Source of the DNA: Dehalococcoidia bacterium
GTDB lineage: Bacteria; Chloroflexota; Dehalococcoidia; SM23-28-2; HRBIN24
Assembly (NCBI GenBank): GCA_025062275.1
Contig: JANXAP010000003.1
Span: 10,950 to 74,949, forward strand
Direction of reading: 5' to 3'
DNA length: 64,000 nt
Shown here: one piece after another, positions 1-64,000 of the stretch
Position numbering within the stretch: position 1 is the stretch's first letter
Layout of the letters: every line of letters begins with the position of its first letter
Notes under the pieces: generated by a model
What the model was told of the DNA's origin: nothing
Seen by the model: only the letters and a program-made list of their open reading frames with translations
Databases searched by the model: none
Made by a program: the position numbers and the translations under genes

Positions 1-128
1 CTCACGCGCCTCCGGCCCGGGGCGGGCGACAGGCGACGGCGCCGCTGCCAGCGAGAAAGCCGGGTGTCCATGTCTCCCCGGCGCAGCGCAGTCCCCCGGC
101 GGGGGCCTCGCTGCGCTAAGCGCAGAGG

Positions 129-848
129 CTAGGACGACCCGGACGCCTGGCCGTGGGGGCAGGAGTCCAGCAGGGGACAGAGGGAGCAGAGGGGTCGCTG
201 GGCGCGGCACAGGCGCCGACCGTGGCGGATGAGGAGCACATGAAACTGGTAGTGCAGCTCCGGCGGCACCCACTCCTCCAGCAGGGCCTGGGCCCTGGCG
301 GGCGGCGTCCGCGGCGGCACCAGGCCCAGACGCAAGGCCACCCGGTGCACGTGGGTATCCACCGGTAGGGCGGGCCGACCCAAGGAGAAGAGCAGCACGC
401 AGGCAGCCGTCTTGGGGCCCACTCCCGGCAGCCGCTCCAGCCAGGCCCGCGCCTCGGCGGCGGGCAGCTCTGCCAGGAACGAGAGGTCGAGGGAGCCGCG
501 CTGGCGCATCACCTCTTCCAGGAGGGCCTTGATGCGCGCCGCCTTCACCTGGGAGAGGCCGCCTATGCGGATGGCCTCCTCGATGACAGCCAGGTCGGCC
601 GCCATCAGCGACTCCCAGGTGGGGAAGCGGGCGCGAAGGCGCATGAAGGCCCGGCCCGAATTGGCATCGCTGGTGTTCTGGGAAAGGATGGTCAGCACCA
701 GCTCCGTCAAGGGATCGCCATGGGGGCGCCACTCCGGAGTCCCGTAGAGGTCGGAGAGGCGACGCACTATCTCCTGGGGGGAAAGGCCCGCAGCGACAGC
801 CCCGCTCATCCCGCTGCCATGGTAGGCCCCGGCCATCGCCATGCACAA
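129..848 (-). CDS. nth: Endonuclease III (HhH-GPD DNA glycosylase with C-terminal 4Fe-4S Cys cluster)
   Basis: HhH-GPD motif LPGVGPKTAACVLLF...DTHVHRV and C-terminal CxxxxxxCxxCxxxxxC cluster. Start is one of several Met in the first 14 codons. Confidence 0.85.
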   Translation of the reverse strand: MCMAMAGAYHGSGMSGAVAAGLSPQEIVRRLSDLYGTPEWRPHGDPLTELVLTILSQNTSDANSGRAFMRLRARFPTWESLMAADLAVIEEAIRIGGLSQVKAARIKALLEEVMRQRGSLDLSFLAELPAAEARAWLERLPGVGPKTAACVLLFSLGRPALPVDTHVHRVALRLGLVPPRTPPARAQALLEEWVPPELHYQFHVLLIRHGRRLCRAQRPLCSLCPLLDSCPHGQASGSS

Positions 849-910
849 GGCTCCTTCCTTGTGGGGCCGGGGCGGCGGGCCTACACTGAGATGGTGTCCG
901 GGAGCGTGTC

Positions 911-1939
911 ATGAGCGAGCCGATGCGCCTGACGCAGATGGCGTCCTGCGCCGGTTGAGCCGGCAAGCTGGGGCCGGAAGCCCTGGCGCAGGTCCTGCGC
1001 CATCTCAGCGACCATGACCTGACGGGAGGCCGGCCCGACCTGCTGGTGGGCCTGGCCACCCCCGACGACGCCGCCGTCCTGCGCCTGAGCGACGAGCTGG
1101 CGGCGGTGTTGACGGTGGACTTCTTCCCGCCGGTGGTGGACGACCCTTATGACTTCGGGGCCATCGCCGCTGCCAACGCCATGAGCGACGTCTATGCTAT
1201 GGGCGGCGAGGTGGCCCTGGCCCTCAACGTGGCCGCCTTTCCCGAGGACCTGCCCCATGAGGTGGTGGCCCGCATCCTCCAGGGCGGCGCCGACAAGGTG
1301 CGGGAGGCGGGCGGCGTCATAGCCGGCGGGCACTCGGTCATCGACCGGGAGCCCAAGTACGGCCTCTGCGTTCTGGGCCTCGTCCATCCCCAGCAGGTGC
1401 TGACCAAGGGCGGCGCCCAGCCAGGCGATGTGCTGCTGCTGAGCAAGCCGATAGGCACCGGCATCGTCACCACCGCCGGCAAGCAAGGGACAGTGGAGCC
1501 TGGGCACCTGCAAACGGCGGTGGAGTGGATGAAGGCCCTGAACCGACACAGCCTGCACCAGGCCCGGGAGCTGGGCGCCCACGCGGCCACTGACATCACT
1601 GGCTACGGCCTCCTGGGCCATGCCTGGGAAATGGCCCAGGCCAGCGGCCTCCGCCTGCGCATCCGCGCCGGGGCCGTCCCCCTGTTGCCCGGAGTCCTGG
1701 AATATGCCGCCAGGGGGGTCTACTCGGGCGGCGGCCATCGCAATCTGCGCTACTTCGGCCCCCGCGTCCAGATAGACGAATCGCTTCCCGAACCCCTGCG
1801 CTTGGCCCTGTTCGACCCCCAGACCTCGGGCGGCCTGCTGCTGGCCGTGCCCCCACAGGCGGCGGCCCGCCTGGCCGACAGCGGCCTCTGGGCGATAGGC
1901 GAGGTCCTGGAAGGCAACGGGGTGGAGGTGACGCCCTAA
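911..1939 (+). CDS. selD: Selenide, water dikinase (selenophosphate synthetase), selenoprotein form with in-frame TGA (Sec) at 956-958
   Basis: ORF track gives only 1046..1939. Reading back in the same frame from ATG 911 gives MSEPMRLTQMASCAG-U-AGKLGPEALAQV, which aligns to E. coli SelD [26 protein letters not shown] with TGA at the catalytic Cys17 position. The rest of the protein is SelD-like along its length (DFFPPVVDDPYDFGAIAAANAMSDVYAMGG ... DITGYGLLGH ... DPQTSGGLL). GGGAG Shine-Dalgarno lies upstream of 911. Confidence 0.85.
985..1001 (+). promoter_or_regulatory. Candidate SECIS hairpin for selD: GGCGCA-GGUCC-UGCGCC (6-7 bp GC stem, GGU in apical loop) about 30 nt 3' of the UGA
   Basis: Seen directly. 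The loop GGUC resembles the E. coli fdhF SECIS apical loop GGUC. Spacing is longer than in E. coli (G of the loop at +36 versus +23). Confidence 0.45.
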
Positions 1940-3174
1940 TCCGCCAGCGGCCCGCCCAGGGAACGGGCGGCAGCCGCCGCAGGGGCCGCTCCCTGGGCCT
2001 CCAGCCTACGCCACAACAGGTAGAGGGCCATTCCACCGCCCCCGAGCAGGCAGGCCAGCGCCCCCGCTGCCAGCCCGAAGGAACGGTCGGCCAGGTACCC
2101 CAGAAGCGGTGCCGCCGGGGCGAAGACCAGCGCCCCCGACAGCGTCCCCAACGAGCCTATGGTAGCCCGCTGGCCGCTGGGAACGCGGCCGTTGACATAG
2201 TCGCTGAGGAGGGGGCGGGTGGCGGCGAAGACGAAGGCCAGCACGAAGAAGCCCACGGCGGCCTGCAAGGAGTCCCAGACGGCCAGAGCGCCATAGGCGG
2301 CGCCGCCCAGGAGCAACATCGCCGCCACAGCTCGCGAGAGGCCCAGCAGGCCCGACAGCCGGTAGGCCCCCAGGGCACCGACCATGCCCACCAGCCGCAT
2401 GGGCGTCTGCCAGAGCCCCGTCTCCCCGACCTCCACCCCGTGACTGGCCAGGAAGGGCTGCACGAACAGGACCGGCCCCAGGTTGGCCACCGTAGCCGCT
2501 GCCAGCAGGCCGATGGCCGCCGCCAGGGCCGGGTCACCCAGCAGCAGCCGCAACCCGTCCCGGGCCACGGCCAGGAGGGAAGGGGACATCTCGTGACGGA
2601 AGGCCGTCAGGGGCTCTCGGAAGCTCAGGGCCACCAGGGCCGCTGCCAGCGCTATGCCGCTGCTCAGGAAGATGGGCATGCGCAGATCGGTGGCAGCAGC
2701 CACGGGCGCGCCGATGAGGGTTCCCAGGACCATCCCCGCCATGGTGCAGGCGGTGGCGGCCCCCAGAAGACGCACGTACTGGGCGGTGCGGCCCGTGGCC
2801 CGCAGGGTGTCGTACAGGAAGGCGGCATCAGGCCCCCAGGCCATCCCGTAGGATACTCCCCACACCAGATACGACAGCACCAGCAGAGGGAAGCTGTCGG
2901 CCAGCCCGAAGAAGGCGACCGCTGCTGCCTGGGTGAGGGCGGCCAGGGCCAGCACCGGCCGACGTCCCCAGAGGTCGGCCAGCGTTCCGGCAGGCACCTG
3001 GGCCAGGGCGATGCTCAGCCAGAAGGGGACCTCCAGGGCCCCTACCTGGGCCAGGCTGAGGCCTCGCACGTCCTGCAGGTAGAGGACCCAGATGGGCCAC
3101 CACAGCCCGAGGTTGAACAGGAGCTGGTATAGGCAGAGCTTCCAGACGTTGCCCCCGAGCCCGCCGGTGGTCAT
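1936..3174 (-). CDS. MFS transporter
   Basis: 412 aa polytopic membrane protein with MFS-like motif GTLADLWGRRP and 12 predicted TM segments. Confidence 0.75.
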   Translation of the reverse strand: MTTGGLGGNVWKLCLYQLLFNLGLWWPIWVLYLQDVRGLSLAQVGALEVPFWLSIALAQVPAGTLADLWGRRPVLALAALTQAAAVAFFGLADSFPLLVLSYLVWGVSYGMAWGPDAAFLYDTLRATGRTAQYVRLLGAATACTMAGMVLGTLIGAPVAAATDLRMPIFLSSGIALAAALVALSFREPLTAFRHEMSPSLLAVARDGLRLLLGDPALAAAIGLLAAATVANLGPVLFVQPFLASHGVEVGETGLWQTPMRLVGMVGALGAYRLSGLLGLSRAVAAMLLLGGAAYGALAVWDSLQAAVGFFVLAFVFAATRPLLSDYVNGRVPSGQRATIGSLGTLSGALVFAPAAPLLGYLADRSFGLAAGALACLLGGGGMALYLLWRRLEAQGAAPAAAAARSLGGPLAD

Positions 3175-3192
3175 GTCGACCGAGGCCTCCCC

Positions 3193-3801
3193 CTAGAAGT
3201 CCAGGGCAAAGAAGAAGAGGCCCGGCGCCACCCCACCGATTCCCTCCACCTCGGCGATGTTGGCCAGGATGCCCATCACCAGGGCGAAGGCAGCGAAGCC
3301 GGCCAGAGTGGCCAGCAGGGCATGGCCGGGATCGCCGTCGGAGGCCGACTCCACCGCCACCAGGGATAGCAGCAGCGTGGCCGCCAGGGGAATGACGGCC
3401 AGAGGCACCGCCAGCTGGGCCACGGCCATCAGCACCGTCAGGGCCATGGGGGCGAAGGCCAGCCCCATGGCCCGCACCAGGCCATAGAAGTCGGCCCGCA
3501 CCCCGAAGGCCAGGGTCAAGGTCTGGTAGGTGACGTAGACCCAGAGGAGCCAGGCCGGCACCTGCAACAGGCTGCCCAGAAGGGCCGACTTGACGAACAC
3601 CTCGCCCGCCGCCTCCCGCGACTGGAAAAGCCACCACAGCCAGGAGCCGATGCCGGTGGCGAAGCTGGCTCCCGTCACCAGCGCCAGCATGGGCACGGTG
3701 GCACCGGGATCCGCGGCCACATCGCGGAAGGCGTCCAGGTCCAGGCGCAGGAGCCGCTGCAGCCAGTGGCCCGTGGTAGAGAGGGGTCGTCGCTCCCGCA
3801 T
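3193..3801 (-). CDS. Yip1-family integral membrane protein
   Basis: 202 aa with four or five TM helices after a soluble N-terminus, Yip1/DUF1282-like architecture. Confidence 0.5.
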   Translation of the reverse strand: MRERRPLSTTGHWLQRLLRLDLDAFRDVAADPGATVPMLALVTGASFATGIGSWLWWLFQSREAAGEVFVKSALLGSLLQVPAWLLWVYVTYQTLTLAFGVRADFYGLVRAMGLAFAPMALTVLMAVAQLAVPLAVIPLAATLLLSLVAVESASDGDPGHALLATLAGFAAFALVMGILANIAEVEGIGGVAPGLFFFALDF

Positions 3802-3916
3802 CGCATCACCTCCCTGAGTCGGGTCGCGGGGCCTGGGCCTCGTCTAAGCTTACCGCAGCGGGCGCCTGGGGGGTATCCCGTGAGCCGCTCCGTCCGACGT
3901 CACGTCGGCGCCCTGT

Positions 3917-3948
3917 CCACACAAAAGGGGCCGGCACTCGCCGGCCCC
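3917..3948 (-). terminator. Rho-independent terminator for P450 copy 1 (minus-strand hairpin GGGGCCGGC-GAGU-GCCGGCCCC followed by UUUUGU)
   Basis: 9-bp perfect GC stem at 3927-3948. On the minus strand it is followed by a T-tract (plus-strand acaaaa at 3921-3926). It lies 20 nt 3' of the P450 stop. Confidence 0.7.
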
Positions 3949-3969
3949 CGAGTCTCACCTCGGCCTCGC

Positions 3970-4491
3970 CTAACGCGAGCGGCGGCGAAAGCGGACAGGC
4001 ATGTGCTTGATGCCGTTGATAAAGTTGGAGCGCATGCGCTCCACCGGCCCCACCACCTCCACGTCGTAGGGGCGCGACAGCAGCTCCTCGAACAGCACCC
4101 GCGCCTCCAGCCGCGCCAGAGAGGCACCCAGACAGAAGTGGGGGCCGCCCGCCCCGAACGCCACATGGTCGTTGGGCTGACGGGTGACGATGAAGGCGTC
4201 AGGGTCGGGAAAGACGTCCTCGTCCCGGTTGGCCGAGATGTACCACATGGTCACCCGATCGCCCGCCTTCATGGGCACGCCGCGGAACTCGGTGTCGCGG
4301 GTCACCGTCCGACGCATGTACATGACGGGCGAGACGTAGCGGAGCATCTCCTCCACCGCCGTGGGCATGAGGGAGAGGTCGCTGCGCAGTAGCTCCATCT
4401 GCTCCGGGTGCTCCGTCAGGGCCAGGAGGCCGCCCGAGATGAGGTTGCGGGTGGTCTCGTTGCCCGCCACCGCCAGCAGCACGAACTGGGC
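3970..4491. repeat. Dispersed repeat copy A: P450 3' half, about 94% nucleotide identity to 58593..59114, with a core of about 215 bp that is near-identical
   Basis: Direct comparison of the two stretches. The spurious small ORFs 3900..4166 and 58541..58789 in the track are near-identical reflections of the same repeat. Confidence 0.85.
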
Positions 4492-5238
4492 ATGACGCTC
4501 CAGGGTGGAGAGCTTCTCGCCGTCCACCTCGGCATGCAGGTAGGTGGTAACCAGGTCTTCCTTCGGTTCCCGCAGCCGCTCCTCCTCCAGGCTGTTGAGG
4601 TAGGCGGCCATCTCCATGGCGGCGCCGGCGATGACCCGCCGGAACTGCTCGATGAGGGCCTGGACCTCCTCCTCCGTCTCGGGAGGCTTCTCGATGACGA
4701 TGCCTCCGTACTCGGGGTCGCCGGCCCCGAGGATCTTGTTGCTCCACTCGAATATCTTGTGGCGGTCCTCATGGGGGACGCCCAGGAAGCGGGCGATGAC
4801 CCGCAGGGGCAGCTCGGCCGCCACCTCGGTCACGAAGTCGCACTCGCCCTTGGCGATGGCGTTGTCCAGGAGCTCGTTGACCATCTGGCGGACGTCAGGC
4901 TCCAGGCGGTTGACCATGCGGGGGGTGAAGCCCGTGCTTACCAGTCGCCGCAGCTTGGTGTGGCGGGGCGGGTCGGTGGTGATCATCATCAGGTTCTGGC
5001 TGGGGAAGAACTCCATGGTGGCCAGGGTGATGCCCTTGGCCGAGGAGAAGGTGGCCGTGTCCATGGAGGCCTTCACAAGGTCATCGTACTTGGTGAGCAC
5101 CCAGAACCCGCCCCCCTCCGGGTCGGGGTGCCAGAAGATGGGCGCCTCGCGCCGCAAGAGCTTGAACATGTGATGCGGCGGCCCCTGAACGAAGGTATCG
5201 CCGTCCAGCAGGTCCACATCCTGGAGCTTGAGGGTCAT
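3970..5238 (-). CDS. Cytochrome P450 (copy 1)
   Basis: Heme-binding loop FGAGGPHFCLGASLA, EXXR (EEMLR) and AGNETT I-helix motif. Start MTLKLQDV chosen over upstream in-frame Met at 5307 by alignment with copy 2. Confidence 0.9.
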   Translation of the reverse strand: MTLKLQDVDLLDGDTFVQGPPHHMFKLLRREAPIFWHPDPEGGGFWVLTKYDDLVKASMDTATFSSAKGITLATMEFFPSQNLMMITTDPPRHTKLRRLVSTGFTPRMVNRLEPDVRQMVNELLDNAIAKGECDFVTEVAAELPLRVIARFLGVPHEDRHKIFEWSNKILGAGDPEYGGIVIEKPPETEEEVQALIEQFRRVIAGAAMEMAAYLNSLEEERLREPKEDLVTTYLHAEVDGEKLSTLERHAQFVLLAVAGNETTRNLISGGLLALTEHPEQMELLRSDLSLMPTAVEEMLRYVSPVMYMRRTVTRDTEFRGVPMKAGDRVTMWYISANRDEDVFPDPDAFIVTRQPNDHVAFGAGGPHFCLGASLARLEARVLFEELLSRPYDVEVVGPVERMRSNFINGIKHMPVRFRRRSR

Positions 5239-5353
5239 GGGCCCACCCTCCTTTCGCTTGCCTCCCTTTTCTGGGCACACTCTAAAACTTAGCATTTGCT
5301 TTGTCAATGGCCCATAGCCGGGCCGTTAAGATGGACAGTGTGCAGGGGGAGAC

Positions 5354-6094
5354 ATGAGTGACGGAGAGGGGCGCTCGAGCCTCCCGAAAGGGCCTCTGGT
5401 CATCAGCCATGCAGGCTGCGCCGGCCATGCGCCCGAGAACACCCTCGCCGGCATCGTCAGGGCGCTGGCCCTGGGCGCCGAGGCAGTGGAGGTGGACGTG
5501 AGGGCCACCGCCGACGGCGTCCCGGTCCTGATGCACGACGAGACGCTGGACCGCACCACCGACGGCCATGGGCCTCTCCGCTCCTACCCCTTGGCCAGGC
5601 TGCGACGCCTGGACGCCGGCAGCGGCGAGAGAGTGCCGACCCTGGCCGAGGCAGTGGCCCAGCTGGCGGGGCGCGCCCTCCTGGTGGCCGAGATAAAAGA
5701 GGGAGGGATCGAGCAACAGGTGGAGGCCGCTCTGGCGCCCCTGGGACAGGAGGAGGCCCAGGTCTGGTCCTTCCTGCCCGATGTGCTGGCATCGTACAGG
5801 CGCATCGCCCCTCACCGGCGGACGGTGCTGCTGGCGGAAGCCAGGTCCATGGCACGGTGGCCCGTTCCGCTGCAGTTGGCAAGGGAGGTAGGGGCCGCTG
5901 GCCTGAGCGTGCGCCACGAATGGGTGACAGCGGAAGTGGCCGCCCAGGTCCGGGAAGCGGGGCTGTCCCTCTACGCGTGGACGGCGGACGAGCCGGCTGA
6001 CCTCCGGCGCCTGCTGCTCCTGGGCCTGGACGGCATAGTCTCCAATTACCCCGAGCGGGCGCTCCTGCTGCGTCGCCAGGCGCTGGGCCATTGA
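5354..6094 (+). CDS. Glycerophosphodiester phosphodiesterase (GDPD family)
   Basis: N-terminal GDPD motifs ISHAG...HAPENTLAG...EVDVRATADGVPVLMHDETLDRTT. Confidence 0.8.
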   Translation: MSDGEGRSSLPKGPLVISHAGCAGHAPENTLAGIVRALALGAEAVEVDVRATADGVPVLMHDETLDRTTDGHGPLRSYPLARLRRLDAGSGERVPTLAEAVAQLAGRALLVAEIKEGGIEQQVEAALAPLGQEEAQVWSFLPDVLASYRRIAPHRRTVLLAEARSMARWPVPLQLAREVGAAGLSVRHEWVTAEVAAQVREAGLSLYAWTADEPADLRRLLLLGLDGIVSNYPERALLLRRQALGH

Positions 6095-6125
6095 GCACCC
6101 TCTGCCCCGGCGCCGCCACCGGGGG

Positions 6126-6154
6126 TTGCCAGGGCACCACCGAGGGCCTACAAT
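6126..6154 (+). promoter_or_regulatory. Sigma-70-like promoter candidate TTGCCA-N17-TACAAT upstream of rplI-dnaB
   Basis: Seen directly: -35 at 6126-6131, 17-nt spacer, -10 at 6149-6154, in a locally AT-richer intergenic region. Confidence 0.4.
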
Positions 6155-6241
6155 TAGACCAGATGTTCTATAATCGCCGACTGGACTGGGGTCGCCGTGG
6201 GGACTTAACCTTGTGGATTGGCGTAGAAATGTTCTGGACAA

Positions 6242-6280
6242 GGGCCGCCGCCGAGGGCTTAGCAGCGGGGGCGGCGGCCC
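6242..6280 (+). promoter_or_regulatory. Very stable 11-bp GC hairpin (GGGCCGCCGCC ... GGCGGCGGCCC, 17-nt loop) in the rplI 5' leader, 24 nt before the start codon
   Basis: Seen directly. No U-tract follows, so it is not a canonical terminator. It could be a leader, stability or processing element. Confidence 0.4.
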
Positions 6281-6304
6281 CATTACCATAAGACGGAGGT
6301 CGGC

Positions 6305-6802
6305 ATGAAGGTCGTCTTCCTGGAGGAAGTGGAGGGCAAGGCCCGCGTGGGCGAGGTGCGGGAGGTGGCCGATGGCTACGCCCGCAACTACCTGTTCCCC
6401 CGCAAGCTGGCAGCCCCGGCGACGCCCCACTACATCAGCATGGCCCGGGCCAAGGCCGAGAAGGAGGCCCGCCGCCAGGCCAAGCTGGACCAGGAGGTCC
6501 GGGAGAAGGTCCTGCCCAGGCTGGAGGGGTGCACCCTGCGTATCGAGGTGCGGGTGGGCGAGCAGGGCAAGCTCTTCGGCTCCGTCACCGCCCTGGACAT
6601 CGCCGAGGCCCTCAAGGAGCAGGCCGGGGTGGAGCTGGACCACCGCCAGGTGCTGCTGTCGGAGCCTATCCGCGAGGTGGGGACCTTTCCGGTGGAGCTG
6701 AGGCTCACCCGCAACGTGCATGCCCGGGTGACGCTGGAGGTGGTGCCCCTGGGTGCCGGTGAGGCCCCTGCCGCTTCCTCTCAGGAGGGCCAAGAGGCGT
6801 GA
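6305..6802 (+). CDS. rplI: 50S ribosomal protein L9
   Basis: [36 protein letters not shown] matches the L9 N-domain. GGAGG Shine-Dalgarno upstream. Confidence 0.9.
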
Positions 6803-8223
6803 ACCGAGGGGGGACCGAAGGCTTGGTCGCTGCCGAGAGGCTACCGCCCCACGACCTGGAGGCCGAGAAGGCGGTGGTGGCCTCCCTGCTGGTGGAGCCG
6901 GAGGCCATCTATCGCGTCGTCACCATCGTCAGCCCCGAGGACTTCTTCCGCGACGAGCACCGCTGGATTTACGAGGCCTGTCGCGACCTGTGGCAGCGGG
7001 GCGAGGCCGTCAACCAGGTGACGGTGGCCCACGAGCTGGCCCGTCGCGGGCTGCTGGAGCAGGCGGGGGGCACCGCCTACCTGTCGCAGCTGGTGGCCGA
7101 GCTGCCCACCCCTCTGGTGGCCGAGCATTACGCTCGCATCGTCCAGCGCGACTCGGTCTATCGTCGGCTCCTGCAGGCTGCCCAGGAGATAGCCCAGGAG
7201 GCCTATCGGGCCGAGGACCCCGACATCGCGCGGGTGCTGGCCCGGGCCGAGGCCCGCATCGCCGCCGTGCGCCAGGTGCAGGAGGTGCGGGACTTCGTGC
7301 ACCTGTCGGAGGTGCTGGAGGGCTGGCAGAAGACCCAGGCCGCCCTCACCGGCCCGGTGGCGGCCGAGGCGCGGGCCATCACCACCGGCTACATGGACCT
7401 GGACACCCTCTTGCTGGGCGGGCTGCGGCGCTCGGAGCTCATCGTGGTGGCCGCTCGCACGGGCCTGGGCAAGACCTCCCTCCTGCTGAACTTCGCTCGG
7501 AACGCCGCCCTGCGCCAGCGCGCGGTGGTGGCCATCTTCAGCCTGGAGATGGCAGCGGAGCAGCTCGCCCAGCGGCTGCTGGCCATGGAATCGGGTGTGG
7601 ACTCGGCCCGCATCGGCTCGGGCGTCATCTCCGACCGGGACGAGCGCCTCATCGCCCGCGCCCTGACCAGGCTGTCGGAGGCGGCCGTCTATATCGACGA
7701 CTCCCCTGTCCTCACGGTGGCCGAGATGCGGGCCAAGGCCCGCCGCCTGCAGGTGGAGCGGGGGCTGGACATGGTCATGGTGGACTACCTACAGCTGGTG
7801 CGGCCCGATATGCGGTTGGAGAACCGGGTCCAGGAGGTATCGTACGTCTCCCGCTCCCTGAAGGCGCTGGCCCGCGACCTGGACGTGCCGGTGGTAGCCG
7901 CAGCCCAGCTTTCCCGCGCCGCCGACGTCCGCGCCAGCCACATCCCCCAGCTCTCCGACCTGCGCGAGTCGGGCAGCATCGAGCAGGACGCCGACGTGGT
8001 CATGTTCATCTACCGCGAGGCGGCCTACGTGCGCCGGGAGGAGTGGGAGGAGATGCACCGGGACAAGCCGGGCAAGGCCTACCCGGCAGAGGACGCCCAG
8101 ATCATCGTGGCCAAGCATCGCAACGGCCCCACCGCCACCGTCCACCTGCGCTTTCGTCAGCGTTTCGCCCGCTTCGAGGACCTGCTGGTGCAGGAGCCCG
8201 AGGCGTGGGAGCCTCAGCCCTAG
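6799..8223 (+). CDS. dnaB: Replicative DNA helicase DnaB
   Basis: Walker A GLGKTS, DnaB motifs SLEM, DYLQL and [14 protein letters not shown] start overlaps the rplI stop (GTGA). Confidence 0.9.
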
Positions 8224-8237
8224 GAGCGAGAGCCATC

Positions 8238-8936
8238 GTGACCCCTCGGGAACAGGGCCAGCCCTTCGGCGGCTTTCCCCCGGGCAGCCTCGCCGTAGCC
8301 GTGCCCACCCCCTTCTTCACCCAGGTGCTGCCGGCCATCGAACGGGTGGAGGAACTGCTGGTCAGCGTCTACTTCTTCTTCGCTCAGGCCCGCACGCGGG
8401 GCGGGCCGCGGGCGATGGCCGAGTCCGAACTCACGGGCGACCCGCTGCTGCTGGAGGCCATGGGCCGCTTCCGGCCCGACGCCGCCGACGGGGTGCGGGA
8501 AGGGCTGGCCCTGGCGGTCCAGCGCGGCACCCTCCTCCAGGCCCAGGACCCGGAGGGAGGGGTCTACTACGCCCTGAACACCCCCTATCATCGCCGCGCC
8601 CTCCAGACGCTGCGCCCGGTGCCGGTGCCTTCGGGAGGCGGGCCAGCCAGCAACATCTTCCGCCTCTATGAGGACAACATCGGCACCATCACCCCCCTCA
8701 TCGCCGAAGAGCTGCGTCAGGCCGAGGAGCGCTATCCCTGGAGCTGGATCGAGGCCGCCTTCCGCGAGGCGGTCGAGCTGAACAAGCGCAGCTGGCGTTA
8801 CATCAAGGCCATCCTGCGCCGTTGGGAAGTGGAGGGGCCATCCCATGAAGCGCCTGGACGAGGTTCTGAGGTCGGCTGGCTGGAGGAGCGCTACCGGCGG
8901 GGCAAGCGGCGAAGGCCCTACAGCTCCTATCTCTGA
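8238..8936 (+). CDS. DnaD-domain replication initiation protein (wHTH N-terminus plus C-terminal DnaD/DDBH2 domain)
   Basis: C-terminal NIFRLYEDNIGTITPLIAEELRQAEERYPWSWIEAAFREAVELNKRSWRYIKAILRRWE carries the DnaD YxxxIxxxW signature. In the track this gene is hidden in the 3' end of the spurious fused ORF 6753..8936. GTG start is uncertain. Confidence 0.65.
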   Translation: MTPREQGQPFGGFPPGSLAVAVPTPFFTQVLPAIERVEELLVSVYFFFAQARTRGGPRAMAESELTGDPLLLEAMGRFRPDAADGVREGLALAVQRGTLLQAQDPEGGVYYALNTPYHRRALQTLRPVPVPSGGGPASNIFRLYEDNIGTITPLIAEELRQAEERYPWSWIEAAFREAVELNKRSWRYIKAILRRWEVEGPSHEAPGRGSEVGWLEERYRRGKRRRPYSSYL

Positions 8937-10227
8937 CGAGGAGGAGCAGCCCTCCTGCCCCCTGTGCGGTGGCGCCGGGCTGGTGCGCAAGGCCGTGCCC
9001 CTGGGCCACCCCGACTTCGGCAAGGCCTTCCCATGCCGTTGCACCCTGGAAGAGGACGCCGAGGCCCGCCGCCAGCGGCTGCAGCGCTTCTCCAACCTCC
9101 GCTTCTACCTGCGCCTTACCTTCGACAACCTGGACCCCCAGGGGCGGGGCCTGGAGGGCGCTGCCGCCCACCGCTATGCCCAGGCGGTGGAGGCCGCCCG
9201 GCAATATGCCGAGAACCCCCGCGGCTTCCTGGTGCTGGCCGGCCCCAGCGGCTGCGGCAAGACCCATCTGGCCGCTGCCGTGGCCAACGCCTGCATAGAG
9301 CGGGGGACCATGGCCCTGTTCATGGCCGTGCCCGACCTGTTGGACCACCTGCGCTCCGCCTACCGTCCCGAGGCCGAGACCACCTACGACGACCTGTTCG
9401 AGCAACTGCGTTCCGTCCCCCTGCTGGTGCTGGACGACCTGGGAGGCCACTCCTCCACCCCCTGGGCCGAGGAGAAGCTCTACCAGCTCATCAACTACCG
9501 CTTCGCCGGCCAGATGCCCACGGTGGTCACCCTAGCGGTGCCGCCGGAGCGGCTGGAGCCGCGGCTGCGCACCCGCCTGTGCGACCCCTCCCTTTCCCAG
9601 GTGCATCTGCTGGGCGACTGGGGGCCGGCAGGGCTGGAGCGCATCGACCACCTGGACTCGCCCCTGCTGCGCACCATGACCTTCGAGAGCTTCGACCCGG
9701 CCCGCATTGCCCGCGACCAGGAAGAGCTGCGCCTGCTGCGGGAGGCCAAGCGGGAAGCTATGCGCTTCGCCCGTCAGCCGCGAGACTGGCTGGTGCTGGC
9801 GGGGCCGCCGGGCAAGGGGAAGACGAGGCTGGCAGCGGCCATCGGCAATTACTGCCGGCAGCGGGGAAGGCCCGTCCTCTTCCTGGTGGTGCCTGACCTG
9901 CTGGACTACCTGCGCTCCACCTTCGATCCCCGCCACGGCCTGGCCTATGACGACACCTTCGAGGCAGTGCGAACGGCGCCGCTGCTGATCCTGGACGACC
10001 TGGGGTCCCACACCGCCACTCCCTGGGCCGAGGAGAAGCTCTACCAGCTCATCAACTACCGCTACAACTGCCTCCTGCCCACCGTCATCACCACCAACCT
10101 GACGGCGTCGCAGCTGGAGCCCAAAGTGAGGGCGAGGCTGACGGACCCCCAGGTGAGCACGGTGCTGCCCATGGGCCGCTTCCAGTTCTACGACGAGGGC
10201 AGAGAGACGGCCGCCCGTCGTCGCTAG
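8845..10227 (+). CDS. DnaI/DnaC-like helicase loader with N-terminal Zn-ribbon and two tandem AAA+ modules
   Basis: CPLCGG...CRC zinc motif, then two homologous modules, each with Walker A (GPSGCGKTHLAAAVA and GPPGKGKTRLAAAIG), Walker B (LLVLDDLG and LLILDDLG) and the repeated WAEEKLYQLINYR. The start overlaps the previous gene by about 90 nt, so it is uncertain. Confidence 0.8.
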   Translation: MKRLDEVLRSAGWRSATGGASGEGPTAPISDEEEQPSCPLCGGAGLVRKAVPLGHPDFGKAFPCRCTLEEDAEARRQRLQRFSNLRFYLRLTFDNLDPQGRGLEGAAAHRYAQAVEAARQYAENPRGFLVLAGPSGCGKTHLAAAVANACIERGTMALFMAVPDLLDHLRSAYRPEAETTYDDLFEQLRSVPLLVLDDLGGHSSTPWAEEKLYQLINYRFAGQMPTVVTLAVPPERLEPRLRTRLCDPSLSQVHLLGDWGPAGLERIDHLDSPLLRTMTFESFDPARIARDQEELRLLREAKREAMRFARQPRDWLVLAGPPGKGKTRLAAAIGNYCRQRGRPVLFLVVPDLLDYLRSTFDPRHGLAYDDTFEAVRTAPLLILDDLGSHTATPWAEEKLYQLINYRYNCLLPTVITTNLTASQLEPKVRARLTDPQVSTVLPMGRFQFYDEGRETAARRR

Positions 10228-10766
10228 GGGCGGACGATGGGCGAGCCCCGCTGGGCCAGATAGCTCTCCAGCGCCTGGCGCGTGGTGTCGTAGGCCAGCT
10301 CGTCCCAGGGGATGGCATCGGTGGGGACGAAGCGCGCCTCCAGCACCTCGTGGCCGGGCCTCAGCTTCCCGCCGACTATGCGCCCCCGGAAGACGATGGA
10401 GACGATGCCCGGGCCGTCAGGGGCGGGACGCGAGAATATGCCGACCAGCCCCAGCAGCTCCAGCTCTAGGCCCGTCTCTTCTCGCGACTCGCGGCGGGCG
10501 CACTCCTCCACCGACTCGTCGATCTCCATGTAGCCGCCGGGGAAGGTCCAGTAGCCGCGGCGAGGCTCGATGGCCCGTCGCAGCAGCAACACCTTCCCCT
10601 CCTCCTCGACGATGACGCTGACGATGACCTTGGGGTTGAGGTAGGAGATGTGGCCCTGGGGGCAGACCAGCCGCTGGCGTCCCTCCGCCTCCACCCAGCG
10701 CTCGGTCAGGGGGCCGCCGCAGTAGCCACAGTAGCTGGGAGGCGGAGGGGGATGGTGGTAGCTCAC
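10224..10766 (-). CDS. NUDIX hydrolase with N-terminal zinc ribbon (NudC-like)
   Basis: CGYCGG...CPQGH zinc ribbon followed by Nudix box GGYMEIDESVEECARRESREETG. Confidence 0.8.
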   Translation of the reverse strand: MSYHHPPPPPSYCGYCGGPLTERWVEAEGRQRLVCPQGHISYLNPKVIVSVIVEEEGKVLLLRRAIEPRRGYWTFPGGYMEIDESVEECARRESREETGLELELLGLVGIFSRPAPDGPGIVSIVFRGRIVGGKLRPGHEVLEARFVPTDAIPWDELAYDTTRQALESYLAQRGSPIVRP

Positions 10767-10770
10767 GGCC

Positions 10771-11196
10771 TCACCTGGGCAGGGGCAGCGCCCCCTCGAT
10801 CCACTCCTCCCCTCCCTCGAAGACCTCCTTCTTCCAGATGGGTGCCCTCTCCTTGAGTCGGTCCACCAGCCAGTGGGCTGCTTGGAAGGCCTCCGCCCGG
10901 TGGGCCGACGAGACGGCCACCACTAGGGACGTCTCTCCCACCTCCAGGCGGCCCGTGCGATGGAACACGGCCACCTCGGCGATGGGCCAGCGGGACTTGG
11001 CCTCCTGGGCCAGCTCCTGCATCACCTGTTGGGCCATCTCCGGGTAGGCGTCGTATTCCAGGTAGAGGACCCGGCGCCCCTGGTTGTGGTTCCGCACCAC
11101 CCCCAGGAAGACCACCACCGCGCCGGCCTCGTCACGACGCACCAGCTCGGCAGCCCTCTGAGGGTCCAGAGGCTCGGAAGTTAGCTGGAAGAGCAC
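10771..11196 (-). CDS. moaE: Molybdopterin synthase catalytic subunit MoaE
   Basis: 141 aa MoaE-like protein (VVFLGVVRNHNQGRRVLYLEYDAYPEMA ... WKKE). Confidence 0.8.
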   Translation of the reverse strand: MLFQLTSEPLDPQRAAELVRRDEAGAVVVFLGVVRNHNQGRRVLYLEYDAYPEMAQQVMQELAQEAKSRWPIAEVAVFHRTGRLEVGETSLVVAVSSAHRAEAFQAAHWLVDRLKERAPIWKKEVFEGGEEWIEGALPLPR

Positions 11197-11200
11197 GTCC

Positions 11201-11446
11201 TTACCCTCCCGAGACGGGCGGGATGAGGGCCACCTCGTCGCCCTCTCTCACCGGGTGCTCCGGCGGCACGTAGCGGGCGTTGACGGCGTAGGCCAGGGGG
11301 GCATCGTAACGCTGCAGCCCCGGATACAGCCGCTGCAACAGCGCGAAGACGTCGGCGGCGCTGAGGCCCTCGCCGATCTCCACCTCGGCCTCGCTCACGC
11401 CGGCCAGTTCCCTCAGGCGGGCGAAGAGGCGCACCCTGGCCTTCAT
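11201..11446 (-). CDS. moaD: Molybdopterin synthase sulfur-carrier subunit MoaD (ubiquitin-like, C-terminal GG)
   Basis: 81 aa, MKARVRLFARLREL ... EVALIPPVSGG ends in Gly-Gly, immediately upstream of moaE. The longer 147-aa track ORF is an N-terminal over-extension. Confidence 0.8.
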   Translation of the reverse strand: MKARVRLFARLRELAGVSEAEVEIGEGLSAADVFALLQRLYPGLQRYDAPLAYAVNARYVPPEHPVREGDEVALIPPVSGG

Positions 11447-11526
11447 GCGCCTCCAGTGTATGCCGAGGCCGCGGCCCCAGCAAGGCAGCCTTGTGGCGCC
11501 CGTCCGCCTGCGGCTAGCATGGGAGC

Positions 11527-12216
11527 ATGGCGCTGCTGCGGGGCCTGGCCCGCCTGGCCCTGGATGCCCTCTTTCCCGTGAGCTGCCTAGGCTGCGGGTG
11601 CGAGGGGGAGCTGCTCTGCCCCTCCTGCCTGCAGGCAGCTCCACGGGCGGCCCCGCCCCGATGCCCTGTGTGCTGGCAGCGCTGGACAGGCGACGGCTCC
11701 TGCCGCCAGTGCGTCCGCCAGCGGCCGTCCTATGAGGCGGTCCGCAGCGCCTTCGCCTATCAGGGGGCGGTGCGGGAAGCCGTGCACGCCCTCAAGTTCC
11801 GGGGCATCAGCGCTCTGGCCCCGATTCTCGCGGCACCCATGGCCCGACTGCTGGCCGCCTGGGCGCCTCCCGTGGAGGCGCTGGTTCCCGTCCCCCTCCC
11901 CTGGCTGCGAGAGCGCTATCGCGGCTACGACCAGGCCCTCCTCCTGGCCCGGGAGGTGGGACATTCCCTGGGCCTGCCGGTGCTGACGGACGCGGTCAGA
12001 AGGACCTGGACGCGGCCCCAGGCATCCCTGGCGGGCGATGCGCGGCGGCAGAACGTGGGCAGTGCCTTCCGCCCCCGTCGTCGCCTCGACGGCCTGCGCC
12101 TGGCCCTGGTGGACGATGTGGCCACCACGGGCGCCACCCTGGACGCCTGCGCCCGTGCGCTGCGCCAGGCCGGAGCGGCTGGGGTCTGGGCCATCACTCT
12201 CGCCCGAGAGGGGTGA
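11527..12216 (+). CDS. ComF-family phosphoribosyltransferase-domain protein
   Basis: N-terminal Cys4 zinc finger (CLGCGCEGELLCPSC...CPVC) plus C-terminal PRTase motif LALVDDVATTGATL. Confidence 0.75.
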   Translation: MALLRGLARLALDALFPVSCLGCGCEGELLCPSCLQAAPRAAPPRCPVCWQRWTGDGSCRQCVRQRPSYEAVRSAFAYQGAVREAVHALKFRGISALAPILAAPMARLLAAWAPPVEALVPVPLPWLRERYRGYDQALLLAREVGHSLGLPVLTDAVRRTWTRPQASLAGDARRQNVGSAFRPRRRLDGLRLALVDDVATTGATLDACARALRQAGAAGVWAITLAREG

Positions 12217-12257
12217 ACTGTCCACCCCCGCAGGGTGCGTGCTAGTCTGGGGTCAGC

Positions 12258-13379
12258 ATGGAGCGTCCCCTCCTCGTCCTTTTCCTGGCCGGTCGGGGCG
12301 AAAGCGACGTCGAGGAGCTGGTGGAGGGCGCCCGCCGGGCGGCGGCCCTGGACTGCCTGGAAGCGGCCCTGGGCACCGGCGCCTTCGCTGGCGCCGTCGT
12401 GGCCGCCGCCGACCCCGACCTGCTGGGCACCCTCCCGCCAGGTGTGGAGGTGGACGCCGATGTGGGCAGCTACCACTTCGGTCGCCGGCTGCAGCAACTG
12501 GTGGCTGCCCGGCGTCCCCGGGCGCTGGTCTACGCAGGGGGCGGCGGCCTTCCCCTGCTGACGGCCGACGAGTGGGCCTCCCTGGCCCTGGCCCTGGAGC
12601 GGGGAGATGGGGCCATCGCCAACAACGTCCACTCCTCGGACCTGGTGGCGGTGCGTCCGGCCGAGGCGTTGCTCGCCATTGCGCCGCCGGAGCGGGACAA
12701 CGCCCTGGCCCGCGCCCTCTCCCAGCAGGCAGGACTGCCCCTGTACGAGCTGCCCCGCACCCTCTCCTCCCTCTTCGACATCGACTCCCCCACCGACGTC
12801 GCGATCCTGAAGCTGACGCGACTGGCCCCCGGCCGTCACCTGAACGCCTACCTGGAGGGGGCATCGGTGGACGTGTCCCGCTACCGCGCCCTGCTGCCGG
12901 TGCTGACAGACCCGGAGAGGCAGCTCTTCGTGGCCGGCAGGGTGGGAAGCCACCTCTGGCGCTTTCTGGAGACGGAAACGGCCTGCCGCGTGCGGCTGCT
13001 GGCCGAGGAGCGGGGGCTGGAGGCCCTGGGGCTTCCCGCCCGGTCCCTGCTGGGCCTCTATCTGGAGGCAGTGGGGGCGGAGGGGGTGGCAGCGGCGCTG
13101 CCCGCCCTGGGCGATGCCGCCGTCATCGACACGCGGGTGCTGCTGGCCCACCTGGGCCTGAGGGCCACGCGCCGCGACCGCTTCCTGTCGGACCTGGGCT
13201 GTTGGCAACGGGTGGACGAGCCGGTGCTGCGGGAGCTGACCAGGGCACTGGTGGAGGCGCCCCTGCCCGTGCTGCTGGGGGGGCACTCGCTGGTCACAGG
13301 GGGCCTCATGGCCCTCGTCCGCTTCGCCTGGGAGGAGCGGGACAGGGCCCGCGTTGACCCCCATCCAGGGTCTACCTAA
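12258..13379 (+). CDS. Hypothetical protein (uncharacterised, possibly nucleotidyltransferase-like N-terminus)
   Basis: 373-aa ORF with coding-like composition and no motif I can name confidently. Confidence 0.45.
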   Translation: MERPLLVLFLAGRGESDVEELVEGARRAAALDCLEAALGTGAFAGAVVAAADPDLLGTLPPGVEVDADVGSYHFGRRLQQLVAARRPRALVYAGGGGLPLLTADEWASLALALERGDGAIANNVHSSDLVAVRPAEALLAIAPPERDNALARALSQQAGLPLYELPRTLSSLFDIDSPTDVAILKLTRLAPGRHLNAYLEGASVDVSRYRALLPVLTDPERQLFVAGRVGSHLWRFLETETACRVRLLAEERGLEALGLPARSLLGLYLEAVGAEGVAAALPALGDAAVIDTRVLLAHLGLRATRRDRFLSDLGCWQRVDEPVLRELTRALVEAPLPVLLGGHSLVTGGLMALVRFAWEERDRARVDPHPGST

Positions 13380-13499
13380 ACTGGGGCTGGACGGCCCTTG
13401 TACGAAGGCGGCAAGAGAGGTCGACAATCGGGCGAGGGGCAGCAGTCGGCCTGCAGCGGCCCGCTGCCCCGTCAGTCGTCATAAGAGGGGGCTGAAGCG

Positions 13500-14753
13500 A
13501 TGGGCGTGCTGGAGCGTGCCGACCCCGAGGTGGCAGCCATCATCCGCCGCGAAGAGGAGCGCCAGACCTACGGCCTGGAAATGATGGCCTCCGAGAACTA
13601 CGTCTCGGCGGCGGTGCTGGAGGCCATGGGGTCTGTCCTGACCAACAAGTACGCCGAGGGCTACCCCGGCAAGCGCTACTACGGCGGCTGCCAGTACATG
13701 GACGAGATCGAGTCCCTGGCCATCCGCCGGGCCAAGGAGCTGTTCGGGGCCGAGCACGTCAACGTCCAGCCCCACTCGGGGGCCGATGCCAACCTGGCCG
13801 CCTATCTGGCCATGATGGAGCTGGGCGATACCGCCCTGGCCATGCGCCTGGACCAGGGAGGCCACCTCACCCACGGCCACAGCGTCAGCGCCACCTCCCG
13901 ACTTTTCCGTTTCGTCCACTACGGGGTGGACCGGGAGACGGAGCTGCTGGACTATGACCAGATGCTGGCCCTGGCCCGAGAGCACCGTCCCAAGGTCATC
14001 GTGGTGGGGGCCACCGCCTACCCGCGCATCATCGACTTCGCGCGGGCGCGAGAGATAGCCGACGAGGTGGGGGCATATCTGATGGCCGACATCGCCCACA
14101 TCGCCGGCCTGGTGGCGGCCGGCGTCCACCCCTCGCCGGTGCCCTACGCCCACGTGGTCACCACCACCACCCACAAGACGCTGCGCGGCCCCCGTTCGGC
14201 CATGGTCATGTGCAAGGGGGAGCTGGCCGAGAAGATAGACCGCGCCGTTTTCCCCGGGCTGCAGGGGGGGCCTCACATGCACATCATCGCCGCCAAGGCC
14301 GTCTGCTTCGCCGAGGCCCAGCGCCCCGAGTTCGTCCATTATCAGCGGCGGACGGTGGAGAATGCCCGCGCCCTGGCCGAAGAGCTGATGTCCCTGGGCT
14401 GGCGCATCGTGTCCGGCGGCACCGATAACCACCTGGTGCTGGTGGACGTGGGCCAGCGGGGCATCAGCGGCAAGAAGGCGGAGCAGGTCCTGGACGCCGT
14501 GGGCATCTACTGCAACAAGAACACCATCCCCTACGACCCGCGGCCGCCGGCTGTCGGCTCGGGCATCCGCCTGGGCACCCCGGGGCTGACCAGCCGCGGC
14601 ATGGGCACCGACGAGATGCGACGCATCGCCCGCCTCATCGACGCCGCCCTGCAGGCTCGGGACGACGGTGCGGCCCTGGAGCGGGTGCGGGCCCAGGTGC
14701 GGGAGCTGGCGGCGGCCTTCCCCGTCCCCGGCATCAGCGACAGGGCACCTTGA
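13500..14753 (+). CDS. glyA: Serine hydroxymethyltransferase
   Basis: SHMT signature [12 protein letters not shown] (PLP-lysine) and overall conservation. Confidence 0.95.
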
Positions 14754-14796
14754 CTGGCTATGGCCCTGGGCTAAAATGAGTGATGGCTGACGGGGT

Positions 14797-14871
14797 GGGC
14801 GGTTAGCTCAGTGGGAGAGCGCTTGCTTCACACGCAAGAGGTCGCAGGTTCGAGTCCTGCACCGCCCACCA
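14797..14871 (+). tRNA. tRNA-Val (anticodon CAC)
   Basis: Cloverleaf GGGCGGT/ACCGCCC acceptor, anticodon loop UUCACAC, T-loop GGTTCGAGTCC, 3' CCA encoded. Confidence 0.8.
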
Positions 14872-14890
14872 CTGCCAGGCCAGAAGCGGT

Positions 14891-14978
14891 GCCCAGGTGG
14901 CGGAACTGGCAGACGCGCTGCGTTCAGGGCGCAGTGCCCCGCGCGGGCGTGCGGGTTCGAATCCCGCCCTGGGCACCA
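14891..14978 (+). tRNA. tRNA-Leu (anticodon CAG), class II with long variable arm
   Basis: Acceptor GCCCAGG/CCTGGGC, anticodon loop UUCAGGG, 15-nt variable arm, T-loop GGTTCGAATCC, CCA encoded. Confidence 0.8.
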
Positions 14979-15027
14979 ACGACCCGGGAAAGCTGACAGC
15001 TGCCGGCCTGGCGGCCCATACGGTAGC

Positions 15028-15105
15028 GCGCTCGTAGCTCAGCCCGGACAGAGCGCAGCCCTGCGGAGGCTGAGGTCGTGGGTTCGAATCCCACCGAGCG
15101 CGCCA
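15028..15105 (+). tRNA. tRNA-Arg (anticodon reads GCG)
   Basis: Acceptor GCGCTCG/CGAGCGC, anticodon stem CAGCC/GGCTG with loop CUGCGGA (G37), T-loop GGTTCGAATCC, CCA encoded. Confidence 0.65.
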
Positions 15106-15170
15106 TCTGTTCCCCCGGCCCCTTGCCCTCAGTGCCTTCGTCATGACATCATCGGCCCCGGAGGTGCCCC

Positions 15171-15533
15171 ATGGAGGCCATAGTCTATGAAATGCGGGGC
15201 TGAAGCACCTGCCAGCGAGCGAGAGAGTTCCTCTCGCAGAGAGGCGTGCAGGTGAAGGCCAGGGACTTCTTTCGAGAGCGGCTCACGGCCGAGGAGCTGC
15301 GGGAACTGCTGGGCGACCCCCCGCAGGCCGAGAAGGCCATCGCCTGGCGCAGTCCCAGGGCCAAGGCCCTCGGGCTGGACCCCGCCAATCCGCCGCCGCC
15401 CCAGGAGCTGCTGCGTCTCATCCTGGAAGTGCCCCACCTCTTGCGGCGTCCCGTCATACGCCTGGGGGAGCGGACCATATTCGGCTTCGACCGTCGAGCG
15501 CTGGAGGAGGCCCTGGCACAGGCTGGGAGATGA
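15171..15533 (+). CDS. ArsC/Spx-family thioredoxin-fold protein, selenoprotein with in-frame TGA (Sec) at 15201-15203 (UxxC redox motif)
   Basis: Not in the ORF track, which only has a GTG-start fragment 15246..15533. From ATG 15171 (Shine-Dalgarno GGAGGTG at 15160-15166) the frame reads MEAIVYEMRG-U-STCQRAREFLSQRGVQVKARDFF... This matches the ArsC/Spx/YffB N-terminal consensus I-x-I/V-Y-x(4)-C-S-T-C-R-K-A-x(3)-L-x(3)-G-I/V, with Sec in place of the first Cys. Without the N-terminus the fold would be incomplete. Confidence 0.75.
15205..15254 (+). promoter_or_regulatory. Candidate SECIS for the ArsC-like selenoprotein: inner hairpin GCGAGAG-AGUUC-CUCUCGC (15219-15237) nested in outer stem CACCUGC/GCAGGUG
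   Basis: Seen directly. The apical loop GU sits at +27/+28 from the UGA, close to the E. coli G23/U24 spacing. Confidence 0.45.
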
Positions 15534-15898
15534 GCCAGCAGGCGACGAGAGAGGACTCCCAGGAGGGCCGAGGCCCCCATCTCGAGATGGAGGTGGAGGA
15601 GCGCCTCTGCTACTCCCTGTCCTTCTACCACCAGGGACAGGTGGTGGGCCGCGCCCAGTTGCACCGCCACGACGCAGATGCCATGGACATCGTGGACCTC
15701 TACGTGCTGCCGGAGCACCGCGGCCGCGGCCTGGGAAGGGCCATAGTGGGCGAATGCCTGCGGCTGGCCGAGAGGCTGGGCGCACGAGTGGTGACGGCCC
15801 ACACCTCGCCCGCCAACGGCCCCGCCTATCGTCTCTTCCTGTCGCTGGGCTTCCGCCCCTGCCAGGAGGAGCACCACCTGGAGCACCAGCTGGCCTAG
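15530..15898 (+). CDS. GNAT family N-acetyltransferase
   Basis: Acetyl-CoA-binding motif LYVLPEHRGRGLGRAIV. ATG overlaps the stop of the upstream selenoprotein gene (ATGA). Confidence 0.75.
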   Translation: MSQQATREDSQEGRGPHLEMEVEERLCYSLSFYHQGQVVGRAQLHRHDADAMDIVDLYVLPEHRGRGLGRAIVGECLRLAERLGARVVTAHTSPANGPAYRLFLSLGFRPCQEEHHLEHQLA

Positions 15899-16040
15899 GA
15901 GAGGCCAGGCCACCTGGCGCCTCCCCGCCGGGCATCCCCTGGGCCTTGCCGGGTGGAGGGACGACCACGGGGGCGGGCGCGCCCGCTGCCCCCGTCGGGC
16001 CGTCGGAAATGGGGGACCTTCGCAGAGGGGCCGGGGGGAT

Positions 16041-16069
16041 TTGACAGAGGATTGGGGCGGGGCTAGACT
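16041..16069 (+). promoter_or_regulatory. Sigma-70-like promoter candidate TTGACA-N17-TAGACT upstream of the str operon
   Basis: Perfect -35 consensus at 16041-16046, 17-nt spacer, -10 TAGACT at 16064-16069, about 90 nt upstream of rpsL. Confidence 0.5.
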
Positions 16070-16158
16070 TATCATTTGGCGTTCCCAGAAAGACGGCGGG
16101 CGCCGAGGCCCTGCCCGAAGGCCGCTCGGCGCCTTCCTGTTGGTGAGGGGATTGAGCG

Positions 16159-16575
16159 ATGCCGACCATCAACCAGTTGGTGCGCAAGGGGCGTGAGCCG
16201 CTCAAGCGCAAGGCCAAGGCCCCGGCCCTGCGCTACTTCTACAACGCCCTCAAGAACCAGATGAAGGTGGTGCCCTCCCCCCAGAAGCGGGGGGTGTGCA
16301 CCGCTGTGCGCACCATGACGCCCAAGAAGCCCAACTCGGCCCTGCGCAAGATCGCCCGAGTCCGCCTCACCAACGGCATCGAGGTCACCGCCTACATACC
16401 CGGCGAAGGGCACAACCTGCAGGAGCACTCCATCGTGCTGGTGCGGGGCGGCCGCGTCAAGGACCTGCCGGGCGTGCGTTACCACATAGTGCGCGGCGCC
16501 CTCGACTGCGCCGGCGTGGCGGGCCGCAAGCAGCAGCGCAGCAAGTACGGCAGCCGCCGCGAGGGAGGGCGCTAG
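16159..16575 (+). CDS. rpsL: 30S ribosomal protein S12
   Basis: [12 protein letters not shown]...[10 protein letters not shown] matches S12. Confidence 0.97.
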
Positions 16576-16579
16576 GGCC

Positions 16580-17053
16580 ATGCCCCGCCGCAAGGGCCGC
16601 GTAGTCAGGCGCCAGATCCCGCCTGACGTCAAGTACGGAAGCGTCTGGGTGCAGAAGCTCATCAACCACATCATGTGGAACGGCAAGAAGGCTACGGCCG
16701 AGAAGATCGTCTACCGGGCCTTCGACCTGGTGCAGCAGCGCACAGGCGAAGACCCGCTGAAGGTGTTCGAGCAGGCGGTGCGAAACTGCATGCCGGTGCT
16801 GGAGGTGCGCCCTCGACGGGTGGGGGGCGCCACCTACCAGATCCCGGTAGAGGTGCGGCCGGAGCGACAGCTCTCCCTGGCCCTGCGCTGGCTGCGAGAT
16901 GCCGCCCGCTCCCGCCGCGGCCGGCCCATGCACGAGCGGCTGGCCGCTGAGATCATGGACGCCTACCGCGGCACCGGCGTCGCCGTCAAGCGGCGGGACG
17001 ACACCCACCGCATGGCCGAGGCCAACCGCGCCTTCGTCCACTACCGCTGGTAG
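16580..17053 (+). CDS. rpsG: 30S ribosomal protein S7
   Basis: S7 family similarity throughout, position after rpsL. Confidence 0.95.
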
Positions 17054-17079
17054 GCCGCGACCGAGAGAGTGATGGGGTC

Positions 17080-19164
17080 ATGGACAGGACGCCCATAGAA
17101 CGATTGCGCAACATCGGCATCATCGCCCATATCGATGCCGGCAAGACCACCGTGACGGAGCGGATCCTCTTCTTCACCGGCCGCTCCTACAAGATCGGCG
17201 AGGTGGACGAGGGGACGGCCACCATGGACTATCTGCCCCAGGAGCGGGAGCGGGGCATCACCATCACCGCCGCCGCCACCACCTGCGCCTGGCGCGACCA
17301 CACCATCAACATCGTCGACACCCCGGGCCACGTGGACTTCACGGTGGAGGTGGAGCGCAGCCTGCGGGTGCTGGACGGGGCGGTGGTGGTGTTCGAGGCC
17401 GTCCACGGCGTCCAGAGCCAGTCGGAGACGGTCTGGCGGCAGGCCGACCGCTACCGGGTGCCCCGCATCTGCTTCGTCAACAAGATGGACCGCATGGGGG
17501 CCGACTTCTGGCGCACGGTGGAGATGATCCGCGAGCGGCTGGGGGCGCGGCCGGTGGCCGTCCAGATCCCCATCGGGGCCGAGGACTCCTTCCGCGGGGT
17601 GGTGGACCTCATCGAGGAGGTGGCCTGGGTCTTCCCCGACGACCCGAGGGAGCAGCCCGAGCGCCAGCCCATCCCCTATGAGCTGCGGGAGGAGGCCCGC
17701 CGCCGACGCGAGCAGATGATCGAGGCTCTGGCCGAGGTGGACGACCAGGTGCTCATCAGCTACGTGGAAGGGCACCCCCTCACCCCGGCCGAGATCAAGA
17801 AGGCCATTCGCCGCGCCACCATCGCCTACCTCATCACGCCGGTCCTCTGCGGAGCGGCCCTGCGCAACAAGGGCGTGCAGCCCCTGCTGGACGCCATTGT
17901 GGACTACCTGCCTTCGCCCATCGACCTGCCGCCGGTGCGCGGCACCCACCCCGAGACGGGCGAGACCCTGGAGCGGGCGCCCAGAGAGGACGAGCCCTTC
18001 GCCGCCCTGGCCTTCAAGGTGGTGGCCGACCCCTTCGTGGGGAGGCTGGTCTACTTCCGCGTCTATTCGGGCCGCCTGAAGCAGGGTGCCCAGGTATACA
18101 ACTCCACCCGCCGTCAGCGGGAGCGGCTGGGGCGGCTGATGCGCATGCACGCCAACCGCCGCGAGGACATCGACGAGGTGTCGGCGGGGATGATCGCCGC
18201 CACCGTGGGCCTGAAGAACACCTTTACCGGCGACACCCTCTGCGACGAGCAGGCCCCCATCATCCTGGAGGCCATGAAGTTCCCCGAGCCGGTGGTGTCG
18301 GTGGCCATCGAGCCCCGCACCAAGGACGATCAGGACAAGCTGGCCACCACCCTGGCCCGCATGGCCGAGGAGGACCCCACCTTCCGCTACCGCTACGACC
18401 CCGAGACGGGCCAGACCATCATCTCCGGGATGGGCGAGCTGCACCTGGAGATCATCGTCGACCGCATGCGGCGGGAGTTCGGGGTGGAGGCCCACGTGGG
18501 CCGTCCCGAGGTGGCCTACAAGGAGACCATCACCCGCCCGTCCCGGGCCGAGGGGCGTTTCATCCGCCAGTCGGGCGGCCGCGGCCAGTACGGCGTGGTG
18601 GTCATCGAGGCAGAGCCCCTGCCCCGCGGGTCGGGCTTCGTCTTCGAGGACAAGACCACCGGCGGCGTCATTCCCAAGGAGTTCATCCCGGCGGTGGAGA
18701 AGGGCGTGCGCCAGGCCCTGGACACGGGCGCCCTGGCTGGCTACCCCGTCATCGACGTCAAGGTGACGCTGGTGGACGGCCAGTACCACCCGGTGGACTC
18801 GTCGACCTTCGCCTTCGAGATGGCCGGCGCCCTGGCCATGCAGGAGGCCCTGCGTCAGGGGGCGCCGGTGCTGCTGGAGCCTATCATGCGGGTGGAGATC
18901 GCCACCCCGGAGGAGTTCTTCGGCGACATCCTGGGGGACATAACCGCCCGCCGCGGCCACGTGGTGCAGGTGGACCAGCAAGGGCATCTGCGGCTCATCA
19001 CCGCCCTCATACCCCTGGCCGAGCTGTTCAACTACGCCACCGACCTGCGCTCCCTGTCCCAGGGTCGGGCCACCTACACCATGGAGTTCGACCATTACGA
19101 GCCGTTGCCCCAGTCCCTGGCCGATGCCATCGCCGGCCGGGTGCGGGGGGCTGTGCGGAGGTAG
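17080..19164 (+). CDS. fusA: Elongation factor G
   Basis: G-domain motifs [17 protein letters not shown] and NKMD. 694 aa. Confidence 0.97.
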
Positions 19165-19169
19165 CGGTC

Positions 19170-19478
19170 GTGGCCAGGCAGAAGATACGCATCCGCCTCA
19201 AGGCCTACGACCATCGCATCCTGGACCAGTCGGCCAGGATGATCGTGGAGGCGGCAGAGCGCAGCGGCGCTGCCGTGGCGGGGCCCATACCCCTGCCCAC
19301 CGAGATCAAGCGCTTCTGCGTCCTCCGTTCCCCCCACATCGATAAGGACTCGCGAGAGCACTTCGAGATCCGCACCCACAAGCGGCTCATCGACATCCTG
19401 GACCCCACCTCCAAGACGGTGGACGCCCTGATGCGGCTGCAGCTGCCATCGGGCGTCGACATCGAGATAAAGCTATGA
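19170..19478 (+). CDS. rpsJ: 30S ribosomal protein S10
   Basis: [19 protein letters not shown] matches S10. Confidence 0.95.
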
Positions 19479-20143
19479 GCATCGAAGGCACCCTGGGGCG
19501 CAAGCTGGGCATGACCCAGATCTTCGACCCGGACGGGACGGCGCGGCCCGTCACGGTGCTGGAGGTGCTGCCCTCCGTCGTCGTCCAGGTGAAGACCCGG
19601 GAGAAGGACGGCTACGACGCGGTGCAGTTGGGCTACGGTCAGCGCAAGCGCCTGAACAAGCCCCTGCAGGGCCACATGCGGGGCCTGGGCAACTTCCGCT
19701 ACCTGCGGGAGTTCCGGGTGGAAGACCCCTCCCAGTGGCAGGTGGGGCAGAAGGTGGGCTGCGAGCTGTTCCAGCCCGGCGACCTGGTGGACGTGACGGG
19801 CATCTCCAAGGGCCACGGCTTCGCCGGGGTGGTCAAGCGTCACGGCTTCGCCGGTGGCCCCAAGACCCACGGCCAGTCGGACCGCTGGCGAGCGCCCGGC
19901 TCCATCGGCGCCGGCACCGACCCGGGGCGAGTGATCCCCGGCCTGCGCATGGCCGGCCACATGGGCGCCCAGCAGGTAACCGTGCAGAACCTGCTGGTGG
20001 TCCACAGCGACCCGGCCCGCGGCATCCTGCTGGTGCAGGGAGCGGTGCCCGGGCACAAGGGCAGCCTGCTCAAGATCCGCTTCGCCCGCAAGGCCAGCGA
20101 CCTGAAGAAGAGGAGGGCCAAGGCCCGTGTTGCTGCCCGTTAG
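19475..20143 (+). CDS. rplC: 50S ribosomal protein L3
   Basis: L3 family similarity, S10-operon order. Confidence 0.95.
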
Positions 20144-20780
20144 GAACGCCGAAGGTCAGGAAGTGGGCTCCATCGAGGTGGAGGACTACGTATTCGGCAT
20201 TCGCCCCAACAAGGCAGTCCTCCACCAGGCCTACGTTGCCCAGCGGGCCAACCAGCGCCGCGGCACCCACAGCACCAAGACCCGCGGCGAGGTGAAGGGC
20301 AGCACCCGCAAGACCCGTCCCCAGAAGTACACGGGTCGGGCACGGCAGGGATCCATCCGCGCCCCCCACCGCAGGGGCGGCGGCATCGTCTTCGGGCCCA
20401 AGCCCAGGGACTACTCCCAGCGGCTGCCCAAGAAGATGCGGCGGCTCGCCATCCGCTCCGCCCTGTCGGCCAAGGCGGCCGATGGCGAGCTCATCGTCCT
20501 CGACCGGCTGGAGCTGGAGCGGCCCAGCACCAAGGAGATGGCCCGCATCCTCCAGAACCTGGGCGTGGACCGCTCCGCCCTGGTTGTGACCGGGGAGCCG
20601 GACCGCACCGTGTTCCTCTCGGTGCGCAACCTGGAGCGCAAGAAGTGCCTGCCGGCCGCCTACCTGAACGTGGTGGACCTTCTCCATCATCGCTACCTGG
20701 TGATGACGGAGGCCGCTGTGCGCAAGGCCGAGGAGCTGTGGGGCGAGGCCCGCGACCGCGAGCGGGCCCTGCGGAGGTGA
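20127..20780 (+). CDS. rplD: 50S ribosomal protein L4
   Basis: L4 family similarity. GTG start overlaps the rplC 3' end, so the start is uncertain. Confidence 0.9.
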
Positions 20781-20785
20781 TAGTC

Positions 20786-21085
20786 ATGGCCAAGGCCCTC
20801 CACCCCACCCAGGTCATCGTCCGCCCCCTCATCACCGAGAAAGCGGCGCGGCTGGCCGAGGAGAACAAGTACGTCTTCCAGGTCCACCCTGACGCCGACA
20901 AGACGCAGATCAAGGACGCGGTGCAGCGGGTCTTCGGCGTCAAGGTGGTCAAGGTCAACATCGTCAACCTGCAGCGCAAGTCGCGGCGGACCCGCGGCGG
21001 CCACATCCTCCACGGCCAGCGCTGGAAGAAGGCCATCGTCACCCTGGCCGAGGGGCACAAGATAGAGCTGTTCGAGGGCGTGTGA
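20786..21085 (+). CDS. rplW: 50S ribosomal protein L23
   Basis: [20 protein letters not shown] matches L23. The ATG sits inside the longer track ORF 20645..21085. Confidence 0.93.
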
Positions 21086-21090
21086 TAGCT

Positions 21091-21921
21091 ATGGGGATCA
21101 AGGTCTACAAGCCCACCTCCCCCGGCCGGCGCAACGCCACCGGCTACTCCTTCGAGGAGATCACCAAGAAGGAGCCGGAGAAGTCGCTCCTGGCCCCCAA
21201 GAAGCGGACCGGGGGGCGCAACAACCAGGGCAAGATAACGGTGCGCCACCGCGGCGGCGGGGCCAAGCGCCGCCTGCGCATCATCGACTTCAAGCGCGAC
21301 AAGTGGGGCGTGCCGGGCAAGGTGGTGGCCATCGAGTACGACCCCAACCGCACCGCCCGCATCGCCCTGATCCAGTACGCCGACGGTGAAAAGCGCTACA
21401 TCCTCTGCCCCCTGGGCCTGCAGGTGGGCGATACCGTGATGGCCGGGCCGGGGGCCGAGATCCGTCCCGGCAACGCCCTCCCCTTGCGGGAGATACCCGT
21501 GGGCACCCTCGTGCACAACGTGGAGCTGCACAAGGGCAAGGGCGGGCAGATGGTGCGATCGGCCGGGGCGGCGGCCCAGATCCTGGCCCGCGAGGAGCGC
21601 TACGTCCTGCTGCGCCTCCCCTCGGGCGAGGTGCGCCGAGTGCTGGGCGACTGCATGGCCACCGTGGGCCAGGTGGGCAACGTGGAGCACGACCAGATCG
21701 TGCTGGGCAAGGCGGGCCGCAGGCGGCACCTGGGCTGGCGGCCTGCGGTGCGCGGTTCGGCCATGACGCCCAGGGACCACCCCCACGGCGGCGGCGAGGG
21801 ACGGGCACCCATCGGCCTGCCCCACCCCAAGACCCCGTGGGGCAAGCCGGCCCTGGGGGTGAGGACGCGGCGGCGCAAGGACACCGACAAGTACATCGTG
21901 CGTCGTCGCTACCAGAGCTAG
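21091..21921 (+). CDS. rplB: 50S ribosomal protein L2
   Basis: [14 protein letters not shown]...[15 protein letters not shown] matches L2. Confidence 0.95.
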
Positions 21922-21934
21922 GAGGTGCTGGGGC

Positions 21935-22225
21935 GTGTCCCGCTCGCGCAAGAAGGGCCCATACGTAGACCCCAAGCTCATGAAGAAGGTGCTGCGGGCG
22001 CGGCAGACGGGCCAGCGCCAGGTCATACGCACCTGGTCGCGGCGCTCCACCATCGTGCCCGAGATGGTCGGCCTGACCATCGCCGTGCACGACGGGCGGC
22101 GGCACGTGCCCATCTTCATCACCGAGAACATGGTGGGCCACAAGCTGGGGGAGTTCGCTCCCACCCGCACCTTCCGGGGCCACAGCGGCAAGACGGCCCA
22201 GGTGGCCCGCATGAAGAAGAGGTAG
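21935..22225 (+). CDS. rpsS: 30S ribosomal protein S19
   Basis: [18 protein letters not shown] matches S19. GTG start. Confidence 0.95.
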
Positions 22226-22235
22226 GGCGAAGGCC

Positions 22236-22568
22236 ATGGAGGTCCGGAGCTTCGTGCGCAACGCCCCCGTATCGGCCAAGAAGGTTAACCTCATCCTGGA
22301 CCAGATACGGGGCAAGAGGGTGGACGAGGCCCTGACCATCCTGCGCTTTATGACCTCGCCCAAGGCCCGCATCGTGGCCAAGGCGGTGCGCTCGGCGGCG
22401 GCCAACGCCGAGAACAACTACAACCTGGACCCCCGCCGGTTGCGCATCGTCGCCTGCTGGGCCGGAGAGGGGATCCGCCTCAAGCGCCTCAACCCCCGCG
22501 CCCGCGGCCGGGCCGACATCATCCAGAAGAGGCGGGCCAACATCACCATCGTGGTGGACGAGGTGTGA
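22236..22568 (+). CDS. rplV: 50S ribosomal protein L22
   Basis: L22 family similarity, operon order. Confidence 0.93.
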   Translation: MEVRSFVRNAPVSAKKVNLILDQIRGKRVDEALTILRFMTSPKARIVAKAVRSAAANAENNYNLDPRRLRIVACWAGEGIRLKRLNPRARGRADIIQKRRANITIVVDEV

Positions 22569-22571
22569 GCT

Positions 22572-23250
22572 ATGGGGCATAAGGTGCACCCCACCGGCCT
22601 GCGCATCGGCATCATATACGACTGGCAGAGCAAGTGGTTCTCGGACAAGGACCCCCTTTACCGGGAGCTGCTGCACGAGGACCTGACCATTCGCCGCAGC
22701 ATCCTGGACATGCTGCGGGACGCCGCCATCTCGCGGGTGGAGATAGAGCGCAACGCCAACCAGGTGACGGTGACCATCCACACCGCCCGGCCGGGCATCG
22801 TCATCGGCCGGGGCGGCCAGCGGGTGGAGGAGATCCGCAACCGCCTGGAGGAGCTGACGGGCAAGCGGGTAAGGGTGAACATCACCGAGGTGCCGGCGCC
22901 GGAGCTGGACGCCCGCCTGGTGGCCCAGACGGTGGCGCGGCAGATCGAGCAGCGCATCTCCCACCGGCGGGCCATCAAGCAGGCGGCAGCCAGGGCCATG
23001 CAGCGGGGCGCCCTGGGCGTCAAGATCAGGGTGGCCGGCCGCCTGGGCGGCGCCGACATGAGCCGCAAGGCGGTGGAGCTGGTGGGGCGGGTGCCCCTCC
23101 ACACCCTGCGGGCCGACATCGACTATGGCTTCGCCGAGGCCCGCACCCAGCTGGGCGTCATCGGCGTCAAGGTCTGGATATACAAGGGCGACGTCCTCCC
23201 CGAGCGGGAGCGGGCCGAGGCCGCCGAGGCGGCAGCGGAGGTGAGCGAAG

Positions 23251-23273
<23 letters not shown>
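22572..23273 (+). CDS. rpsC: 30S ribosomal protein S3
   Basis: [14 protein letters not shown] plus KH domain. Confidence 0.95.
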
Positions 23274-23664
<391 letters not shown>

Positions 23665-23667
23665 GAG

Positions 23668-23886
23668 ATGGGCCGCTACGTCAAGACCATGGACGAGATC
23701 CGCCGCCTGTCGGACAAGGAGCTGGCGGAGGAGATCGAGGAGACCTATCGCCGCCTCTTTCAGTTGCGGCTGCAGCAACAGACGCGCCAGCTCCAGGACA
23801 CCAGCCAGCTCCAGAAGCTGCGGCGGCACCTGGCCCGACTGAAGACGGAGCAGCGGGCACGGGAGCTGGCCCGCATCAACCGGTAG
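23668..23886 (+). CDS. rpmC: 50S ribosomal protein L29
   Basis: 72-aa L29-like protein, operon order. Confidence 0.9.
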
Positions 23887-23903
23887 GGGAGGCACACCTG
23901 GTC

Positions 23904-24272
23904 ATGGCCGGCGAAGAGCTGAAGTTCGGGCGGCGCAGGGTGCTGGAGGGGGTCGTGGTCAGCGACCGCATGCAGAAGACTGTGACGGTGGCCGTGGAGC
24001 GGCTCACCCGTCACCCCCTCTACAAGAAGACCATCCGCCGCACCAAGAAGTACCACGCCCACGACGAGAACAACGAATGCCGCGTGGGCGACCGGGTGCT
24101 CATCGTCGAGAGCCGGCCCCTCTCCCGCACCAAGCGCTGGCGGGTGGTCCGCATCCTGCAGCGGGCCGAACAGGTGGAGGTCAAGGCCGAAGAGGTGGAC
24201 CTGGAGACCCTGGGCGAGCGCCGCCGACAGGAGGAGACGCCTGAGGCCGCTGGGGAGGCGCAACAGCCATGA
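23904..24272 (+). CDS. rpsQ: 30S ribosomal protein S17 (with a short acidic C-terminal tail)
   Basis: [45 protein letters not shown] matches S17. In the track it is embedded in the long spurious ORF 23343..24272. Confidence 0.92.
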
Positions 24273-24640
24273 TCCAGAACTACACTCGCCTCAAGGTGGC
24301 CGACAACTCGGGGGCGCGGGAGATCATGTGCTTCCGCGTGCTCGGGGGTTCCAACCGGAAGTACGCCGGCCTGGGAGACGTCATCGTCGCTTCGGTGAAG
24401 GATGCCATACCCCACGCGCCCGTCAAGAAAGGGGACGTGGTGCGGGCGGTGGTGGTGCGGGTGGCCAAGACCACCCGCCGCCGCGACGGCACGTACATCC
24501 GCTTCGACGACAACGCCGCCGTCATCCTGGCCCCCGACGGCCAGAACCCCCGCGGCACCCGCGTCTTCGGCCCGGTAGCCCGCGAGCTGCGGGAGAAGGG
24601 CTTCATGAAGATCATCTCCCTGGCGCCGGAGGTGGTCTGA
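24269..24640 (+). CDS. rplN: 50S ribosomal protein L14
   Basis: [21 protein letters not shown] matches L14. Confidence 0.95.
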
Positions 24641-24641
24641 G

Positions 24642-24956
24642 GTGGCCCAGAAGATCAAGCGCCAGGACACAGTGCTGGTGGTGCGGGGCCGCGACCGCGG
24701 CAAGGTGGGCACCGTTCGCCAGGTCATCCCCCGCGAGCAACGCATCGTCGTTGAGGGAGTGAACGTCGTCAAGCGCCACCTGCGGGCCATGCCCAACCGG
24801 CCGGGCGGCATCGTCCAGAGGGAGTCGCCCATCCACTGGTCCAAGGTCAAGCTGGTCTGTCCGGCCTGCGGCAAGGCCACCAGGGTGGGCTTTCGCCGCC
24901 TGGATGACGGGCGCAAGGTGCGATACTGTAAAAAGTGCGACGCCAACATCGACTGA
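24642..24956 (+). CDS. rplX: 50S ribosomal protein L24
   Basis: [25 protein letters not shown] motif. GTG start. Confidence 0.93.
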
Positions 24957-24960
24957 GGCC

Positions 24961-25524
24961 ATGCAGGGCAGCAACGGCTACATACCCAGGCTCAAGCAGC
25001 GCTACCGAGAGGAAGTGGTGCCGGCCCTGATGCGGGAGTTCGGCTACCGCAACGTCATGCAGGTGCCCCGCATCGAGAAGGTCTGCCTCAACATCGGCCT
25101 GGGGGAGGCAGTCCAGAACCCCAAGGCGGTGGAGGCAGCCAGCAACGACCTGGCCCTCATCAGCGGCCAGCGCCCGGTGGTGACCCGAGCGCGCAAGTCC
25201 ATCGCCAACTTCAAGGTGCGCAAGGGGATGCCCATCGGGCTGATGGTGACGCTGCGGGGCGACCGCATGTGGGAGTTCCTGGACAGGCTCATGAACGCTG
25301 CCCTGCCCCGCATCCGCGACTTCCAGGGAGTGCCGCCCGACTCCTTCGACGGCCGCGGCAACTACTCCCTGGGCATCCGCGAGCAGGTCATCTTCCCCGA
25401 GATCGACTACGACAAGATAGACCGGGTGCGCGGGCTTCAGGTGAACATCATCACCACTGCGCGCACCGACGAAGAGGGCAAGCGACTGCTGGAGCTGCTG
25501 GGCATGCCCTTCGCCAGGAGGTAG
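24961..25524 (+). CDS. rplE: 50S ribosomal protein L5
   Basis: L5 similarity ([32 protein letters not shown]). Confidence 0.95.
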
Positions 25525-25529
25525 GGAGG

Positions 25530-25718
25530 TTGACCAGGAAGGCGCTCTACGTCAAGACCTTCATGAAGACGCCCAAGTTCCGGGTGCGCCACCGCAACCG
25601 TTGTCGGCTGTGCGGGCGGCCCAGGGCCTATTTGCGCCAGTTCGCCCTGTGCCGCATCTGCTTCCGCCGCCTGGCCCACGAGGGGCAGCTGCCCGGCGTG
25701 CAGAAGGCGAGCTGGTGA
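25530..25718 (+). CDS. rpsZ: 30S ribosomal protein S14 type Z (zinc-binding, 61 aa)
   Basis: Cys4 motif CRLCGRP...CRIC. TTG start after GGAGG. Stop overlaps the rpsH ATG. Confidence 0.88.
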
Positions 25719-26122
25719 TGCTGGCCATGATGACGGACCCCATCGCCGACATGCTGACGCGCATCCGCAACGCCATCATGGCGCGGCACGACTACACCGA
25801 TGTGCCCGCCTCGCGGCTGAAGCTGGACATCGCGCGGGTGCTGAAGCGCGAGGGTTTCATCAAGGGCTACGAGGTCCGGGGCGAGGGGCCAAAGAAGACG
25901 CTGCGTATCTACCTGGCCTACACGGAGAAGGGGGAGCCCCTCATCTCGGGACTGCAGCGAGTCAGCAAGCCCGGCCTGCGCATCTACGTGCGGCGCAAGG
26001 AGATACCCCGCGTCTACGGCGGCCTGGGCATCGCCATCCTCTCCACCCCCCAGGGGGTCATGACCGGCCAGGAGGCCTGGCGCCGCAACCTGGGGGGCGA
26101 AGTGCTGTGCTACGTCTGGTGA
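25718..26122 (+). CDS. rpsH: 30S ribosomal protein S8
   Basis: [15 protein letters not shown] matches S8. Start chosen at internal ATG 25718 (M40) of track ORF 25601..26122; the following MLAMM has further in-frame Met codons (25727, 25730), so the start is approximate. Confidence 0.93.
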
Positions 26123-26136
26123 GGGGGCTGAAGGGC

Positions 26137-26685
26137 ATGTCGCGCGTCGGACGCAAGCCCGTGCCGATACCCCAGGGGGTCCAGGTCTCCCTGGACGGGG
26201 GGCGCATCACCGTCCGCGGCCCCCGCGGCGAGCTGTCATGGGAGTACCCGCGGGACATGCAGGTGGCGGTGGAGGACGGGCACATCGTCGTCAGGAGGCC
26301 CTCGGACCTGCCGCGCCACCGCGCCCTCCATGGCCTCACCCGCGCCCTCATCGCCAACATGGTGACGGGGGTAAGCGAGGGGTTCGAGAAGCGCCTGGAG
26401 CTGGTGGGCGTGGGATACCGCGCCCAGATGCAGGGCAACAAGCTGGTGCTGACGGTGGGCTACTCCCACCCCGTGGAGGTGGAGCCGCCTCCCGGCGTGG
26501 AGATCCAGGTGGAGGGCACCACCCAGGTGGTGGTGCGCGGCAGCGACAAGCAGTTGGTGGGGCAGGTGGCAGCCAACATCCGTGCCATCCGTCCGCCCGA
26601 GCCCTACAAGGGCAAGGGCATCCGCTACGTGGGTGAGGCCATCCGCCGGAAGGCGGGCAAGGGCGCCAAGGGAGGCAAGCGCTAG
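26137..26685 (+). CDS. rplF: 50S ribosomal protein L6
   Basis: [15 protein letters not shown] matches L6. Confidence 0.95.
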
Positions 26686-26688
26686 GCC

Positions 26689-27057
26689 ATGGTCAAGGTC
26701 AAAACGCCCCGCCAGGCACGCATCCGCCGCCACCTGCGGGTGCGCAAGAAGGTCTTCGGCACGCCGGAGCGGCCGCGACTGGCGGTGTTCCGCAGCCTGA
26801 AGCACATCTACGCCCAGGTCATCGACGACACGCGAGGCCACACCCTGGCCGCAGCCTCGGACCTGGAGCCGGAGCTGCGGGCGCTGCGCCAGGGCAAGTC
26901 CAAGGCGGAGATGGCTGCCCTAGTGGGGGAACTGGTGGCCCGCCGTGCCCTGGACAGGGGCATCACCAAGGTGGTGTTCGACCGCGGCGGCTTCAAATAT
27001 CATGGACGGGTGAAGGCCCTGGCCGAGGCAGCGCGGCAGGCCGGCCTCCAGTTCTAG
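26689..27057 (+). CDS. rplR: 50S ribosomal protein L18
   Basis: L18 similarity, operon order. Confidence 0.93.
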
Positions 27058-27069
27058 GCAGGTGACGTC

Positions 27070-27603
27070 ATGGGTATCCCGCTGAAGTACATCGCCGACC
27101 GCGACAGGGTGGTAAAGGACTCCTCGGGCCTGCCCCTGCAGGAGAGGACGGTCTACATCAACCGGGTGGCCAAGATGATGGCCGGAGGGCGTCGCTTCCA
27201 CTTCACCGCCCTGGTGGTGGTGGGCGACGGCCAGGGGCACGTGGGGGCGGCCCTAGGGAAGGCCACCGAGGTGCCCGAGGCCATTCGCAAGGCCTCCAAC
27301 AAGGCGCGCCAGTTCCTCATACGGGTGCCACTGGTCAACGGCACCATCCCCCACCCGTTGGTGGTCAAGTATGGCGCCTCGCGGGTGATCATCAAGCCCG
27401 CGCCGCCGGGCACCGGCCTCATCGCCGGCGGTGCCATGCGGCCCGTGCTGGAGCTGGCCGGCGTCAAGGACGCCGTCTGCAAGGCGCTGGGCAGCACCAA
27501 CCCCGTCAACCTGGTGAAGGCCACCATTTACGCCCTGTCCCAGATCAAAGAGCCCGAGGTGGTGCGGGCCCTGCGCGCCCGCGTGGCGGCGGAGGAGGTG
27601 TAG
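27070..27603 (+). CDS. rpsE: 30S ribosomal protein S5
   Basis: S5 dsRBD-like domain, operon order. Confidence 0.95.
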
Positions 27604-27608
27604 CTCCG

Positions 27609-27794
27609 GTGCCCCGTCTGCGCATCACCTGGCGCAAGAGCGCCATCGGCTACCGCCGCGACCAGAAGGAGACCATTCGCGCCCTGGGCCTGAAGCGCCT
27701 GGGGCACACGGTGGTGCACGAGGACACCCCCTCCATCCGGGGAATGATTTTCAAGGTCCGCCACCTGCTGACCGTGGAGGAGGTAAGGGACTGA
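27609..27794 (+). CDS. rpmD: 50S ribosomal protein L30
   Basis: 61-aa L30-like protein between rpsE and rplO. Confidence 0.9.
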
Positions 27795-28247
27795 TGCTGG
27801 CCCACGAACTGAGGCCGCCACGGGGGGCCAAGCACCGGCGCAAGCGCGTCGGCCGGGGCGACAGCAGCGGCCACGGCAGCTATTCGGGCCGCGGCATCAA
27901 GGGCCAGAAGGCCCGCGCTGGCAAGCCCGTGCCCCCCTGGTTCGAGGGCGGCCAGACGCGGCTGGTGAAGGGGCTGCCCAAGATGCGCGGCTTCGTCAAC
28001 CCCTTCAGGGTCGAATACGAGGTGGTCAACGTCGGCCAGCTGAACCGCTTCCCCGCCGGTAGCGAGGTGACGCCGGAGCTGCTGCGCCAGCAGCGTCTGG
28101 TGCGGGACGAGAAGCGCCCCCTAAAGGTGCTGGGCAGCGGCGAGCTGAAGGTGGCCCTGACGGTGCGCGCCCACCGCTTCAGTCAGTCGGCGCGCGAGAA
28201 GATCGAAGCTGCGGGGGGTCGCGCCCTGCCCCTGGAGGCGTCCGAGG

Positions 28248-28264
<17 letters not shown>
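27794..28264 (+). CDS. rplO: 50S ribosomal protein L15
   Basis: Gly/Arg-rich L15 N-terminus RGRGIKGQKARAG. Confidence 0.93.
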
Positions 28265-29615
<1,351 letters not shown>

Positions 29616-29624
29616 GTAAGGGAC

Positions 29625-30281
29625 ATGTTCCTGGTGCTGTTGGGTCTGCCTGGGGCCGGCAAGGGCACCCAGGCTGCCTTTCTGGCCCAACACCTGGGGC
29701 TGGCCCACATCACCACCGGCGAGCTGTTCCGCGAGAACATCCGCCGCGGCACGGAGCTGGGGGAGAGGGCGCGGCCTTACGTGGAGTCGGGGCGACTGGT
29801 GCCCGACGAGATCACCATCGCTATGTTGTTGAAGCGGTTGGAGGAGCCCGACTGCCAGCGAGGATGCCTTCTGGACGGCTTTCCCCGCACCCTGGCCCAG
29901 GCGCGGGCGCTGGACGAGGCCCTCGCCCAGCGGGGGCAGGGCATCGATATGGCCATCTACCTGCGGGTCTCGGAGGAGGAGCTGGTGCGCCGCCTGTCGG
30001 GGCGATGGAACTGCCCCACTTGCGGCGCCGTTTACCACGAGACCAACGCTCCGCCCAGAGTGCCGGGCATCTGCGACCGCGATGGCTCGCGGCTCTACCA
30101 GCGCGAGGACGATCGCCCTGAGGTGGTGCGCACCCGACTGCAGGTGAACATGGCGCAGCTCAGGGAGCTGCTCGAGCACTACCGGGGCCAGGGCAAGCTG
30201 CAGGAGGTGGACGGGGAGCAGCCTGTGGAGGCCGTGAGGGAGCGTCTCCTCGCCCTGGTGACGGCTGCCCGGGAGAGGTGA
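29625..30281 (+). CDS. adk: Adenylate kinase (Zn-lid type)
   Basis: P-loop GLPGAGKGTQA and lid CxxC...CxxC. Confidence 0.95.
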   Translation: MFLVLLGLPGAGKGTQAAFLAQHLGLAHITTGELFRENIRRGTELGERARPYVESGRLVPDEITIAMLLKRLEEPDCQRGCLLDGFPRTLAQARALDEALAQRGQGIDMAIYLRVSEEELVRRLSGRWNCPTCGAVYHETNAPPRVPGICDRDGSRLYQREDDRPEVVRTRLQVNMAQLRELLEHYRGQGKLQEVDGEQPVEAVRERLLALVTAARER

Positions 30282-30290
30282 ACCGGGGAC

Positions 30291-31040
30291 GTGCCCATCG
30301 TCATCAAGTCCGACGAGGAGATCGCCATTATGCGGGAGGCGGGCCGCCACGTGGCCCAAGTCCTGCAGATGCTGGTGGAGCACGTGCGCCCGGGAGTGGT
30401 GGAGAGGGAGCTGGACGAGCTGGTGCGCCGGGAGTTCGCCCGTCGGGGCGTCATTCCCACCTTCCTGGGCTACCAGGGGTATCCGGCTACCGTGTGCATC
30501 TCGGTGAACGACGAGATCGTGCACGGCATCCCCGGCGACCGGGCCTTCCAGGAAGGGGACATCGTCAGCATCGACCTGGGCTGCACCTACCGGGGGTTCG
30601 TGGCCGACTGCGCCGTGACAGTGGGAGTGGGCCGCATCAGCCCGGAGGCGGAGCGCCTCATTCGCGTCACCGAGGAGGCCCTGTGGCGGGGGATAAGGGC
30701 AGCCCGGGCAGGGTCGCGTCTCGGGGCCATCGGCCACGCCATCCAGACCTACGTGGAGGCGGAGGGATTCTCGGTGGTGCGGGAGTACGTGGGGCACGGA
30801 GTGGGGCGGCAGATGCACGAGGACCCGCAGGTCCCCAACTACGGTCCCCCCGACTGGGGGCCGGTGCTGAGGAAGGGGATGGTGCTGGCCATCGAGCCCA
30901 TGGTCAACATGGGCACCTGGCGCACCAAGCGGGACCCCGACGGCTGGACCGTGCGCACCGCCGACGGCTCCCTCTCGGCCCATTTCGAGCACACCATCGC
31001 CATAACCGATGGGGACCCGGTAGTGCTAACGCTGCCCTGA
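30291..31040 (+). CDS. map: Methionine aminopeptidase type I
   Basis: MetAP metal ligands (D..D..H..E..E pattern) and overall similarity. GTG start. Confidence 0.93.
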   Translation: MPIVIKSDEEIAIMREAGRHVAQVLQMLVEHVRPGVVERELDELVRREFARRGVIPTFLGYQGYPATVCISVNDEIVHGIPGDRAFQEGDIVSIDLGCTYRGFVADCAVTVGVGRISPEAERLIRVTEEALWRGIRAARAGSRLGAIGHAIQTYVEAEGFSVVREYVGHGVGRQMHEDPQVPNYGPPDWGPVLRKGMVLAIEPMVNMGTWRTKRDPDGWTVRTADGSLSAHFEHTIAITDGDPVVLTLP

Positions 31041-31045
31041 AGGCG

Positions 31046-31051
31046 TATAAT
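31046..31051 (+). promoter_or_regulatory. Consensus -10 hexamer TATAAT in AT-rich spacer upstream of infA (internal promoter candidate)
   Basis: Seen directly: gcgTATAATaaaaattt in an otherwise 68% GC region, about 45 nt before the infA ATG. Confidence 0.35.
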
Positions 31052-31094
31052 AAAAATTTGGTCGCCTGTTGAGGGGGGAACGGAAAGAGGCCTT

Positions 31095-31334
31095 ATGCCA
31101 AAAAAGGACACCATCGAGGTGGAGGGCATCGTCAGGGAGTCGTTGCCCAACGCCATGTTCAGAGTAGAGCTGCCCAACGGACACATGGTGCTGGCCCACG
31201 CCTCGGGCAAGATGCGCATGCACTTTATCCGCATCCTGCCCGGCGACCGGGTGCTGGTGGAGCTTTCTCCCTACGACCTGAGCCGTGGGCGCATCACCTA
31301 CCGCTTTCGCGAGAGCGGGGAGGCAGCGCGATGA
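31095..31334 (+). CDS. infA: Translation initiation factor IF-1
   Basis: S1-like OB fold [38 protein letters not shown]. Confidence 0.95.
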
Positions 31335-31444
31335 AGGTGCGACCTTCGGTGACCCGTCGCTGCGACAAGTGCAAGGTGGTGCGGCGCCGGGGCGTGGTCT
31401 ATATCATCTGCCCCAACCCGCGCCACAAGCAGCGCCAGGGCTAG
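31331..31444 (+). CDS. rpmJ: 50S ribosomal protein L36
   Basis: [37 protein letters not shown], 37 aa. Too short for the ORF track. ATGA overlap with the infA stop. Confidence 0.92.
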
Positions 31445-31454
31445 GAGGAAGGCC

Positions 31455-31838
31455 ATGGCGAGAATCGCCGGAGTAGACATACCCAATGACAAGCGGCTGG
31501 ATGTGGCCCTGACCTACATCTACGGCATCGGCCGCACCCGCGCCCTGGAGGTGTGCCAGAACACGGGTATCGATCCCGCCCGCAAGGTGAGGGACCTCTC
31601 GGACGAGGAGCTGAACCGGCTGCGGGAGTTCATCGACCGCAACTACAAGGTGGAGGGGGAGCTGCGGGCGGAGGTGCGGCAGAACATCCAGCGGCTCATC
31701 GAGATCAACTGCTACCGTGGCATACGTCATCGGCGGGGCCTGCCGGTGCGGGGGCAGCGCACCCGCACCAACGCCCGCACCCGCAAGGGCCCCCGCAAGA
31801 CGGTGGCTGGCAAGCGGCGGGCCAAGGTCAGGAAGTAA
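31455..31838 (+). CDS. rpsM: 30S ribosomal protein S13
   Basis: [26 protein letters not shown] matches S13. Confidence 0.95.
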
Positions 31839-31852
31839 GGGGGTAAGAGGAG

Positions 31853-32248
31853 ATGCCACGGCCGAGACCCAGCAGCGGCGTCCGGCGGCGCGACCGCAAG
31901 AACATCCCTGTGGGGCGCGCCTACATTCAGTCCACCTTCAACAACACCATCGTCACCCTCACCGACCCCCAGGGGAACGTCATCTCCTGGGCCAGCGGCG
32001 GCACCGTGGGCTTCAAGGGGTCCCGCAAGGGCACGCCCTACGCCGCCAGCGTGGCTGCCGAGACGGCCGCCCGTCGCGCCGTGGAGCACGGCCTGCGCCA
32101 GGTGGAGGTGCTGGTGAAGGGGCCGGGCAGCGGTCGCGAGCCGGCCATACGCGCCCTGCAGGCAGCCGGGCTGCAGGTCACCAGCATCCGCGACGTCACC
32201 CCCATTCCCCACAACGGCTGTCGGCCGCCGAAGCGGCGCCGCGTCTAG
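31853..32248 (+). CDS. rpsK: 30S ribosomal protein S11
   Basis: S11 similarity ([20 protein letters not shown]). Confidence 0.95.
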
Positions 32249-32283
32249 CTCGGGGTTACGCAGAGGGAGGAGGAAGTCAGGCC

Positions 32284-32913
32284 ATGGGACGTTACACCGG
32301 CCCTGTCTGCCGCCTGTGCCGGCGGGCGGGCGTGAAGCTCTACCTGAAGGGGAACAAGTGCTACACCAACTGCGTCCTGGAGAAGCGGCCCTACCCGCCC
32401 GGCCAGCACGGCCCCGAGCGACGTCAGTTCCGCCTGTCCGACCGTGGCATCCAGCTACGGGAGAAGCAGAAGGCGCGCTACATCTACGGGATGATGGAGC
32501 GCCAGTTCCGCCGCTTCTTCGAAGAGGCCCGGCGCCAGAAGGGCGTCACCGGCGAGAACCTGGTCAAGCTGCTGGAGCGGCGGCTGGACAACGTGGTCTA
32601 CCGGCTGGGCTTCGCCGAGTCGCGCAACCAGGCGCGGCAGCTGGTGCGACACGGCCACATCACCGTCAACGGTCGCAAGGCGGACATCCCGTCCATGCTG
32701 CTGCGGCCGGGCGACACGGTGGGCTGGACGCCGCAGGGGCAGCGCACCGCCCTGTTCGAGATGGCCAAGGCCCAGGTGGGCTCCAGGCAGGTGCCCTCAT
32801 GGCTCTCTCTGGACACTGAGGCCATGACGGGGCGGGTGCTCTCGGAGCCCAACCTGGAGGAGGTGCCCGTGTTCTTCAACACGGCCTCCATCGTGGAATA
32901 CTACTCGCGCTGA
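32284..32913 (+). CDS. rpsD: 30S ribosomal protein S4
   Basis: MGRYTGPVCRLCRRAG plus S4 domain. In the track it is hidden in the longer ORF 31717..32913. Confidence 0.93.
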   Translation: MGRYTGPVCRLCRRAGVKLYLKGNKCYTNCVLEKRPYPPGQHGPERRQFRLSDRGIQLREKQKARYIYGMMERQFRRFFEEARRQKGVTGENLVKLLERRLDNVVYRLGFAESRNQARQLVRHGHITVNGRKADIPSMLLRPGDTVGWTPQGQRTALFEMAKAQVGSRQVPSWLSLDTEAMTGRVLSEPNLEEVPVFFNTASIVEYYSR

Positions 32914-32933
32914 TCGAAGTCCGTCAGTCGTTC

Positions 32934-34217
32934 TTGAGGTTTGGAGGTGGGTCTGCCTTGACCCTGCAAGAGGTGCTCGAACTGCCCCGCATCGAGATCG
33001 AGGAGGACCAGGGCGATTACGCCCGGGTAGTGGTGGCGCCCCTGCTGCCCGGCTTCGGCATCACCCTGGGCAACTCCCTGCGCCGGGTGCTCCTGAGCTC
33101 CCTGCCCGGGGCAGCCATCACCCAGGTGCTCATCGAGGGGGTGCTGCACGAGTTCTCCACCATACCCCACGTCAAGGAGGACACCATCGAGTTCCTCCTG
33201 AACGTGAAGGCCATCCGGCTGCGGGCCCTGTCCGACCGTCCGGCCACCCTGGTGCTGGACATCCAGGGGCGGGAAGGGGAGATAACCGCCGCCGACATCC
33301 AGGTCCCCGAGCACATCGAGGTGGTAAACCCCGAGCAGCACCTGCTCACCGTGGACTCTCCCGAGGCCCGTCTGCACATCGAGTTCACGGTGGAGACGGG
33401 CCGCGGCTACCGTCCCGCCAGCCAGACCGATGGCCTGCCCATAGGCACCATCGCTGTGGACGCCATCTTCACCCCTGTGCGCCGCGTCAGCTACCGGGTG
33501 GAGCCCACCCGCGTGGGGCAGGCCAGCAACTATGACCGCCTGATACTGGAGGTGTGGACCGACGGCACCGTGGGTGCGGTGGAGGCCGTCAGCCGCGGCG
33601 CCGACATGCTCCTGCAACACCTGCGGCTGTTCACCAGCATGGGCCGCGCTGCCGCCCCGGTCCTCAGCCGCGGCATCGGTGCTGGCCTCCTGATCTCCGA
33701 GGACCAGTACAATATGCCCATCGACGACCTGGACCTCTCCATGCGGACCTACAACTGCCTGCGCCGCAGCGGCATCACCACCGTGGGACAGGTCCTGGAG
33801 CGCACCGAGGAGGAGCTGCTGTCCCTGCGCAACTTCGGCCGCAAGTCCTACGAAGAGCTGAGACAGCGCCTGGCCGAGCTGGGCATCCTTCCTCTGACGG
33901 CCGAGACCCTGACGGGCGCCACCGAAGAGGAAGAAGAGGAGGAGCTGGCTGAGGAGGGGGAGCTGGCCGAAGAGGCGCAGCCCGAGGCGGCCGCCCCGGC
34001 CGAGGCTGTCCAGGAACCGGTCGCGGAGGCCCCGCCCGAGGCGGAGATGAAGGCGCCGACCCCCAAGGAGGAGAAGAAGCGGGAGCGGCGCAAGGAGAAG
34101 GCCCCAGCCGAGACCATCGCCGGCGGCGACGGCCAGGAGGCGCCCGAGGCCGAGGAGATCGATCCCCGCTGGGCCAAGCTGCGGGAGCTCAAGCAACAGG
34201 CAGAGGAAGAGGAGTGA
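32934..34217 (+). CDS. rpoA: DNA-directed RNA polymerase subunit alpha, with about 95-aa low-complexity acidic/Lys-rich C-terminal extension
   Basis: Alpha NTD and CTD (MRTYNCLRRSGITTVGQVLERTEEELLSLRNFGRKS) followed by an EEEEEE...KKRERRKEK tail. Start uncertain (ATG 32934 or TTG about 32958). Confidence 0.93.
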   Translation: MRFGGGSALTLQEVLELPRIEIEEDQGDYARVVVAPLLPGFGITLGNSLRRVLLSSLPGAAITQVLIEGVLHEFSTIPHVKEDTIEFLLNVKAIRLRALSDRPATLVLDIQGREGEITAADIQVPEHIEVVNPEQHLLTVDSPEARLHIEFTVETGRGYRPASQTDGLPIGTIAVDAIFTPVRRVSYRVEPTRVGQASNYDRLILEVWTDGTVGAVEAVSRGADMLLQHLRLFTSMGRAAAPVLSRGIGAGLLISEDQYNMPIDDLDLSMRTYNCLRRSGITTVGQVLERTEEELLSLRNFGRKSYEELRQRLAELGILPLTAETLTGATEEEEEEELAEEGELAEEAQPEAAAPAEAVQEPVAEAPPEAEMKAPTPKEEKKRERRKEKAPAETIAGGDGQEAPEAEEIDPRWAKLRELKQQAEEEE

Positions 34218-34220
34218 GCC

Positions 34221-34571
34221 ATGGCCCACCAGGTGGACGGACGCAAGCTCGGTCGGCCCACCGACCACCGCCTGGCCCTCTTCCGCAACCAGGTCACCGA
34301 CCTGCTGCGCTACGAGCGCATCGTCACCACCGAGGCCAAGGCCAAGGAGGTGCGGGGCCTGGCCGAGAAGATGATAACCCTGGCCAAGAAGGGCGACCTG
34401 GCCTCGCGCCGTCGCGCCCTGGCCTTCATTTACGACAAAAAGGTGGTGCGCAAGCTCTTTGACGAGCTGGGCCCTCGCTACGCCGACCGCCCAGGCGGCT
34501 ACACCCGCATCACCAAGCTGGGACGTCGGCAAGGCGACGGGGCGCACCTGGTGCAGCTGGAGCTGGTCTAG
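34221..34571 (+). CDS. rplQ: 50S ribosomal protein L17
   Basis: [24 protein letters not shown] matches L17. Confidence 0.95.
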
Positions 34572-34589
34572 CCCGACCGAGGGCGGGAC

Positions 34590-35393
34590 GTGGGTGGGGA
34601 GGGCACCCGTCGACGCATCGCCCTCCTGCTGGAATACGAGGGGACGGCCTACGCTGGCTCTCAGCTGCAGGCCAATGCCCCCACCGTTCAGGGGACGGTG
34701 GAGGCCGCCTTACGCAGCTTAACAGGCGAACGCGTCCGTCTGGCCCTGGCCGGCCGCACCGACGCCGGCGTCCACGCCAAGGGGCAGGTGGCCTCTTTCC
34801 TCACCGCCAGGGACTACCCCCTGGAGGCATTCGTGGATGGCCTCAACGCCCACCTGCCCGAGGACATCGCCGTGGTGGCGGCCGCCCAGGTGCCCCTGGG
34901 CTTCGATGTGCGCCGCCACGCCCGCCGCCGCTGGTACCGCTACACGTTGCTGCTGCGGCCGGCCAGGTCGGCCCTGCTGCGAAGCTTCGCCTGGCACCTG
35001 CGAGGGCCCCTGGACGTGGCGGCCATGGCCCGGGCGGCGGGACTGCTGGAAGGGGAGCACGACTTCGCCTCCTTTACCCGGCCGGACCAGGCGGGCAGGC
35101 GCACCGTGCGCACCGTCTATCGCTGCAGCCTGCAGCGCCGCGGTCCCCTGCTGCTGCTGGACATGGAGGCCAACGCCTTCCTGCCCCAGCAGGTGCGGCG
35201 CACCGTCGGCGCCCTGGTAGAGCTGGGCAGAGGGAGGCTGTCGCCGGCCGAGCTGGTGGATATGCTCGCGCGGCCCAGGCCCGGTGCGGCCCGCTGGGCC
35301 GCACCCCCTCACGGACTGTGCCTGATGCGGGTATACTATGACCAGGAGATATTCGACCATGCCTTTGAAGAGGCCCAAGACCTACCAACCTAA
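34590..35393 (+). CDS. truA: tRNA pseudouridine(38-40) synthase
   Basis: TruA catalytic motif GRTDAGVHA. Confidence 0.9.
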   Translation: MGGEGTRRRIALLLEYEGTAYAGSQLQANAPTVQGTVEAALRSLTGERVRLALAGRTDAGVHAKGQVASFLTARDYPLEAFVDGLNAHLPEDIAVVAAAQVPLGFDVRRHARRRWYRYTLLLRPARSALLRSFAWHLRGPLDVAAMARAAGLLEGEHDFASFTRPDQAGRRTVRTVYRCSLQRRGPLLLLDMEANAFLPQQVRRTVGALVELGRGRLSPAELVDMLARPRPGAARWAAPPHGLCLMRVYYDQEIFDHAFEEAQDLPT

Positions 35394-35838
35394 GGAACGG
35401 GAGCTGGTGGCCGACTGGCATGTGCTGGACGCCGACGGCCAGATATTGGGGCGTCTGGCCAGTCAGGCCGCCCGCCTGCTCATGGGCAAGCACAAGCCCA
35501 CCTACACCCCCCACCTGCCCGTGGGGGACTACGTGGTCATTGTCAACGCCGCCAAGGTGCGGGTGACGGGCAAGAAGCTGACCGACAAGGTCTACTACCG
35601 GCACACGGGCTACATGGGTGGCATCCGCGCCGTCACCCTGCGGGACATGCTGGCCAAGCACCCCGAGCGGGTCATCCAGCTGGCGGTGAGGCGCATGTTG
35701 CCCAAGAACCGCCTGGGCCGCTACCTTCTGGGGCGGCTGAAGGTCTACGCCGGCCCCGACCACCCCCACGAGGCCCAGGTAGCGGCCAGCCGAAAGTGCC
35801 GGGCCGCCTCGGCCAGCGAACTGCCGACGAAGGAGTGA
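35359..35838 (+). CDS. rplM: 50S ribosomal protein L13
   Basis: WHVLDADGQILGRLASQAARLL matches L13. Internal ATG of track ORF 35338..35838 chosen; overlaps the truA end. Confidence 0.9.
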   Translation: MPLKRPKTYQPKERELVADWHVLDADGQILGRLASQAARLLMGKHKPTYTPHLPVGDYVVIVNAAKVRVTGKKLTDKVYYRHTGYMGGIRAVTLRDMLAKHPERVIQLAVRRMLPKNRLGRYLLGRLKVYAGPDHPHEAQVAASRKCRAASASELPTKE

Positions 35839-35844
35839 CGGACC

Positions 35845-36291
35845 ATGGCCCAGGAGACGCTGACCATCCCCAGCCCCTACGACGAGCTGTTCCAGGGCAC
35901 CTATTACGAGGGGGTGGGCCGCCGCAAGACCACAGTGGCCCGCGTCCGCCTATTCCCGGCCCAGGGCGAGGGCGGCCACATCATTGTCAACGGCCGGCCC
36001 TACACTCAGGTGTTCCCCCGCCTGCTGCACCAGGTGATGGTGCGCAAGCCCCTGGAGGTGACGGGCACGCTGCAGCAGTTCAACGTCAGCGTCAAGTGTC
36101 GTGGTGGGGGCATCAGCGGCTGGGCCGGGGCTGTCTCCCACGGCATCGCCCGCGCCCTCATCGAGTGGAACCCTGAACTGAAGCCGGTGTTGCGGCGAGC
36201 GGGGCTGGTCACTCGAGACCCCCGCGTCAAGGAGCGGCAGAAGTACGGGCTCAAGCGGGCCCGCAAGGCGCCCCAGTACAGCAAGCGGTGA
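35845..36291 (+). CDS. rpsI: 30S ribosomal protein S9
   Basis: S9 similarity, ends ...KRARKAPQYSKR. Confidence 0.95.
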   Translation: MAQETLTIPSPYDELFQGTYYEGVGRRKTTVARVRLFPAQGEGGHIIVNGRPYTQVFPRLLHQVMVRKPLEVTGTLQQFNVSVKCRGGGISGWAGAVSHGIARALIEWNPELKPVLRRAGLVTRDPRVKERQKYGLKRARKAPQYSKR

Positions 36292-36295
36292 CGCC

Positions 36296-37348
36296 CTAGC
36301 GCTGCGCCAGCCAGGCCTTGAGGCGCTCGATCTCCGGCACAGGCGTCGGGTCTACCCCGTTCAACAGCGCCAGATAGAAGCTGGTGTAGTCGGCGAAGAG
36401 GGTGGCGGCCAGCAACTGGGCCAGGGGGCCGGTGCCGGGCACGTCCACCGTCCGGCACTCGACCCCCGCCTCCTCCAGCGCCCGCTGGGTGAACTCGTAA
36501 CGCAGCAGCACTCGCGGGTGCAGCCCCGACGAGCGCAGGAACACCGCACAGGTGCGGCGGGCCACCTCCTCAGGCCGGGCGAAAGCGACAACGGCGTTGT
36601 GGTCGGCCTCGGGCAGCTCCTCGTAAAAGGCCCAGGCCTTGGCGTTCTCGTTCACCTGGGTCTTGAAGCGGTGGGCGGCCTCGGCCAGGGGTCCCGCCCC
36701 GAAGACCACGACCAGCCGTCCGTGCAGGCGCAGGGCCAGGGCCTTGGCGGGATTGCTGGGCGTGGGCACCCCGGCATCGAGCCGCTGGCGCTCGGCCTCC
36801 ATGACCGATAGGGCCTCCTCTACCAGGGCCGCAGGATCGTCCAGGGCGCCCGCCAGGTGGGCCACCCGCAGCAAAGGCATCAGGCTGTAGCCCAGGGCGG
36901 CCCGCGGCTGGGCGCGATAGCCGATGGTGAACAGGGGCAGCCCCCGCTCCTTCGCCAGCTCCCCCAGCCGACCGCCGCCGGTGATGGCCACCACCCTGGC
37001 CCCCCGCTCCAGCGCCTGCTGGCAGGCGGAGAGAGTCTCCTCGGTGTTACCCGAATAGCTGGAGGCCACCGCCAGCGTGTCGGCGTCCACCCACGGCGGA
37101 AGGTCGTAGGCGCGCACGATGCCCACCGGCAGCCTCGTGCCCAGGGCGCGCAGGTAGTCGCCGGCGATAGCCGAGCCGCCCATGCCCAGCACGGCTATCT
37201 TGCCGACGCGGCGGTAGCTCTCGGGCAGTTGGAGCGAGCGGGCCTCCTGCCATGCCTGGCGGCACTGGCGGGGCAGGTCGCGAATGGACTCCAGCATCCC
37301 GCCCGGATCGAGGGAGGCGATGCGGGCGGGGTCGTCCAGCACGTCCAA
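36296..37348 (-). CDS. Bifunctional phosphoglucose/phosphomannose isomerase (SIS domain)
   Basis: SIS motifs VLGMGGSAIAGDY and VASSYSGNTEET. 350 aa. Confidence 0.8.
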   Translation of the reverse strand: MDVLDDPARIASLDPGGMLESIRDLPRQCRQAWQEARSLQLPESYRRVGKIAVLGMGGSAIAGDYLRALGTRLPVGIVRAYDLPPWVDADTLAVASSYSGNTEETLSACQQALERGARVVAITGGGRLGELAKERGLPLFTIGYRAQPRAALGYSLMPLLRVAHLAGALDDPAALVEEALSVMEAERQRLDAGVPTPSNPAKALALRLHGRLVVVFGAGPLAEAAHRFKTQVNENAKAWAFYEELPEADHNAVVAFARPEEVARRTCAVFLRSSGLHPRVLLRYEFTQRALEEAGVECRTVDVPGTGPLAQLLAATLFADYTSFYLALLNGVDPTPVPEIERLKAWLAQR

Positions 37349-37350
37349 GG

Positions 37351-38772
37351 CTATACTCCCAGCAGCCGGCGGGCGTCGTCCAGGACGCGGTAGACCGAAC
37401 GCTCGTCCCCCTGAGCCTCGCTGTAGATGCGCAGCAGCGGCTCCGTGCCCGAGAAGCGGAACACCACCCAGCCCCCCTCCAGGAGGAAGCGCAACCCGTC
37501 CAGGTCGTCCTGGCCTACGACCCTCAGCCCGCCTATGCGGTCCGGCGAGAGGTCCCGCAGGCGGGCCTGCAGCCGCTCCCGCTGCCCCTCCTGCAGGTGC
37601 ACGTCCACCCGGTCGTAGTAGTGGGGGCCTACCAGGTCGAACAGCTCCCGCAGCAGCTCCGAGGGGGTCTTGCCCCGCCGCACCATCAGGTCCAGGAAGC
37701 AGAGGGCAGCCAGGATGCCGTCCCGCTCGGGCAGGTGGCCGCGAAAGGCGTAGCCTCCCGACTCCTCACCGGCCATGAGGGCATCGGTCTCGCGCATCTT
37801 GGGGCCCAGGAACTTGAAGCCCACCGGCGTCTCGTAGACGGGCAGCCCCAGAGGCTCGGCCAGGGCGAAGGCCATCCGGGTGGCGGTCAGGGACTTGACG
37901 ATGGGCCCGCGCTCGCCGCGGACATGCAGCATGTAATAGGCCAGCAGGGCGAAGGTGCGCTGGTTGTCCAGGAACATCCCCCTTTCGTCCACCACACCCA
38001 GGCGGTCGCCGTCGCCGTCGTTGGCCAGGCCCACCTGGGCACGGTGGCGGCGCACCGCCTCCATGAGGGCCTTCAGGTTGCGAGCGATGGGCTCCGGCGC
38101 GTCCATGCCGGGGAAGATGGGGTTGCGGCGGCCCCGTATCTCCCACACCTTGGTGCTGTCGCCCTGAAGGAGTCGGCGCAGGTAGCCGGCGGCGGCGCCG
38201 TGCATGGGATCGGCCACAACCTGCAGGCCAGCCCTGCGCAGCGCATCCAGGTCCAATATCTCCTCCAGGTGACGAAGGTAGGCGGGGTCGGGGTCGTAGT
38301 CCTCCACCAGGCCCCGGCGTCTGGCCTCCATCAGGGGCAAGCGGGGTATGGCCCCCCACTCGTCTTCGGGGGGGATGTGGGCCTCGATGGCGGCGGTGTA
38401 TTCAGGCGGGGGAGCGCCGCCGTAGTCGGGCCGCACCTTGAACCCCAGCCAGCGCCAGGGGTTGTGGCTGGCGGTGATGACTACGGCACCGTCGGCGCCC
38501 AGCTGGAGGATGCCGTGGGCCACCACCGGCGTGGGCGTGGGCCGGGGCGTGAGGAAGACGCGGACGCCGTGGGCGGCCAGCACCTCGGCGACAGCGGCGG
38601 CGAAGTCCTCAGCGGCGAAGCGGCGGTCGTATCCCACCAGCACGCCCCGCCGCACGCCCCGTTCCGCAAGATAGCGGGCGTAGCCCTCGGCACAGGCGCG
38701 GACGGCATCGAAGGTGTATTCGTCGGCGATGACGGCCCGCCAGCCGTCGGTCCCGAAACGAATGGGGCTCAT
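37351..38772 (-). CDS. Phosphomannomutase/phosphoglucomutase
   Basis: Active-site SHNP (ITASHNPW), FGTDGWR N-terminus and Mg loop DGDGDR. Confidence 0.88.
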   Translation of the reverse strand: MSPIRFGTDGWRAVIADEYTFDAVRACAEGYARYLAERGVRRGVLVGYDRRFAAEDFAAAVAEVLAAHGVRVFLTPRPTPTPVVAHGILQLGADGAVVITASHNPWRWLGFKVRPDYGGAPPPEYTAAIEAHIPPEDEWGAIPRLPLMEARRRGLVEDYDPDPAYLRHLEEILDLDALRRAGLQVVADPMHGAAAGYLRRLLQGDSTKVWEIRGRRNPIFPGMDAPEPIARNLKALMEAVRRHRAQVGLANDGDGDRLGVVDERGMFLDNQRTFALLAYYMLHVRGERGPIVKSLTATRMAFALAEPLGLPVYETPVGFKFLGPKMRETDALMAGEESGGYAFRGHLPERDGILAALCFLDLMVRRGKTPSELLRELFDLVGPHYYDRVDVHLQEGQRERLQARLRDLSPDRIGGLRVVGQDDLDGLRFLLEGGWVVFRFSGTEPLLRIYSEAQGDERSVYRVLDDARRLLGV

Positions 38773-39467
38773 GTCAGGGCCAGCGCCTTTACCTCAGCCT
38801 CCGCCTCCCGCAGGTCCTTGACCGTGTCCACCGCCCGCCAGTAGGCGCGGCTGCGGTAGCCGAACAGCTTCCCCTCGGCGGCCAGCGCCGGAAAAGTGGT
38901 GGTCTCGTGGTCGCCCTTCTCGGGCAGGCGGGCGAAGAACTCCGGCGAGAGGACGTAGATGCCGGCGTTGATCCAGTAAGGGAGGGGAGGCTTCTCCAGG
39001 AACTGGGAGATGTGGCCGTCCCTGCCCACACGGACGACGCCGTAGGGGCTCATGAGGGGTACCAGCATGACGGTGGCCGTCGCCCCCTTGCGCCGATGAT
39101 AGGCCAGCAGGGGGGCCAGGCGCTGGTTGGTGATGATGTCGCCGTTGAGGCCGATGACCACCTCCTGGTCGGGTGGCACCTGCTGGTAGCCGAGGCGCAG
39201 GGCGCCGCCGCGACCCAGAGGCTCCGGCTCCACTGTGTAGGTGATGTGCACGCCGAAGCGGGAGCCGTCGCCGAAGTGCTCCTGCACCACCTCCGCCTTG
39301 TAGTGGCAGAGCATGACGATGTGAGTGACGCCCTGGGACCTGAGCCAGAGGACCTGGTACTCCAGGATGGGGCGTCCGTTGACGGGCACCATGGGCTTGG
39401 GGCGGTCCCAGGTGTAGGGCCGCAGCCGCTCCCCCTCGCCACCGGCGATGATGAGGGCATACAGCAA
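38769..39467 (-). CDS. Sugar-1-phosphate nucleotidyltransferase (mannose-1-P guanylyltransferase-like)
   Basis: N-terminal IIAGGEGERLRP nucleotidyltransferase motif. Operon with PMM and PGI/PMI suggests GDP-mannose synthesis. Confidence 0.8.
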   Translation of the reverse strand: MLYALIIAGGEGERLRPYTWDRPKPMVPVNGRPILEYQVLWLRSQGVTHIVMLCHYKAEVVQEHFGDGSRFGVHITYTVEPEPLGRGGALRLGYQQVPPDQEVVIGLNGDIITNQRLAPLLAYHRRKGATATVMLVPLMSPYGVVRVGRDGHISQFLEKPPLPYWINAGIYVLSPEFFARLPEKGDHETTTFPALAAEGKLFGYRSRAYWRAVDTVKDLREAEAEVKALALT

Positions 39468-39509
39468 CTACCCTCACCTCCCCCCTTCAGGCCACGCTAC
39501 CGGTCCGGG

Positions 39510-40700
39510 TCAGGCCCGCTGGGCAAGGCCCGCCGCCCGCCGCAGCTCCTCGGCCATGTCGGTGCGCTCCCAGGGCAGGTCCAGGTCGGTGCGGCCGAAG
39601 TGCCCGTAGGCAGCGATGGGACGGTAGATGGGACGCCGCAAGTCCAGCCGGCGGATGATGCCCCGTGGGCTCAGATCGAAGTGCTGCCTGACCAGCTCCA
39701 CCAGCCCGCCGTGGTCGAACTTGTGGGTGCCGAAGGTCTCCACCGAGATGGCGATGGGCTGAGGATGGCCGATGGCGTAGCACAGCTCCACCTCCACCCG
39801 GTCGGCCAGGCCCGCCGCCACCAGGTTCTTGGCCACCCAGCGGGCGGCGTAGGTGGCGGAGCGGTCCACCTTGGAGGGGTCCTTGCCCGAGAAGGACCCT
39901 CCCCCGTGGCGGGCGGCGGAGCCGTAGGTGTCCACCATCGTCTTCCGCCCCGAGAGGCCCGAGTCGGCAGCCGGGCCACCCAGCACGAAGCTGCCGCTGC
40001 GGTTGACGTGAATGTCCGTCTGGCTGTCCATCCAGTTGCCCAGCACGGGGCGGACGACGTGTTCTATGACGTCGGCGCGGATGCGTTCCTGCGTGATGGG
40101 GCCGCGGTCGTCGCGGTCATCGTGCTGGGCAGCGATGACCACCGCCGCTGCCCGCTTGGGCTCGCCGTAGGAGTACTCGATGGTGACCTGGGACTTACCG
40201 TCGGGCCGGAGGTAAGGGATGATGCCCCGCTTGCGGCACTCGGCCAGGCGCATGCACAGGCGGTGGGCCAGGACGATGGGCAGGGGCATCAGCACCTCCG
40301 TCTCGCGGCAGGCGAAGCCCACCATGATGCCCTGGTCACCGGCGCCCTCGTCCTCGCCCACGGCCTGGAAGATCTCCGGCGACTGGCGCTTGATGGCCAC
40401 GATGATGCCGCAGGAGTCGGCGTCGAAGCGGTACTCCGGGCTGGTGTATCCGATCTCGCGGATGACACGGCGGGCCACATCGTCGTAGTTGACGTAGTGC
40501 TTGGTGGTGATCTCGCCCAGGATGACGATGAGGCCGGTGGTGGCCGTCACCTCGCAGGCCACGTGGGCATCGGGGTCGTGGGCCAGGATCTCGTCCAGGA
40601 TGGCGTCGGCGATCTGATCGCAGACCTTATCGGGGTGCCCCTCCGTCACCGACTCGGCGGTCATCAGCACCGAGGGGGCGCTCATGAGGGTCAGTGCCAT
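39510..40700 (-). CDS. metK: S-adenosylmethionine synthetase
   Basis: MetK signatures [10 protein letters not shown] and GGGAFSGKD-like [16 protein letters not shown]. Confidence 0.95.
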
Positions 40701-40734
40701 GGCCCTACCTCCTGTATTTGGGGGTCTGCTCCCG

Positions 40735-42042
<1,308 letters not shown>

Positions 42043-42951
42043 TCATAATACGACCACCTCGGCCCCCAGGCTACGCCCCCGCCAGCGGGCGGCTGCCCGC
42101 CTCAGCAGGGAGAGAAGGCCGAGGGGTTCCCGCCGCAGGGCGGGCGTTTCATACAAGGTGCACTCTACCCTATATCCCAGCTTACGGTAAACCTGCACCG
42201 CCGCCGCGTTCTCCGTTTCCACCGTCAGATACACGTTAGAACAGGAACGCAGGAGTTCCTGGGTGACGGCCCCCGTCACCAGCGTGGCCAGTCCCCTCCC
42301 CCGCCAGTCGGGGTGAGTGTAGACGTTGCCCACCACCGCCACCCCCTCCTCCGGCGCGAAGACATGGGTGCCGGCAATGGCCACCAGGCGACCGGCAGCG
42401 ACGACCCCGTAATAGACGCCCTCTTCCAGGACCCGGGCCGGGTAGCTCGTGAAGCCCCCCTCAGCGCCGTAGAGGCGGTTGACGGCCCCTATCTCCCGAG
42501 GGCGCAGGCGCACCACCTGGTAGGTAGGACCCGCCGGGGGCGGCGGCCGGAAGCCATCGGCGGTGACCCCCATGCGGTACATCAGGCGCTCTCGAGAGAG
42601 GAGAAAATGGCGGCGCAGAGCGTCCAGGTGCTCGGGACGGCAGGTGGCAAAGGAGTAGCGGGGGCCAGGGTGCAGCCGCAGCCCCGCCTCCACCGCCTCC
42701 GCTTCCCCCAGGGTGAGGAGGGATGGGCCGGCGCCGCTGCGGGCGTAGAAGACGATCCCCCAGCCCCCGTCCTCGCCCTGGCAGAGGAAGAAGCGGCTGA
42801 GGGGGAAGAGACGCGGCGCCAGGTGGGCGATGGCGAAGGCGGCGTAGGGTCGCTGGGGCTCCAGGTAGGGACGCAAGGCAGAGGGGGTCGTGAGAGGTCG
42901 CACCAGGTAGGTGCGACGTGCCCTGCCCACGGGCAGCGCCGTCTCAGCCAC
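42043..42951 (-). CDS. GNAT-family acetyltransferase-domain protein
   Basis: C-terminal GNAT core HPDWRGRGLATLV...VYRKLGY. Confidence 0.6.
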   Translation of the reverse strand: MAETALPVGRARRTYLVRPLTTPSALRPYLEPQRPYAAFAIAHLAPRLFPLSRFFLCQGEDGGWGIVFYARSGAGPSLLTLGEAEAVEAGLRLHPGPRYSFATCRPEHLDALRRHFLLSRERLMYRMGVTADGFRPPPPAGPTYQVVRLRPREIGAVNRLYGAEGGFTSYPARVLEEGVYYGVVAAGRLVAIAGTHVFAPEEGVAVVGNVYTHPDWRGRGLATLVTGAVTQELLRSCSNVYLTVETENAAAVQVYRKLGYRVECTLYETPALRREPLGLLSLLRRAAARWRGRSLGAEVVVL

Positions 42952-43828
42952 CGCCGCCCCCCTCCAGGTATCTCCCGATTATAGGCCGCAGGCGCTCCTT
43001 CGTCTCTTCGGGGACCAGGTGGAAGGGGGTGATGAGGGCGTCGCGCAATGCCTCGGCGCAGGGGCAACGTCGCTCCCGCGGCAGCAGGCCCACCGCCCGC
43101 CTCACCACCGCCTGAGCGAGGCTCACGCCCTGGCGCAGGTTGGCGATGACCAGCTCCGCCGTCACGTCCGCCTCCCGCGGGTGCCACACGTCGTAGTCGG
43201 TGACCACGGCCAGGGTGGCGTAACACATCTCGGCCTCCCGTGCCAGCCGCGCCTCGGGCAGGGCCGTCATGCCGATGAGGTGAGCGCCCCATGAGCGGTA
43301 GAGCTGCGACTCGGCGCGGGTGGAGAAGGCGGGGCCCTCGATGACCACGTAGGTGCCGCCGTCGTGCACCGTTGCCCCTGCCTCCCGCGCCGCCGTCACC
43401 AGGGCACGCCGCAAGACCGGACAGAAGGGGTCGGCGAAGGCGATGTGGGCCACCAGCCCTCCGCCGAAGAAGGTGCCCGGCCGCCCCCGCGTGCGGTCTA
43501 TGAGCTGGTCCGGCACCGCCAGGTGCAGGGGGGCATAGTCCTCGTGCAGCGAGCCCACGGCGCTGACGCCGATGACCACCTCCACCCCCAGGAGCTTCAG
43601 GGCATAGATGTTGGCCCTGCTGGGCACCTCCGCCGGCAGCAACCGGTGGCCACGACCGTGCCGGGGCAGGAAGGCCACCCGTTCCCCGTCCAGGGTGCCG
43701 ATGACGATGTCGTCGGAAGGCGGGCCGAAGGGCGTCTCCAGCCGCACCTCCTCCAGCCCGCCGATGCCCTCCATCTCGTAGAAGCCGCTGCCGCCGATGA
43801 CGGCTACGCGGGCCTTCGCCTCAGCCAT
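42944..43828 (-). CDS. mtnP: S-methyl-5'-thioadenosine phosphorylase
   Basis: PNP/MTAP family (VAVIGGSGFYE ... RANIYALKLLGVE ... MTALPEARLAREAEMCYATLAVVTDYD). Start at MAEAKARV inside the longer track ORF. Confidence 0.88.
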   Translation of the reverse strand: MAEAKARVAVIGGSGFYEMEGIGGLEEVRLETPFGPPSDDIVIGTLDGERVAFLPRHGRGHRLLPAEVPSRANIYALKLLGVEVVIGVSAVGSLHEDYAPLHLAVPDQLIDRTRGRPGTFFGGGLVAHIAFADPFCPVLRRALVTAAREAGATVHDGGTYVVIEGPAFSTRAESQLYRSWGAHLIGMTALPEARLAREAEMCYATLAVVTDYDVWHPREADVTAELVIANLRQGVSLAQAVVRRAVGLLPRERRCPCAEALRDALITPFHLVPEETKERLRPIIGRYLEGGGGG

Positions 43829-44864
43829 GCTCTTTACCTCCGCAGAGGAGCTGGGGCAGCGACTCGGCATAGGGGGGTCTCGCGATGCCCCGCTCGGTGA
43901 CGATGGCATCCACGCAGGCGGCCGGCGTCACGTCGAAGGCCCAGTTGAGGACGTCCACCCCCTCGGGGGCGAGGGCCACCCCGCCCACCCTCCGCACCTC
44001 CTCCGCCGGCCGCTCCTCGATGGGAATGCGGGAGCCGTCGGGCGTGGAGAGGTCGAGGGTGCTGGTGGGGGCGGCGACGTAGAAGGGGACGCCGTGGGCG
44101 CGGGCCAGGACGGCCAGGGCGTAGGTGCCCACCTTGTTGGCCACGTCACCGTTACGGGCGATGCGGTCGGCCCCCACCACCACCGCGTCCAGCCGCTGGC
44201 GGGCCATGAGGGCAGCCGCCGCTCCGTCGACGATGAGGGTGCAGGGGATGCCCTCCCGCCATAGCTCCCAGGCGGTGAGGCGGGCGCCCTGCAGGAGAGG
44301 ACGAGTCTCGGTAGCGTAGACGCGCGACAGCCGTCCCGTCCGCCAGGCCACGCGCAGGATGCCCAGGGCGGTGCCCAGGCCACCGGTGGCCAGGGCGCCG
44401 GTATTGCAGTGGGTGAGGACGACGGCCCCCGTGGGCAAGAGCGACGCCCCCAGCTCCGAGAGACGCTGGTCGGCCTCCACCTGCTCCCGGTGCAGCGCTC
44501 GGGCCTCCTCCTCCAGGGCCTCCGTCGCCTCATCGGGAGACGCGCAGGTCCGGGCGCGCCCGAGGAGGCGCTCCAGTGCCCAGGAAAGGTTGACCGCCGT
44601 GGGGCGGGTGGAGGCCAGCTCCCCGGCCGCCTCCTCGAGGCCCGCTAGGAAGCCCGCCATGTCCCTGCCCCGGAGGCTGCGGGCGGCCAGCACCAGACCG
44701 TAAGCGGCAGCGATGCCTATGAGGGGAGCGCCCCGCACCCGCAACGAGCGGATGGCCTCCGCCACTGCGCGGTGATCGCGGGCCACCAGGTATCGCTCCC
44801 GGGCAGGCAGAAGGGTCTGGTCCAGCAGGCGCAGGCCCTCTCTCGACCAGGCGATAGCCTTCAT
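43821..44864 (-). CDS. mtnA: S-methyl-5-thioribose-1-phosphate isomerase
   Basis: eIF2B-related MtnA (VRGAPLIGIAAAYGL ... TGALATGGLGTALG). Start at MKAIAW. Confidence 0.88.
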   Translation of the reverse strand: MKAIAWSREGLRLLDQTLLPARERYLVARDHRAVAEAIRSLRVRGAPLIGIAAAYGLVLAARSLRGRDMAGFLAGLEEAAGELASTRPTAVNLSWALERLLGRARTCASPDEATEALEEEARALHREQVEADQRLSELGASLLPTGAVVLTHCNTGALATGGLGTALGILRVAWRTGRLSRVYATETRPLLQGARLTAWELWREGIPCTLIVDGAAAALMARQRLDAVVVGADRIARNGDVANKVGTYALAVLARAHGVPFYVAAPTSTLDLSTPDGSRIPIEERPAEEVRRVGGVALAPEGVDVLNWAFDVTPAACVDAIVTERGIARPPYAESLPQLLCGGKEHG

Positions 44865-44909
44865 GCCTAGGCTGCCTCCGCCTTCCATGCTATCAGAAGG
44901 GTGGACGCC

Positions 44910-46013
44910 CTAGGGCAGCTCCTGGGCATCCACATCGTCCAGGAGCCAGCGGCCCTCCTGGGCCAGCACCGTGCGGAAGCGCACCTCGAAACGGCGCCAG
45001 ACCACGTCCTCCCCCTCCCGCTGGCGCAGGGAGACCACCATCGCCAGCAGGGCGCGGTCGTCGTCCAACCGACGCGGCGGCTCCACCGCCTCCACCTGGA
45101 CGGCCTCGCTGAAGCGAAAGCCGTTGATGAAGCCCCGCCAGGTCTGGCGCTGCTGGAACTGGGGCGAGAGGTGCTCCCAAGCCTGACGGAAGGCGTCATA
45201 CACGGCCTTTAGATGTTGCCGCACTTCCTCCTCGGGCCGTGCCTGCTCTTGGGCCAGCTCCTGGGCCACCTGGGCCATGTCCTCCTCCTGCCCCTGCTCC
45301 TGCGCCCCCAGCCAGGGCCAAACGTAGCGATAGCGCTGCACGGGCGTCCAGGCCGAGGCCTTCTCCAGGGCAGCACCCACGGCCGACCAGTAGTCCAGGG
45401 CGGCCTGGGCGGGCGTGTGCACTTCTCGCCGCAACGTCCAGCCCTGGCCCTGGCGCCAGTAGATGCGATAGCGGAGAGGGCCCTCCGGCCCCTGCCAGGC
45501 GAGGGCGATCTCGTCGAGGCCATCGCCGTCGGCGTCGAGGGCCAGCAGAGGGCGCACGGCGCCAGGTGGTGCTGGACGGGCGGAAAGTCCCTGCCCCATC
45601 TCCGTCAGGGGCAGCAGGCGAGAGGCGTCCAGGTCGATGAAGTAAGTCGAGGCTTCGGCGGTGACGGCGTAGGTGCCCCTGGGCAGCTCCAGTCCAGGGG
45701 CGAGGCCTTCGGGCCCTTCCAGGGCGAAGAAGGACAGGAGGCCCCATGGCTGCCCCTGTAGGGGCGGCGGGAGGGAGACGATGCGCCAGCGGGGGTCGGC
45801 GGCCAGCGACAGCCCCTGTCCGGGCACCGACTCCAGGGCGACGGCGGGAAAGGCCCGTTGCAGAAGCTCGGCCAGGCCCGGCAGGCGGATCTCGTCGGCG
45901 GGAGGGGGCGATGCCTGGCGGCCGCCGCAGGCCAGCATCAACGCCACCGGCATGGCCGCCAGGGCGAGGGCTGCGCTTCGCAGTCCGGGCAACGAGAACC
46001 GTCGGCCTCCCAT
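44910..46013 (-). CDS. Hypothetical lipoprotein (lipobox LMLAC after signal peptide)
   Basis: MGGRRFSLPGLRSAALALAAMPVALMLACGG signal/lipobox. The rest is unannotatable. The 737-aa track ORF 44910..47123 is an antisense over-extension across the peptidase gene. Confidence 0.6.
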   Translation of the reverse strand: MGGRRFSLPGLRSAALALAAMPVALMLACGGRQASPPPADEIRLPGLAELLQRAFPAVALESVPGQGLSLAADPRWRIVSLPPPLQGQPWGLLSFFALEGPEGLAPGLELPRGTYAVTAEASTYFIDLDASRLLPLTEMGQGLSARPAPPGAVRPLLALDADGDGLDEIALAWQGPEGPLRYRIYWRQGQGWTLRREVHTPAQAALDYWSAVGAALEKASAWTPVQRYRYVWPWLGAQEQGQEEDMAQVAQELAQEQARPEEEVRQHLKAVYDAFRQAWEHLSPQFQQRQTWRGFINGFRFSEAVQVEAVEPPRRLDDDRALLAMVVSLRQREGEDVVWRRFEVRFRTVLAQEGRWLLDDVDAQELP

Positions 46014-46052
46014 GCTACAATGGGGCCGACATCGCAGGCTGGAGCGGAGCAA

Positions 46053-47231
46053 ATGTCCGCGCACGACGCCCTCAAGCAGATTGTAGCGCAGGCTATAGAC
46101 CAGCGGCGTCCGGACCTGGTGGAGCTGAGCCTGCGCATACACTCCCACCCCGAGACAGCCTTCCAGGAACATCAGGCAGCCCGGTGGCTGTCCGACTATC
46201 TGGAGGCCAACGGCTTTCGGGTCGAGAGAGGCATCTGCGGCATCGAGACGGCCTTCCGGGCCACCTACGGTTCGGGGAGGCCCCACATCGCCTTTCTGGC
46301 CGAATACGACGCCCTGCCCGGCATCGGCCACGGCTGCGGACACAACATCATCGGCACCTCGTCGGTGGCGGCAGGCATCGCCGCCAAGGCAGCCGTAGAT
46401 GCTCTGGGGGGCACCATCTTCGTCATCGGCACCCCGGCCGAGGAGGCAGCGGGGGGCAAGGTCTACATGGCCGCCCGTGGCGCCTTCGATGGTCTCGACT
46501 GCGCCATGCTGGTCCACCCGGCCTCTCGCGATTCGGCCGTCACCTATGCCCTGGCCTGCCTCGAGCTGGACGTGGAGTTCTTCGGCCGGGCGTCCCACGC
46601 CGCCGCTGCCCCCGAGCTGGGAGTCAACGCCCTGGACGCTATGGTCATCGCCTTTTCGGCCATCGGTCTCCTGCGGCAACAGGTGCGCAGCGACGCCCGC
46701 ATCCACGGCATCATCACCGATGGCGGCCAGGCAGTGAACGTCATACCCCACCACACGGCAGCCAAGCTGCTGCTGCGGGCCCTGGACGACGACTACCTGG
46801 ACGAGCTGCGGGAGCGGGTGCTGGCCTGCTTTCGGGCCGGGGCTGAGGCCAGCGGCTGCCGCCTGGAGCATCGCTTTGGCGACGAGTCCCGCTACATGAC
46901 CATGCGCACCAACCGGGTGCTGGCCCAGGTGTTCGCCGCCAACCTGGAGGCGCTGGGCCGCCGGCCGGAGGAGCCGCGGGAGCGCCGCGCCCTGGGGTCC
47001 ACCGATATGGGCAACGTGAGCCACCTGGTACCGGCCATTCACCCCACGGTGGCCATCGCGCCGCCGGAGGTCTCCATCCACACCGAGGAGTTCCGCGAGT
47101 TCGCCCGCAGCGAGTCCGGGCACCGGGGACTGGTGGACGCGGCCAAGGCCCTGGCCATGACGGCGGTGGACCTGCTGTCCGACCCCTCCCTGCTGGAGCG
47201 GGCCTGGCAGGAGTTCCGCCAGGGCCCCTGA
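46053..47231 (+). CDS. M20-family amidohydrolase/peptidase (M20D, N-acyl-amino-acid amidohydrolase-like)
   Basis: Metal-ligand motifs HSHPE...GHGCGHN...GTPAEE. Real start ATG 46053, not 45858. Confidence 0.85.
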   Translation: MSAHDALKQIVAQAIDQRRPDLVELSLRIHSHPETAFQEHQAARWLSDYLEANGFRVERGICGIETAFRATYGSGRPHIAFLAEYDALPGIGHGCGHNIIGTSSVAAGIAAKAAVDALGGTIFVIGTPAEEAAGGKVYMAARGAFDGLDCAMLVHPASRDSAVTYALACLELDVEFFGRASHAAAAPELGVNALDAMVIAFSAIGLLRQQVRSDARIHGIITDGGQAVNVIPHHTAAKLLLRALDDDYLDELRERVLACFRAGAEASGCRLEHRFGDESRYMTMRTNRVLAQVFAANLEALGRRPEEPRERRALGSTDMGNVSHLVPAIHPTVAIAPPEVSIHTEEFREFARSESGHRGLVDAAKALAMTAVDLLSDPSLLERAWQEFRQGP

Positions 47232-47239
47232 AGCCCCCT

Positions 47240-48286
47240 TCAGGCGACGGGGGCAGCCACCTGCCGCAGGGCGTCCAGCATGCCCGAGCGGGCCGCCTCT
47301 CGGGCCACCCGCAGCGAGCTGTAGATGGCGCGGGCATCGCTGCGGCCATGGGCCACGAACACAAGCCCGTCCACCCCCAGCAGAGGGCCGGCGCCGTATT
47401 CCCGCCAGCTGGTGCGGCGCAGGAGGTCGCGCACCGCCGGCGCCAGCACCACCCCCGCCAGCAACAGGAAGGGGACGGCGGGCAGCAGGAGAGGCAGGGC
47501 CAGGACGTGGTAGGGACGCCCCAGGAGGGCCTCCCGCCCCAGCCGCTTGATCAGGTCCACCATGCCCTCCATGGTCTTGATGACCACGTTGCCAGTGAAG
47601 CCATCGGTGACGATGACGTCGGCCAGGCCGCGGGTGATGTCCTTCCCTTCCACGTTGCCGATGAAGTTCAGGCCCGATTCCCTCAGCAGCTTATAGGCCT
47701 CCTGGGCCAGGGCATTGCCCTTGGTCTCCTCCTCGCCGATGTTCAGCAGGCCCACGCGCGGCCTCTCCACCTTCCAGGCCCGCTCCAGGTAGGCGGAGGC
47801 CATCTGGGCCCACTGGACCAGGTAATGGGGCTTGACGTCGGCGTTGGCGCCCACGTCCAGCAATAGCGTCAGGGGGCGGCCCAGGGGCATGAGGGCGGCC
47901 AAGGTGGGGCGCTCGATGCCGCGGATGCGCCCCAGGTGCATGATGGCGGCGGCCATGATGGCGCCGGTGTTGCCCGCGGAGACGAAGGCCTGGGCCTTGC
48001 CCTCCTTCAGCAGACGCAGGCCCACGGCGATGGAAGAGTCTCGCTTGCGCCAGGCGGCCCGGGCCGGCTCCTCGTCCATGCCGATGACCTCGGCGGCGGG
48101 AACCACTTCCAGGGCGGGGGGCCGCCCGCCCAGGCGCTCCAGCTCGGCTGCGATGGCCTGGGGCTGGCCCACCAGGGCCACCCGCACCCCCAGGCGACGG
48201 GCCGCCATCACGGCCCCCCGCACCGGTTCCCTGGGGGCGTGGTCGCCGCCCATGGCGTCCAGGGCGATGACCGGCTCCTCGGGCAT
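47240..48286 (-). CDS. plsX: Phosphate acyltransferase PlsX
   Basis: PlsX similarity (IALDAMGGDHAP ... DVIVTDGFTGNVVIK ... EYGAGPLLGVDGLVFVAHGRSDA). Confidence 0.9.
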   Translation of the reverse strand: MPEEPVIALDAMGGDHAPREPVRGAVMAARRLGVRVALVGQPQAIAAELERLGGRPPALEVVPAAEVIGMDEEPARAAWRKRDSSIAVGLRLLKEGKAQAFVSAGNTGAIMAAAIMHLGRIRGIERPTLAALMPLGRPLTLLLDVGANADVKPHYLVQWAQMASAYLERAWKVERPRVGLLNIGEEETKGNALAQEAYKLLRESGLNFIGNVEGKDITRGLADVIVTDGFTGNVVIKTMEGMVDLIKRLGREALLGRPYHVLALPLLLPAVPFLLLAGVVLAPAVRDLLRRTSWREYGAGPLLGVDGLVFVAHGRSDARAIYSSLRVAREAARSGMLDALRQVAAPVA

Positions 48287-48427
48287 CCTCTCGCCTCGGC
48301 AAGCCTATGCTATCCTCCCGCGGCGGGGACGTCCACCTGCTGCGATACTTGACTTACTCCATCGATAAAGTCCACAATTGGGACATGCCCCTCCGTGGAG
48401 GCCGACCGACCAGGAGGTGAACCGACC

Positions 48428-49813
48428 ATGGCGCTTTTCCGACCCGACCCCACCTTCTACCCTTCGCCGCGGCTGGCCATGCAGGCCCCGCCCGAGACCC
48501 TGGCCTATGTGGCCCTGCTGAATGTAGGCAACGGCCGCCCCGATGCCCTGGCCGTGGTGGACGTGGACCCCAGGTCGTCCAGCTATGGCCAGGTCGTCGA
48601 CCGGCTGGAGCTGCCCAACGTGGGCGACGAGCTGCACCACTTCGGCTGGAACGCCTGCTCCTCGGCCCTGTGCCCCCACATGCCCCATCCCCACCTGGAG
48701 CGGCGTTACCTGCTGGTGCCTGGCCTGCGCTCCTCCCGCATCTACGTGGTGGACACGCGGCCCGACCCCGCCAGGCCGCGCATCGTCAAGACCATCGAGC
48801 CCGAGGAGGTCAAGGGGCGGGCAGGCTACTCCCGCCTGCACACCGTCCACTGCGGCCTGGACGGCATCTACATCTCGGCCCTGGGCGGGGCCGACGGCGA
48901 CGGCCCCGGCGGCATCCTGGTGCTGGACCACGACACCTTCGAGGTGCTGGGCCGCTGGGAGATCGACCGTGGCGACCAGTTCCTGGCCTACGACTTCTGG
49001 TGGCACCTGGCCCACGACGTGGTGGTGACCAGCGAGTGGGCCACCCCCGATCTGTTCGAGAACGGCCTGCGGCTGGAAGACCTGGTGGGGCGCCGCTTCG
49101 GCCACCGCCTCCACTTCTGGGACGCGCGCCGACGCAAGAAGGTGGCCACCGTCGACTTCGGCGACGAGCACCAGATGGTGCTGGAACTGCGTCCTGCCCA
49201 CGACCCCACCAAGACCTACGGCTTCGTCAACGTGGTGGTGAACGTCAACGACCTGTCCAGCTCCATCTGGGTCTGGCACCGAGACAACGGCTCCTGGGCG
49301 GCGCGCAAGGTCATCGAGATCCCCGCCCAGCCGGCCGATAAGGACAAGCTGCCGCCGGCCCTCCAGGACGTGGGCGCGGTGCCGCCCCTGGTCACCGACA
49401 TCAACCTGTCCCTGGACGACCGCTTCCTCTACGTGTCCTGCTGGGGCACCGGCGAGCTGCGCCAGTACGACGTCAGCGACCCCTTCAGTCCCAAGCTGGT
49501 TTCCACCGTGAAGCTGGGCGGCATCGTCGACCCCGGCGCCCACCCTGCCGGCCACGTCCTGACGGGCGGCCCGCAGATGGTGGAGGTCTCCCGCGATGGC
49601 CGCCGCGTCTACGTCACCAACTCCCTCTACAGCTCCTGGGACGTCCAGTTCTATCCGCAGGGCCTCAGGGGCTGGCTGGTGAAGCTGGACGTGGGCGCCG
49701 AGGGGGGCATGGAGGTGGACAGGGACTTCTTCGTGGACTTCGGCGAGGCGCGGGCCCACCAGGTGCGGCTGCTGGGCGGCGACGCTTCGTCCGACTCCTT
49801 CTGCTATCCGTAG
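48428..49813 (+). CDS. Selenium-binding protein SBP56 family (methanethiol-oxidase-like), cytoplasmic form
   Basis: Aligns with human SELENBP1 along its length (ATVDVDP...DELHHFGWNACSS...SSRIYVVD...ITDINLSLDDRFLYVSCWGTGELRQYD...GGPQMVEVSRDGRRVYVTNSLYSSWDVQFYP...GGDASSD). No signal peptide. AGGAGGTGA Shine-Dalgarno before ATG 48428. Confidence 0.9.
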   Translation: MALFRPDPTFYPSPRLAMQAPPETLAYVALLNVGNGRPDALAVVDVDPRSSSYGQVVDRLELPNVGDELHHFGWNACSSALCPHMPHPHLERRYLLVPGLRSSRIYVVDTRPDPARPRIVKTIEPEEVKGRAGYSRLHTVHCGLDGIYISALGGADGDGPGGILVLDHDTFEVLGRWEIDRGDQFLAYDFWWHLAHDVVVTSEWATPDLFENGLRLEDLVGRRFGHRLHFWDARRRKKVATVDFGDEHQMVLELRPAHDPTKTYGFVNVVVNVNDLSSSIWVWHRDNGSWAARKVIEIPAQPADKDKLPPALQDVGAVPPLVTDINLSLDDRFLYVSCWGTGELRQYDVSDPFSPKLVSTVKLGGIVDPGAHPAGHVLTGGPQMVEVSRDGRRVYVTNSLYSSWDVQFYPQGLRGWLVKLDVGAEGGMEVDRDFFVDFGEARAHQVRLLGGDASSDSFCYP

Positions 49814-49819
49814 CGGGGC

Positions 49820-50479
49820 ATGGGCGTCTGGGAGCTTTCCGCCCTGGGCGGGCTGGCCCTGGCCGGGGTGCTGCACGGCATCAACCCGGCCATGGGCTGG
49901 CTCTTCGCCCTGTTCTTCGGCCTGCACCGCGGCGGCCAGCGGGCCCTGTGGCTGGCCCTGGCCGCCGTGGGGCTGGGGCACCTTTTAGCGCTGGCCCTCT
50001 CGCTGGTGCTGCTGCTGGCTGCCAGCTCCACCGTGCCCATCGGCCCCCTGCGCATCGCCGCCGGCGCCGGTGCCCTCGTCCTGGGCCTGGGGAGGCTGCT
50101 CTCCTGGTGGCGGCACCCGGGCTGGCGGGGCCTCAACCTGGGATACGGCGAGCTGGTGCTCTGGGCGGCAGTCATGGGCCTCCTGCACGGTGGCGGGCTG
50201 GCCTTCGCGCCTCTGGTGCTGGGGGAGGGGAGGGGCAGCCTGCTCGACTTCGGGCACTGGGTGCTGCCCACGGCCGTGCACGGGGCGGCGGCGATGGCCA
50301 CCATGGCCGCCTGCGCCGTGGCCGTGCAGCGCTGGCTGGGGCTGATGGCCCTGCGCCGCTACTGGTTCAACTTCGACCTGGCCTGGGGAGTGGCCCTCAT
50401 CGTCATCGGGCTGGCGGTGCTGCTGATGCCCTGGCTATTGCCGGTGGAAGAGGCAGCCCACCACGCGCCGGGGGTCTGA
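49820..50479 (+). CDS. Polytopic membrane protein with repeated His-Gly motifs (possible metal transporter, HupE/UreJ-like?)
   Basis: 219 aa, about 6 TM, motifs VLHGINP, GLLHGGGLAFAP, FGHWVLP, VHGAAAMA. Starts 7 nt after the SBP56 stop, so probably co-transcribed. Confidence 0.5.
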   Translation: MGVWELSALGGLALAGVLHGINPAMGWLFALFFGLHRGGQRALWLALAAVGLGHLLALALSLVLLLAASSTVPIGPLRIAAGAGALVLGLGRLLSWWRHPGWRGLNLGYGELVLWAAVMGLLHGGGLAFAPLVLGEGRGSLLDFGHWVLPTAVHGAAAMATMAACAVAVQRWLGLMALRRYWFNFDLAWGVALIVIGLAVLLMPWLLPVEEAAHHAPGV

Positions 50480-50756
50480 AGGCGGTCTCGGGCACCCGGG
50501 GCAGGCCCACTAAACAAAAAGGGCGGCCCACCGAGAGCGAACGGAGACTGATGCCACGCGCCGGATACTCCTCTCCTGGCTCATGGCTATCACCCCCCTT
50601 CGCTTCGGCGTTCCGCTGGCTAGGGAGGTCGCCCCGAAGAACCGGTGCCCGGCGGGGGGCTCCGCCCAGGGCCTCCGACAGGCCCACGCACAGCCGGAGC
50701 TGCGGGTGGGCCGCCCTCGGCCCCGGGCGCCCGGGCGGGCCCGGCCCCACCGGGCC

Positions 50757-50792
50757 CGCGCCCCTCAGGGGCGGCCTCCACTTATTATTTTA
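50757..50792 (+). terminator. Weak terminator-like element: GC hairpin CGCCCC-UCA-GGGGCG then U-rich ACUUAUUAUUUUA, at the end of a roughly 400-nt non-coding stretch
   Basis: Seen directly. 8-nt gap between stem and U-tract, so non-canonical. Confidence 0.25.
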
Positions 50793-50887
50793 CAGCGGCC
50801 CTTTCGTCGAGACGGGGGCCACGAGACGCCCGACATCCGCTGACCGCTCAGGCCGGACCCTCGCTGGGCGGGTGGCCGGCCGCGGCT

Positions 50888-51913
50888 CTACAGCACCAGC
50901 GGCCGTGGGCGTCGCAGGAGGCGCCAGCGAGTGTCGAAGCGCCACAGCCCCGCCTCGCGGGCGCAGGCGTAGGCCGCCGCCATCTCCTCGCTGCGGACGC
51001 GGCGGTTGATCTCGGCGTATTTGGGCTCCGTCTTCGCCTTCCAGGCCGGGTAGTACTGGTCCATGATGTTCACGTAGGTATCGGGCGAAAGCTCGCGGGC
51101 CAGGAAGCGCATGATCTCCCGCGTGTCCTCCAGGAGGCCCGGCATCACCAGGTGGCGCACCAGCACTCCCCGCAGGGCCAGGCCGTTCTCGTCCACCACC
51201 AGCTCCCCCACCTGCTCGTGCATGGCCTTCACCACCCGCCGCGCCACCTCCGGATAGTCCGGGGCCAGCAGGTACTTGCGGGCGTGCTCCCGCTGCCACA
51301 GCTTGAAGTCGGGCATGTAGATGTCCACCACGCCCTCCATCAGGCGGATGGAGTGCAGGGAGTCGTAGGAGCTGGTGTTGTAGACGATGGGCAGGCGCAG
51401 GCCCATCTCGATGGCGTAGGGCAGCGCCTCCAGCACCTGGGGCACCACGTGCTCGGGAGTGACGAAGTTGATGTTGTGGCAGCCCATCTCCTGCAGGCGG
51501 AGCATGATGCGGGCCAGGTCCCGCGGCGATACCTCTTCACCCTCACCGATCTGGCTCACCTCGAAGTTCTGGCAGAAGACGCAACGCAGGTTGCACCAGG
51601 AGAAGAAGATGGTGCCCGAGCCGCGCCAGCCCCGCAGCACGTCCTCCTCGCCGAAGTGGGGAAAGAAGGAGGCGACACGGGCGTAGCGCCCCACCCTGCA
51701 CACGCCGAAGCGGTCGTGGAGCCGGTCCACGTGGCAGTCGCGGGGGCAGACGGTGCAGTCGGCCAGGGCAGCGAGGGCCTCCTCCACCTTCTCCTTCAGG
51801 CGTCCCTCCTCATAGGTCTTCAGGTAGGCGGGGACGAAGTTGCGACGGGGCAGTACGAAGCGACCGTCCCCGTGCACCTCCCTGGGGATGTCGGGAGCGA
51901 TGGCGAGGACCAC
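50888..51913 (-). CDS. Radical SAM protein, PflX-like (COG1313) activating-enzyme homolog
   Basis: CNLRCVFCQN radical-SAM Cys triad plus extra N-terminal Cys cluster CTVCPRDCH...FGVCRVG. GTG start after GGAGGAGGG. Confidence 0.8.
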   Translation of the reverse strand: MVLAIAPDIPREVHGDGRFVLPRRNFVPAYLKTYEEGRLKEKVEEALAALADCTVCPRDCHVDRLHDRFGVCRVGRYARVASFFPHFGEEDVLRGWRGSGTIFFSWCNLRCVFCQNFEVSQIGEGEEVSPRDLARIMLRLQEMGCHNINFVTPEHVVPQVLEALPYAIEMGLRLPIVYNTSSYDSLHSIRLMEGVVDIYMPDFKLWQREHARKYLLAPDYPEVARRVVKAMHEQVGELVVDENGLALRGVLVRHLVMPGLLEDTREIMRFLARELSPDTYVNIMDQYYPAWKAKTEPKYAEINRRVRSEEMAAAYACAREAGLWRFDTRWRLLRRPRPLVL

Positions 51914-51915
51914 AG

Positions 51916-52845
51916 CTATCCCTCCTCCCCGGTCGGGGAGATGAAGGCCACCGCCTCGCGGGCCCGACGGACGGTGCGGCACTGAGCGCATACCTCGGCA
52001 GTGGTGGGCTCGCCGCACTCGGCGCAGGGCCGCAGGGGCGGCGGCTCGTAGATGCCGAAGAACTGGCGCCCCTTCTCCAGGAAGCCGAACAGGAGCGATT
52101 GCTTGCTGCCCGGCGACTGCCTTTCGATGAGGTTCAGGGCCTCCTTGTACAGCAGCTCCTTGGCCCCTACGGCGTGGGGGCATTCGTCCACGACGTAGTC
52201 GATGCGGCGCAGGACGGCATAGGCGGCGGTCTCCCGCTCGCCCAGGCGGTAGAGGGGCTTGATGCGCTTCACCAGGCCCTCGCGGGCGGGGAGCACCGGC
52301 GCCTGCCGCGCCAGGTAGTCCACGTTCCAGTGCAGCAGGTTGCCCAGCAGGGCTGCCGCTTCGTCGTCCAGGTTGTGGCCGGTGGCCAGCACATCGTAGC
52401 CGAGCTGGCGGGCGGTGCGGTTGAAGGTGTAGCGCTTGGTGGTGCCGCAGACGGCACAGGTGGGCCGTCGGTTGGCACGCGCCAGTTGCGGCACCGACAG
52501 CCCGTATTCCTCCTCGACGGCGACCACGTGGAGGGTGGCGCCGCGCTCCTGGGCGAAGCGCTGGCAGGCCTCCCTCGACTGCCGGGAATAGTCGCCGATT
52601 CCCAGGTCTAGGTAGAGGCCGTGGGCCTCATACCCCAGGCGCAGCAAGACGTCCCAGAGGGCCAGGGAGTCCTTGCCGCCCGAGACGGCCACCAGCACCT
52701 GCTGGCCAGGCTCCAGCATCTCCCAGTCGCGGATGGCGCGCCGCACCTGGTTCTCGAAGTAATTGAAGAAATGGTCGCGGCAGAAGGCGGAGCGGTGGCG
52801 AGGTATGTCCACCACCGCCTGGGAGCGACACACTATACACCGCAC
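51916..52845 (-). CDS. ttuA: tRNA 2-thiouridine (s2T54) synthetase TtuA-like PP-loop ATPase with N- and C-terminal zinc fingers
   Basis: CIVC...CRDH zinc finger, PP-loop SGGKDS, Fe-S Cys CAVC...ECPH, C-terminal CAEC...CAQC. Only the C-terminal 310 codons of the 565-aa track ORF are real. Confidence 0.8.
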   Translation of the reverse strand: MRCIVCRSQAVVDIPRHRSAFCRDHFFNYFENQVRRAIRDWEMLEPGQQVLVAVSGGKDSLALWDVLLRLGYEAHGLYLDLGIGDYSRQSREACQRFAQERGATLHVVAVEEEYGLSVPQLARANRRPTCAVCGTTKRYTFNRTARQLGYDVLATGHNLDDEAAALLGNLLHWNVDYLARQAPVLPAREGLVKRIKPLYRLGERETAAYAVLRRIDYVVDECPHAVGAKELLYKEALNLIERQSPGSKQSLLFGFLEKGRQFFGIYEPPPLRPCAECGEPTTAEVCAQCRTVRRAREAVAFISPTGEEG

Positions 52846-52856
52846 GGCTTCCCCCC

Positions 52857-53063
52857 TCAGCCTCCCGAGACGACGGGCCGCACCTCGATCTCGTCCTCGG
52901 GCCCCAGCACAACGTCGGGCGTGAGAAGCTCGTCGCCGCGGATGACCAGGACTGTGCCCGGGTCGATACCCAGGTGGGCCAGCACCTGAGCTACCGTGCG
53001 CCGACCGTCCAGCTCGAGGGTCTGACGCCTGGGGCCGCGGACGTGCACGCGCATCTCCCTCAC
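52857..53063 (-). CDS. ttuB: Ubiquitin-like sulfur carrier TtuB/ThiS-like (C-terminal GG)
   Basis: 68 aa ending VRPVVSGG, 11 nt upstream of ttuA on the same strand. Confidence 0.75.
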   Translation of the reverse strand: MREMRVHVRGPRRQTLELDGRRTVAQVLAHLGIDPGTVLVIRGDELLTPDVVLGPEDEIEVRPVVSGG

Positions 53064-53096
53064 CCAGGGAAAAGGATAGCACGGCGGGACGGGCCT

Positions 53097-54783
53097 TCAG
53101 CCGTCGCGGCGGCTGAGGCAGTCGTCGGGGAAGGGGCAGGGGAGGGAACGGAGGCGGTGGCTGAGGCGCAGGTTCTCGTCGCCGTCCACGGGGACCGCCA
53201 CCACTGCCGGCTTGCCCTGGTGGAAGGCCTCCTCCAGGACGGCTGACAGGTCGTCGTCGGGCCCCACCTGGTAGCCGAAGGCGCCGAAGGAGCGGGCGAG
53301 GGCGGCGAAGTCGGGATTGCCGAAGTCCACCCCGAAGGGGGCCTTCCCTTCCAGTTGCTGCTTCCACTTGATCATGCCGTAGGAATTGTCCTGCCAGACC
53401 AGGACCACCACCGCCAGACCCAGGCGGACGGCCGTCTCCAGCTCGGCGCAGGACATGAGGAATCCGCCATCGCCGGTGCATACCAGCACGCGGCGGTCCG
53501 GGTAGACCAGCTTGGCCGCCAGCCCCGCCGGCAGGCCGAAGCCCATGGCCGAGTAGCCGTTGGAGATGAGTACGGTGTTGGGCAGGTAAGTGGGAAAGTA
53601 GCGGCCCAGCCACAGCTTGTGGGCGCCCACATCGCTGATGAGGATGTCCTCCTCTCCCAGGGCCTGCCGGGCTGCCTGGACGAGGCGCATGGGATGCACC
53701 GGGACACCGTTTTCCACGGGCGCCGGCCGCCGCTCCCGGGCCACGAGGGCCGTCAGCTCCGCCAGCTTGCCCTGGGCCTTCTCGGAGGGCTGGTATTGGA
53801 GGACGGAGCCCAGCAGCTCCAGGCTCTCGCGAATGTCGGCCACTACCTCCACCTCGGGTCGATAGAAGCGGTCCACCTCCGAGGGTGTGTAGTCGATGTG
53901 GACGATGCGCTTGTCACAGCGGGGGTTCCAGCGCTCGGGATGGTACTCCACCTGGTCGTAGCCGACGCAGATGACGGTGTCGGCCCCGCACAGCCCGCTG
54001 GTGCACAGGTCGGCGTTGCCGGGCAGCCCCACCGGCATCAGCGACAGGGGTTCGTAGTCGGAGACCGCCCCCTTGCCCATGAAGGTGTGGGTGACGGGGA
54101 TCCCGAAGCGGCTGGCAAACCGGCGCAGCTCCATAGCGGCCTCGCGTCGCCGCACGGCGCTGTAGCCAGCCAGGATGACAGGAAAGCGGGCGCGGGCGAT
54201 GACGTCGGCGGCATGCCGCAGGGCGGTGCGGTCGGGCGATGGGCGCCGCGCCCGCCGGGGCGTCAGAGGCCGCAGGCCGTCGTCCACCTCCGCCTCCTGG
54301 ACGTCGGTGGTAAGCTCGATGTGGGTGGCCCCTGGCTTCTCCTGCTCCGCCATCCGGAAGGCCTTGCGCACCACCTCCGGGATGGTCTCGGGGCGGTGGA
54401 CGCGGATGTTCCACAGGGTTACCGCCTCGAAGATCTTGACCACGTCCACGAACTGGTGGCTCTCCTTGTGCAGCCGCTCCAGCCCGGTCTGGCCGGTGAT
54501 GGCCACCAGGGGGGCGAAGTCCAGCTGGGCATCGGCGATGCCGGTGGTCAGGTTGGTGGCCCCCGGCCCCAGGGTGGCGAGACAGACGCCCGCCTTGCCC
54601 GTCAGGCGGCCGTAGGCGTCGGCCATGAAGGCTGCCCCCTGCTCGTGGCGGGTGACGATGAAGCGTATGGAGGAGCGGGCGAGGGCGTCCATGATGTCCA
54701 GCACCTCCTCCCCCGGCACCCCGAAGACGAACTGGACGCCCTCGTTCTCCAGGCAGCGCACCAGCAGCTCGGCAGCCTTCATC
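53097..54783 (-). CDS. Thiamine-pyrophosphate enzyme of the acetolactate synthase large-subunit family (candidate 2-oxoglutarate decarboxylase or ALS-like)
   Basis: TPP motif GDGGFLM...N, N-terminal Pyr domain FGVPGEEVLDIMDAL. No adjacent small regulatory subunit. Confidence 0.8.
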
Positions 54784-54784
54784 G

Positions 54785-56182
54785 TTATTCGGCCGGCGGG
54801 AGCTGGGGGCCGCGGGCCGGCCCCACCCACACTGTCTGGATGTTGACGAACTCGCGGATGCCGAACACCGACAGTTCGCGTCCGTAGCCGCTGCGCTTGA
54901 CGCCGCCGAAGGGAAGCCTCGGGTCGGAGGCCACCATGCCGTTGACGAAGACGTTTCCGGCCTCGATCTCGGCCGCCAGGGCCTGACCTCGCTCGGGGTC
55001 GCCCGTCCAGATGGCGGCACCCAGGCCGTAAGGAGACAGGTTGGCCAGGCGGACCGCCTCGCCCGCGTCCCGCGCCCGCACCAGGGCCGCCACCGGGCCG
55101 AAGGTCTCCTCCCGGAAGGCGGGCATCTCGGGCGTCACATCGGCCAGGACGGTGGGGGCGTAGAAGTAGCCTCTGCCTTCCAGCTTGTGGCCTCCCAGCA
55201 GCAGGCGGGCGCCCATGTCCAGGGAGCGGCGCACCTGCCGGTCCAGCTCCTCCCGCAGGTCGCTCCGGGCCAGGGGGCCGATGTTGGTGGCCGGGTCCAG
55301 GGGGTCGCCCACCCTCAGGGACCTCACCGCCTCCACCAACAGCTCGCTGAAGCGCTCCGCCACCGGCTCCTCGACGATGAAGCGCTTGGCGGCGATGCAG
55401 CTCTGGCCGTTGTTCTGGTTGCGGGCGCGGGCGCCCACCCTGGCCGCCTCCTCCAGGTCGGCGTCGGCCAGGACTATGAAGGGGTCGGAGCCGCCCAGCT
55501 CCAGCACCGTCTTCTTCAGGTGCTGACCGGCGGCCGCGGCCACCTTGGCGCCGGTGGCGTCGGAGCCGGTGAGGGTCACCGCCCGCACCCGCTCGTCGGC
55601 GATGACCCCTTCCACCGCCGCTGCCGGCAGAAGGAGGGTCTGGAAGACGCCCTCGGGGAACCCCGCCGCGCGAAAGACCTCCTCGATGGCCAGGGCGCAC
55701 TGGGGGACGTTGGAGGCGTGCTTCAACAGCAAGGTGTTGCCGGCCATGAGGGCCGGGGCAGCCGCCCGCAACACCTGCCAGAAAGGGAAGTTCCAGGGCA
55801 TGATGGCCAGCACCGGCCCCAGGGGGACGAACTGCACGTAGCTGCGGGTGGCGTTGGTCTCCACCTCCTGGGGCGCCAGGAAGCGGGCGGCGTTGTCGGC
55901 GAAGTAGTCGCAGCACCAGGCGCACTTGAGGACTTCCGCCTCGGCCTCGACGATGGGCTTGCCCATCTCCAGGGTGATGAGGCGGGCGTAGCGGTCCTTC
56001 TGTTGGCGCAGGTGCCTGGCAGCCGCCCGCATCAGCTCCCCTCGCCGCTCCAGGGGAAGGCGACGCCAGTCCTGATAGGCGCGCCAGGAACGCTCCAGGG
56101 CGGACTCCACCTGCTGGGGGCTGTGCTCTTCGAAGGTGGCGAGAACTTCTTCAGTAGCGGGGTTCCGGGAGACGAAGGCCAC
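54785..56182 (-). CDS. NAD(P)-dependent succinate-semialdehyde dehydrogenase-like aldehyde dehydrogenase
   Basis: ALDH catalytic Cys region NQNNGQSCIAAKR, Glu motif LELGGSDP. 1-nt gap to the downstream TPP enzyme gene. Confidence 0.85.
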   Translation of the reverse strand: MAFVSRNPATEEVLATFEEHSPQQVESALERSWRAYQDWRRLPLERRGELMRAAARHLRQQKDRYARLITLEMGKPIVEAEAEVLKCAWCCDYFADNAARFLAPQEVETNATRSYVQFVPLGPVLAIMPWNFPFWQVLRAAAPALMAGNTLLLKHASNVPQCALAIEEVFRAAGFPEGVFQTLLLPAAAVEGVIADERVRAVTLTGSDATGAKVAAAAGQHLKKTVLELGGSDPFIVLADADLEEAARVGARARNQNNGQSCIAAKRFIVEEPVAERFSELLVEAVRSLRVGDPLDPATNIGPLARSDLREELDRQVRRSLDMGARLLLGGHKLEGRGYFYAPTVLADVTPEMPAFREETFGPVAALVRARDAGEAVRLANLSPYGLGAAIWTGDPERGQALAAEIEAGNVFVNGMVASDPRLPFGGVKRSGYGRELSVFGIREFVNIQTVWVGPARGPQLPPAE

Positions 56183-56265
56183 GGCTGTCCACCCCCTCCT
56201 GCCGTTCCATTATACCCCCCCACCCCTCCCTGGCCCCGCTATGGCGCCGCGGGAGAGGGCCACCG

Positions 56266-56844
56266 CTAGGTCTCTCGGTCTCCCTTGCGCAGGCGCCCCA
56301 TGAGGCGGCCTAAAGAGGAGCGGGCCGCCTCCGCCGCCAGCGATATGCCGGAGATAGGCTCGCCGCTCTTGGGTGGCGCCCCGGCCTCGGGGTTCTCCAG
56401 TTGCTGCTTGACGCAGGCCACGAACTGCCGGAAGAGCTGTCGCGACACGTCCTGGACCATGCCCCGGCCGAACTGCATCAGCCTGCCCACCACATCGATG
56501 TCGGCCGTGACCTCCACCTCGGTGGCCGAGTCGGACAGGGGGCGGACGCGGGCCTGCAGGGTGGCGCGGGCGCTGCCGCTCCCGGCCGACTCTTTCCCCT
56601 GGGCCAGCATGCGCACCAGCCCGGCTGCCTCGTCCACCTCCTCTAGGTGGGCCTGGCCCGAGTAGCTGGCGGTGATCATGCCCACCTTCACCCTTACGTT
56701 GCCCTTGAAGGTGCGGTCGTCCACCACCTCGGTCAGCTGGGCGCCGGGGGCGCAGGCAACTACTTTGTGAGGGTCCAGCAGGAAGGCCCAGACTCGCTCC
56801 TTGGGCGCCTCTACCTGGAACTTCTCCTCGATGCGGATGGCCAA
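56266..56844 (-). CDS. SRPBCC-family protein CoxG-like
   Basis: CoxG/SRPBCC N-terminus MAIRIEEKFQVEAPKERVWAFLLDPHKVVACAPGAQL. Confidence 0.7.
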   Translation of the reverse strand: MAIRIEEKFQVEAPKERVWAFLLDPHKVVACAPGAQLTEVVDDRTFKGNVRVKVGMITASYSGQAHLEEVDEAAGLVRMLAQGKESAGSGSARATLQARVRPLSDSATEVEVTADIDVVGRLMQFGRGMVQDVSRQLFRQFVACVKQQLENPEAGAPPKSGEPISGISLAAEAARSSLGRLMGRLRKGDRET

Positions 56845-57031
56845 ATCCTCACCTCCTGGATGGCATGGTCGGTGCGCCGGCGAGGGGCCAGCCCTGTCGC
56901 CGCCGCCGAGCGGTGGGGGGCCTTCGCCCCGGGAGCCAGGCCACAGACACGTCCCATCATCCCACAGCGGGGGCTAGGGTCAACGACGACGGCCGTGGTG
57001 GCTCCGGCCCGCCGTCTCCGGCCCCACTACC

Positions 57032-58501
57032 TCAGAGGAGCCGCTGGGCTGCCCGTCTCAGCTCCGCACGGAAATCGGGATGGGCGATAGCGATGAGCTC
57101 CTCCGCCCGCTGGCGATGGTTCTTGCCCATGAGCCTGGCCACCCCGTATTCGGTTATGACGGTGTCGGCGAAGAAGCGCGGGATGGTGATGAGAGACCCC
57201 TCCTCGTGCTTGGCCACGATGCGGGAGACGGTGCCGTTGAGGGCGGTGGACAGGAGGAGGGTGATGGCCCGGCCGCCGCGGGAGAGGACGGCCCCGATGT
57301 GGGCCTCGGGCTGCCCGCCGGTGCCGTTGATCATGCGGGAGCCGAAGACGCTCTCGGAGTTGATCTGGCCCAACAGGTCGATGGAAAGGGCGTTGTTGAT
57401 GGCGTAAAGGTTGTCCAGGCGCGAGAGGTTGCGCAGGTCTAGGACGTACTCGGCGTCGTAGACCTCGAAGGCGGGGTTCTCCACCACCATGGCCAGCTCG
57501 CGGCCGGTGAGGCCGGACCAGGCGGCAGCCACAGCCTTGCCTGTGTGCAAGGTCTTGCGACGGCCGGTCGCGATGCCCCGCTCTACCAGCTCGGCCATGC
57601 CCGGACACGACATCTCGGTGTGGATGCCCAGGTCATGCTTGCGGTCGAAGGCGCCGGCCTTGACCATGAACATGCTCGGCTCGCCGATGCCGATCTGGAG
57701 GGTGGCACCGTCGGGCACTATCTCGCTGAGGTAGCCGGCGATGGTCTGACACTCGGGGCCGGGCTCGCGCATGAGGAGGGCCGTCTTGATGGACTCGGCC
57801 GGCAGCTGGCGAGCGATGCCGGCCCGTAGCGCCAGCACATGTTCCGGGCCGATCTGTTCTATGGAGTCCACCAGCGCCTCGTAGTCGGCCCGCAGGGCAG
57901 GGTCGGGTATCTGCTGTAGCCAGCCCTTCACAACTTCCTTGGTCAGCTCCACGGTCGGCACTTCCACGAATACGTCGATGTCGGACACGTGTACGTAGTT
58001 CTCGCCGTACATGGGGCGGATGCCGGCGTCCACCTCGGCGATGACGGTCTTGGCCCGCCTCAGGTAGCTGCGCTTGTTCCAGTGATGGGGGCCGAAGTAG
58101 ACCCTCCCCTGCTCGTCGGGGGGCGAGACCGTCACCAGGGCCACATCTATGGGCCGCGCCTCGGGACGGCCCTCGTCCAGGGGCTTGAACTGGGTGGTGA
58201 ACAGGTTTGGGAGGTAGGTGACCCTCCCGTCGTCGTGGGCCTCGCGGGCCACGTTGCCGATGAACAGCTCTATCTCCACCGTGAACAGGTGCTGCAGCCC
58301 CGGCTGCAGCCAGCCAGGGTCGCTGGTGGGGGCCGACAGGCGCACCTCCAGGCCCCCCAGCTCTTGCCCACGGCGAAAGACGGCCTCGGGCAGGACTCTC
58401 GGGCCGGCCAGCGGCACCACCACCCTGTGCCCCGGCCGGACACGGCTGACCGCCTCGTCCACCGATGCGAGCTTACGCTTGTATTCCTCGCGCCAGTCCA
58501 T
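57032..58501 (-). CDS. Acetyl-CoA hydrolase/transferase family CoA-transferase (4-hydroxybutyrate or succinyl-CoA:acetate CoA-transferase-like)
   Basis: 489 aa with family-wide similarity (MDWREEYKRKLASVDEAVSRVRPGHRVVV ... GIGEPS ... GTGGQ). Confidence 0.8.
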   Translation of the reverse strand: MDWREEYKRKLASVDEAVSRVRPGHRVVVPLAGPRVLPEAVFRRGQELGGLEVRLSAPTSDPGWLQPGLQHLFTVEIELFIGNVAREAHDDGRVTYLPNLFTTQFKPLDEGRPEARPIDVALVTVSPPDEQGRVYFGPHHWNKRSYLRRAKTVIAEVDAGIRPMYGENYVHVSDIDVFVEVPTVELTKEVVKGWLQQIPDPALRADYEALVDSIEQIGPEHVLALRAGIARQLPAESIKTALLMREPGPECQTIAGYLSEIVPDGATLQIGIGEPSMFMVKAGAFDRKHDLGIHTEMSCPGMAELVERGIATGRRKTLHTGKAVAAAWSGLTGRELAMVVENPAFEVYDAEYVLDLRNLSRLDNLYAINNALSIDLLGQINSESVFGSRMINGTGGQPEAHIGAVLSRGGRAITLLLSTALNGTVSRIVAKHEEGSLITIPRFFADTVITEYGVARLMGKNHRQRAEELIAIAHPDFRAELRRAAQRLL

Positions 58502-58592
58502 CCTGATACCCCCGACTGACGTCGTCTCTCTCGCCCTCCGTTAGGGTATGCCGCGCCCGCCTGCGGCCGCCCGAGGAGCTGGGGACAGCCCC

Positions 58593-59114
58593 CTAGCGGG
58601 AGCGGCGGCGGAAGCGGACGGGCATGTGCTTGATGCCGCTGACGAAATTGGAGCGGAGCCACTCCACCGGCCCCACCACCTCCACGTCGTAGGGGCGCGA
58701 CAGCAGCTCCTCGAACAGCACCCGCGCCTCCAGCCGCGCCAGAGAGGCACCCAGGCAGAAGTGGGGGCCGCCCGCCCCGAACGCCACATGGTCGTTGGGC
58801 TGACGGGTGACGATGAAGGCGTCAGGGTCGGGAAAGACGTCCTCGTCCCGGTTGGCCGAGACGTACCACATGGTCACCCGGTCGCCAGCCTTCATGGGCA
58901 CGCCGCGCACTTCCGTGTCTCGGGTGACGATGCGCGCCATGTACATGACGGGCGAGACGTAGCGGAGCATCTCCTCCACTGCCGTGGGCACCAGCGAGAG
59001 GTCGCTGCGCAGCAGCTCCATCTGCTCCGGGTGCTCCGTCAGGGCCAAGAGGCCGCCCGAGATGAGGTTGCGGGTGGTCTCGTTGCCCGCCACCGTCAGC
59101 AGCACGAACTGGGC
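58593..59114. repeat. Dispersed repeat copy B (P450 3' half)
   Basis: See copy A. Confidence 0.85.
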
Positions 59115-59852
59115 GAACCGCTCCAGATCGCTCAGCCTCTCGCCGTCCACCTCGGCGTTCAGGTACACCGTCACCAGGTCTTCCTTCGGCTCGCGCATTC
59201 GCTCCTCTTCCAGCCGCCGAAGGTAAGAGGCCATCGCGGCGATGGTGTTCTCGGAGCGACGGACGAACTGCTGCGGCGCCGGAGCCGCCTCGGCCTCGGT
59301 CGTTCCGGCACGGCTGTACTCGGGGTCCATGGCGCCGATCAGGGCGTTGCTCCATTCAAAGATGAGGTGTCGGTCCTCTTTGGGAACGCCGATGAAGCGG
59401 GCGATGACCAGGAGGGGTAGCTGGGACGATACCTCGGTGACGAAGTCGCACTCACCCTTGGCGATGGCGCTGTCCAACAACTCGTTCACGATCTCGCGGA
59501 TGTCGGGCTCGAGGAGGCTTATCATGCGCGGCGTGAACCCGGGGCTCACGAGACGCCGCAGTTTGGTGTGCCGGGGCGGGTCCGTGGTCACCATCATGGG
59601 GAACTGGTTGGGGCTCACGATGGATTCCAGGGTGATACCCCTGGACGAGGAGAAGGTAGACGTGTTCATGGAGACCTTCACCAGGTCCTCGTACTTGGTG
59701 AGAACCCAGAAGCCTCCCGCGACGGGGTCGGGATGCCAGTAGACGGGAGCCTGCTGGCGCAGGACCTTGAAAAGGTGATGGGGCGGCCCCGAAAGGAAGA
59801 CGTCCAGGTCCAGGAGGTTGACGTCCTTCAGCTCGGTCGTCATCGGTCTCAC
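58593..59852 (-). CDS. Cytochrome P450 (copy 2, paralog of 3970..5238)
   Basis: Same heme loop FGAGGPHFCLGASLA. C-terminal 150 aa is about 97% identical to copy 1, N-terminal half about 70%. Start at M1 or at MTTELKDV (59843). Confidence 0.9.
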   Translation of the reverse strand: MRPMTTELKDVNLLDLDVFLSGPPHHLFKVLRQQAPVYWHPDPVAGGFWVLTKYEDLVKVSMNTSTFSSSRGITLESIVSPNQFPMMVTTDPPRHTKLRRLVSPGFTPRMISLLEPDIREIVNELLDSAIAKGECDFVTEVSSQLPLLVIARFIGVPKEDRHLIFEWSNALIGAMDPEYSRAGTTEAEAAPAPQQFVRRSENTIAAMASYLRRLEEERMREPKEDLVTVYLNAEVDGERLSDLERFAQFVLLTVAGNETTRNLISGGLLALTEHPEQMELLRSDLSLVPTAVEEMLRYVSPVMYMARIVTRDTEVRGVPMKAGDRVTMWYVSANRDEDVFPDPDAFIVTRQPNDHVAFGAGGPHFCLGASLARLEARVLFEELLSRPYDVEVVGPVEWLRSNFVSGIKHMPVRFRRRSR

Positions 59853-59950
59853 CTCCGCCCGTGCTGCAGCCCCCGAGGGGTCGGGAGCGACTGCTCCTCC
59901 TTCAGGATGGAGGTCGAACGCTTACCAGGATTATACAACATGACCACACC

Positions 59951-61123
59951 TCATGGCCCATCCTTGCCCACGAGGGAGGCCTGGGTGTAGGAGGGGGCGA
60001 CGCGGCCCAGGATCTCCGCTGCCTGGGCCACCATCTCCTCCAGGATCTCGCGGGCGGGGCGGATGCGGCGCAGCATGCCCGCTATCTGTCCGGCGGCGTT
60101 CATGAGCAGCTCCTTGCGCCCTGCCTGCTCGGCGGCGTAGGTGATCTGGCGGACGACCCCCATCTGGAAGGGGAAGGGCAGGGTGGGAGCGCCGGCCCTC
60201 TCCCACTCCTCGATGAGGGGGTTGGTGATGTTGCGCATGGTCTTGCCCGAGTAGATGCGGGTGACGCGGGTGTCCTCCTCGCTGGCCTCCAGGATGCGCC
60301 GCTTGAACAGGGGGTCCAGGGGCGATTCCTCGGCTACCAGGAAGGCAGTCCCGACCCAGACACCGATAGCGCCCAGGCAGAGGGCGGCTGCCAGGCCTCG
60401 GCCGTCGCCTATGCCTCCTGCCGCCACCACCGGCTTGGGGGCCACCGCGTCCACCACCTGGGGCACCAGGGCCATGGTGCCGACCCTTCCCGTGTGCCCG
60501 CCGCCCTCGTACCCCTGGGCCACCACTATATCCACCCCTGCCTCGGCCACGCGGCGGGCGTTCTTGACGTTGCCTACCAGGGACATGACCACCATGCCGG
60601 CGGCGTGCATGTCGGGCACGAAGGGGCCAGGGCTGCCCAGGCCCGAGGCGAAAACGGGCACCTTCTCCTCGATCACCACCTCCACCTTCCGCCTGATGTA
60701 ATCGGGGCTGAAGAGCTGGGGATTGCCGGCAGGAGGCGGCTGCACATCGGGGAGATTGAACTTCTGCCGGACCTCCAGGATGAACTTCTTCGTCTGCTCG
60801 GGGATGAACTGCTGGACGTCTAGGAAGCTCAACTGGGTACCGCCGGACTCCCCCTGAACCTGTCCCCATGTGGGGAAGATGAGATCGACGCCGAAGGGCT
60901 TGTCGGTGAGGTCGCGCACCTTCCGTATCTCCTGGCGCAGCTCCTCCACCGACATGGCCACGCCGCCGATGACGCCCAGGCCGCCGGCGTTGGAAACGGC
61001 CGCCACCAGCTCGGCCTTGGCCATGGTGGGACCGCCGCCGCTACCGCCCATGCCCGCCAGGATCACGGGGTATTCGATGCCCAACATGTCGCACAGTGGC
61101 GTCCGCAAGACTGGACGGGTCAT
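59951..61123 (-). CDS. Nitronate monooxygenase / FMN-dependent enoyl reductase family (NMO)
   Basis: FMN TIM-barrel motifs ILAGMGG...GVIG and QGYEGGGHTG. Confidence 0.85.
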   Translation of the reverse strand: MTRPVLRTPLCDMLGIEYPVILAGMGGSGGGPTMAKAELVAAVSNAGGLGVIGGVAMSVEELRQEIRKVRDLTDKPFGVDLIFPTWGQVQGESGGTQLSFLDVQQFIPEQTKKFILEVRQKFNLPDVQPPPAGNPQLFSPDYIRRKVEVVIEEKVPVFASGLGSPGPFVPDMHAAGMVVMSLVGNVKNARRVAEAGVDIVVAQGYEGGGHTGRVGTMALVPQVVDAVAPKPVVAAGGIGDGRGLAAALCLGAIGVWVGTAFLVAEESPLDPLFKRRILEASEEDTRVTRIYSGKTMRNITNPLIEEWERAGAPTLPFPFQMGVVRQITYAAEQAGRKELLMNAAGQIAGMLRRIRPAREILEEMVAQAAEILGRVAPSYTQASLVGKDGP

Positions 61124-61186
61124 TTCCTCACGCCTCCTACAGCGATGGCCAGTTTTTTGATAGCAGACTAAAGAATGCCTGGCCGG

Positions 61187-61215
61187 TTGTCAAGGCGTGG
61201 CAGGGCTGTTAGACT
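61187..61215 (+). promoter_or_regulatory. Sigma-70-like promoter candidate TTGTCA-N17-TAGACT upstream of the DUF1326 genes
   Basis: Seen directly. Same TAGACT -10 as the str-operon candidate. Lies in an AT-richer divergent intergenic region. Confidence 0.4.
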
Positions 61216-61355
61216 ATTTTACATCCGTCCTCCGTCGCGGCCAGGAGGCCGCCCCCGCACCGAGGGGAGGGTAGCTGCACAGGTGCGGGGTCTCGCCGAA
61301 GCCCCAGCGCTGACCGACCGCGAGCTTCGTTTCTGCCGAGGGAGGGGGTGGTCTC

Positions 61356-61538
61356 ATGGTCGGGTGGCTCATGCGCGGTCAGTATCTCGAGAACTGCAAC
61401 TGCCTGCCCTCCTGCCCCCGCGACGCCATCGGCGTGCCCGCCCCCAACCGCTTCCGCGAGGGCGTCTCGGCCATGCGCATCGTCGAGGGCCACGCCGACG
61501 GCTTGCGCCGGGCACCCTCCTACTGCTGGCCGGAGTGA
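61356..61538 (+). pseudogene. Truncated DUF1326-like N-terminal fragment (60 codons)
   Basis: WLMRGQYLENCNCLPSCP resembles the DUF1326 N-terminal Cys motif (compare full copy MGTYWGPCSCKVSCPC). No continuation of homology in any frame downstream. Confidence 0.4.
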
Positions 61539-61858
61539 CCCACACCCGCCGGGGCCTTCAGGCCTGGACGGGCGCCGAAAACGTGTCCACCATGGGGGAG
61601 AGAGGGAAAGGGGGTGGAGGACGGCGCCGCAAGAGAGCGCACTTCTGTCCCCGCCAGGGTGCGCTGGGGCAGGGCCACCATGCGCCGCCCCCGCATGAAG
61701 TCCGCATCCTGCGCCAGCTCGGTCTCCTGCAGCAGCGCTAGACGGTGAGGAGGTGGTACGGCTCCAGACGCTCAGGGACTCGGCGGCCGAGGCGGCCGCC
61801 AGGCGTGAGGTAGGGCGCCCGCGGGGCTGATCCGCGGGCCGGAAAGGGAGGGGAGGTC

Positions 61859-62452
61859 ATGTCCTGGCAGATCATGGGCACCTACTGGGGCCCGTGCAGT
61901 TGCAAGGTGAGCTGCCCCTGCGAACTGGGCGAGCCCGAGGGTGACGACGGCTACTGCTCCGGCGCCCTGGCCCTGGAGATCGAGCGCGGCCAGGTGGAGG
62001 GCGTGGACGTGAGCGGCTGCCGTGTCGTCTTCGATGGCGACTGGCCCAAGGGCTTCATCTCCGGCGAGGGCACCGCCCGCCTCTACTTCGACCCGTCCGT
62101 CTCGTCCGAGCAGCGACAGTCCCTGGAGGCGGTGCTGCAGGGGAAGAAGGGCGGCGTGTTCGAGGCGATAGCGGGGCTGGTGCCGCGCTTCCTGCCCTCC
62201 CGCGAGGCGCCCATCCGCCTCGAGAAGAGCGAGGAGGAGACGCGCATACAGGTGGGGGACTTCGGCCTGCTCGTCACCCGCCCCATGAAGGGCGCCACCG
62301 GCGAGCCGACCAAGCTCCTGCACGCCGCCTTCGCCTTCCGCGACGAAGTGGTGCTGGCCAAGGGCCACGGCTCCTACTGGCGCGACCCCGATATGCGCCA
62401 GTGGGAGAGCCGCGGCCACAGCGAGATGGCCGCCTTCGACTGGAGCGCCTGA
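61859..62452 (+). CDS. DUF1326-family protein
   Basis: MSWQIMGTYWGPCSCKVSCPCE N-terminal signature. 197 aa. Confidence 0.7.
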   Translation: MSWQIMGTYWGPCSCKVSCPCELGEPEGDDGYCSGALALEIERGQVEGVDVSGCRVVFDGDWPKGFISGEGTARLYFDPSVSSEQRQSLEAVLQGKKGGVFEAIAGLVPRFLPSREAPIRLEKSEEETRIQVGDFGLLVTRPMKGATGEPTKLLHAAFAFRDEVVLAKGHGSYWRDPDMRQWESRGHSEMAAFDWSA

Positions 62453-62658
62453 CAGGCAGAACATCCGACCGCTACGTAGGCCGGCAAGGCCGGCAGGAAG
62501 GGGACGAGGCTGTGCTTTACACCATGCTCCTGAGCTGGAAGCCAGGGCTCGACCGGCAGCAGATGGACGAGGCCCTGGCGGGATGCGGGTAGGCCCCGAG
62601 ATCCTGCAGCGACGCTCCCACTAACGCGGCAGTCCGCAAGGTAAGAGAGGAGATAGCG

Positions 62659-64000
62659 ATGCGAGAGACGATAGCGACCGGCACCGACGGCGGCCCCGTA
62701 GTCATCGCCGCCGCCAGGGTGGGGGCCCTGGCCGATGCCCTGGAAGGTGACCTGCTCTCAACGGAGCATCCAGAGTACGAGGCCACCCGGCGCGTCTGGA
62801 ACGCGATGTTCGACCGGCGCCCCGCCCTCGTCGCCCGTTGCCAGACCGAGGCCGATGTGGTGCGGGCGGTGCAGTTCGCCCGCGAGCACGGCCTGCTGCT
62901 GTCGGTGCGCGGGGGCGGCCACAGCCTGCCCGGACACTCGGTCTGCGACGGCGGCATGATGGTGGACCTGTCGGCCATGAAGGGCGTGCAGATCGACGCC
63001 AAACAAAGGATGACATGGGCCGGCCCGGGACTGGTCTGGGGAGAACTGGACGCGGCCACCCAGGCGCACGGCCTGGCCGTCACCGGCGGCCAGATCTCCC
63101 ACACCGGCGTCGCCGGCCTCACCCTAGGCGGGGGCATGGGCTGGCTGATGCGCCGCCATGGCCTGACCAGCGATAGCCTCCTGGGCGCCCGCCTGGTGAC
63201 GGCCGAAGGCCAGGCCATCGCCGTGGACGACGAGTACAGCGACCTGCTCTGGGGACTGCGCGGCGGTGGAGGCAACTTCGGCATCGTCACCGCCTTCCGC
63301 TTCGGCCTGCACCGCGTCGGCCCGCAGGTGGTGGGCGGCCTGATGGCCTTCCCCTTTCCCGAGACTCGTCAGGTGCTGCGGTCCTTTCGCGAGTTCGCCG
63401 ACGCCGCCCCCGACGAGCTGACCTGCACCGTCGCCTTCCTCACCACCCCCGAGGGGCAGAAGGCGCTGGGCATAGGCGTGTGCTATGCCGGCGACCTGAC
63501 CCAGGGGGAGCGGACGGTGGCACCCCTGCGGGGCATGGGCACGGTGGTCATGGACCAGGTGGGCCCCGTCCCCTACACCGCCGTCCAGTCCATGCTGGAC
63601 GAGACTGCGCCCCACGGCTCCCGCTACTACGTGAAGGCGGGTATGCTGGCCGGCCTGGGCGACGAGGTCATCGAGGCCTGCGCCCACCACTTCGCCCGAG
63701 TGCCATCGCCCCTCACCCAGGTCCTGCTGGTGCAGATGGGCGGGGCAGTCTCGCGACGCCGTGACGACGACAGCGCCTTCGCCCACCGTCAGGCAGCCTA
63801 TAACTTCGTCGCCTTCTCCCAGTGGCGTCATCCGGGGGAGGACAGGGCCAACATCGAGTGGACGAGGGCCTTTCACCGCGCGCTGGAGCAGCACTGGTCG
63901 CGCGGCGTCTACGTCAACGACCTGATGGACGAGGGCAGGGAGCGGGTGCACGAGGCCTACGGCGCCGCTTACGGCCGGCTGGCCGCCCTAAAGGCGCGCT
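62659..64000 (+). CDS. FAD-linked oxidase (PCMH/VAO-type FAD-binding domain, berberine-bridge-like), 3'-partial at window end
   Basis: Translated by hand: VRGGGHSLPGHS FAD-binding His motif, GLTLGGGMGWL. Absent from the ORF track because there is no stop within the window. Confidence 0.8.
   Translation, partial: MRETIATGTDGGPVVIAAARVGALADALEGDLLSTEHPEYEATRRVWNAMFDRRPALVARCQTEADVVRAVQFAREHGLLLSVRGGGHSLPGHSVCDGGMMVDLSAMKGVQIDAKQRMTWAGPGLVWGELDAATQAHGLAVTGGQISHTGVAGLTLGGGMGWLMRRHGLTSDSLLGARLVTAEGQAIAVDDEYSDLLWGLRGGGGNFGIVTAFRFGLHRVGPQVVGGLMAFPFPETRQVLRSFREFADAAPDELTCTVAFLTTPEGQKALGIGVCYAGDLTQGERTVAPLRGMGTVVMDQVGPVPYTAVQSMLDETAPHGSRYYVKAGMLAGLGDEVIEACAHHFARVPSPLTQVLLVQMGGAVSRRRDDDSAFAHRQAAYNFVAFSQWRHPGEDRANIEWTRAFHRALEQHWSRGVYVNDLMDEGRERVHEAYGAAYGRLAALKAR

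Follow-up and report, generated by a model that had tools for sequence, protein, structure and literature searches.

SelD is, after or together with FdhA, the second most widespread selenoprotein family of bacteria and accounts for 38 of the 285 selenoproteins described by Zhang et al. (2006) (PMC1794560; PMC13188914). In the same study Chloroflexi were already listed with selenoproteins (PMC1794560), and in BSepDB, Dehalococcoidia MAGs rank with the genomes richest in selenoproteins (PMC13326102). Sec-containing SelD proteins are found in Haemophilus influenzae, Aquifex aeolicus, Deltaproteobacteria and Clostridia, and the selD gene described here shares with them the protein family, the Sec position in the N-terminal glycine-rich loop and an in-frame hairpin after the UGA. 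The native proteins of A. aeolicus and H. influenzae carry Sec. The locus differs from these known cases in its host, an uncultured, Dehalococcoidia-like member of the Chloroflexota with about 70% G+C, and in having two adjacent hairpins instead of one. The gene also stands alone and forms no operon with selA, selB or ybbB. Around the active site, A. aeolicus SelD (PDB 2yye) reads SSG-C-AAK where the protein studied here reads AG-U-AGK. The E. coli enzyme (3u0o), of which 333 residues can be aligned including RLTQ...AG-C/U-x-x-K, has a cysteine encoded by UGC at this position and needs no recoding (GAGCGCK versus SCAGUAGK). A further difference is the location of the second cysteine, which in E. 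coli SelD follows the catalytic one (GCGCK), whereas here Cys13 precedes Sec16.

For the recoding signal, the closest described elements are the SECIS hairpins of E. coli fdhF and Moorella thermoacetica fdhA, which have, like the hairpin that we call H2, a G-GUC-C apex on a G+C-rich stem. The G and the U of the fdhF/fdhA loop are the bases contacted by SelB, and in E. coli fdhF the SECIS base lies 11 nt and the loop about 18 nt after the UGA. H2 differs from the fdhF element in that it has no bulged U and is placed further downstream (base 26 nt, loop 33 nt after the UGA), with a second hairpin, H1, filling the gap. A more general description is given by the bSECIS model of Zhang and Gladyshev, summarised in PMC13188914, which allows a loop of 3-9 nt, a stem of 4-16 bp and a UGA-to-loop spacing of 16-37 nt, and which expects one of the first two loop nucleotides to be a G, as a rule with G or U next to it.

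We analysed a 64-kb stretch of DNA, hereafter the window, and show here that its selD gene begins upstream of the position used in public gene calls and contains an in-frame UGA. The features on which the reading frame depends are:

900-904, plus strand: Shine-Dalgarno-like GGGAG, with a 6-nt spacer to the ATG at 911-913
911-1939, plus strand: full selD coding sequence, 342 residues including the predicted Sec16, then TAA at 1937-1939
947-949, plus strand: TGC codon of Cys13, which would form a C-x-x-U motif with Sec16 (SCAGUAGK, 947-958)
956-958, plus strand: in-frame UGA, the putative Sec codon (residue 16), placed on E. coli Cys17 and TGA in 67 of 80 relatives
965-967, plus strand: codon of Lys19, aligned with the catalytic Lys20 of E. 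coli SelD and made only if the UGA is read through
1046-1048, plus strand: GTG start used by ORF finders and public gene calls, giving 297 residues with Val46 as the first

In translation, the TGA at 956-958 is the sole internal one of the frame 911-1939, which reads MSEPMRLTQMASCAG-TGA-AGKLGPEALAQVLRHL... at this point. For HMM scoring, Cys was put in place of the TGA in the 342-residue translation. The full translation matched the NCBIfam profile TIGR00476 (selD) with 371.2 bits against a cutoff of 125, and residues 6-317 covered profile positions 1-310. The match thus begins upstream of the TGA and, as it starts at the first profile position, the stretch 5' of the TGA belongs to the SelD family. 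A second profile, NF002098, gave 333.9 bits (cutoff 299), and precomputed Pfam matches to AIRS (PF00586) and AIRS_C (PF02769) exist for the identical 297-residue product and for all homologues. The best structural match in a phmmer search was E. coli SelD 3u0o (E = 6e-72, residues 4-336), with U16 aligned to Cys17 and K19 to Lys20. By family membership the gene at 911-1939 is a complete selenide, water dikinase (SelD), for which ATP-dependent synthesis of selenophosphate is the predicted activity. The original prediction had placed the start at ATG 911 behind GGGAG and the UGA on the active-site cysteine of E. coli SelD, and had proposed a family search with the 342-residue translation; direct reading, the alignment to 3u0o and the profile match upstream of the TGA agree with it on all of these points.

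Conservation of the UGA was followed in 80 related loci, obtained in a scan with one genome per species and all from assemblies of uncultured genomes; their labels are mostly Chloroflexota (Dehalococcoidia, Anaerolineae and others), besides bacterium HR24 and a few others. The homologous codon is TGA in 67 and TGC in 13 of them. Cysteine stands in the UGA column in these 13 loci and in 83 Cys-type database proteins, and both flanks of the column are conserved. In every TGA relative an ATG lies 13-16 codons 5' of the TGA, and the peptide RLT-x-x-(A/T)S-(C/A)-AG is conserved. Over the 12 codons 5' of the TGA, differences from the window number 22 at first, 8 at second and 39 at third codon positions, as is typical of coding sequence. 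Missing conservation upstream of 1046 in relatives had been named beforehand as an observation that would speak against a selenoprotein; the opposite is seen, with start, frame and peptide all conserved. The commonest local form among the relatives is SCAG-U/C, the other being SAAG-U. Many Anaerolineae relatives have SAAGUAAK and lack an equivalent of Cys13. Of 64 complete gene calls in the window, 27 end normally at a TGA; the genetic code is therefore the standard one, and recoding, where it happens, has to be local. When other genes of the window were inspected for in-frame TGA codons, the only cases were neighbouring genes that share a frame and have starts of their own, and there was no second selenoprotein candidate. 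Taken with the hairpin described below, which is specific to TGA genes, the 67 to 13 split and the upstream coding pattern support the central claim of the original prediction, that selD is itself a selenoprotein. Residue 16 is very probably a selenocysteine, specified by the UGA and inserted with the help of a hairpin in the coding sequence.

Two hairpins follow the UGA directly within the coding sequence:

970-984, plus strand: H1, GGGGC-CGGAA-GCCCU, 5 bp including one G.U pair and a 5-nt loop, auxiliary or alternative SECIS candidate
985-1001, plus strand: H2, GGCGCAG-GUC-CUGCGCC, 7 bp, loop at 992-994 and 33 nt after the UGA, best SECIS candidate

The stem of H2 is perfect over its 7 bp. 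Folded alone, H2 reaches -11.3 kcal/mol (z = -3.45), and none of 200 shuffled sequences folded equally well; its exact 17-mer occurs once per strand in the 64-kb window. The apex is formed by G991-G992-U993-C994-C995, and this GGUC-type loop exposes a G and a U. Among the 68 Sec-type genes the loop U (alignment column 41) never varies and the G before it (column 40) is conserved to 90% or more, while a bulged U in the H2 position is found only in three of them (L039, L058 and L076). With its 7-bp stem, the loop GUC and the spacing of 33 nt, H2 fits the bSECIS model. RNAalifold predicted no consensus pairs for the 68-sequence alignment, and we therefore relied on explicit pair counts in an ungapped alignment of the 68 Sec-type genes and on synonymous-recoding controls. 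In these counts, 90% of the H2 cells are paired, and the real register is 84% paired overall compared to 37-53% for slid registers. Two-sided changes were seen in five of the seven pairs, for example CAG/CUG to CAA/UUG or CAC/GUG and GCG/CGC to GAG/CUU. In the GAG/CUU variant the amino acids change too and the pairing is kept.

Most TGA genes have all seven H2 pairs, compared to none of the 13 TGC genes, and in the TGC genes L043 and L059 the stem is incomplete despite an identical peptide, LAQVLRP. Because the hairpins lie in coding sequence, coding constraint was controlled for by resampling synonymous codons from each gene's own usage. In the window, all seven H2 pairs arose in 6% of such recodings and the folding energy was reached in 3% (p = 0.03). 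The median p value of this control for H2 is 0.04 in TGA genes versus 0.37 in TGC genes (Mann-Whitney p = 6e-6), where, as in all comparative hairpin statistics given here, related sequences count as independent and the Cys-type controls number only 13. Rfam searches of the hairpin region at gathering and permissive thresholds returned no family, only chance miRNA-like matches. The SECIS-like hairpin with apical GGUCC that had been predicted at 985-1001 thus holds up as a 7-bp stem with compensatory changes that is specific to TGA genes, and H2 is the probable SelB-binding SECIS candidate of the window. We regard this function of H2 as likely and not as proven, because H1 also conforms to the bSECIS rules and matches the predicted SelD SECIS of another phylum.

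The alternative that fares best is indeed that H1 is the functional SECIS, with H2 as a pause site or stabiliser or as a lineage-specific by-product. H1 starts 11 nt and its loop lies 16 nt after the UGA, near the spacing of the fdhF element, and with a 5-bp stem and the loop CGGAA it fits the bSECIS model. Moreover, the SECIS that BSepDB predicts for SelD of Acetomicrobium mobile, UGAGCAGCCAAAUUGGGUCCGGCGGACCUC..., has the same position and sequence type as H1 of the window (PMC13326102). Among the relatives, TGA genes also have a more stable H1 than TGC genes (Mann-Whitney p = 8e-4). The tally of hairpins among the Sec-type genes is six loci with H1 only, about ten with H2 only and both in the remainder. 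The six TGA loci without H2 in the first 66 nt after the UGA (L036, L040, L047, L049, L055 and L063) have a strong H1 of the type GGGUCC-N3-5-GGACCU with rule-conforming loops (GUU, CGGGC or CGUGC), and encode the peptide GP-x-DLE(K/R)(I/L/V)L in place of ...LAQVLR. Since these genes keep a strong, rule-conforming H1, the position of the SECIS is suggested to differ between lineages. Against a SECIS function of H1 at this locus stands its weakness in the window, where it reaches -6.9 kcal/mol and is not unusual among synonymous recodings (p = 0.41). In 25 of the 48 loci having both hairpins the H1 loop lacks a G in its first two positions, whereas the H2 loop conforms to this rule in 58 of the 68 Sec-type genes. 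The invariant G-U loop dinucleotide and the larger number of compensatory changes likewise belong to H2. We therefore consider it unlikely that H1 rather than H2 serves as the SECIS here.

With H2 retained as the likeliest SelB-binding element, a plausible sequence of events is that, as the ribosome nears the UGA at 956-958, the hairpin within the coding part of the mRNA would recruit SelB-GTP-Sec-tRNA(Sec), and Sec would be inserted instead of termination. With the apical G-GUC-C of H2, the two conserved bases, G and U, would come to lie in the loop. H1 directly abuts H2 on its 5' side with no spacer, and would probably act as a spacer or auxiliary element; it may also mark the ancestral position of the SelD SECIS. 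While the bSECIS model is a single stem-loop, most Chloroflexota Sec-type selD genes have two abutting conserved stem-loops. It is tempting to view these as a two-hairpin recoding module from which different lineages may use either H1 or H2 for SelB, a proposal that we put forward only tentatively. Equally speculative is the assignment of roles within it, in which H1, 16-17 nt after the UGA, would be the 'ancestral' hairpin and H2 the more conserved one, with a G-GUN-C loop at 33 nt. If the two-hairpin reading were true, H1 would serve as a spacer, compact or coaxially stacked, by which SelB could get to a SECIS close to the upper limit of the known 16-37 nt spacing. What the data show directly is the reading frame, the protein family, the conservation of the UGA and of the two hairpins, and the link of these hairpins to UGA rather than UGC genes.

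Other pairings around the UGA were considered as well. The 3' arm of H2 (994-1001) has an exact copy upstream of the UGA:

945-952, plus strand: CCTGCGCC, within the Ser-Cys-Ala codons

In the absence of a ribosome this copy could pair with 985-992. Folding with upstream context gives -39.5 kcal/mol (z = -2.95), with CCTGCGCC paired to the 5' arm of H2 and the UGA enclosed. The full 8/8 match between 945-952 and 985-992 is found only in the window and ten relatives, mostly near ones (L001-L004, L014, L024), and a translating ribosome would melt the pairing. We rejected this long-range pairing as incidental; the copy is a side-effect of the Ser-Cys-Ala codons. A hairpin with the UGA in its loop (950-964, GCCGGU-UGA-GCCGGC) was also discarded, as it is explained by Ala and Gly codons (mean synonymous-recoding p = 0.45). 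A consensus scan for promoters and terminators around selD found nothing.

Genes for the Sec machinery were searched for in the window and beyond it. The 64-kb window has no tRNA-Sec, selA or selB, and the same holds for about 9 kb to its left (L082) and about 8.5 kb to its right (L088) on same-species contigs. In tblastn searches with E. coli SelA and SelB queries, SelA was found at none of the loci, and the window gave no SelB match; with the SelB of a relative as query six SelB candidates were traced, none of them from assemblies of this species. In the window, selD is flanked on one side by a divergent gene for an HhH-GPD glycosylase and on the other by a convergent one for an MFS transporter. 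Among relatives, parts of the Sec machinery do accompany TGA-selD. In two Chloroflexota MAGs a true tRNA-Sec gene (UCA; Rfam RF01852, 69-71 bits) is found directly upstream of a TGA-containing selD (L070, 5827-5923; L073, 1831-1927), a compact selC-selD arrangement that is absent from the window. SelB adjoins selD in L061 (TIGR00475, 346 bits) and in L037, and one of the six SelB candidates, P0240, shares its MAG (CAZFGZ01) with the TGA-selD of L080. For the window itself we infer that SelB binds, that Sec is really inserted, and that selA, selB and selC are encoded in another part of the genome.

The UGA could in principle be read as Cys or another standard amino acid, either by a selC* tRNA-Cys working with a SelB-type factor or by near-cognate read-through. 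Passages of Mukai et al. document selC* tRNA-Cys genes (GCA or UCA) beside selB*, and describe the suppression of a selD UGA by a selC*-type tRNA in E. coli (PMC5389517). The taxa named in these passages are mainly Deltaproteobacteria and Nitrospirae (PMC5389517). Among the relatives, L061, a MAG of the Thermoflexales, contains a tRNA-Sec-like gene of 93 nt (2976-3068) with the anticodon loop CU-GCA-AA and a discriminator U, a Cys identity; it scores below the Rfam gathering thresholds for both tRNA and tRNA-Sec. Immediately downstream of this gene follows a bona fide selB (3212-5110), and a selD with a TGA (at 6040) is about 1 kb away; the tRNA gene and selB together resemble the selC* tRNA-Cys and selB* pairs described by Mukai et al. 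(PMC5389517). The L061 tRNA would, however, read UGC and not UGA, the window has no selC*-like feature, and in L070 and L073 it is a true UCA tRNA-Sec that adjoins the TGA-selD. Furthermore, TGA and TGC have replaced each other repeatedly in the family, and the TGC genes have lost the hairpin, as is classic for Sec/Cys exchange; decoding of the UGA as a standard amino acid is highly improbable.

More improbable still is a genuine stop, by which selD would be a pseudogene or would yield the 297-residue product from GTG 1046 without the catalytic loop. This product is what all public gene calls contain, and no Sec machinery was found nearby. The shortened protein would, however, lack U16 and K19, the counterparts of Cys17 and Lys20 in the E. 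coli enzyme. As both lie upstream of Val46, the catalytic loop would be gone, just as had been predicted for the loss of the catalytic N-terminus. The Shine-Dalgarno nearest to GTG 1046 is GGGAGG at 1024-1029, too far away at 16 nt to be usable, and the GTG start is best seen as an artefact of taking the UGA as a stop. A stop codon would also leave the start codon, the frame and the 15 upstream codons conserved in 67 TGA relatives with a coding pattern, and it would assign no role to the conserved TGA-specific hairpin. That sequencing or assembly turned a TGC, only one base apart, into the TGA by mistake is a negligible possibility, since five independent same-species contigs (NCBI, ENA and Logan; different samples), which differ mutually by a synonymous CTG/CTC polymorphism near the TGA, all carry TGA, as do 67 of 80 related genomes.

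The truncated reading is widespread in databases. The same 297-residue product appears in the public gene calls of six same-species contigs, and an identical product is found on 16 contigs; one of the same-species assemblies (GCA_030550375.1, contig JAUQPM010000005.1) is 99.6% identical to the window over the overlap. Among the best 120 database matches, 37 are Sec-type proteins, all of them truncated at the N-terminus and none written with U, as anticipated by the suggestion that annotation pipelines mishandle Sec genes. Mis-annotation of Sec-containing genes has been documented in the BSepDB paper (PMC13326102). Because the gene calls are truncated and the catalytic loop is gone, conclusions on selenium use that are drawn from protein catalogues miss or mis-describe this lineage. 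A literature search with the accessions of the same-species assemblies found nothing.

Several genes give an impression of the genomic context:

3970-5307 and 58593-59852, minus strand: two CYP119/SolI-like cytochrome P450 genes
8845-10224, plus strand: 460-residue ORF as listed, with two DnaC/IstB-like ATPase stretches, downstream of dnaB
15.2-34.6 kb, plus strand: core chromosomal block, with EF-G (17080-19164), SecY (28248-29615) and RpoA (32934-34217) confirmed
48395-49810, plus strand: 472-residue protein with a weak match to MtoX methanethiol oxidase/selenium-binding protein (117 bits against a cutoff of 650)

The core block with EF-G, SecY and RpoA indicates that the window is chromosomal and not part of a mobile element, and the short genes between these three are probably a ribosomal-protein operon. 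In public gene calls the region 8845-10224 is represented by a 243-residue DnaB_2-domain protein and a 414-residue IstB-like ATPase. Just to the right of the window, same-species contigs carry genes for a protoglobin and a weakly matching cupredoxin-like protein (L087, L088). Together with the two P450 genes, these suggest an aerobic lifestyle of this probably Sec-using, Dehalococcoidia-like organism.

The call of a Sec-containing selD is correct and ordinary, as Sec-containing SelD is already textbook knowledge, and it opens no long-standing question. The conserved tandem hairpins, of which the one with the GGUN loop lies close to the upper limit of the accepted spacing range, are the only mildly new feature and offer a modest lead for specialists on SECIS and SelB. 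For the organism, the gene makes it probable that an apparently aerobic, high-G+C, Dehalococcoidia-like bacterium is a selenocysteine user. Its Sec machinery would then itself depend on a selenoprotein, an autocatalytic arrangement that is already present in the literature.

Follow-up and report, generated by a model that had tools for sequence, protein, structure and literature searches.

Recurrent gene conversion between two old paralogs, acting on two separate tracts, is the best explanation for a pair of cytochrome P450 genes that we found in a 64,000-nt stretch of a Dehalococcoidia genome (hereafter the window), and it is very probably the correct one, being strongly supported by the comparisons given below. 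The tracts run from the I helix to the L helix, and their boundaries coincide with SRS5 and SRS6, two of the substrate-recognition regions (SRS) of the enzyme.

The two P450 genes and their loci

The two genes, termed copy 1 and copy 2, and the neighbouring features are as follows.

3926-3949, minus: terminator-like hairpin and T tract, located 20 nt beyond the stop codon of copy 1
3970-5238, minus: P450 copy 1, a 422-aa ORF, apparently monocistronic
5279-5307, minus: sigma-70-like promoter match upstream of copy 1, TTGACA-17-TAGAGT, a consensus match only
6799-8223, plus: DnaB replicative helicase, between the copies (Pfam DnaB_C E=7.1e-94, DnaB E=2.3e-31)
57032-58501, minus: acetyl-CoA hydrolase/transferase family gene, 91 nt downstream of copy 2 (Pfam AcetylCoA_hyd_C E=4.1e-46), a conserved neighbour
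58593-59843, minus: P450 copy 2, 416 aa from the ATG used by gene callers; an alternative start is the GTG at 59852
59951-61123, minus: nitronate monooxygenase (NMO) family gene, immediately upstream of copy 2 (Pfam NMO E=3.6e-76), a conserved neighbour

The Pfam p450 profile (PF00067) covers nearly the whole length of both copies and matches them with scores that greatly exceed the gathering cut-off (E=4.6e-31 for copy 1, aa 19-394, and E=3e-30 for copy 2), and both translations carry the Cys pocket FGAGGPHFCLG, the K-helix EEMLR (ExxR) and the I-helix AGNETT. Each protein is found exactly under two NCBI accessions, MCS7275430.1 / MDW8008212.1 for copy 1 (Dehalococcoidia MAG; identical to cluster member P0124) and MCS7275501.1 / MDW8008283.1 for copy 2 (cluster member P0138). 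The top solved match of copy 1 is CYP125MRCA, an artificial ancestor (E=2.6e-143, 57.7% identity over 397 aligned residues), and the natural P450s score nearly equally, with CYP124 at E=2.6e-96, CYP126 at 2.7e-94 and CYP125A1 at about 3e-90. In P450 nomenclature, membership of the CYP125 family means at least 40% amino acid identity to its members. Judged by sequence, both copies are members of the CYP125/124/126 group. The JGI label “cholest-4-en-3-one 26-monooxygenase” is an automatic annotation and gives a predicted function only.

The two loci are organized differently. The terminator-like stem after copy 1 consists of 10 pairs, 9 of them GC, with a loop of 4 and the tail TTTGTGTGGA, and nothing comparable was found in the sequence downstream of copy 2, so that the original prediction of an intrinsic terminator at copy 1 only is retained. 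The promoter match of copy 1 agrees with the consensus at 10 of 12 positions, compared with a mean of 0.1 sites in shuffled sequence. Copy 2 lies within an operon-like run, NMO-P450-CoA transferase-COXG-aldehyde dehydrogenase-TPP enzyme, which, with its aldehyde dehydrogenase and CoA transferase, looks like a terminal-methyl oxidation route. Since the DnaB gene is located in the interval, a crossover deletion between the copies is implausible.

Mosaic identity and the segment map

Over 1248 aligned nt the two copies are 81% identical, and this identity is distributed very unevenly. The first 747 nt of copy 1 show 72% identity to copy 2, whereas only 23 differences occur in the 453 nt of 4491-4039 (94.9% identity) and three in the 225 nt of 4263-4039. 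The two copies are identical without interruption over at most 106 nt (4238-4133), a run equalled in none of 5000 permutations. The dS value falls from about 0.5-1.4 in the 5' part to about 0-0.05 in the near-identical blocks, and protein identity is 64% over aa 1-249 and 94% over aa 250-422. Based on the max-chi-squared method, a breakpoint is placed at 4491/59114 (adding 54623 to a copy 1 coordinate gives that of copy 2), and the observed value was matched in 0 of 2000 permutations, both for all sites and for the third positions of identical codons. The homology ends at the ORF boundaries, beyond which no other similarity between the two loci was found. The original prediction had given about 94% identity over about 450 bp of the 3' halves and a near-identical block of about 215 bp, both of which the counts reproduce, and the proposed comparison along the gene yielded an abrupt break that is significant at all and at synonymous sites; the protein identity of the N-terminal halves, put there at about 70%, is lower as measured. 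Five segments could be distinguished along the gene.

4492-5238, minus: diverged 5' part, aa 1-249, holding SRS1-3 (partner 59115-59843), 72% nt and 64% aa identity
4315-4491, minus: conversion block B1, aa 250-308, I-helix AGNETT to K-helix ExxR (partner 58938-59114)
4285-4314, minus: unconverted 30-bp patch at SRS5, aa 309-318 (partner 58908-58937)
4039-4284, minus: conversion block B2, aa 319-400, meander, Cys pocket and L helix (partner 58662-58907)
3973-4038, minus: unconverted C-terminal tail at SRS6, 66 nt (partner 58596-58661)

The copies differ at 7 of 177 nt in B1 (4.0%) and at 4 of 246 nt in B2 (1.6%), the latter containing the 106-nt identical run. Between the two blocks, the SRS5 patch has 12 differences in 30 nt and reads RRTVTRDTEF in copy 1 and ARIVTRDTEV in copy 2. 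The SRS6 tail, with 18% nt divergence, reads VERMRSNFING and VEWLRSNFVSG, respectively, and the last 69 nt (4038-3970) contain 13 differences and are not homogenised. The SRS were mapped by alignment to 8vxi together with published contact lists. The SRS5 patch begins directly after M308, the equivalent of F316 in CYP125A1 (PMC12429392), while F406 of copy 1, within the tail, is the equivalent of F400 in CYP125MRCA and W414 in CYP125A1 (PMC12100521). Consequently, of the single recent tract that had been predicted to include the C-terminal region, the conversion of the heme-binding part holds and the single tract does not, for the SRS5 patch splits B1 from B2, and the extreme C-terminus, that is, the last 66 coding nt with SRS6, was spared.

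Comparison with a second species

Then, does the same mosaic occur in relatives, as the original prediction suggested looking for? In a related Dehalococcoidia species, GCA_035574155.1 (D; the window organism is denoted W), both genes are present and occupy the corresponding two loci, and the block structure is the same as in W and bears substitutions specific to D. Its copy 2 locus (L099) is collinear with window positions 60304-48683 at 86%, and the gene order at its copy 1 locus (L108) is DnaB-L9-GDPD-P450-202aa-MFS. Since both loci are syntenic in both species, the duplication is, on this evidence, older than the W/D split. W and D are the two species with both paralogs among the data reached, and the claim of conserved boundaries refers to these two lineages.

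Copy 1 and copy 2 of W and D were compared in a four-gene test, in which sites follow either an orthology pattern (O) or a concerted pattern (C, within-genome homogenisation), with a four-point quartet bootstrap for each segment. The phylogeny is incongruent along the gene. The orthology topology is recovered in the 5' part (O 66, C 7, X 5; 1000/1000 bootstraps), in the SRS5 patch (O 4, C 0; 998/1000) and in the SRS6 tail (O 7, C 0; 1000/1000), whereas the concerted topology is recovered in B1 (O 0, C 10; 999/1000) and B2 (O 1, C 14; 1000/1000), and the bootstraps show five switches between the two topologies along the gene. Orthology patterns thus dominate outside the 3' blocks, as expected if the substrate-recognition regions stay different. 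When B1 and B2 are pooled, 24 concerted sites stand against one orthology site, and Fisher's test of the two patterns along the segments gives p=7e-17. Third codon positions account for 22 of the 24 concerted sites. Within the blocks, the within-genome distances of both species (0.01-0.09) are smaller than those between the species (0.10-0.12); set against the positional orthologs, 0.016-0.051 within a genome compares with 0.10-0.13. Derived states at concerted sites are present in both lineages, 7 in W and 4 in D, with outgroup polarisation ambiguous at 13 of the 24. Given the concerted 3' blocks and the orthologous 5' part, these patterns indicate that conversion took place after speciation in both the W and the D lineages, with the same boundaries.

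In addition, copy 2 of D has an extra copy-1-like stretch at about 4980-4775, which is nearer to copy 1 of D than to copy 2 of W in 1000/1000 bootstraps. In the F-G region, copy 2 of W and copy 2 of D differ by 31%. The tail residues are kept per paralog across species, with VERMRSNFING in all copy 1 types and VEWLRSNFVSG in both copy 2 types.

As an outgroup, we used HR24 (L012), a close genome among the matches listed in the contig scan, from which a copy-1-like gene with flanks unrelated to the window was recovered, and no copy 2 partner. This gene differs from copy 1 by 12.6% in the 5' part and by 14.8% in the blocks (copy 1 versus copy 2 in the blocks, 5.1%). At third positions, HR24 is farther from copy 1 in the blocks (0.364) than in the 5' part (0.277), which gives a weak hint that copy 2 may have been the donor in W. 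P0003, P0004, P0005 and P0008 also served as outgroups; they were rejected as orthologs, as they represent a third locus type (AidB-like acyl-CoA dehydrogenase, a protein of about 210 aa, then the P450). GC-biased conversion left no signal, GC3 in the blocks (0.90-0.98) being not clearly above that of the rest (0.87-0.95).

Proposed mechanism and alternative explanations

We suggest that copy 1 and copy 2 are ancient paralogs at two conserved chromosomal loci, and that B1 and B2 have been repeatedly homogenised by non-reciprocal homologous recombination, that is, intrachromosomal gene conversion between direct repeats 54.6 kb apart. For the molecular pathway we infer, by analogy with the tuf genes, RecA-mediated strand invasion limited by mismatch repair. 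In W as well as in D, the 5' part (SRS1-3), the 30-bp SRS5 patch and the last 66 coding nt (SRS6) have each retained the sequence typical of their paralog, and the two enzymes share a near-identical catalytic/proximal core, differing in the substrate-contact regions.

A single recent conversion in this genome only, as in the original prediction, would fit the youth of B2 in W, whose 4 differences in 246 nt amount to about 1/8 of the W-D divergence. However, it is very unlikely, because B1 and B2 differ in divergence and are split by an anciently diverged patch, D homogenised the same blocks independently of W, and copy 2 of D has its additional copy-1-like stretch. It is less probable still that the 3' blocks are alike without any exchange, through very strong purifying selection on the protein together with codon usage or RNA structure. 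The blocks do cover those P450 elements that are conserved most strongly (I-helix, ExxR and Cys pocket), and GC3 is very high throughout (0.8-0.98); nevertheless, constraint could not produce species-specific synonymous states common to both paralogs, nor does it agree with the 24 to 1 ratio of concerted to orthology sites, or with blocks that are 10-12% apart between species, mostly at third positions, and 1.6-5% apart within a genome.

Equally improbable is that the near-identical blocks result from collapse or chimeric joining of more divergent paralogs in metagenome assembly. The repeat can indeed mislead assemblers, and hybrid contigs exist elsewhere. L098, from JGI 3300002851, has the NMO gene and the 5' part of copy 2 joined to the 3' part of copy 1 and the 202aa and MFS genes, while L097, from ERZ508595 and with coverage of about 4x, has the 5' part of copy 1 joined to the tail of copy 2 and the CoA transferase gene. 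But each copy in the window keeps its own patch and tail around the shared blocks, which as an artefact would need multiple precise double switches, and the second species has the same block structure with substitutions of its own. Many assemblies made independently from different samples also contain the same mosaic, on contigs of up to 383 kb: the exact copy 2 protein occurs with the same neighbours on at least 22 contigs, and near-identical copy 1 alleles (3-8 nt differences) occur on L092-L096. Assembly error, which the original prediction had named as a possible refutation, is therefore excluded for the window, since the mosaic has been assembled independently many times. As for L097 and L098 themselves, they are probably chimeric contigs caused by the repeat. 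On either side of the L098 junction, identity to the window is 99.8-99.9%, a closeness at which chimeric and real junctions look alike in a strain-level comparison, and a metagenome scan with the coding-stretch probe AFIVTRQPNDHVA returned 4 loci, too few for frequencies of hybrid and parental forms. A 54.6-kb tandem duplication that segregates in natural populations might instead account for the copy1::copy2 hybrids (L097, P0136, P0137), which would then be genuine junctions and not errors of assembly.

Why the SRS5 and SRS6 islands are spared

Under recurrent conversion, the islands would have been spared through purifying selection on distinct substrate pockets, or through the 40% mismatch aborting heteroduplex extension, or through both. 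The purely mechanical version, in which local divergence is too high for heteroduplex extension, mismatch repair aborts the event and selection on specificity is not needed, has slightly less than an even chance in our opinion. The 40% mismatch of the patch includes saturated third positions (0.8), and hence the patch is old DNA, with more than selected replacements; in Salmonella, MutS reduces conversion between the tuf genes 100-1000 fold and makes the tracts shorter (PMC5485169); and B1 and B2 are of unequal age, as expected if separate events stop at the patch. On the other hand, within each paralog the species agree in the paralog-specific residues of the tail and of position 309, the islands match positions at which CYP125A1 contacts its ligand (the neighbours of F316/R318, and W414/L415), and a mechanical barrier leaves unexplained why divergence arose exactly at the islands.

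A broader proposal, which we regard as possible but rather doubtful, joins modular concerted evolution delimited by selection with hybrid contigs that are perhaps real junctions. In this joint reading, the catalytic and proximal core facing the redox partner may be kept identical by ongoing conversion, perhaps because the redox partner is common to both enzymes, while the SRS5 and SRS6 islands and the SRS1-3 half may be protected, leaving each paralog its own substrate pocket.

Comparison with known systems and implications

The process is a well-known evolutionary one, of which the pair is a clear bacterial example and not a new kind of system. The tufA and tufB genes of Salmonella and other bacteria evolve in concert by RecA-dependent gene conversion (PMC5485169; PMC6053082). 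Like them, the P450 genes are two dispersed paralogs in different contexts, here proposed to be kept alike by non-reciprocal recombination that recurs in several lineages with tracts of a few hundred nt. However, the tuf genes are homogenised over their full length and have the same function, whereas only two internal blocks are homogenised in the P450 pair, outside of which protein identity has dropped to 64%. A prokaryote-wide survey, which identified 26 such genes, does not mention a P450. Among animal P450 paralogs, gene conversion with SRS unlike the rest is described for primate CYP2D (PMC4419802) and macaque CYP1A1/1A2 (PMC3199271); segments are reported to be exchanged and SRS regions to follow their own evolutionary regime, as here, and the genes are tandem or clustered eukaryotic genes with introns. 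The present pair, in contrast, is bacterial, its members lie 54.6 kb from each other, and both species conserve the sharp islands at SRS5 and SRS6.

The AGNETT, ExxR and Cys-pocket motifs are common to the pair and the actinobacterial CYP125/CYP124/CYP126 omega-hydroxylases of steroids and methyl-branched lipids, although the host here is a Dehalococcoidia (Chloroflexota) MAG. The closest solved match is a reconstructed ancestor and no natural enzyme, and the substrate is predicted from sequence only. At the position of W414 in CYP125A1, the present P450s have Phe, as does that ancestor. Several copies per genome are common in the CYP125 family (PMC12100521).

As a natural example, the pair is clean: in two species, one bacterial enzyme gene is divided up between recombination and functional divergence, and the limits between the parts are resolved to a few dozen bases. 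The core from the I helix to the L helix is the part of a CYP125-like P450 that tolerates swapping, and the paralog-defining parts are the 5' part with SRS1-3 (the F-G region foremost), ten SRS5 residues and the SRS6 hairpin; the segment map could therefore serve enzyme engineers directly as a plan for building chimeras. Phylogenies of whole P450 sequences would assign a wrong date to the present duplication. Finally, some contigs in public metagenome databases are probably chimeras generated by the shared blocks of 100-220 nt, and some protein entries there, such as P0002, P0006, P0136 and P0137, are probably hybrids of the same origin.

The two P450 genes and their surroundings

Two cytochrome P450 genes, here called copy 1 and copy 2, lie about 55 kb apart in the window, whose G+C content is 69%. 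Both match Pfam p450 and contain the motifs AGNETT, EEMLR and FGAGGPHFCLG. Their closest solved relative is the reconstructed CYP125MRCA (E=2.6e-143; 57.7% identity); CYP124, CYP126 and CYP125A1 come next (E about 1e-96 to 1e-90). Deposited proteins from Dehalococcoidia MAGs are identical to copy 1 (MCS7275430.1/MDW8008212.1) and to copy 2 (MCS7275501.1/MDW8008283.1).

5307-5279, promoter-like site of copy 1
3970-5238, minus strand, P450 copy 1, ORF of 422 aa
3949-3926, strong terminator-like hairpin of copy 1
58593-59843, minus strand, P450 copy 2, 416 aa from the ATG of public gene calls; alternative start GTG at 59852

Copy 1 is flanked by a divergent GDPD gene on one side, and by a 202-aa protein and an MFS transporter on the other. 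Copy 2, which has neither a promoter-like site nor a terminator-like hairpin of the copy 1 kind, is located within a co-directional run of nitronate monooxygenase family gene (NMO), P450, CoA transferase, COXG/SRPBCC, aldehyde dehydrogenase and TPP enzyme. From its gene content, this run may serve to oxidise a terminal methyl group to the acid and then to activate the product with CoA.

Mosaic identity of the two copies

In a self-comparison of the window, homology between the two loci is limited to the ORFs (5241-3969 versus 59846-58592, 81%) with no common flanking DNA, and the sole other repeat is a small internal one (9229/9790). Over the 1248 nt of the codon-based alignment, the copies differ at 234 positions. 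Identity is 72% in the 5' 747 nt; the 3' half aligns without gaps, the copy 2 coordinate being the copy 1 coordinate plus 54623, and 4491-4039 has 23 differences in 453 nt (94.9% identity), of which 4263-4039 accounts for 3, over 225 nt. An identical run as long as the longest one observed, 106 nt (4238-4133), was reached in 0 of 5000 permutations. The max-chi-squared breakpoint is at 4491/59114 (chi-squared 84, reached by 0 of 2000 permutations), with the same permutation outcome for the third positions of identical codons alone. The proteins are 64% identical over aa 1-249 and 94% over aa 250-422. Sliding-window dS collapses from about 0.5-1.4 in the 5' part to about 0-0.05 in two 3' blocks, so there is more to the pattern than protein conservation.

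The abrupt change claimed in the original prediction is thus borne out by the breakpoint, and its identity figures agree essentially with the codon alignment, dS and protein identities. The 3' zone is indeed near-identical, but two diverged islands had been overlooked, namely a 30-bp patch (4314-4285, 12 differences) and the last 69 nt (4038-3970, 13 differences), termed the tail.

Independent assemblies and hybrid contigs

Could the mosaic be an assembly artefact? At least 22 contigs, drawn from several MAGs and metagenomes, encode precisely the copy 2 protein, and its neighbours are the same on every one. Among the copy 2 genes compared, L001-L006 and L011 are 0-3 nt from that of the window, and the one on the 383-kb contig JAVQSQ010000001.1 (GCA_033581795.1) shows no difference from it. 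Copy 1 alleles at 3-8 nt difference are found on five further contigs (L092-L096). In addition, the shared blocks are bordered in each copy by the patch and tail sequence proper to that copy, an arrangement beyond what simple collapse can yield. Therefore, an artefact is rejected for the window, by independent contigs and retained islands.

It is nevertheless likely for some public hybrid contigs. L098 (JGI 3300002851) carries NMO, copy 2 to about 4348-4315, copy 1 to the stop codon, the 202-aa gene and MFS, while L097 (ERZ508595, about 4x coverage) carries copy 1 to about 4132-4039, the copy 2 tail and the CoA transferase gene. They are two reciprocal crossover products within the shared blocks, with flanks switching to match. 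The interval between the copies holds dnaB, rplI, three tRNA genes, ahcY and a phosphoglucomutase-family gene, so an L098-type deletion should be lethal, unless the genome has a second dnaB, and L098 is most likely a chimera. On either flank L098 matches the window at 99.8-99.9%, which leaves strain identity uninformative here. L097 could possibly be the real junction of a 54.6-kb tandem duplication, and the proteins P0136 and P0137 have the same arrangement; however, the first ~200 nt of L097 come from a different copy 1 allele, which suggests mixing. Hybrid protein entries are also public (P0006, P0002, P0136, P0137). Given dnaB in the interval, the hybrids probably arose in assembly, by chimeric joining across the shared blocks of 100-220 nt. 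Among metagenomic copy 1 alleles, P0132, P0133 and P0134 appear to be mosaics of the window type and the P0129 type, either by strain recombination or by consensus mixing of co-occurring strains in assembly.

Comparison with a related species and an outgroup

A related Dehalococcoidia species (GCA_035574155.1, D; the window organism is W) carries both loci. Its contig L099, with NMO-P450-CoA transferase, aligns collinearly to window 60304-48683 for 11.7 kb (86% identity), and L108 has the order DnaB-L9-GDPD-P450-202aa-MFS. Therefore, the duplication is older than the W-D split. Sites were classed as O (copy 1 of W equals copy 1 of D, copy 2 equals copy 2, and the pairs differ) or C (the two copies are equal within W and within D, and the pairs differ).

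Table. Site patterns and quartet bootstraps along the gene (copy 1 coordinates).
Segment; coordinates; O; C; bootstrap
5' part; 5238-4492; 66; 7; orthology 1000/1000
Block B1; 4491-4315; 0; 10; concerted 999/1000
Patch; 4314-4285; 4; 0; orthology 998/1000
Block B2; 4284-4039; 1; 14; concerted 1000/1000
Tail; 4038-3973; 7; 0; orthology 1000/1000

The blocks differ from the rest by Fisher's exact test (p=7e-17), and 22 of the 24 concerted sites are at third positions. Block distances within each genome (about 0.01-0.09) are below those between species (0.10-0.12), and derived states at the concerted sites fall in W (7), in D (4) or are ambiguous (13), which indicates conversion after speciation in both lineages. 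The boundaries in W and D agree to 1-2 nt at 4492/4493, 4314/4315 and 4038. The copy-1-like outgroup gene of bacterium HR24 (L012, BEIA01000023.1) agrees with this: its distance from copy 1 is 12.6% for the 5' part and 14.8% for the blocks, over which the two window copies are only 5.1% apart.

Copy 2 of D has an extra copy-1-like stretch at ~4980-4775 (copy 1 coordinates), 0.073 from copy 1 of D and 0.184 from copy 2 of W (bootstrap 1000/1000). The simplest reading is that copy 1 converted copy 2 in D alone, although an older event, with copy 2 of W changing later, is possible. In the F-G region of copy 2 (~59115-59382; copy 1 equivalent 4492-4774), the W and D orthologs differ by 31% nt with indels, against 9.7% for copy 1; this putative SRS2/3 region (SRS, substrate recognition site) either evolves very fast or was replaced.

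Recurrent conversion and the spared islands

Intrachromosomal gene conversion between direct repeats is the best-supported explanation. The site patterns and quartet bootstraps thus support conversion as originally predicted, not as a single tract but as a recurrent process in two blocks and two lineages. Conversion between the Salmonella tuf genes is RecA-dependent and covers ~500 nt in either direction; with mismatches, MutS reduces it 100-1000 fold and shortens the tracts (PMC5485169). In W, the copies differ by 4.0% in B1 and 1.6% in B2, which fits separate events that would each have halted at the highly mismatched patch. Selection may be what preserves the islands, or heteroduplex extension may fail at 40% mismatch; both may act together. 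At third positions, the distance from copy 1 to HR24 rises from 0.277 in the 5' part to 0.364 in the blocks, close to the paralog level (0.37), a hint, at ~2 standard errors, that copy 2 was the donor and copy 1 the recipient in W.

The 5' boundary (4491, aa 250) is just ahead of the I-helix AGNETT. Homogenisation covers the stretch from I-helix to K-helix and that of the meander, Cys pocket and L-helix; the 5' part with SRS1-3, SRS5 and SRS6 are kept different. Copy 1 P304-V305-x-x-M308-x-R310 fits the published P312, V313, F316, R318 series, with the spacing read from the alignment, so the patch, with replacements R309A, T311I and F319V, begins right after the F316 equivalent, inside SRS5. 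In the alignment to structure 8vxi, F406 of copy 1 corresponds to F400 of CYP125MRCA, which its authors equate with W414 of CYP125A1 (PMC12100521), and I407 to L415; W414 and L415 are ligand contacts in structures (PMC12429392). The four tail replacements (R401W, M402L, I407V, N408S) flank F406 on both sides. The tail VERMRSNFING is conserved in the copy 1 types of W, D and HR24, and VEWLRSNFVSG in copy 2 of W and D, the outcome expected if purifying selection maintains two different pockets.

In bacteria, gene conversion is a well-documented cause of concerted evolution, as in tuf and the rRNA operons, and the P450 pair fits this process. In a prokaryote survey, 26 genes showed concerted evolution that is recurrent and long-lasting; its text never names P450 (PMC6053082). 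In animals, exchange of segments between P450 paralogs, with SRS regions under their own regime, has been discussed for CYP2D (PMC4419802) and CYP1A (PMC3199271). The merit of the present pair is the sharp mosaic, its replication in two species and the spared islands matching SRS5 and SRS6.

Other loci and window features

The DNA around the copy-1-like genes of L012, L110, L112 and L109 (genes at 86-90% nt identity) resembles neither window locus, so in these lineages the P450 would have moved or the neighbourhood was not conserved. A third locus type of the same clade (L100-L107; P0003, P0004, P0005, P0008; 74-79% aa identity) has the P450 divergent from a ~210-aa protein without any Pfam match and an AidB-like acyl-CoA dehydrogenase; the samples behind some of these loci also yielded window-type genes (JGI 3300009585, 3300045859). 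Further features of the window are as follows.

8845-10227, plus strand, 460-aa ORF adjoining DnaB, two IstB/DnaC-like AAA+ ATPase domains
14797-15105, plus strand, three tRNA genes, Val(CAC), Leu(CAG) and Arg(GCG); ARAGORN and Rfam agree
17041-19095, 28179-30992 and 44910-47123, all minus strand, long ORFs of 684-937 aa without Pfam match

The halves of the 460-aa ORF (9229-9560 versus 9790-10121) are 72% identical in DNA over 335 nt, which indicates a tandemly duplicated helicase-loader-like protein. Each of the three long ORFs overlaps opposite-strand ORFs; given this and the 69% G+C, they may be shadow ORFs rather than genes.

Follow-up and report, generated by a model that had tools for sequence, protein, structure and literature searches.

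The window analysed here, i.e. the whole stretch of 64,000 nucleotides (69 % G+C), contains on its plus strand a short gene whose reading frame is interrupted by an in-frame TGA and which is flanked by a tRNA cluster and a GNAT acetyltransferase gene (Table 1). Ten sense codons (MEAIVYEMRG), read from the ATG at 15171, precede the TGA at 15201-15203; beyond it the same frame translates as STCQRAREFLSQRGVQVKARDFF... and ends at a second TGA (15531-15533). An initial annotation of this DNA had proposed this ribosome-binding site, start codon and N-terminal frame, all of which are present, and had pointed out that the mechanically generated list of open reading frames leaves 15171-15245 uncovered. 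That list indeed holds a single plus-strand ORF in this region, which begins at GTG 15246 and encodes 95 aa.

Table 1. Positions of the principal features of the window considered in the text.
Feature	Position	Strand	Basis or remark
selD (selenophosphate synthetase)	911..1939	+	In-frame TGA scan; TIGR00476
Promoter-like TTGACT-16-TAAAAT	14750..14777	+	Consensus scan; ahead of tRNA-Val
tRNA-Val(CAC), tRNA-Leu(CAG), tRNA-Arg(GCG) cluster	14797..15105	+	ARAGORN, Rfam; directly upstream
Shine-Dalgarno GGAGGTG	15160..15166	+	Read from sequence; 4 nt 5' of ATG
Predicted ArsC/Spx-family selenoprotein CDS	15171..15533	+	120 residues including Sec11, plus TGA stop
In-frame UGA, predicted selenocysteine U11 of U-S-T-C14	15201..15203	+	Column conservation; Cys in full-length homologues
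Bacterial SECIS-type hairpin	15219..15237	+	7-bp stem, loop AGUUC; fold and covariation
GNAT acetyltransferase, 122 aa	15530..15898	+	Pfam Acetyltransf_1, E = 1.3e-16
Promoter-like TTGACA-17-TAGACT	16041..16069	+	Consensus scan; ahead of rpsL

Searches with the 120-aa product, in which U was read as C, recovered the Pfam ArsC family (PF03960) above its threshold (36.6 bits against a gathering cut-off of 24, E = 5.6e-9), with residues 6-112 aligned to profile positions 1-77 of 79, and agree in this respect with the family assignment of the initial annotation; there is also a weak match to the Pfam Glutaredoxin family. Among proteins of solved structure the best relatives are Spx proteins (PDB chains, E = 1.8e-10, residues 5-111). 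In the alignment with Spx, U11 and C14 fall on C10 and C13, occupying the position of the N-terminal CxxC redox switch, and the RS and LLRRP motifs are common to both. Homology to the solved Spx structures fixes the predicted fold of the product. None of the curated NCBIfam subfamily models reaches its cut-off with the 120-aa product: the best match is Spx/MgsR (TIGR01617, 55.6 bits against 75.05), and the nitrogenase-associated (TIGR01616, 50.1 against 109), Spx (NF002459, 44.8 against 123), ArsC family (seleno)protein (NF041106, 39 against 85) and arsC (TIGR00014, 30.3 against 106.05) models likewise score below threshold. We therefore place the product, a thioredoxin-fold protein, within the ArsC superfamily, in a subfamily not yet curated. 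NF041106, which aligns over residues 6-109, is a curated ArsC-family model that tolerates Sec and is the one Sec-aware ArsC model of NCBIfam; the window protein falls outside the subfamily that it delimits, which is probably why the NCBI annotation misses the Sec codon. The Dehalococcoidia-wide clade to which the protein belongs is covered by no curated subfamily model.

The ten closest database proteins considered (52-99 % identity) are without exception calls of 90-98 aa that start after the TGA. Reading their contigs upstream revealed in each of the ten a conserved strand, followed by an in-frame TGA at the same column and then by (S/T)-T-C. A scan of species-representative genomes yielded 35 further loci, mostly from Dehalococcoidia/SAR202 assemblies, together with one from Syntrophaceae and one from Ignavibacteria. 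The column is occupied by TGA in 34 of these 35 and by TGC in one (L044), a ratio which, coming from a scan seeded by peptide patterns from an 8-sequence alignment, is no unbiased census; the bias of the scan runs against Sec because the sole pattern touching the column required Cys codons. When the scan loci are combined with the window and with L005, L006 and L008-L011, the column reads TGA in 41 of 42 loci and TGC in the remaining one, at identities to the window protein that range from 86 % down to about 33 %. Sec predominates in this clade, which is found largely in Dehalococcoidia/SAR202. The homologues keep the N-terminal strand together with TGA-(S/T/G)xC, none of them starts at the GTG, and the second Cys of the motif, C14, is invariant. 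In every homologue, in-frame conservation with synonymous differences covers the 10 codons ahead of the TGA and the 14 beyond it: A3, Y6, R9 and G10 are kept by varying codons (GCC/GCT/GCG/GCA, TAT/TAC, CGG/CGC and GGC/GGG, respectively), and upstream of the TGA it is the third codon positions that vary most (2.6 distinct bases per column, as against 1.9 and 1.7 at the other two). Such synonymous variation upstream of the TGA is the hallmark of a segment under translation.

Cys-containing counterparts were sought in an exhaustive search of the representatives, with the 109 residues following the Sec codon as query. Among the best 150 representatives, 41 are full-length proteins with Cxx[CST] at the column, 39 of these having CxxC (CSTC in, for instance, P0012 and P0021), and 82 are short calls (<=111 aa) lacking the motif, which is what mis-called Sec forms or fragments would give. 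These data bear directly on the reading in which the real gene is the 95-aa (or 93-aa) ORF starting at GTG 15246 or at 15252, the 10 upstream codons being a leader or non-coding and the TGA an ordinary stop. The mechanical list and all public gene calls give the short form alone, and start-like codons do exist 3' of the TGA, but the short protein would be devoid of strand beta-1 and of the active-site motif that both Pfam ArsC and Spx align. Moreover, the downstream start positions are unconserved, the Cys homologues read straight across the Sec column, and the in-frame conservation extends in every homologue to the codons that this reading would leave untranslated. We consider it extremely improbable. 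A second alternative holds that a Cys codon (TGC or TGT) became TGA here, by a nonsense mutation or through an assembly error, and that the gene is a pseudogene or artefact. It could appeal to the single base that separates TGA from TGC and TGT and to the relative with TGC, but it is almost certainly wrong: TGA is found in 41 independent loci from different assemblies and lineages, its recurrence across dozens of separate assemblies speaks against a read error, purifying selection acts on both flanks, and the downstream hairpin described below accompanies the TGA and shows covariation. A reassignment of UGA throughout the genome is also contradicted, because the selenoprotein gene and its homologues use UGA as their own stop. 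The selenoprotein gene is real but mis-annotated.

Shortly after the in-frame TGA the transcript can form a hairpin with the stem GCGAGAG (15219-15225) and CUCUCGC (15231-15237) and the loop AGUUC (15226-15230). The spacer between the UGA and the stem measures 15 nt, the stem beginning 16 nt past the UGA, and the apical loop presents G and U at +27/+28 (U of UGA = +1), of which G +27 is nearly invariant; the geometry is that given in the initial annotation in every particular. Taken as a single sequence (71 nt) it folds only modestly better than shuffled sequence (z = -2.17), so that the case against a chance hairpin rests on the comparison of homologues. In an ungapped alignment of 39 distinct sequences 94.6 % of the cells are paired; every locus with TGA has the hairpin, at +19 to +37, and the one with TGC has none. 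Compensatory changes on both sides are found in 5 of 8 pairs (C-G to U-A and G-C to A-U), as when Arg AGA is replaced by Lys AAA/AAG together with a synonymous change of Leu CTC to CTT. Neither the pairing nor the covariation was equalled in any of 500 shuffles, and sliding the register made the result worse in every case. The stem carries AGA, a rare codon that makes up only 1.5 % of those used for Arg in 12 genes of the window identified with confidence. Since the hairpin falls in the stretch that encodes the conserved peptide A(R/K)EFLS, its sequence is in part conserved on account of the protein. Rfam returned no family at the hairpin with either gathering or E-value thresholds. An outer helix (15206-15212 with 15248-15254) in the minimum-free-energy fold is unconserved across homologues and was rejected as part of the element.

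The sole relative with TGC at the Sec column, L044 (4001-4321), retains the protein motif as CGTC but has wholly lost the hairpin that follows in the others. Within SAR202 it provides a natural comparison between Sec and Cys, whichever way the replacement went.

Given the above, we hold it very likely, as judged from sequence comparison, that the product of the locus is an ArsC/Spx-superfamily protein of 120 residues with a thioredoxin fold, and that the UGA at its codon 11 is recoded to selenocysteine. The Pfam ArsC match, the Spx alignment, the conservation of the TGA and the covariation of the hairpin all support what the initial annotation had put forward, namely an unannotated ArsC/Spx-type selenoprotein with a UxxC motif, and none of the checks that it had named as possible refutations went against it. 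Translation would start at ATG 15171 behind a strong ribosome-binding site, and the hairpin at 15219-15237, lying within the coding sequence and displaying G-U in its apical loop, is predicted to be a bacterial SECIS element. It would recruit SelB with Sec-tRNA(Sec), leading to the insertion of Sec at codon 11 instead of termination.

Scanning the window for in-frame TGAs with coding signal on both sides turned up another gene of this type, selD. Its in-frame Sec codon (956-958) falls at the catalytic Cys column (SCAG-U-AGKL) and is followed by a hairpin at 985-1001 (GGCGCAG-GUC-CUGCGCC); with U read as C, the product reaches 371 bits with NCBIfam TIGR00476 (cut-off 125), the alignment beginning at residue 6. 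A selD with its own Sec codon implies that the genome makes selenophosphate, and it is a second gene that needs UGA-Sec decoding. A stop-to-stop ORF call on this selD would drop its first 15 residues and the active site. No tRNA-Sec was found in the 64-kb window or in 46 fetched loci, and the 20 larger ORFs of the window, which encode 221-502 aa, include neither selA nor selB; SelA, SelB and tRNA-Sec are presumably encoded elsewhere in the genome. Some Dehalococcoidia genomes carry 46-49 selenoprotein genes (PMC13326102). The window also encodes, at 48353-49813 on the plus strand, a member of the 56-kDa selenium-binding protein family (SBP56, PF05694, 654 bits), after which the same frame continues as a 221-aa ORF (49814-50479) that matches no Pfam family and whose third codon positions are very rich in G+C.

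The UGA at codon 121 would act as a true stop, and its overlap with the start of the GNAT gene as ATGA (15530-15533), which recurs in L001, L006, L007 and L011, is predicted to couple the translation of the two genes in the closest clade. The initial annotation had reported this coupling as well as the position of the gene directly after a Val-Leu-Arg tRNA cluster. Both the overlap and the cluster are there, and the same tRNA cluster precedes the selenoprotein gene in L001, but their weight was overstated: GNAT coupling is limited to the closest clade (window, L001, L006/L007 and L011), as is the tRNA neighbourhood, and other clades have LysR or mutS/mutL as neighbours. A scan for sigma-70-like consensus sites found 2 sites where 0.1 were expected (Table 1) and none between tRNA-Arg and the selenoprotein gene; given this lack of a promoter immediately ahead of the gene, co-transcription with the tRNAs is possible. 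The site ahead of tRNA-Val suggests itself as a candidate promoter for a putative tRNA-selenoprotein-GNAT transcription unit. A terminator scan from the GNAT gene to rpsL recovered no intrinsic terminator.

In the window the gene is surrounded by glyA, the tRNAs, the GNAT gene and rpsL, with ribosomal and rpoA operons also near, and in L001 it lies beside rpoB/rpoC; the neighbours recorded in relatives comprise rpoB/C, tuf, Fur/ZnuA, LysR and mutS/mutL. In a second clade, consisting of L002, L008, L009 and probably L010, the gene follows one for a LysR-type regulator, and L013 joins this clade by ORF layout only. More distant Sec homologues (L005, L015, L016, L019, L023 and L026) are situated between mutS and mutL or just 5' of mutL, and in a SAR202-like clade (L027-L043) the TGA stop of the selenoprotein gene overlaps the start of mutL as TGATG. 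No ars transporter or repressor genes (arsR, arsB, acr3) adjoin the gene in the window or in the related loci examined. The common theme across the family is placement in housekeeping loci, not in detoxification operons. We know of no functional link between ArsC/Spx-like proteins and MutS/MutL, and this association, so far unexplained, is what we find most intriguing in the wider family. Between the selenoprotein gene and mutL there is often a 145-aa ORF without a Pfam match.

The U11-S-T-C14 motif is predicted to lie at the start of the first helix, in the position of the C10-x-x-C13 redox switch of Spx. The position of U11 is also, we assume, that of the catalytic Cys12 of glutaredoxin-coupled ArsC. 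Cycling between the selenol/thiol form and a U11-C14 selenenylsulfide seems most probable, CxxC members presumably doing the same with a disulfide. Our best guess is that the protein would function as a general selenol-thiol oxidoreductase or redox sensor and not as an arsenate reductase. Arsenate reduction appears unlikely because the arsC score is low, there are no ars genes nearby and the second Cys is invariant. In particular, it is very improbable that the protein is a glutaredoxin-coupled arsenate reductase with Sec in place of the catalytic Cys12. Membership of Pfam ArsC and the alignment of U11 with the first motif Cys of the family would be compatible with such an enzyme, and the coupled GNAT weakly matches ArsN-type models. 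However, the TIGR00014 score misses its cut-off, the adjacent genes in the window and in the related loci examined include no transporter or repressor of the ars type, and the invariant C14, which recalls the CxxC proteins of the Spx type, is more in keeping with a dithiol-type mechanism than with one based on a single Cys. The window protein shares with ArsC (TIGR00014) and with YffB (PDB 1rw1) the Pfam family, the fold and the nucleophile at the N-terminus of helix 1, and it differs from them in its weak scores (E = 2e-6 for YffB), its genomic context and its invariant second Cys. An arsenic link by way of the GNAT was considered and discarded, as this protein scores only 22.5 and 21.4 bits with the ArsN2 and ArsN1 models, against cut-offs of 125 and 170.

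The solved structures closest to the window protein are those of Spx from Bacillus subtilis and relatives (PDB 1z3e, 3gfk, 6ghb and 7f75; E about 1e-10), with which it has in common the redox-switch CxxC position and the RS(K/P) and LLRRP motifs. Unlike them it has Sec for the first Cys, spans 120 aa as against 131-132 and ends before the C-terminal tail, comes from a host of the phylum Chloroflexota and scores under the Spx family cut-offs. It might by analogy be an Spx-like redox-sensing regulator that binds the C-terminal domain of the RNA polymerase alpha subunit, with a U-x-x-C selenenylsulfide as the switch. That Spx proteins are the best solved relatives, that Spx/MgsR is the best NCBIfam match and that UxxC aligns with the CxxC of Spx are in favour of this, as is the proximity to rpoB/rpoC in L001 and to the ribosomal and rpoA operons in the window. 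We nonetheless regard it as rather unlikely, in view of the sub-threshold score with every Spx model, the absence beyond residue 120 of anything that would correspond to the C-terminal tail of Spx, the gapped or variable region aligned to Spx Gly52, and a neighbourhood that varies between clades. To our knowledge, Spx regulators have been characterised in Firmicutes only, which also counts against it. A broader form of the idea, in which the clade would serve not as a generic reductase but as a dedicated redox sensor or regulator based on selenium, whether Spx-like or directed at the DNA-repair or translation machinery, is hinted at by the fixed housekeeping placement beside rpoBC, rpsL and tuf in the clade of the window and between mutS and mutL in other clades, the SAR202-like group showing translational coupling to mutL. 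Although it is a long shot, and decidedly unlikely on present sequence comparisons, it would, if true, make this the first selenoprotein whose role is regulatory or tied to repair. Our preferred interpretation remains that of a general selenol-thiol oxidoreductase or redox sensor.

Proteins of this kind have been catalogued before. 'ArsC-like' selenoproteins appear in the 2006 survey of bacterial selenoproteomes by Zhang et al. (PMC1794560), and the 2008 GOS selenoproteome distinguishes 'Arsenate reductase 1' (pfam03960), with UxxS, from 'Arsenate reductase 2', with UxxC and assigned to an Spx-like model (cd03032), the latter with 42 Sec and 238 Cys sequences (PMC2398784). A 2022 review lists a UxxC 'Arsenate reductase-like protein' under COG1393 (PMC9312934), and the worked example of BSepDB (2026) takes a Cys-containing 'arsenate reductase-like protein' as query and retrieves Sec homologues from the database (PMC13326102). 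The statement in the initial annotation that Sec-containing ArsC-like proteins are rare was accordingly overstated: these four sources document an established family, and Sec dominates in the present clade. With the catalogued UxxC proteins the window protein shares the ArsC/Spx fold, Sec as the first residue of an N-terminal UxxC, Cys homologues at the Sec column and a SECIS hairpin just downstream. The likeness to the GOS 'Arsenate reductase 2' (cd03032), a UxxC in an ArsC/Spx-type domain, is one of motif and fold; comparison with the catalogued clusters is by description, and membership in a listed cluster is presumed. Unlike the catalogued proteins, the clade of the window is largely Dehalococcoidia/SAR202 and is truncated in public annotation. 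The window gene belongs to a kind of selenoprotein already described in bacterial surveys and constitutes no new category.

In the public records the selenoprotein and its relatives are represented by fragments of 90-98 aa without the active site, and selD is likewise split by its Sec codon. The public call for the window gene, NCBI locus tag NZ695_00250 in a Dehalococcoidia MAG, has 93 aa. Correcting both annotations alters the selenium biology inferred for this Dehalococcoidia lineage. The hairpin provides a clean example of a covarying bacterial SECIS from a genome of 69 % G+C. Concrete handles for a first functional study are offered by the dominance of Sec, the lack of ars context and the GNAT or mutL coupling. 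Elsewhere in the window we noted, all on the minus strand, two cytochrome P450 genes (3970-5325 and 58593-59921), an adjacent pair comprising metK and the S-adenosylhomocysteine hydrolase gene (39510-42042), and a gene for a second, larger GNAT-domain protein (42043-42978).

Follow-up and report, generated by a model that had tools for sequence, protein, structure and literature searches.

An SBP56-type enzyme gene with a near-obligate membrane-protein neighbour, a probable metal permease, and a putative minus-strand structured RNA in a Dehalococcoidia genome

Introduction

What might an SBP56 (selenium-binding-protein-type) enzyme gain from a six-helix membrane protein encoded directly behind it, and what lies in the long spacer that follows the pair? 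Both questions are raised by a 64,000-nt stretch of DNA from a Dehalococcoidia bacterium (GCA_025062275.1, JANXAP010000003.1:10950-74949), referred to here as the window; all positions are counted from its first letter. Enzymes of the SELENBP1/RdMTO type oxidise methanethiol and other short alkyl thiols and need copper (PMC10362175, PMC13603461). RdMTO produced in E. coli contained only 0.01–0.17 Cu per protein, and its authors suggested species-specific copper delivery (PMC13603461); recombinant SBP56-type enzymes from E. coli are largely copper-free (PMC13603461). Taken as a whole, we lean towards reading the locus as an SBP56 operon with a dedicated metal-supply partner and a minus-strand structured RNA behind it.

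Results

The SBP56 gene and its immediate neighbourhood

In the window, the SBP56 open reading frame (48428–49813, plus strand) is followed by a 219-aa membrane protein reading frame (49820–50479, plus strand). The original prediction of an SBP56 gene coupled to a six-TM protein 7 nt further on was correct in that both genes are real; the gap between stop codon and start is 6 nt, 7 being the difference between the two coordinates. Upstream of the SBP56 gene are an AGGAGG ribosome-binding site (48412–48417, plus strand) and a sigma-70-like promoter candidate, TTGACT-18-CACAAT (48349–48378, plus strand), a consensus match only (one site vs 0.2 expected in shuffled sequence). The layout is probably that of a two-gene operon in which the second gene is translationally coupled to the first. 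Elsewhere, a 1-nt overlap is seen at this junction.

The genes around SBP56 are plsX, the membrane gene and a convergent radical-SAM gene (50888–51913, minus strand; PF04055, E = 3.8e-10; 341 aa in relatives). The last of these, also called in the related loci L092, L006 and L004, lies outside the module and sets the right-hand boundary of the spacer, which occupies the 408 nt between the membrane gene and the radical-SAM stop codon (50480–50887). A near-identical contig gave the same gene calls around the spacer. In line with the original search near the pair, tRNA-Sec is absent from the window, whose only tRNAs are tRNA-Val, tRNA-Leu and tRNA-Arg at 14.8–15.1 kb.

The 461-aa SBP56 protein matches PF05694 over its full length (E = 1.4e-196; 654 bits vs a cut-off of 34; residues 5–459 of 461), and aligns full length with S. 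tokodaii 2ECE (E = 7.6e-219). Its N-terminus, MALFRPDPTFYPSPRL, aligns with 2ECE from residue 4 and has no hydrophobic leader, the missing signal peptide being read directly from the sequence. In at least 97% of 62 partner-linked SBP56 proteins, nine residues are kept (H70, H71, H138, H141, C142, D189, E253, H444 and C459), which match those needed for Cu binding and MTO activity in human SELENBP1 and RdMTO (PMC10362175, PMC13603461). They include the features by which a thiol oxidase is recognized, namely the HH and HxxH motifs, Asp189, Glu252/253 and the C-terminal Cys. The protein keeps all residues required for copper-dependent methanethiol oxidation, and is predicted to be a cytoplasmic copper-dependent thiol (methanethiol) oxidase of the SELENBP1/RdMTO type.

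Linkage of the gene pair across genomes

Of 90 loci fetched, 89 have SBP56 directly beside the membrane gene in the same orientation; the remaining one lacks upstream DNA. The linked loci span at least eight phyla (Bacillota, Chloroflexota, Gemmatimonadota, Verrucomicrobiota, Acidobacteriota, Actinomycetota, Nitrospirota and Pseudomonadota); the co-occurrence analysis proposed with the original prediction came out in favour of the pairing. Among sampled plasmid SBP56 genes, the partner lies directly downstream in nine of ten at ≥55% identity, and in none of four at ≤50% identity. A tblastn search of plasmids with the membrane protein was a false negative; a profile search recovered the partner in nine of the loci fetched through SBP56. 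The SBP56 gene of Streptomyces NBC_01450 (58% identity) has no partner within 1.5 kb. A search of 80 loci for a further gene recurring beside the pair, for instance a regulator or chaperone, found none beyond lineage-specific synteny, the genes on either side being all different. Across phyla, members of this SBP56 clade almost always have the membrane protein gene beside them, which supports a functional coupling of the two genes.

The membrane protein family

The membrane protein of the window matches no Pfam, NCBIfam or PDB sequence family. Scans of 33 family members against Pfam and NCBIfam gave no consistent match, nor did scans of nine further members, and a PDB sequence-profile search returned nothing at E ≤ 10. 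The only weak matches, to DUF389, DUF2818, TrpP and GDT1, were due to chance. The family comprises 2,891 clusters at 50% identity (E ≤ 1e-3) and occurs in at least 592 species genomes; it is annotated "hypothetical protein" everywhere, and the literature searched contained no description of it.

The AlphaFold (AF2) model (pLDDT 83) contains six TM helices, of which TM1 and TM4 are broken at HG motifs, in agreement with the six-TM, HG-repeated protein described originally; its best full-length structural match is CcdA (168 of 224 residues aligned). The HG/GH motifs (H19-G20, G53-H54, H123-G124 and H154-G155) are invariant or nearly so across the family. The alignment contains invariant His, Asn, Met and Trp residues, in the invariant motifs H19-G-x-N-P-A-M-G-W, G53-H54, H123-G124 and H154; the TM1 motif reads HG(I/V/L)NPAMGWLFA and lacks a conserved Asp-His. 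The four invariant His (H19, H54, H123 and H154) lie at the midpoints of TM1, TM2, TM4 and TM5, each within about 2.5 residues of its own helix midpoint in the model, and judging by these helix positions only they may cluster into one central site. Positively charged residues (K+R) number 2.4, 3.3 and 2.7 in loops 1-2, 3-4 and 5-6 of the family, compared with 0.6–0.8 in loops 2-3 and 4-5. The 4-5 loop, which is variable, acidic and rich in His and Met, is predicted to face outward; its median length is 28 aa, and His and Met, in runs such as HAHHQHHAGHAGH, make up 12.5% of it. In the window's own protein, the 4-5 loop is short and has a single His. Alignment of the N- and C-terminal halves of the family by hhalign revealed no internal 3+3 repeat, and the long family members gave no informative domain fusions.

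The HG protein had been proposed to ligate a metal, with a HupE-like label. Four invariant mid-membrane His do give it the look of a metal handler, and this part of the proposal stands; the assignment to HupE or to any Ni/Co family is not supported. HupE/UreJ proteins carry the TM1 signature HPxxGxDH. That signature is absent from TM1 here, and no match to HupE/UreJ (PF04955, PF13795) was found at E ≤ 1 in the 33 members or for the protein of the window. NiCoT/NicO (PF03824) was likewise rejected, with no HMM match and no HX4DH in the family alignment.

Proposed role of the membrane protein

The gene identities, conservation, linkage, and predicted topology and fold of this system are established; from here on we infer transport itself, its direction, the metal and the hand-off to SBP56. 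The six-helix protein, a predicted His-lined metal permease or insertase serving SBP56, is probably a dedicated metal permease feeding a cytoplasmic cuproenzyme, and copper would be the most likely ion, because the SBP56 enzyme type requires it. In the proposed mechanism, the outward acidic His/Met-rich loop would collect the ion, which would then cross via a central site of the four invariant His plus Asn22 and Met25, lying midway along each of TM1, TM2, TM4 and TM5, where TM1 and TM4 are unwound, and would be released into the cytoplasm near the conserved R98-H99 loop, to apo-SBP56. An all-histidine site by itself does not identify copper.

The choice of ion is also where the stronger of two alternative roles enters. 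Histidine-only sites suit Ni, Co and Zn, as in HupE/UreJ-type and NiCoT permeases. The motifs, model and loop data fix neither ion nor direction; the partner might handle another ligand (Zn, Ni, Co, or selenium or sulfur species) or export a product (sulfide, persulfide or something H2O2-related). SBP56 takes its name from selenium binding, and zinc binding is also on record (PMC13603461). We nevertheless consider such a role unlikely. Thiol-oxidase activity is strictly copper dependent, with Co, Fe, Mg, Mn and Zn providing no substitute and selenium being dispensable (PMC13603461, PMC10362175), and H2S passes membranes freely (PMC10936201). The outward His/Met-rich loop fits capture from outside, and nickel or cobalt is disfavoured by the lack of any Ni/Co family signature or HMM match.

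A membrane anchor or b-type cytochrome-like electron acceptor that docks SBP56, making it a respiratory-chain-linked dehydrogenase, is very improbable: although a stable complex would be in keeping with the strict 1:1 linkage and the likely translational coupling, and four invariant His across four transmembrane helices are also the pattern of di-haem cytochromes b, the four His here lie at about the same depth, all near helix midpoints, rather than as two pairs near opposite faces, a placement on which di-haem cytochrome b was rejected; two of them occupy unwound breaks in their helices, next to Gly, Asn and Pro, as is typical of ion sites; no Pfam cytochrome b match was found; and the outward loop is rich in His and Met. 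A dedicated metal permease remains our preferred reading of the partner.

A predicted structured RNA in the spacer

The spacer had been described as about 400 nt of non-coding DNA, which agrees with its 408 nt and with the lack of support for the only reading frames in it: a plus-strand ORF (50583–50843) loses its ATG and is frameshifted in relatives, with a 1-nt and a 6-nt indel, and a 24-codon minus-strand ORF inside the RNA (50584–50510, after GGGGGG/GGAGG) shows about 7–8 non-synonymous vs 2 synonymous changes between lineages and loses its stop in L001. What the spacer does contain is a conserved core (50517–50713, minus strand), shared with the lineage of L001, L002, L003 and L093 at 85% identity over 197 nt (blastn). 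In aligned columns, the core is 88% identical; four-fold sites reach 70%, and the flanks about 50%. The core is bounded by a perfect 13-nt inverted repeat (50520–50532 and 50705–50717), degraded in the L001 lineage to 9 bp with one G·U.

Two domains were delineated. Domain 2 (50523–50616, minus strand) is a 94-nt imperfect hairpin of 36 base pairs, obtained with RNAalifold from four sequences; 100% of its cells are paired, and its four one-sided changes and one two-sided change are all pairing-compatible on the minus strand. Domain 1 (50622–50782, minus strand), the long helix of the window lineage, is formed by pairing of 50718–50782 with 50622–50680 and encloses a 5' hairpin (50681–50712). 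Here the GGGCCCG-type repeats noted earlier find their place: inverted repeats rich in G+C do exist (such as GCGGGCCCGG/CCGGGCCCGC at 50735–50759), but what was taken for GGGCCCG repeats is one side of a long helix, the other side being the conserved core. L094 has the same domain 1 architecture (z = -6.5), and all four differences between it and the window in paired columns keep minus-strand pairing. Folded from 50782 to 50505, the minus strand reaches -195.3 kcal/mol (z = -7.45), compared with -163.4 (z = -4.2) for the plus strand of the same region.

Substitutions distinguish the strands further. Variable sites avoid paired columns (11/126 vs 27/64, Fisher p = 1.6e-7), and each of the eight one-sided changes allows wobble pairing when read on the minus strand but not on the plus strand (p = 0.004), in a comparison that covers two lineages and four distinct sequences with one truly compensatory pair, the structure being derived from the same sequences. 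The avoidance of paired columns and the wobble compatibility point to selection at the RNA level. On the plus strand, seven of nine paired-column changes would disrupt pairing, and the consensus fold reaches -82 kcal/mol with broken pairs vs -104 on the minus strand. Because the substitutions preserve pairing only on the minus strand, the RNA most likely runs opposite to the strand originally proposed. The spacer most likely carries a structured RNA of about 200–270 nt on the minus strand, convergent with the operon; as a guess, it could be a stand-alone small RNA overlapping operon read-through transcripts.

The U tract UUUUUGUUU (50512–50520, minus strand), which follows the long 3' hairpin and is kept in L094, L001 and L093, is the likely 3' end of this RNA, 33–41 nt from the membrane gene stop; the sole call of a terminator scan of the spacer was the minus strand at 50542–50526 plus the U tract. 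The spacer's only A+T-rich patch, CTGTAAAATAATA (50783–50795, minus strand), immediately precedes the point where domain 1 begins to pair, and in it TAAAAT (50792–50787) is a possible -10 region; we only infer this assignment, because there is no -35 match and the scan did not call the patch. Read on the plus strand, the patch is the U-rich tail noted originally. The promoter scan found none assignable to the minus-strand RNA.

The distribution of the element is narrow. By blastn the core is single copy in the window, and when a metagenome collection was scanned for a 22-nt core, just two more copies came up, each following the same operon. Searches with nhmmer and blastn in 95 loci and the window revealed no diverged copies outside the two lineages, the element being absent from 85 other loci; it is missing in the closer relative L006 (181-nt spacer) as well as in L004, L005 and L091. 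The Rfam/Infernal scan suggested originally returned no family match: with Rfam 15, nothing in the spacer reached the gathering score in a scan of the window, and 50300–51100, searched at E ≤ 10 with permissive filters, gave only a chance sR53 fragment.

Such a distribution could also be that of a palindromic or mobile DNA element (MITE-like), or the element could be the 3' UTR or terminator of the upstream minus-strand gene, accounts that we regard as doubtful. In their favour are the perfect inverted repeat at the bounds, the patchy presence, a break in synteny with the L001 lineage exactly at the element edge, the lack of a promoter in the scan, and a terminator-like hairpin and U tract ending the element downstream of a minus-strand gene. 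As for the hallmarks of a MITE, terminal inverted repeats are present, and dispersed copies and a target-site duplication at the ends were not found: there is one copy in 64 kb, and the two further exact-core copies are at the same locus. Conservation above that of four-fold sites and pairing-preserving changes on the minus strand likewise argue for selection on an RNA. The element also keeps its position beside the SBP56 operon when a different gene lies upstream on the minus strand, a FakA-like gene taking the place of the radical-SAM gene in the L001 lineage with the RNA core kept.

For the spacer, the original prediction had been a plus-strand product of the operon itself, either a small RNA or a long 3' UTR, ending in a hairpin plus U-rich tail at about 50760–50795. 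The conserved, highly structured core bears out one part of it; the strand does not hold, as substitutions, folding energies and the U tract favour the minus strand. Read-through of the operon into the spacer is plausible, because no plus-strand terminator directly follows the membrane gene, and the plus strand does fold better than shuffles. The proposed weak terminator, however, is a 5–6-bp stem with the U-rich run 9–10 nt after it; it was not called by the criterion for an intrinsic terminator (G+C-rich stem, T run within 0–2 nt), and its fold is no better than shuffles (z = 0.09). Given the broken plus-strand pairing described above and the lack of conservation past the core in the L001 lineage, we consider a plus-strand transcript quite unlikely and retain the minus-strand RNA.

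Discussion

It is commonly held that cytoplasmic copper enzymes are essentially absent from bacteria, which would only export the metal. If the copper-import reading holds, SBP56 and its partner would constitute a widespread system, in at least eight phyla and hundreds of species, that deliberately imports copper to the cytoplasm; this would run against that view and bear on purposeful cytoplasmic copper supply in bacteria. A partner gene near-invariably attached to the cytoplasmic bacterial clade would offer a concrete answer to how these enzymes acquire copper, and the pair occurs in tractable organisms (Sinorhizobium fredii NGR234, Azospirillum brasilense and Rhizobium leguminosarum). The partner further represents a membrane-protein family of considerable size that has no entry in Pfam or NCBIfam. 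Of lesser weight is the intergenic RNA, a lineage-restricted, unusually stable structured transcript candidate. More tentatively, the partner might found a new copper-importer family dedicated to loading a cytoplasmic cuproenzyme, with the adjoining minus-strand RNA acting as a lineage-specific regulator of the operon.

Several known systems invite comparison. The predicted RNA resembles the structured RNAs of about 200 nt in Rfam (6S, SRP, riboswitches) in its size, extensive pairing and terminal U tract, and differs from them in matching no Rfam 15 family and in being limited to two sister lineages.

For the gene pair, the nearest operon is mtoX-SCO1/senC-mauG, which encodes the periplasmic Cu-dependent methanethiol oxidase of Hyphomicrobium, Ruegeria and others, the periplasmic MtoX clade being linked to the copper chaperone SCO1/SenC (PMC5739008); we also observed an MtoX-type locus with a SCO protein in Skermanella. 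As in the mtoX operon, an SBP56-family enzyme is here accompanied by a dedicated accessory gene thought to supply copper, and the linkage is conserved in many genomes. MtoX identity (NCBIfam NF052453) was nonetheless rejected: the SBP56 protein has no signal peptide, scores 117 bits vs the equivalog cut-off of 650, and is 59–74% identical across phyla to the archaeal/eukaryotic type; moreover, no SCO1/SenC or MauG gene adjoins it, the accessory protein being an integral membrane protein of an unnamed family. The enzyme resembles the cytosolic Cu-dependent thiol oxidases SELENBP1, C. elegans SEMO-1 and Roseobacter denitrificans RdMTO, with which it shares the HH, HxxH(C), Asp189, Glu252/253 and C-terminal Cys features and the cytosolic-type N-terminus. 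Unlike it, those enzymes have no described partner, and their copper loading is poor in E. coli.

The predicted fold of the partner recalls CcdA/DsbD (PDB 5vkv) and other LysE-superfamily proteins in its six helices and in the breaks of TM1 and TM4, which fall at conserved small or Pro residues where the functional side chains are found. It differs from HupE/UreJ (PF04955) and NiCoT (PF03824) in that its motifs are HGxNPAMGW, GH, HGxG and H, not HPxxGxDH or HX4DH, with no conserved intramembrane acidic residues, and in that those permeases serve hydrogenase and urease loci whereas the enzyme beside it uses copper. Even so, HupE/UreJ and NiCoT permeases are likewise small six-helix proteins of about 200 aa with conserved intramembrane His, encoded beside the metalloenzyme they supply, and are probably, by this analogy, the closest match for the partner's mode of working.

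Gene organization of the SBP56 locus

The window has a G+C content of 69%, so long spurious open reading frames (ORFs) occur on both strands, and three genes in the 48.4–51.9 kb region have homology support. The SBP56 gene (48428–49813, plus strand; full-length PF05694 match, E=1.4e-196) has an AGGAGG site 10 nt before the ATG and, by motif scan, a promoter-like site TTGACT-18-CACAAT at 48349–48378 (plus strand). The membrane-protein gene (49820–50479, plus strand), starting 6 nt past the SBP56 stop, encodes a hydrophobic 219-aa product. The convergent radical-SAM gene was placed at 50888–51913 (minus strand) because relatives have gene calls of 340–341 aa, and a mechanically listed 431-aa ORF was rejected on the same grounds. 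Since this gene ends at 50888, the spacer (50480–50887) is 408 nt long, as the original prediction had it. That prediction was also right that tRNA-Sec is absent: ARAGORN and Rfam found none in the window, and their sole matches in the 64 kb were a Val-CAC, Leu-CAG, and Arg-GCG tRNA cluster at 14797–15105 (plus strand).

On the minus strand, the 341-aa radical-SAM gene is followed by genes for a TtuA-like ATP-pyrophosphatase (51916–52845; PF01171 with a LIM-type N-domain) and a small ThiS/TtuB-like protein with a Gly-Gly end (52857–53048). Together (50888–53048) they resemble a cluster for tRNA 2-thiolation or a sulfur carrier; in the mechanical ORF list these ORFs are fused or lengthened (431 aa, 565 aa). 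Further downstream, at 53097–56182 (minus strand), genes encode a TPP-dependent acetolactate-synthase-like enzyme (~561 aa) and an aldehyde dehydrogenase (465 aa), an order also seen in two comparison loci, L006 and L092.

SBP56 is linked to the membrane protein across phyla

The two genes form a conserved pair. Seven independent contexts, metagenomic or genomic, whose flanks are unrelated all have SBP56 immediately upstream of the membrane gene on the same strand; the junction varies between an overlap of 1 nt and a gap of 10 nt. The co-occurrence analysis suggested with the original prediction found SBP56 adjoining in 89 of the 90 loci retrieved by way of the membrane protein: directly upstream in 88, and directly downstream in one (L017, 4001–6034), the sole inverted locus, where SBP56 lies 46 nt behind the membrane gene on the same strand. 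The sequence of the remaining locus, L073, starts at the membrane gene, the upstream DNA being absent. Carriers belong to the Bacillota, Chloroflexota, Gemmatimonadota, Verrucomicrobiota, Acidobacteriota, Actinomycetota, Nitrospirota, and Alpha-, Beta-, and Gammaproteobacteria, and their partner-linked SBP56 proteins share 59–74% identity with that of the window. Clustering of all neighbouring ORFs revealed no third recurrent gene beyond lineage-specific synteny. In seven Dehalococcoidia and Streptosporangium loci (L023, L034, L044, L048, L053, L078, and L086), 160–350 nt separate the SBP56 match from the membrane-gene match, rather than <60 nt.

In a reverse test, plasmid loci were fetched through SBP56 and the partner was sought alongside. 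At ≥55% SBP56 identity, the partner was directly downstream in 9 of 10 sampled plasmids (Azospirillum oryzae, A. brasilense, Phyllobacterium, Rhizobium leguminosarum 248, Sinorhizobium fredii NGR234, Ensifer adhaerens, Caballeronia, Rhodobacter sp. CZR27, and Phaeobacter piscinae), matching the family with hhalign probabilities of 99.9–100%; no partner gene was found next to SBP56 on a Streptomyces plasmid, the sole exception. At ≤50% identity, none of four sampled plasmids carried the partner next to SBP56: the neighbours were unrelated in Rubrobacter and Natrinema, a SCO-family protein in the MtoX-type locus of Skermanella, and 2Fe-2S, rhodanese, and MBL-fold genes in Phaeobacter inhibens. 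An initial tblastn result of no match for the membrane protein in plasmids was a false negative, as at least nine plasmids encode clear members; negative tblastn results are unreliable for this family because low-complexity filtering or divergence conceals members.

The P. inhibens locus (L101, plasmid pP30_b, 2140–6571) shows a third kind of gene context for SBP56. An IclR regulator precedes its SBP56 (42% identity), and 2Fe-2S, CoA-binding, rhodanese, and MBL-fold (persulfide-dioxygenase-like) proteins follow, which suggests that the accessory set is specific to each SBP56 clade.

The partner belongs to an undescribed membrane-protein family

Pfam and NCBIfam gave no matches for the 219-aa protein. 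A word-indexed search returned 136 relatives, none with a Pfam domain and all named ones annotated "hypothetical protein", which is also the RefSeq name of family members. A profile search covering 1.84 billion cluster representatives returned 2,891 clusters at E≤1e-3 and 1,801 at E≤1e-10, and an NPAMGWLF motif scan, with one genome per species, confirmed at least 592 relatives.

The family alignment reveals conserved residues in TM1 (G16, H19-G20-x-N22-P23-A-M25-G26-W27), TM2 (G53-H54), TM4 (W115, H123-G124-x-G126, P131), and TM5 (H154), as well as after TM3 (R98) and before TM6 (R179, W182-x-N184-x-D186, W189). The AlphaFold model (pLDDT 83, pTM 0.77) has six membrane helices, with breaks in TM1 at 22–26 and in TM4 at 123–124. 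Alignment and model together place all four invariant histidines within ~2.5 residues of their own helix midpoints, two of them at unwound segments. Lys+Arg counts per loop are 2.4 (1–2), 3.3 (3–4), and 2.7 (5–6), compared with 0.1–0.8 in the termini and loops 2–3 and 4–5; the former are therefore predicted to be cytoplasmic and the latter to lie outside. Loop 4–5 is acidic and variable in length (median 28 aa), and contains 12.5% His+Met versus 7.7% overall, with runs such as HAHHQHHAGHAGH.

The spacer contains a candidate structured RNA on the minus strand

The spacer matched no Rfam family in the proposed Infernal scan, even with permissive filters and a threshold of E≤10. The pattern among close relatives is patchy: the spacer is 16 nt in L004 and L005, the genes overlap in L091, and the 181-nt spacer of L006 is unrelated. 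Three loci of one sister lineage (L001, L002, and L003) share a 197-nt core (50517–50713) with the window at 85% identity and at equal distance from the membrane-gene stop, with a FakA-like gene downstream in place of the radical-SAM gene. Scanning metagenomes with a 22-nt core sequence yielded only two further copies, in L093 (L001 lineage) and L094 (a close window relative with the same synteny), and nhmmer found no additional copy of the element, either in the other loci or elsewhere in the window. Between lineages, identity is 88% in the core, versus ~70% at four-fold degenerate sites of flanking genes and ~50% in the remaining spacer; the corresponding figures between the window and L094 are 95% versus 82–87%.

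The block was rejected as coding on the basis of 1-nt and 6-nt indels and loss of the plus-strand ATG in relatives. A 24-codon minus-strand ORF, MSQERSIRRVASVSVRSRWAALFV (50584–50510), lies within the 3' hairpin of the RNA, downstream of a purine-rich GGGGGG stretch (GGAGGG in L001), its ATG start being GTG in the L001 lineage; it was judged non-coding, with mostly non-synonymous changes and a lost stop.

Folding energies favour the minus strand, both for the RNAalifold consensus (−104 kcal/mol, versus −82 kcal/mol with several broken pairs for the plus strand) and for 50505–50782 alone (−195.3 kcal/mol, z=−7.45, versus −163.4 kcal/mol, z=−4.2). In an alignment of four distinct sequences from two lineages, from which the structure was itself derived, 38 of 190 core columns vary: 11 of 126 paired versus 27 of 64 unpaired (Fisher p=1.6e-7). 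Eight of nine substituted pairs still pair on the minus strand, seven by G.U and one by a GC-to-AU double change, and seven of the nine would become C.A mismatches on the plus strand. With window/L094 differences included, all eight independent one-sided changes fit the minus strand only (p=0.004); shuffling, as the control for the pair-counting tool, gave no significant result (76/500).

In the fold running from 50782 to 50505, the G+C-rich region that the original prediction described as GGGCCCG-type repeats (50718–50782) is present, and forms the 5' strand of a long helix, pairing with the conserved central part of the core. A second hairpin of 94 nt (50616–50523, minus strand) lies 3' of this helix, followed by UUUUUGUUU (50520–50512, minus strand). 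L094 folds into the same architecture (z=−6.5); in the L001 lineage the 5' part differs and the fold is weaker (z=−2.2). GGCCCAC(C) or its complement occurs three times in the core (50520–50532, 50681–50687, and 50705–50717). The 5' copy can pair either locally, in a 5' hairpin, or with the 3' end in a mutually exclusive closing helix (13 bp in the window, 9 bp in L001).

The predicted plus-strand terminator, a hairpin with a U-rich tail, found no support, as the terminator scan was negative and the fold was at chance level. The same A+T-rich patch reads TAAAAT on the minus strand, immediately 5' of where pairing begins, and would be compatible with a −10 box; there is no −35 element, and the promoter scan makes no call there. 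The best reading is that the spacer carries a minus-strand structured RNA of ~200–270 nt, convergent with the operon. Of the original proposal of a small RNA or long 3' UTR, this reading keeps a structured RNA candidate, most likely on the opposite strand. A mobile element or plain 3' UTR ranks lower because the element is present as a single copy, is constrained at the RNA level, and remains beside the operon while the other flank changes. We would guess that the minus-strand RNA overlaps read-through operon transcripts.

Proposed role of the membrane partner in metal supply

The window SBP56 is, as judged by sequence, of the cytosolic archaeal/eukaryotic-like type, outside the periplasmic methanethiol oxidase (MtoX) clade, because its alignment with the Sulfolobus tokodaii protein 2ECE covers the full length (E=7.6e-219), and because it scores only 117 bits against the MtoX equivalog (cut-off 650 bits), and has an N-terminus without a leader peptide. 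Residues H70, H71, H138, H141, C142, D189, E253, H444, and C459 are ≥97% conserved among 62 partner-linked SBP56 proteins. Their human SELENBP1 equivalents include His73/74, His137/140, Cys141, Asp189, Glu252, and Cys466, mutants of which lose copper binding and/or methanethiol oxidase activity (PMC10362175). The Roseobacter denitrificans enzyme RdMTO keeps the same residues and is strictly copper dependent; made alone in E. coli, it loads poorly (0.01–0.17 Cu per protein), which the authors partly attribute to species-specific delivery (PMC13603461).

For the periplasmic MtoX clade, the linked gene encodes the copper chaperone SCO1/SenC (PMC5739008), as seen directly in the Skermanella locus, and the cytosolic clade is tied as tightly to the membrane protein. 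This parallel, the mid-membrane histidines, the His/Met-rich loop, the copper requirement of the enzyme, and its poor loading in E. coli suggest that the partner is a dedicated secondary metal permease or insertase feeding a cytoplasmic cuproenzyme. A metal, probably copper, would be moved by the partner and then handed to cytoplasmic SBP56. The analysis itself establishes the genes, how they are conserved and linked, and the predicted topology; we infer the transport, its direction, the metal, and the hand-off. Of the two main rival readings, one is that the partner may instead serve another ligand or work in the opposite direction. A haem-binding electron acceptor is less likely, as the four histidines share one depth rather than forming two pairs near opposite membrane faces. 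That a metal permease of this kind gives a cytoplasmic bacterial cuproenzyme a dedicated and widespread route for importing copper is proposed tentatively, and we lean somewhat against it.

Within the searchable literature we found no mention of a membrane partner of SBP56, the sole conserved SBP56 neighbourhood described being mtoX-SCO1/senC-mauG. Permeases of the HupE/UreJ and NiCoT types are encoded beside hydrogenase and urease genes, and the partner, beside its own metalloenzyme gene, would work in a similar way. It has no HMM match to those families and its motifs differ, so it is not one of their members, and the HupE-like Ni/Co label originally suggested is not supported. Placing a dedicated metal-supply gene beside that of a metalloenzyme is an arrangement of a known kind; the membrane-protein family is undescribed.
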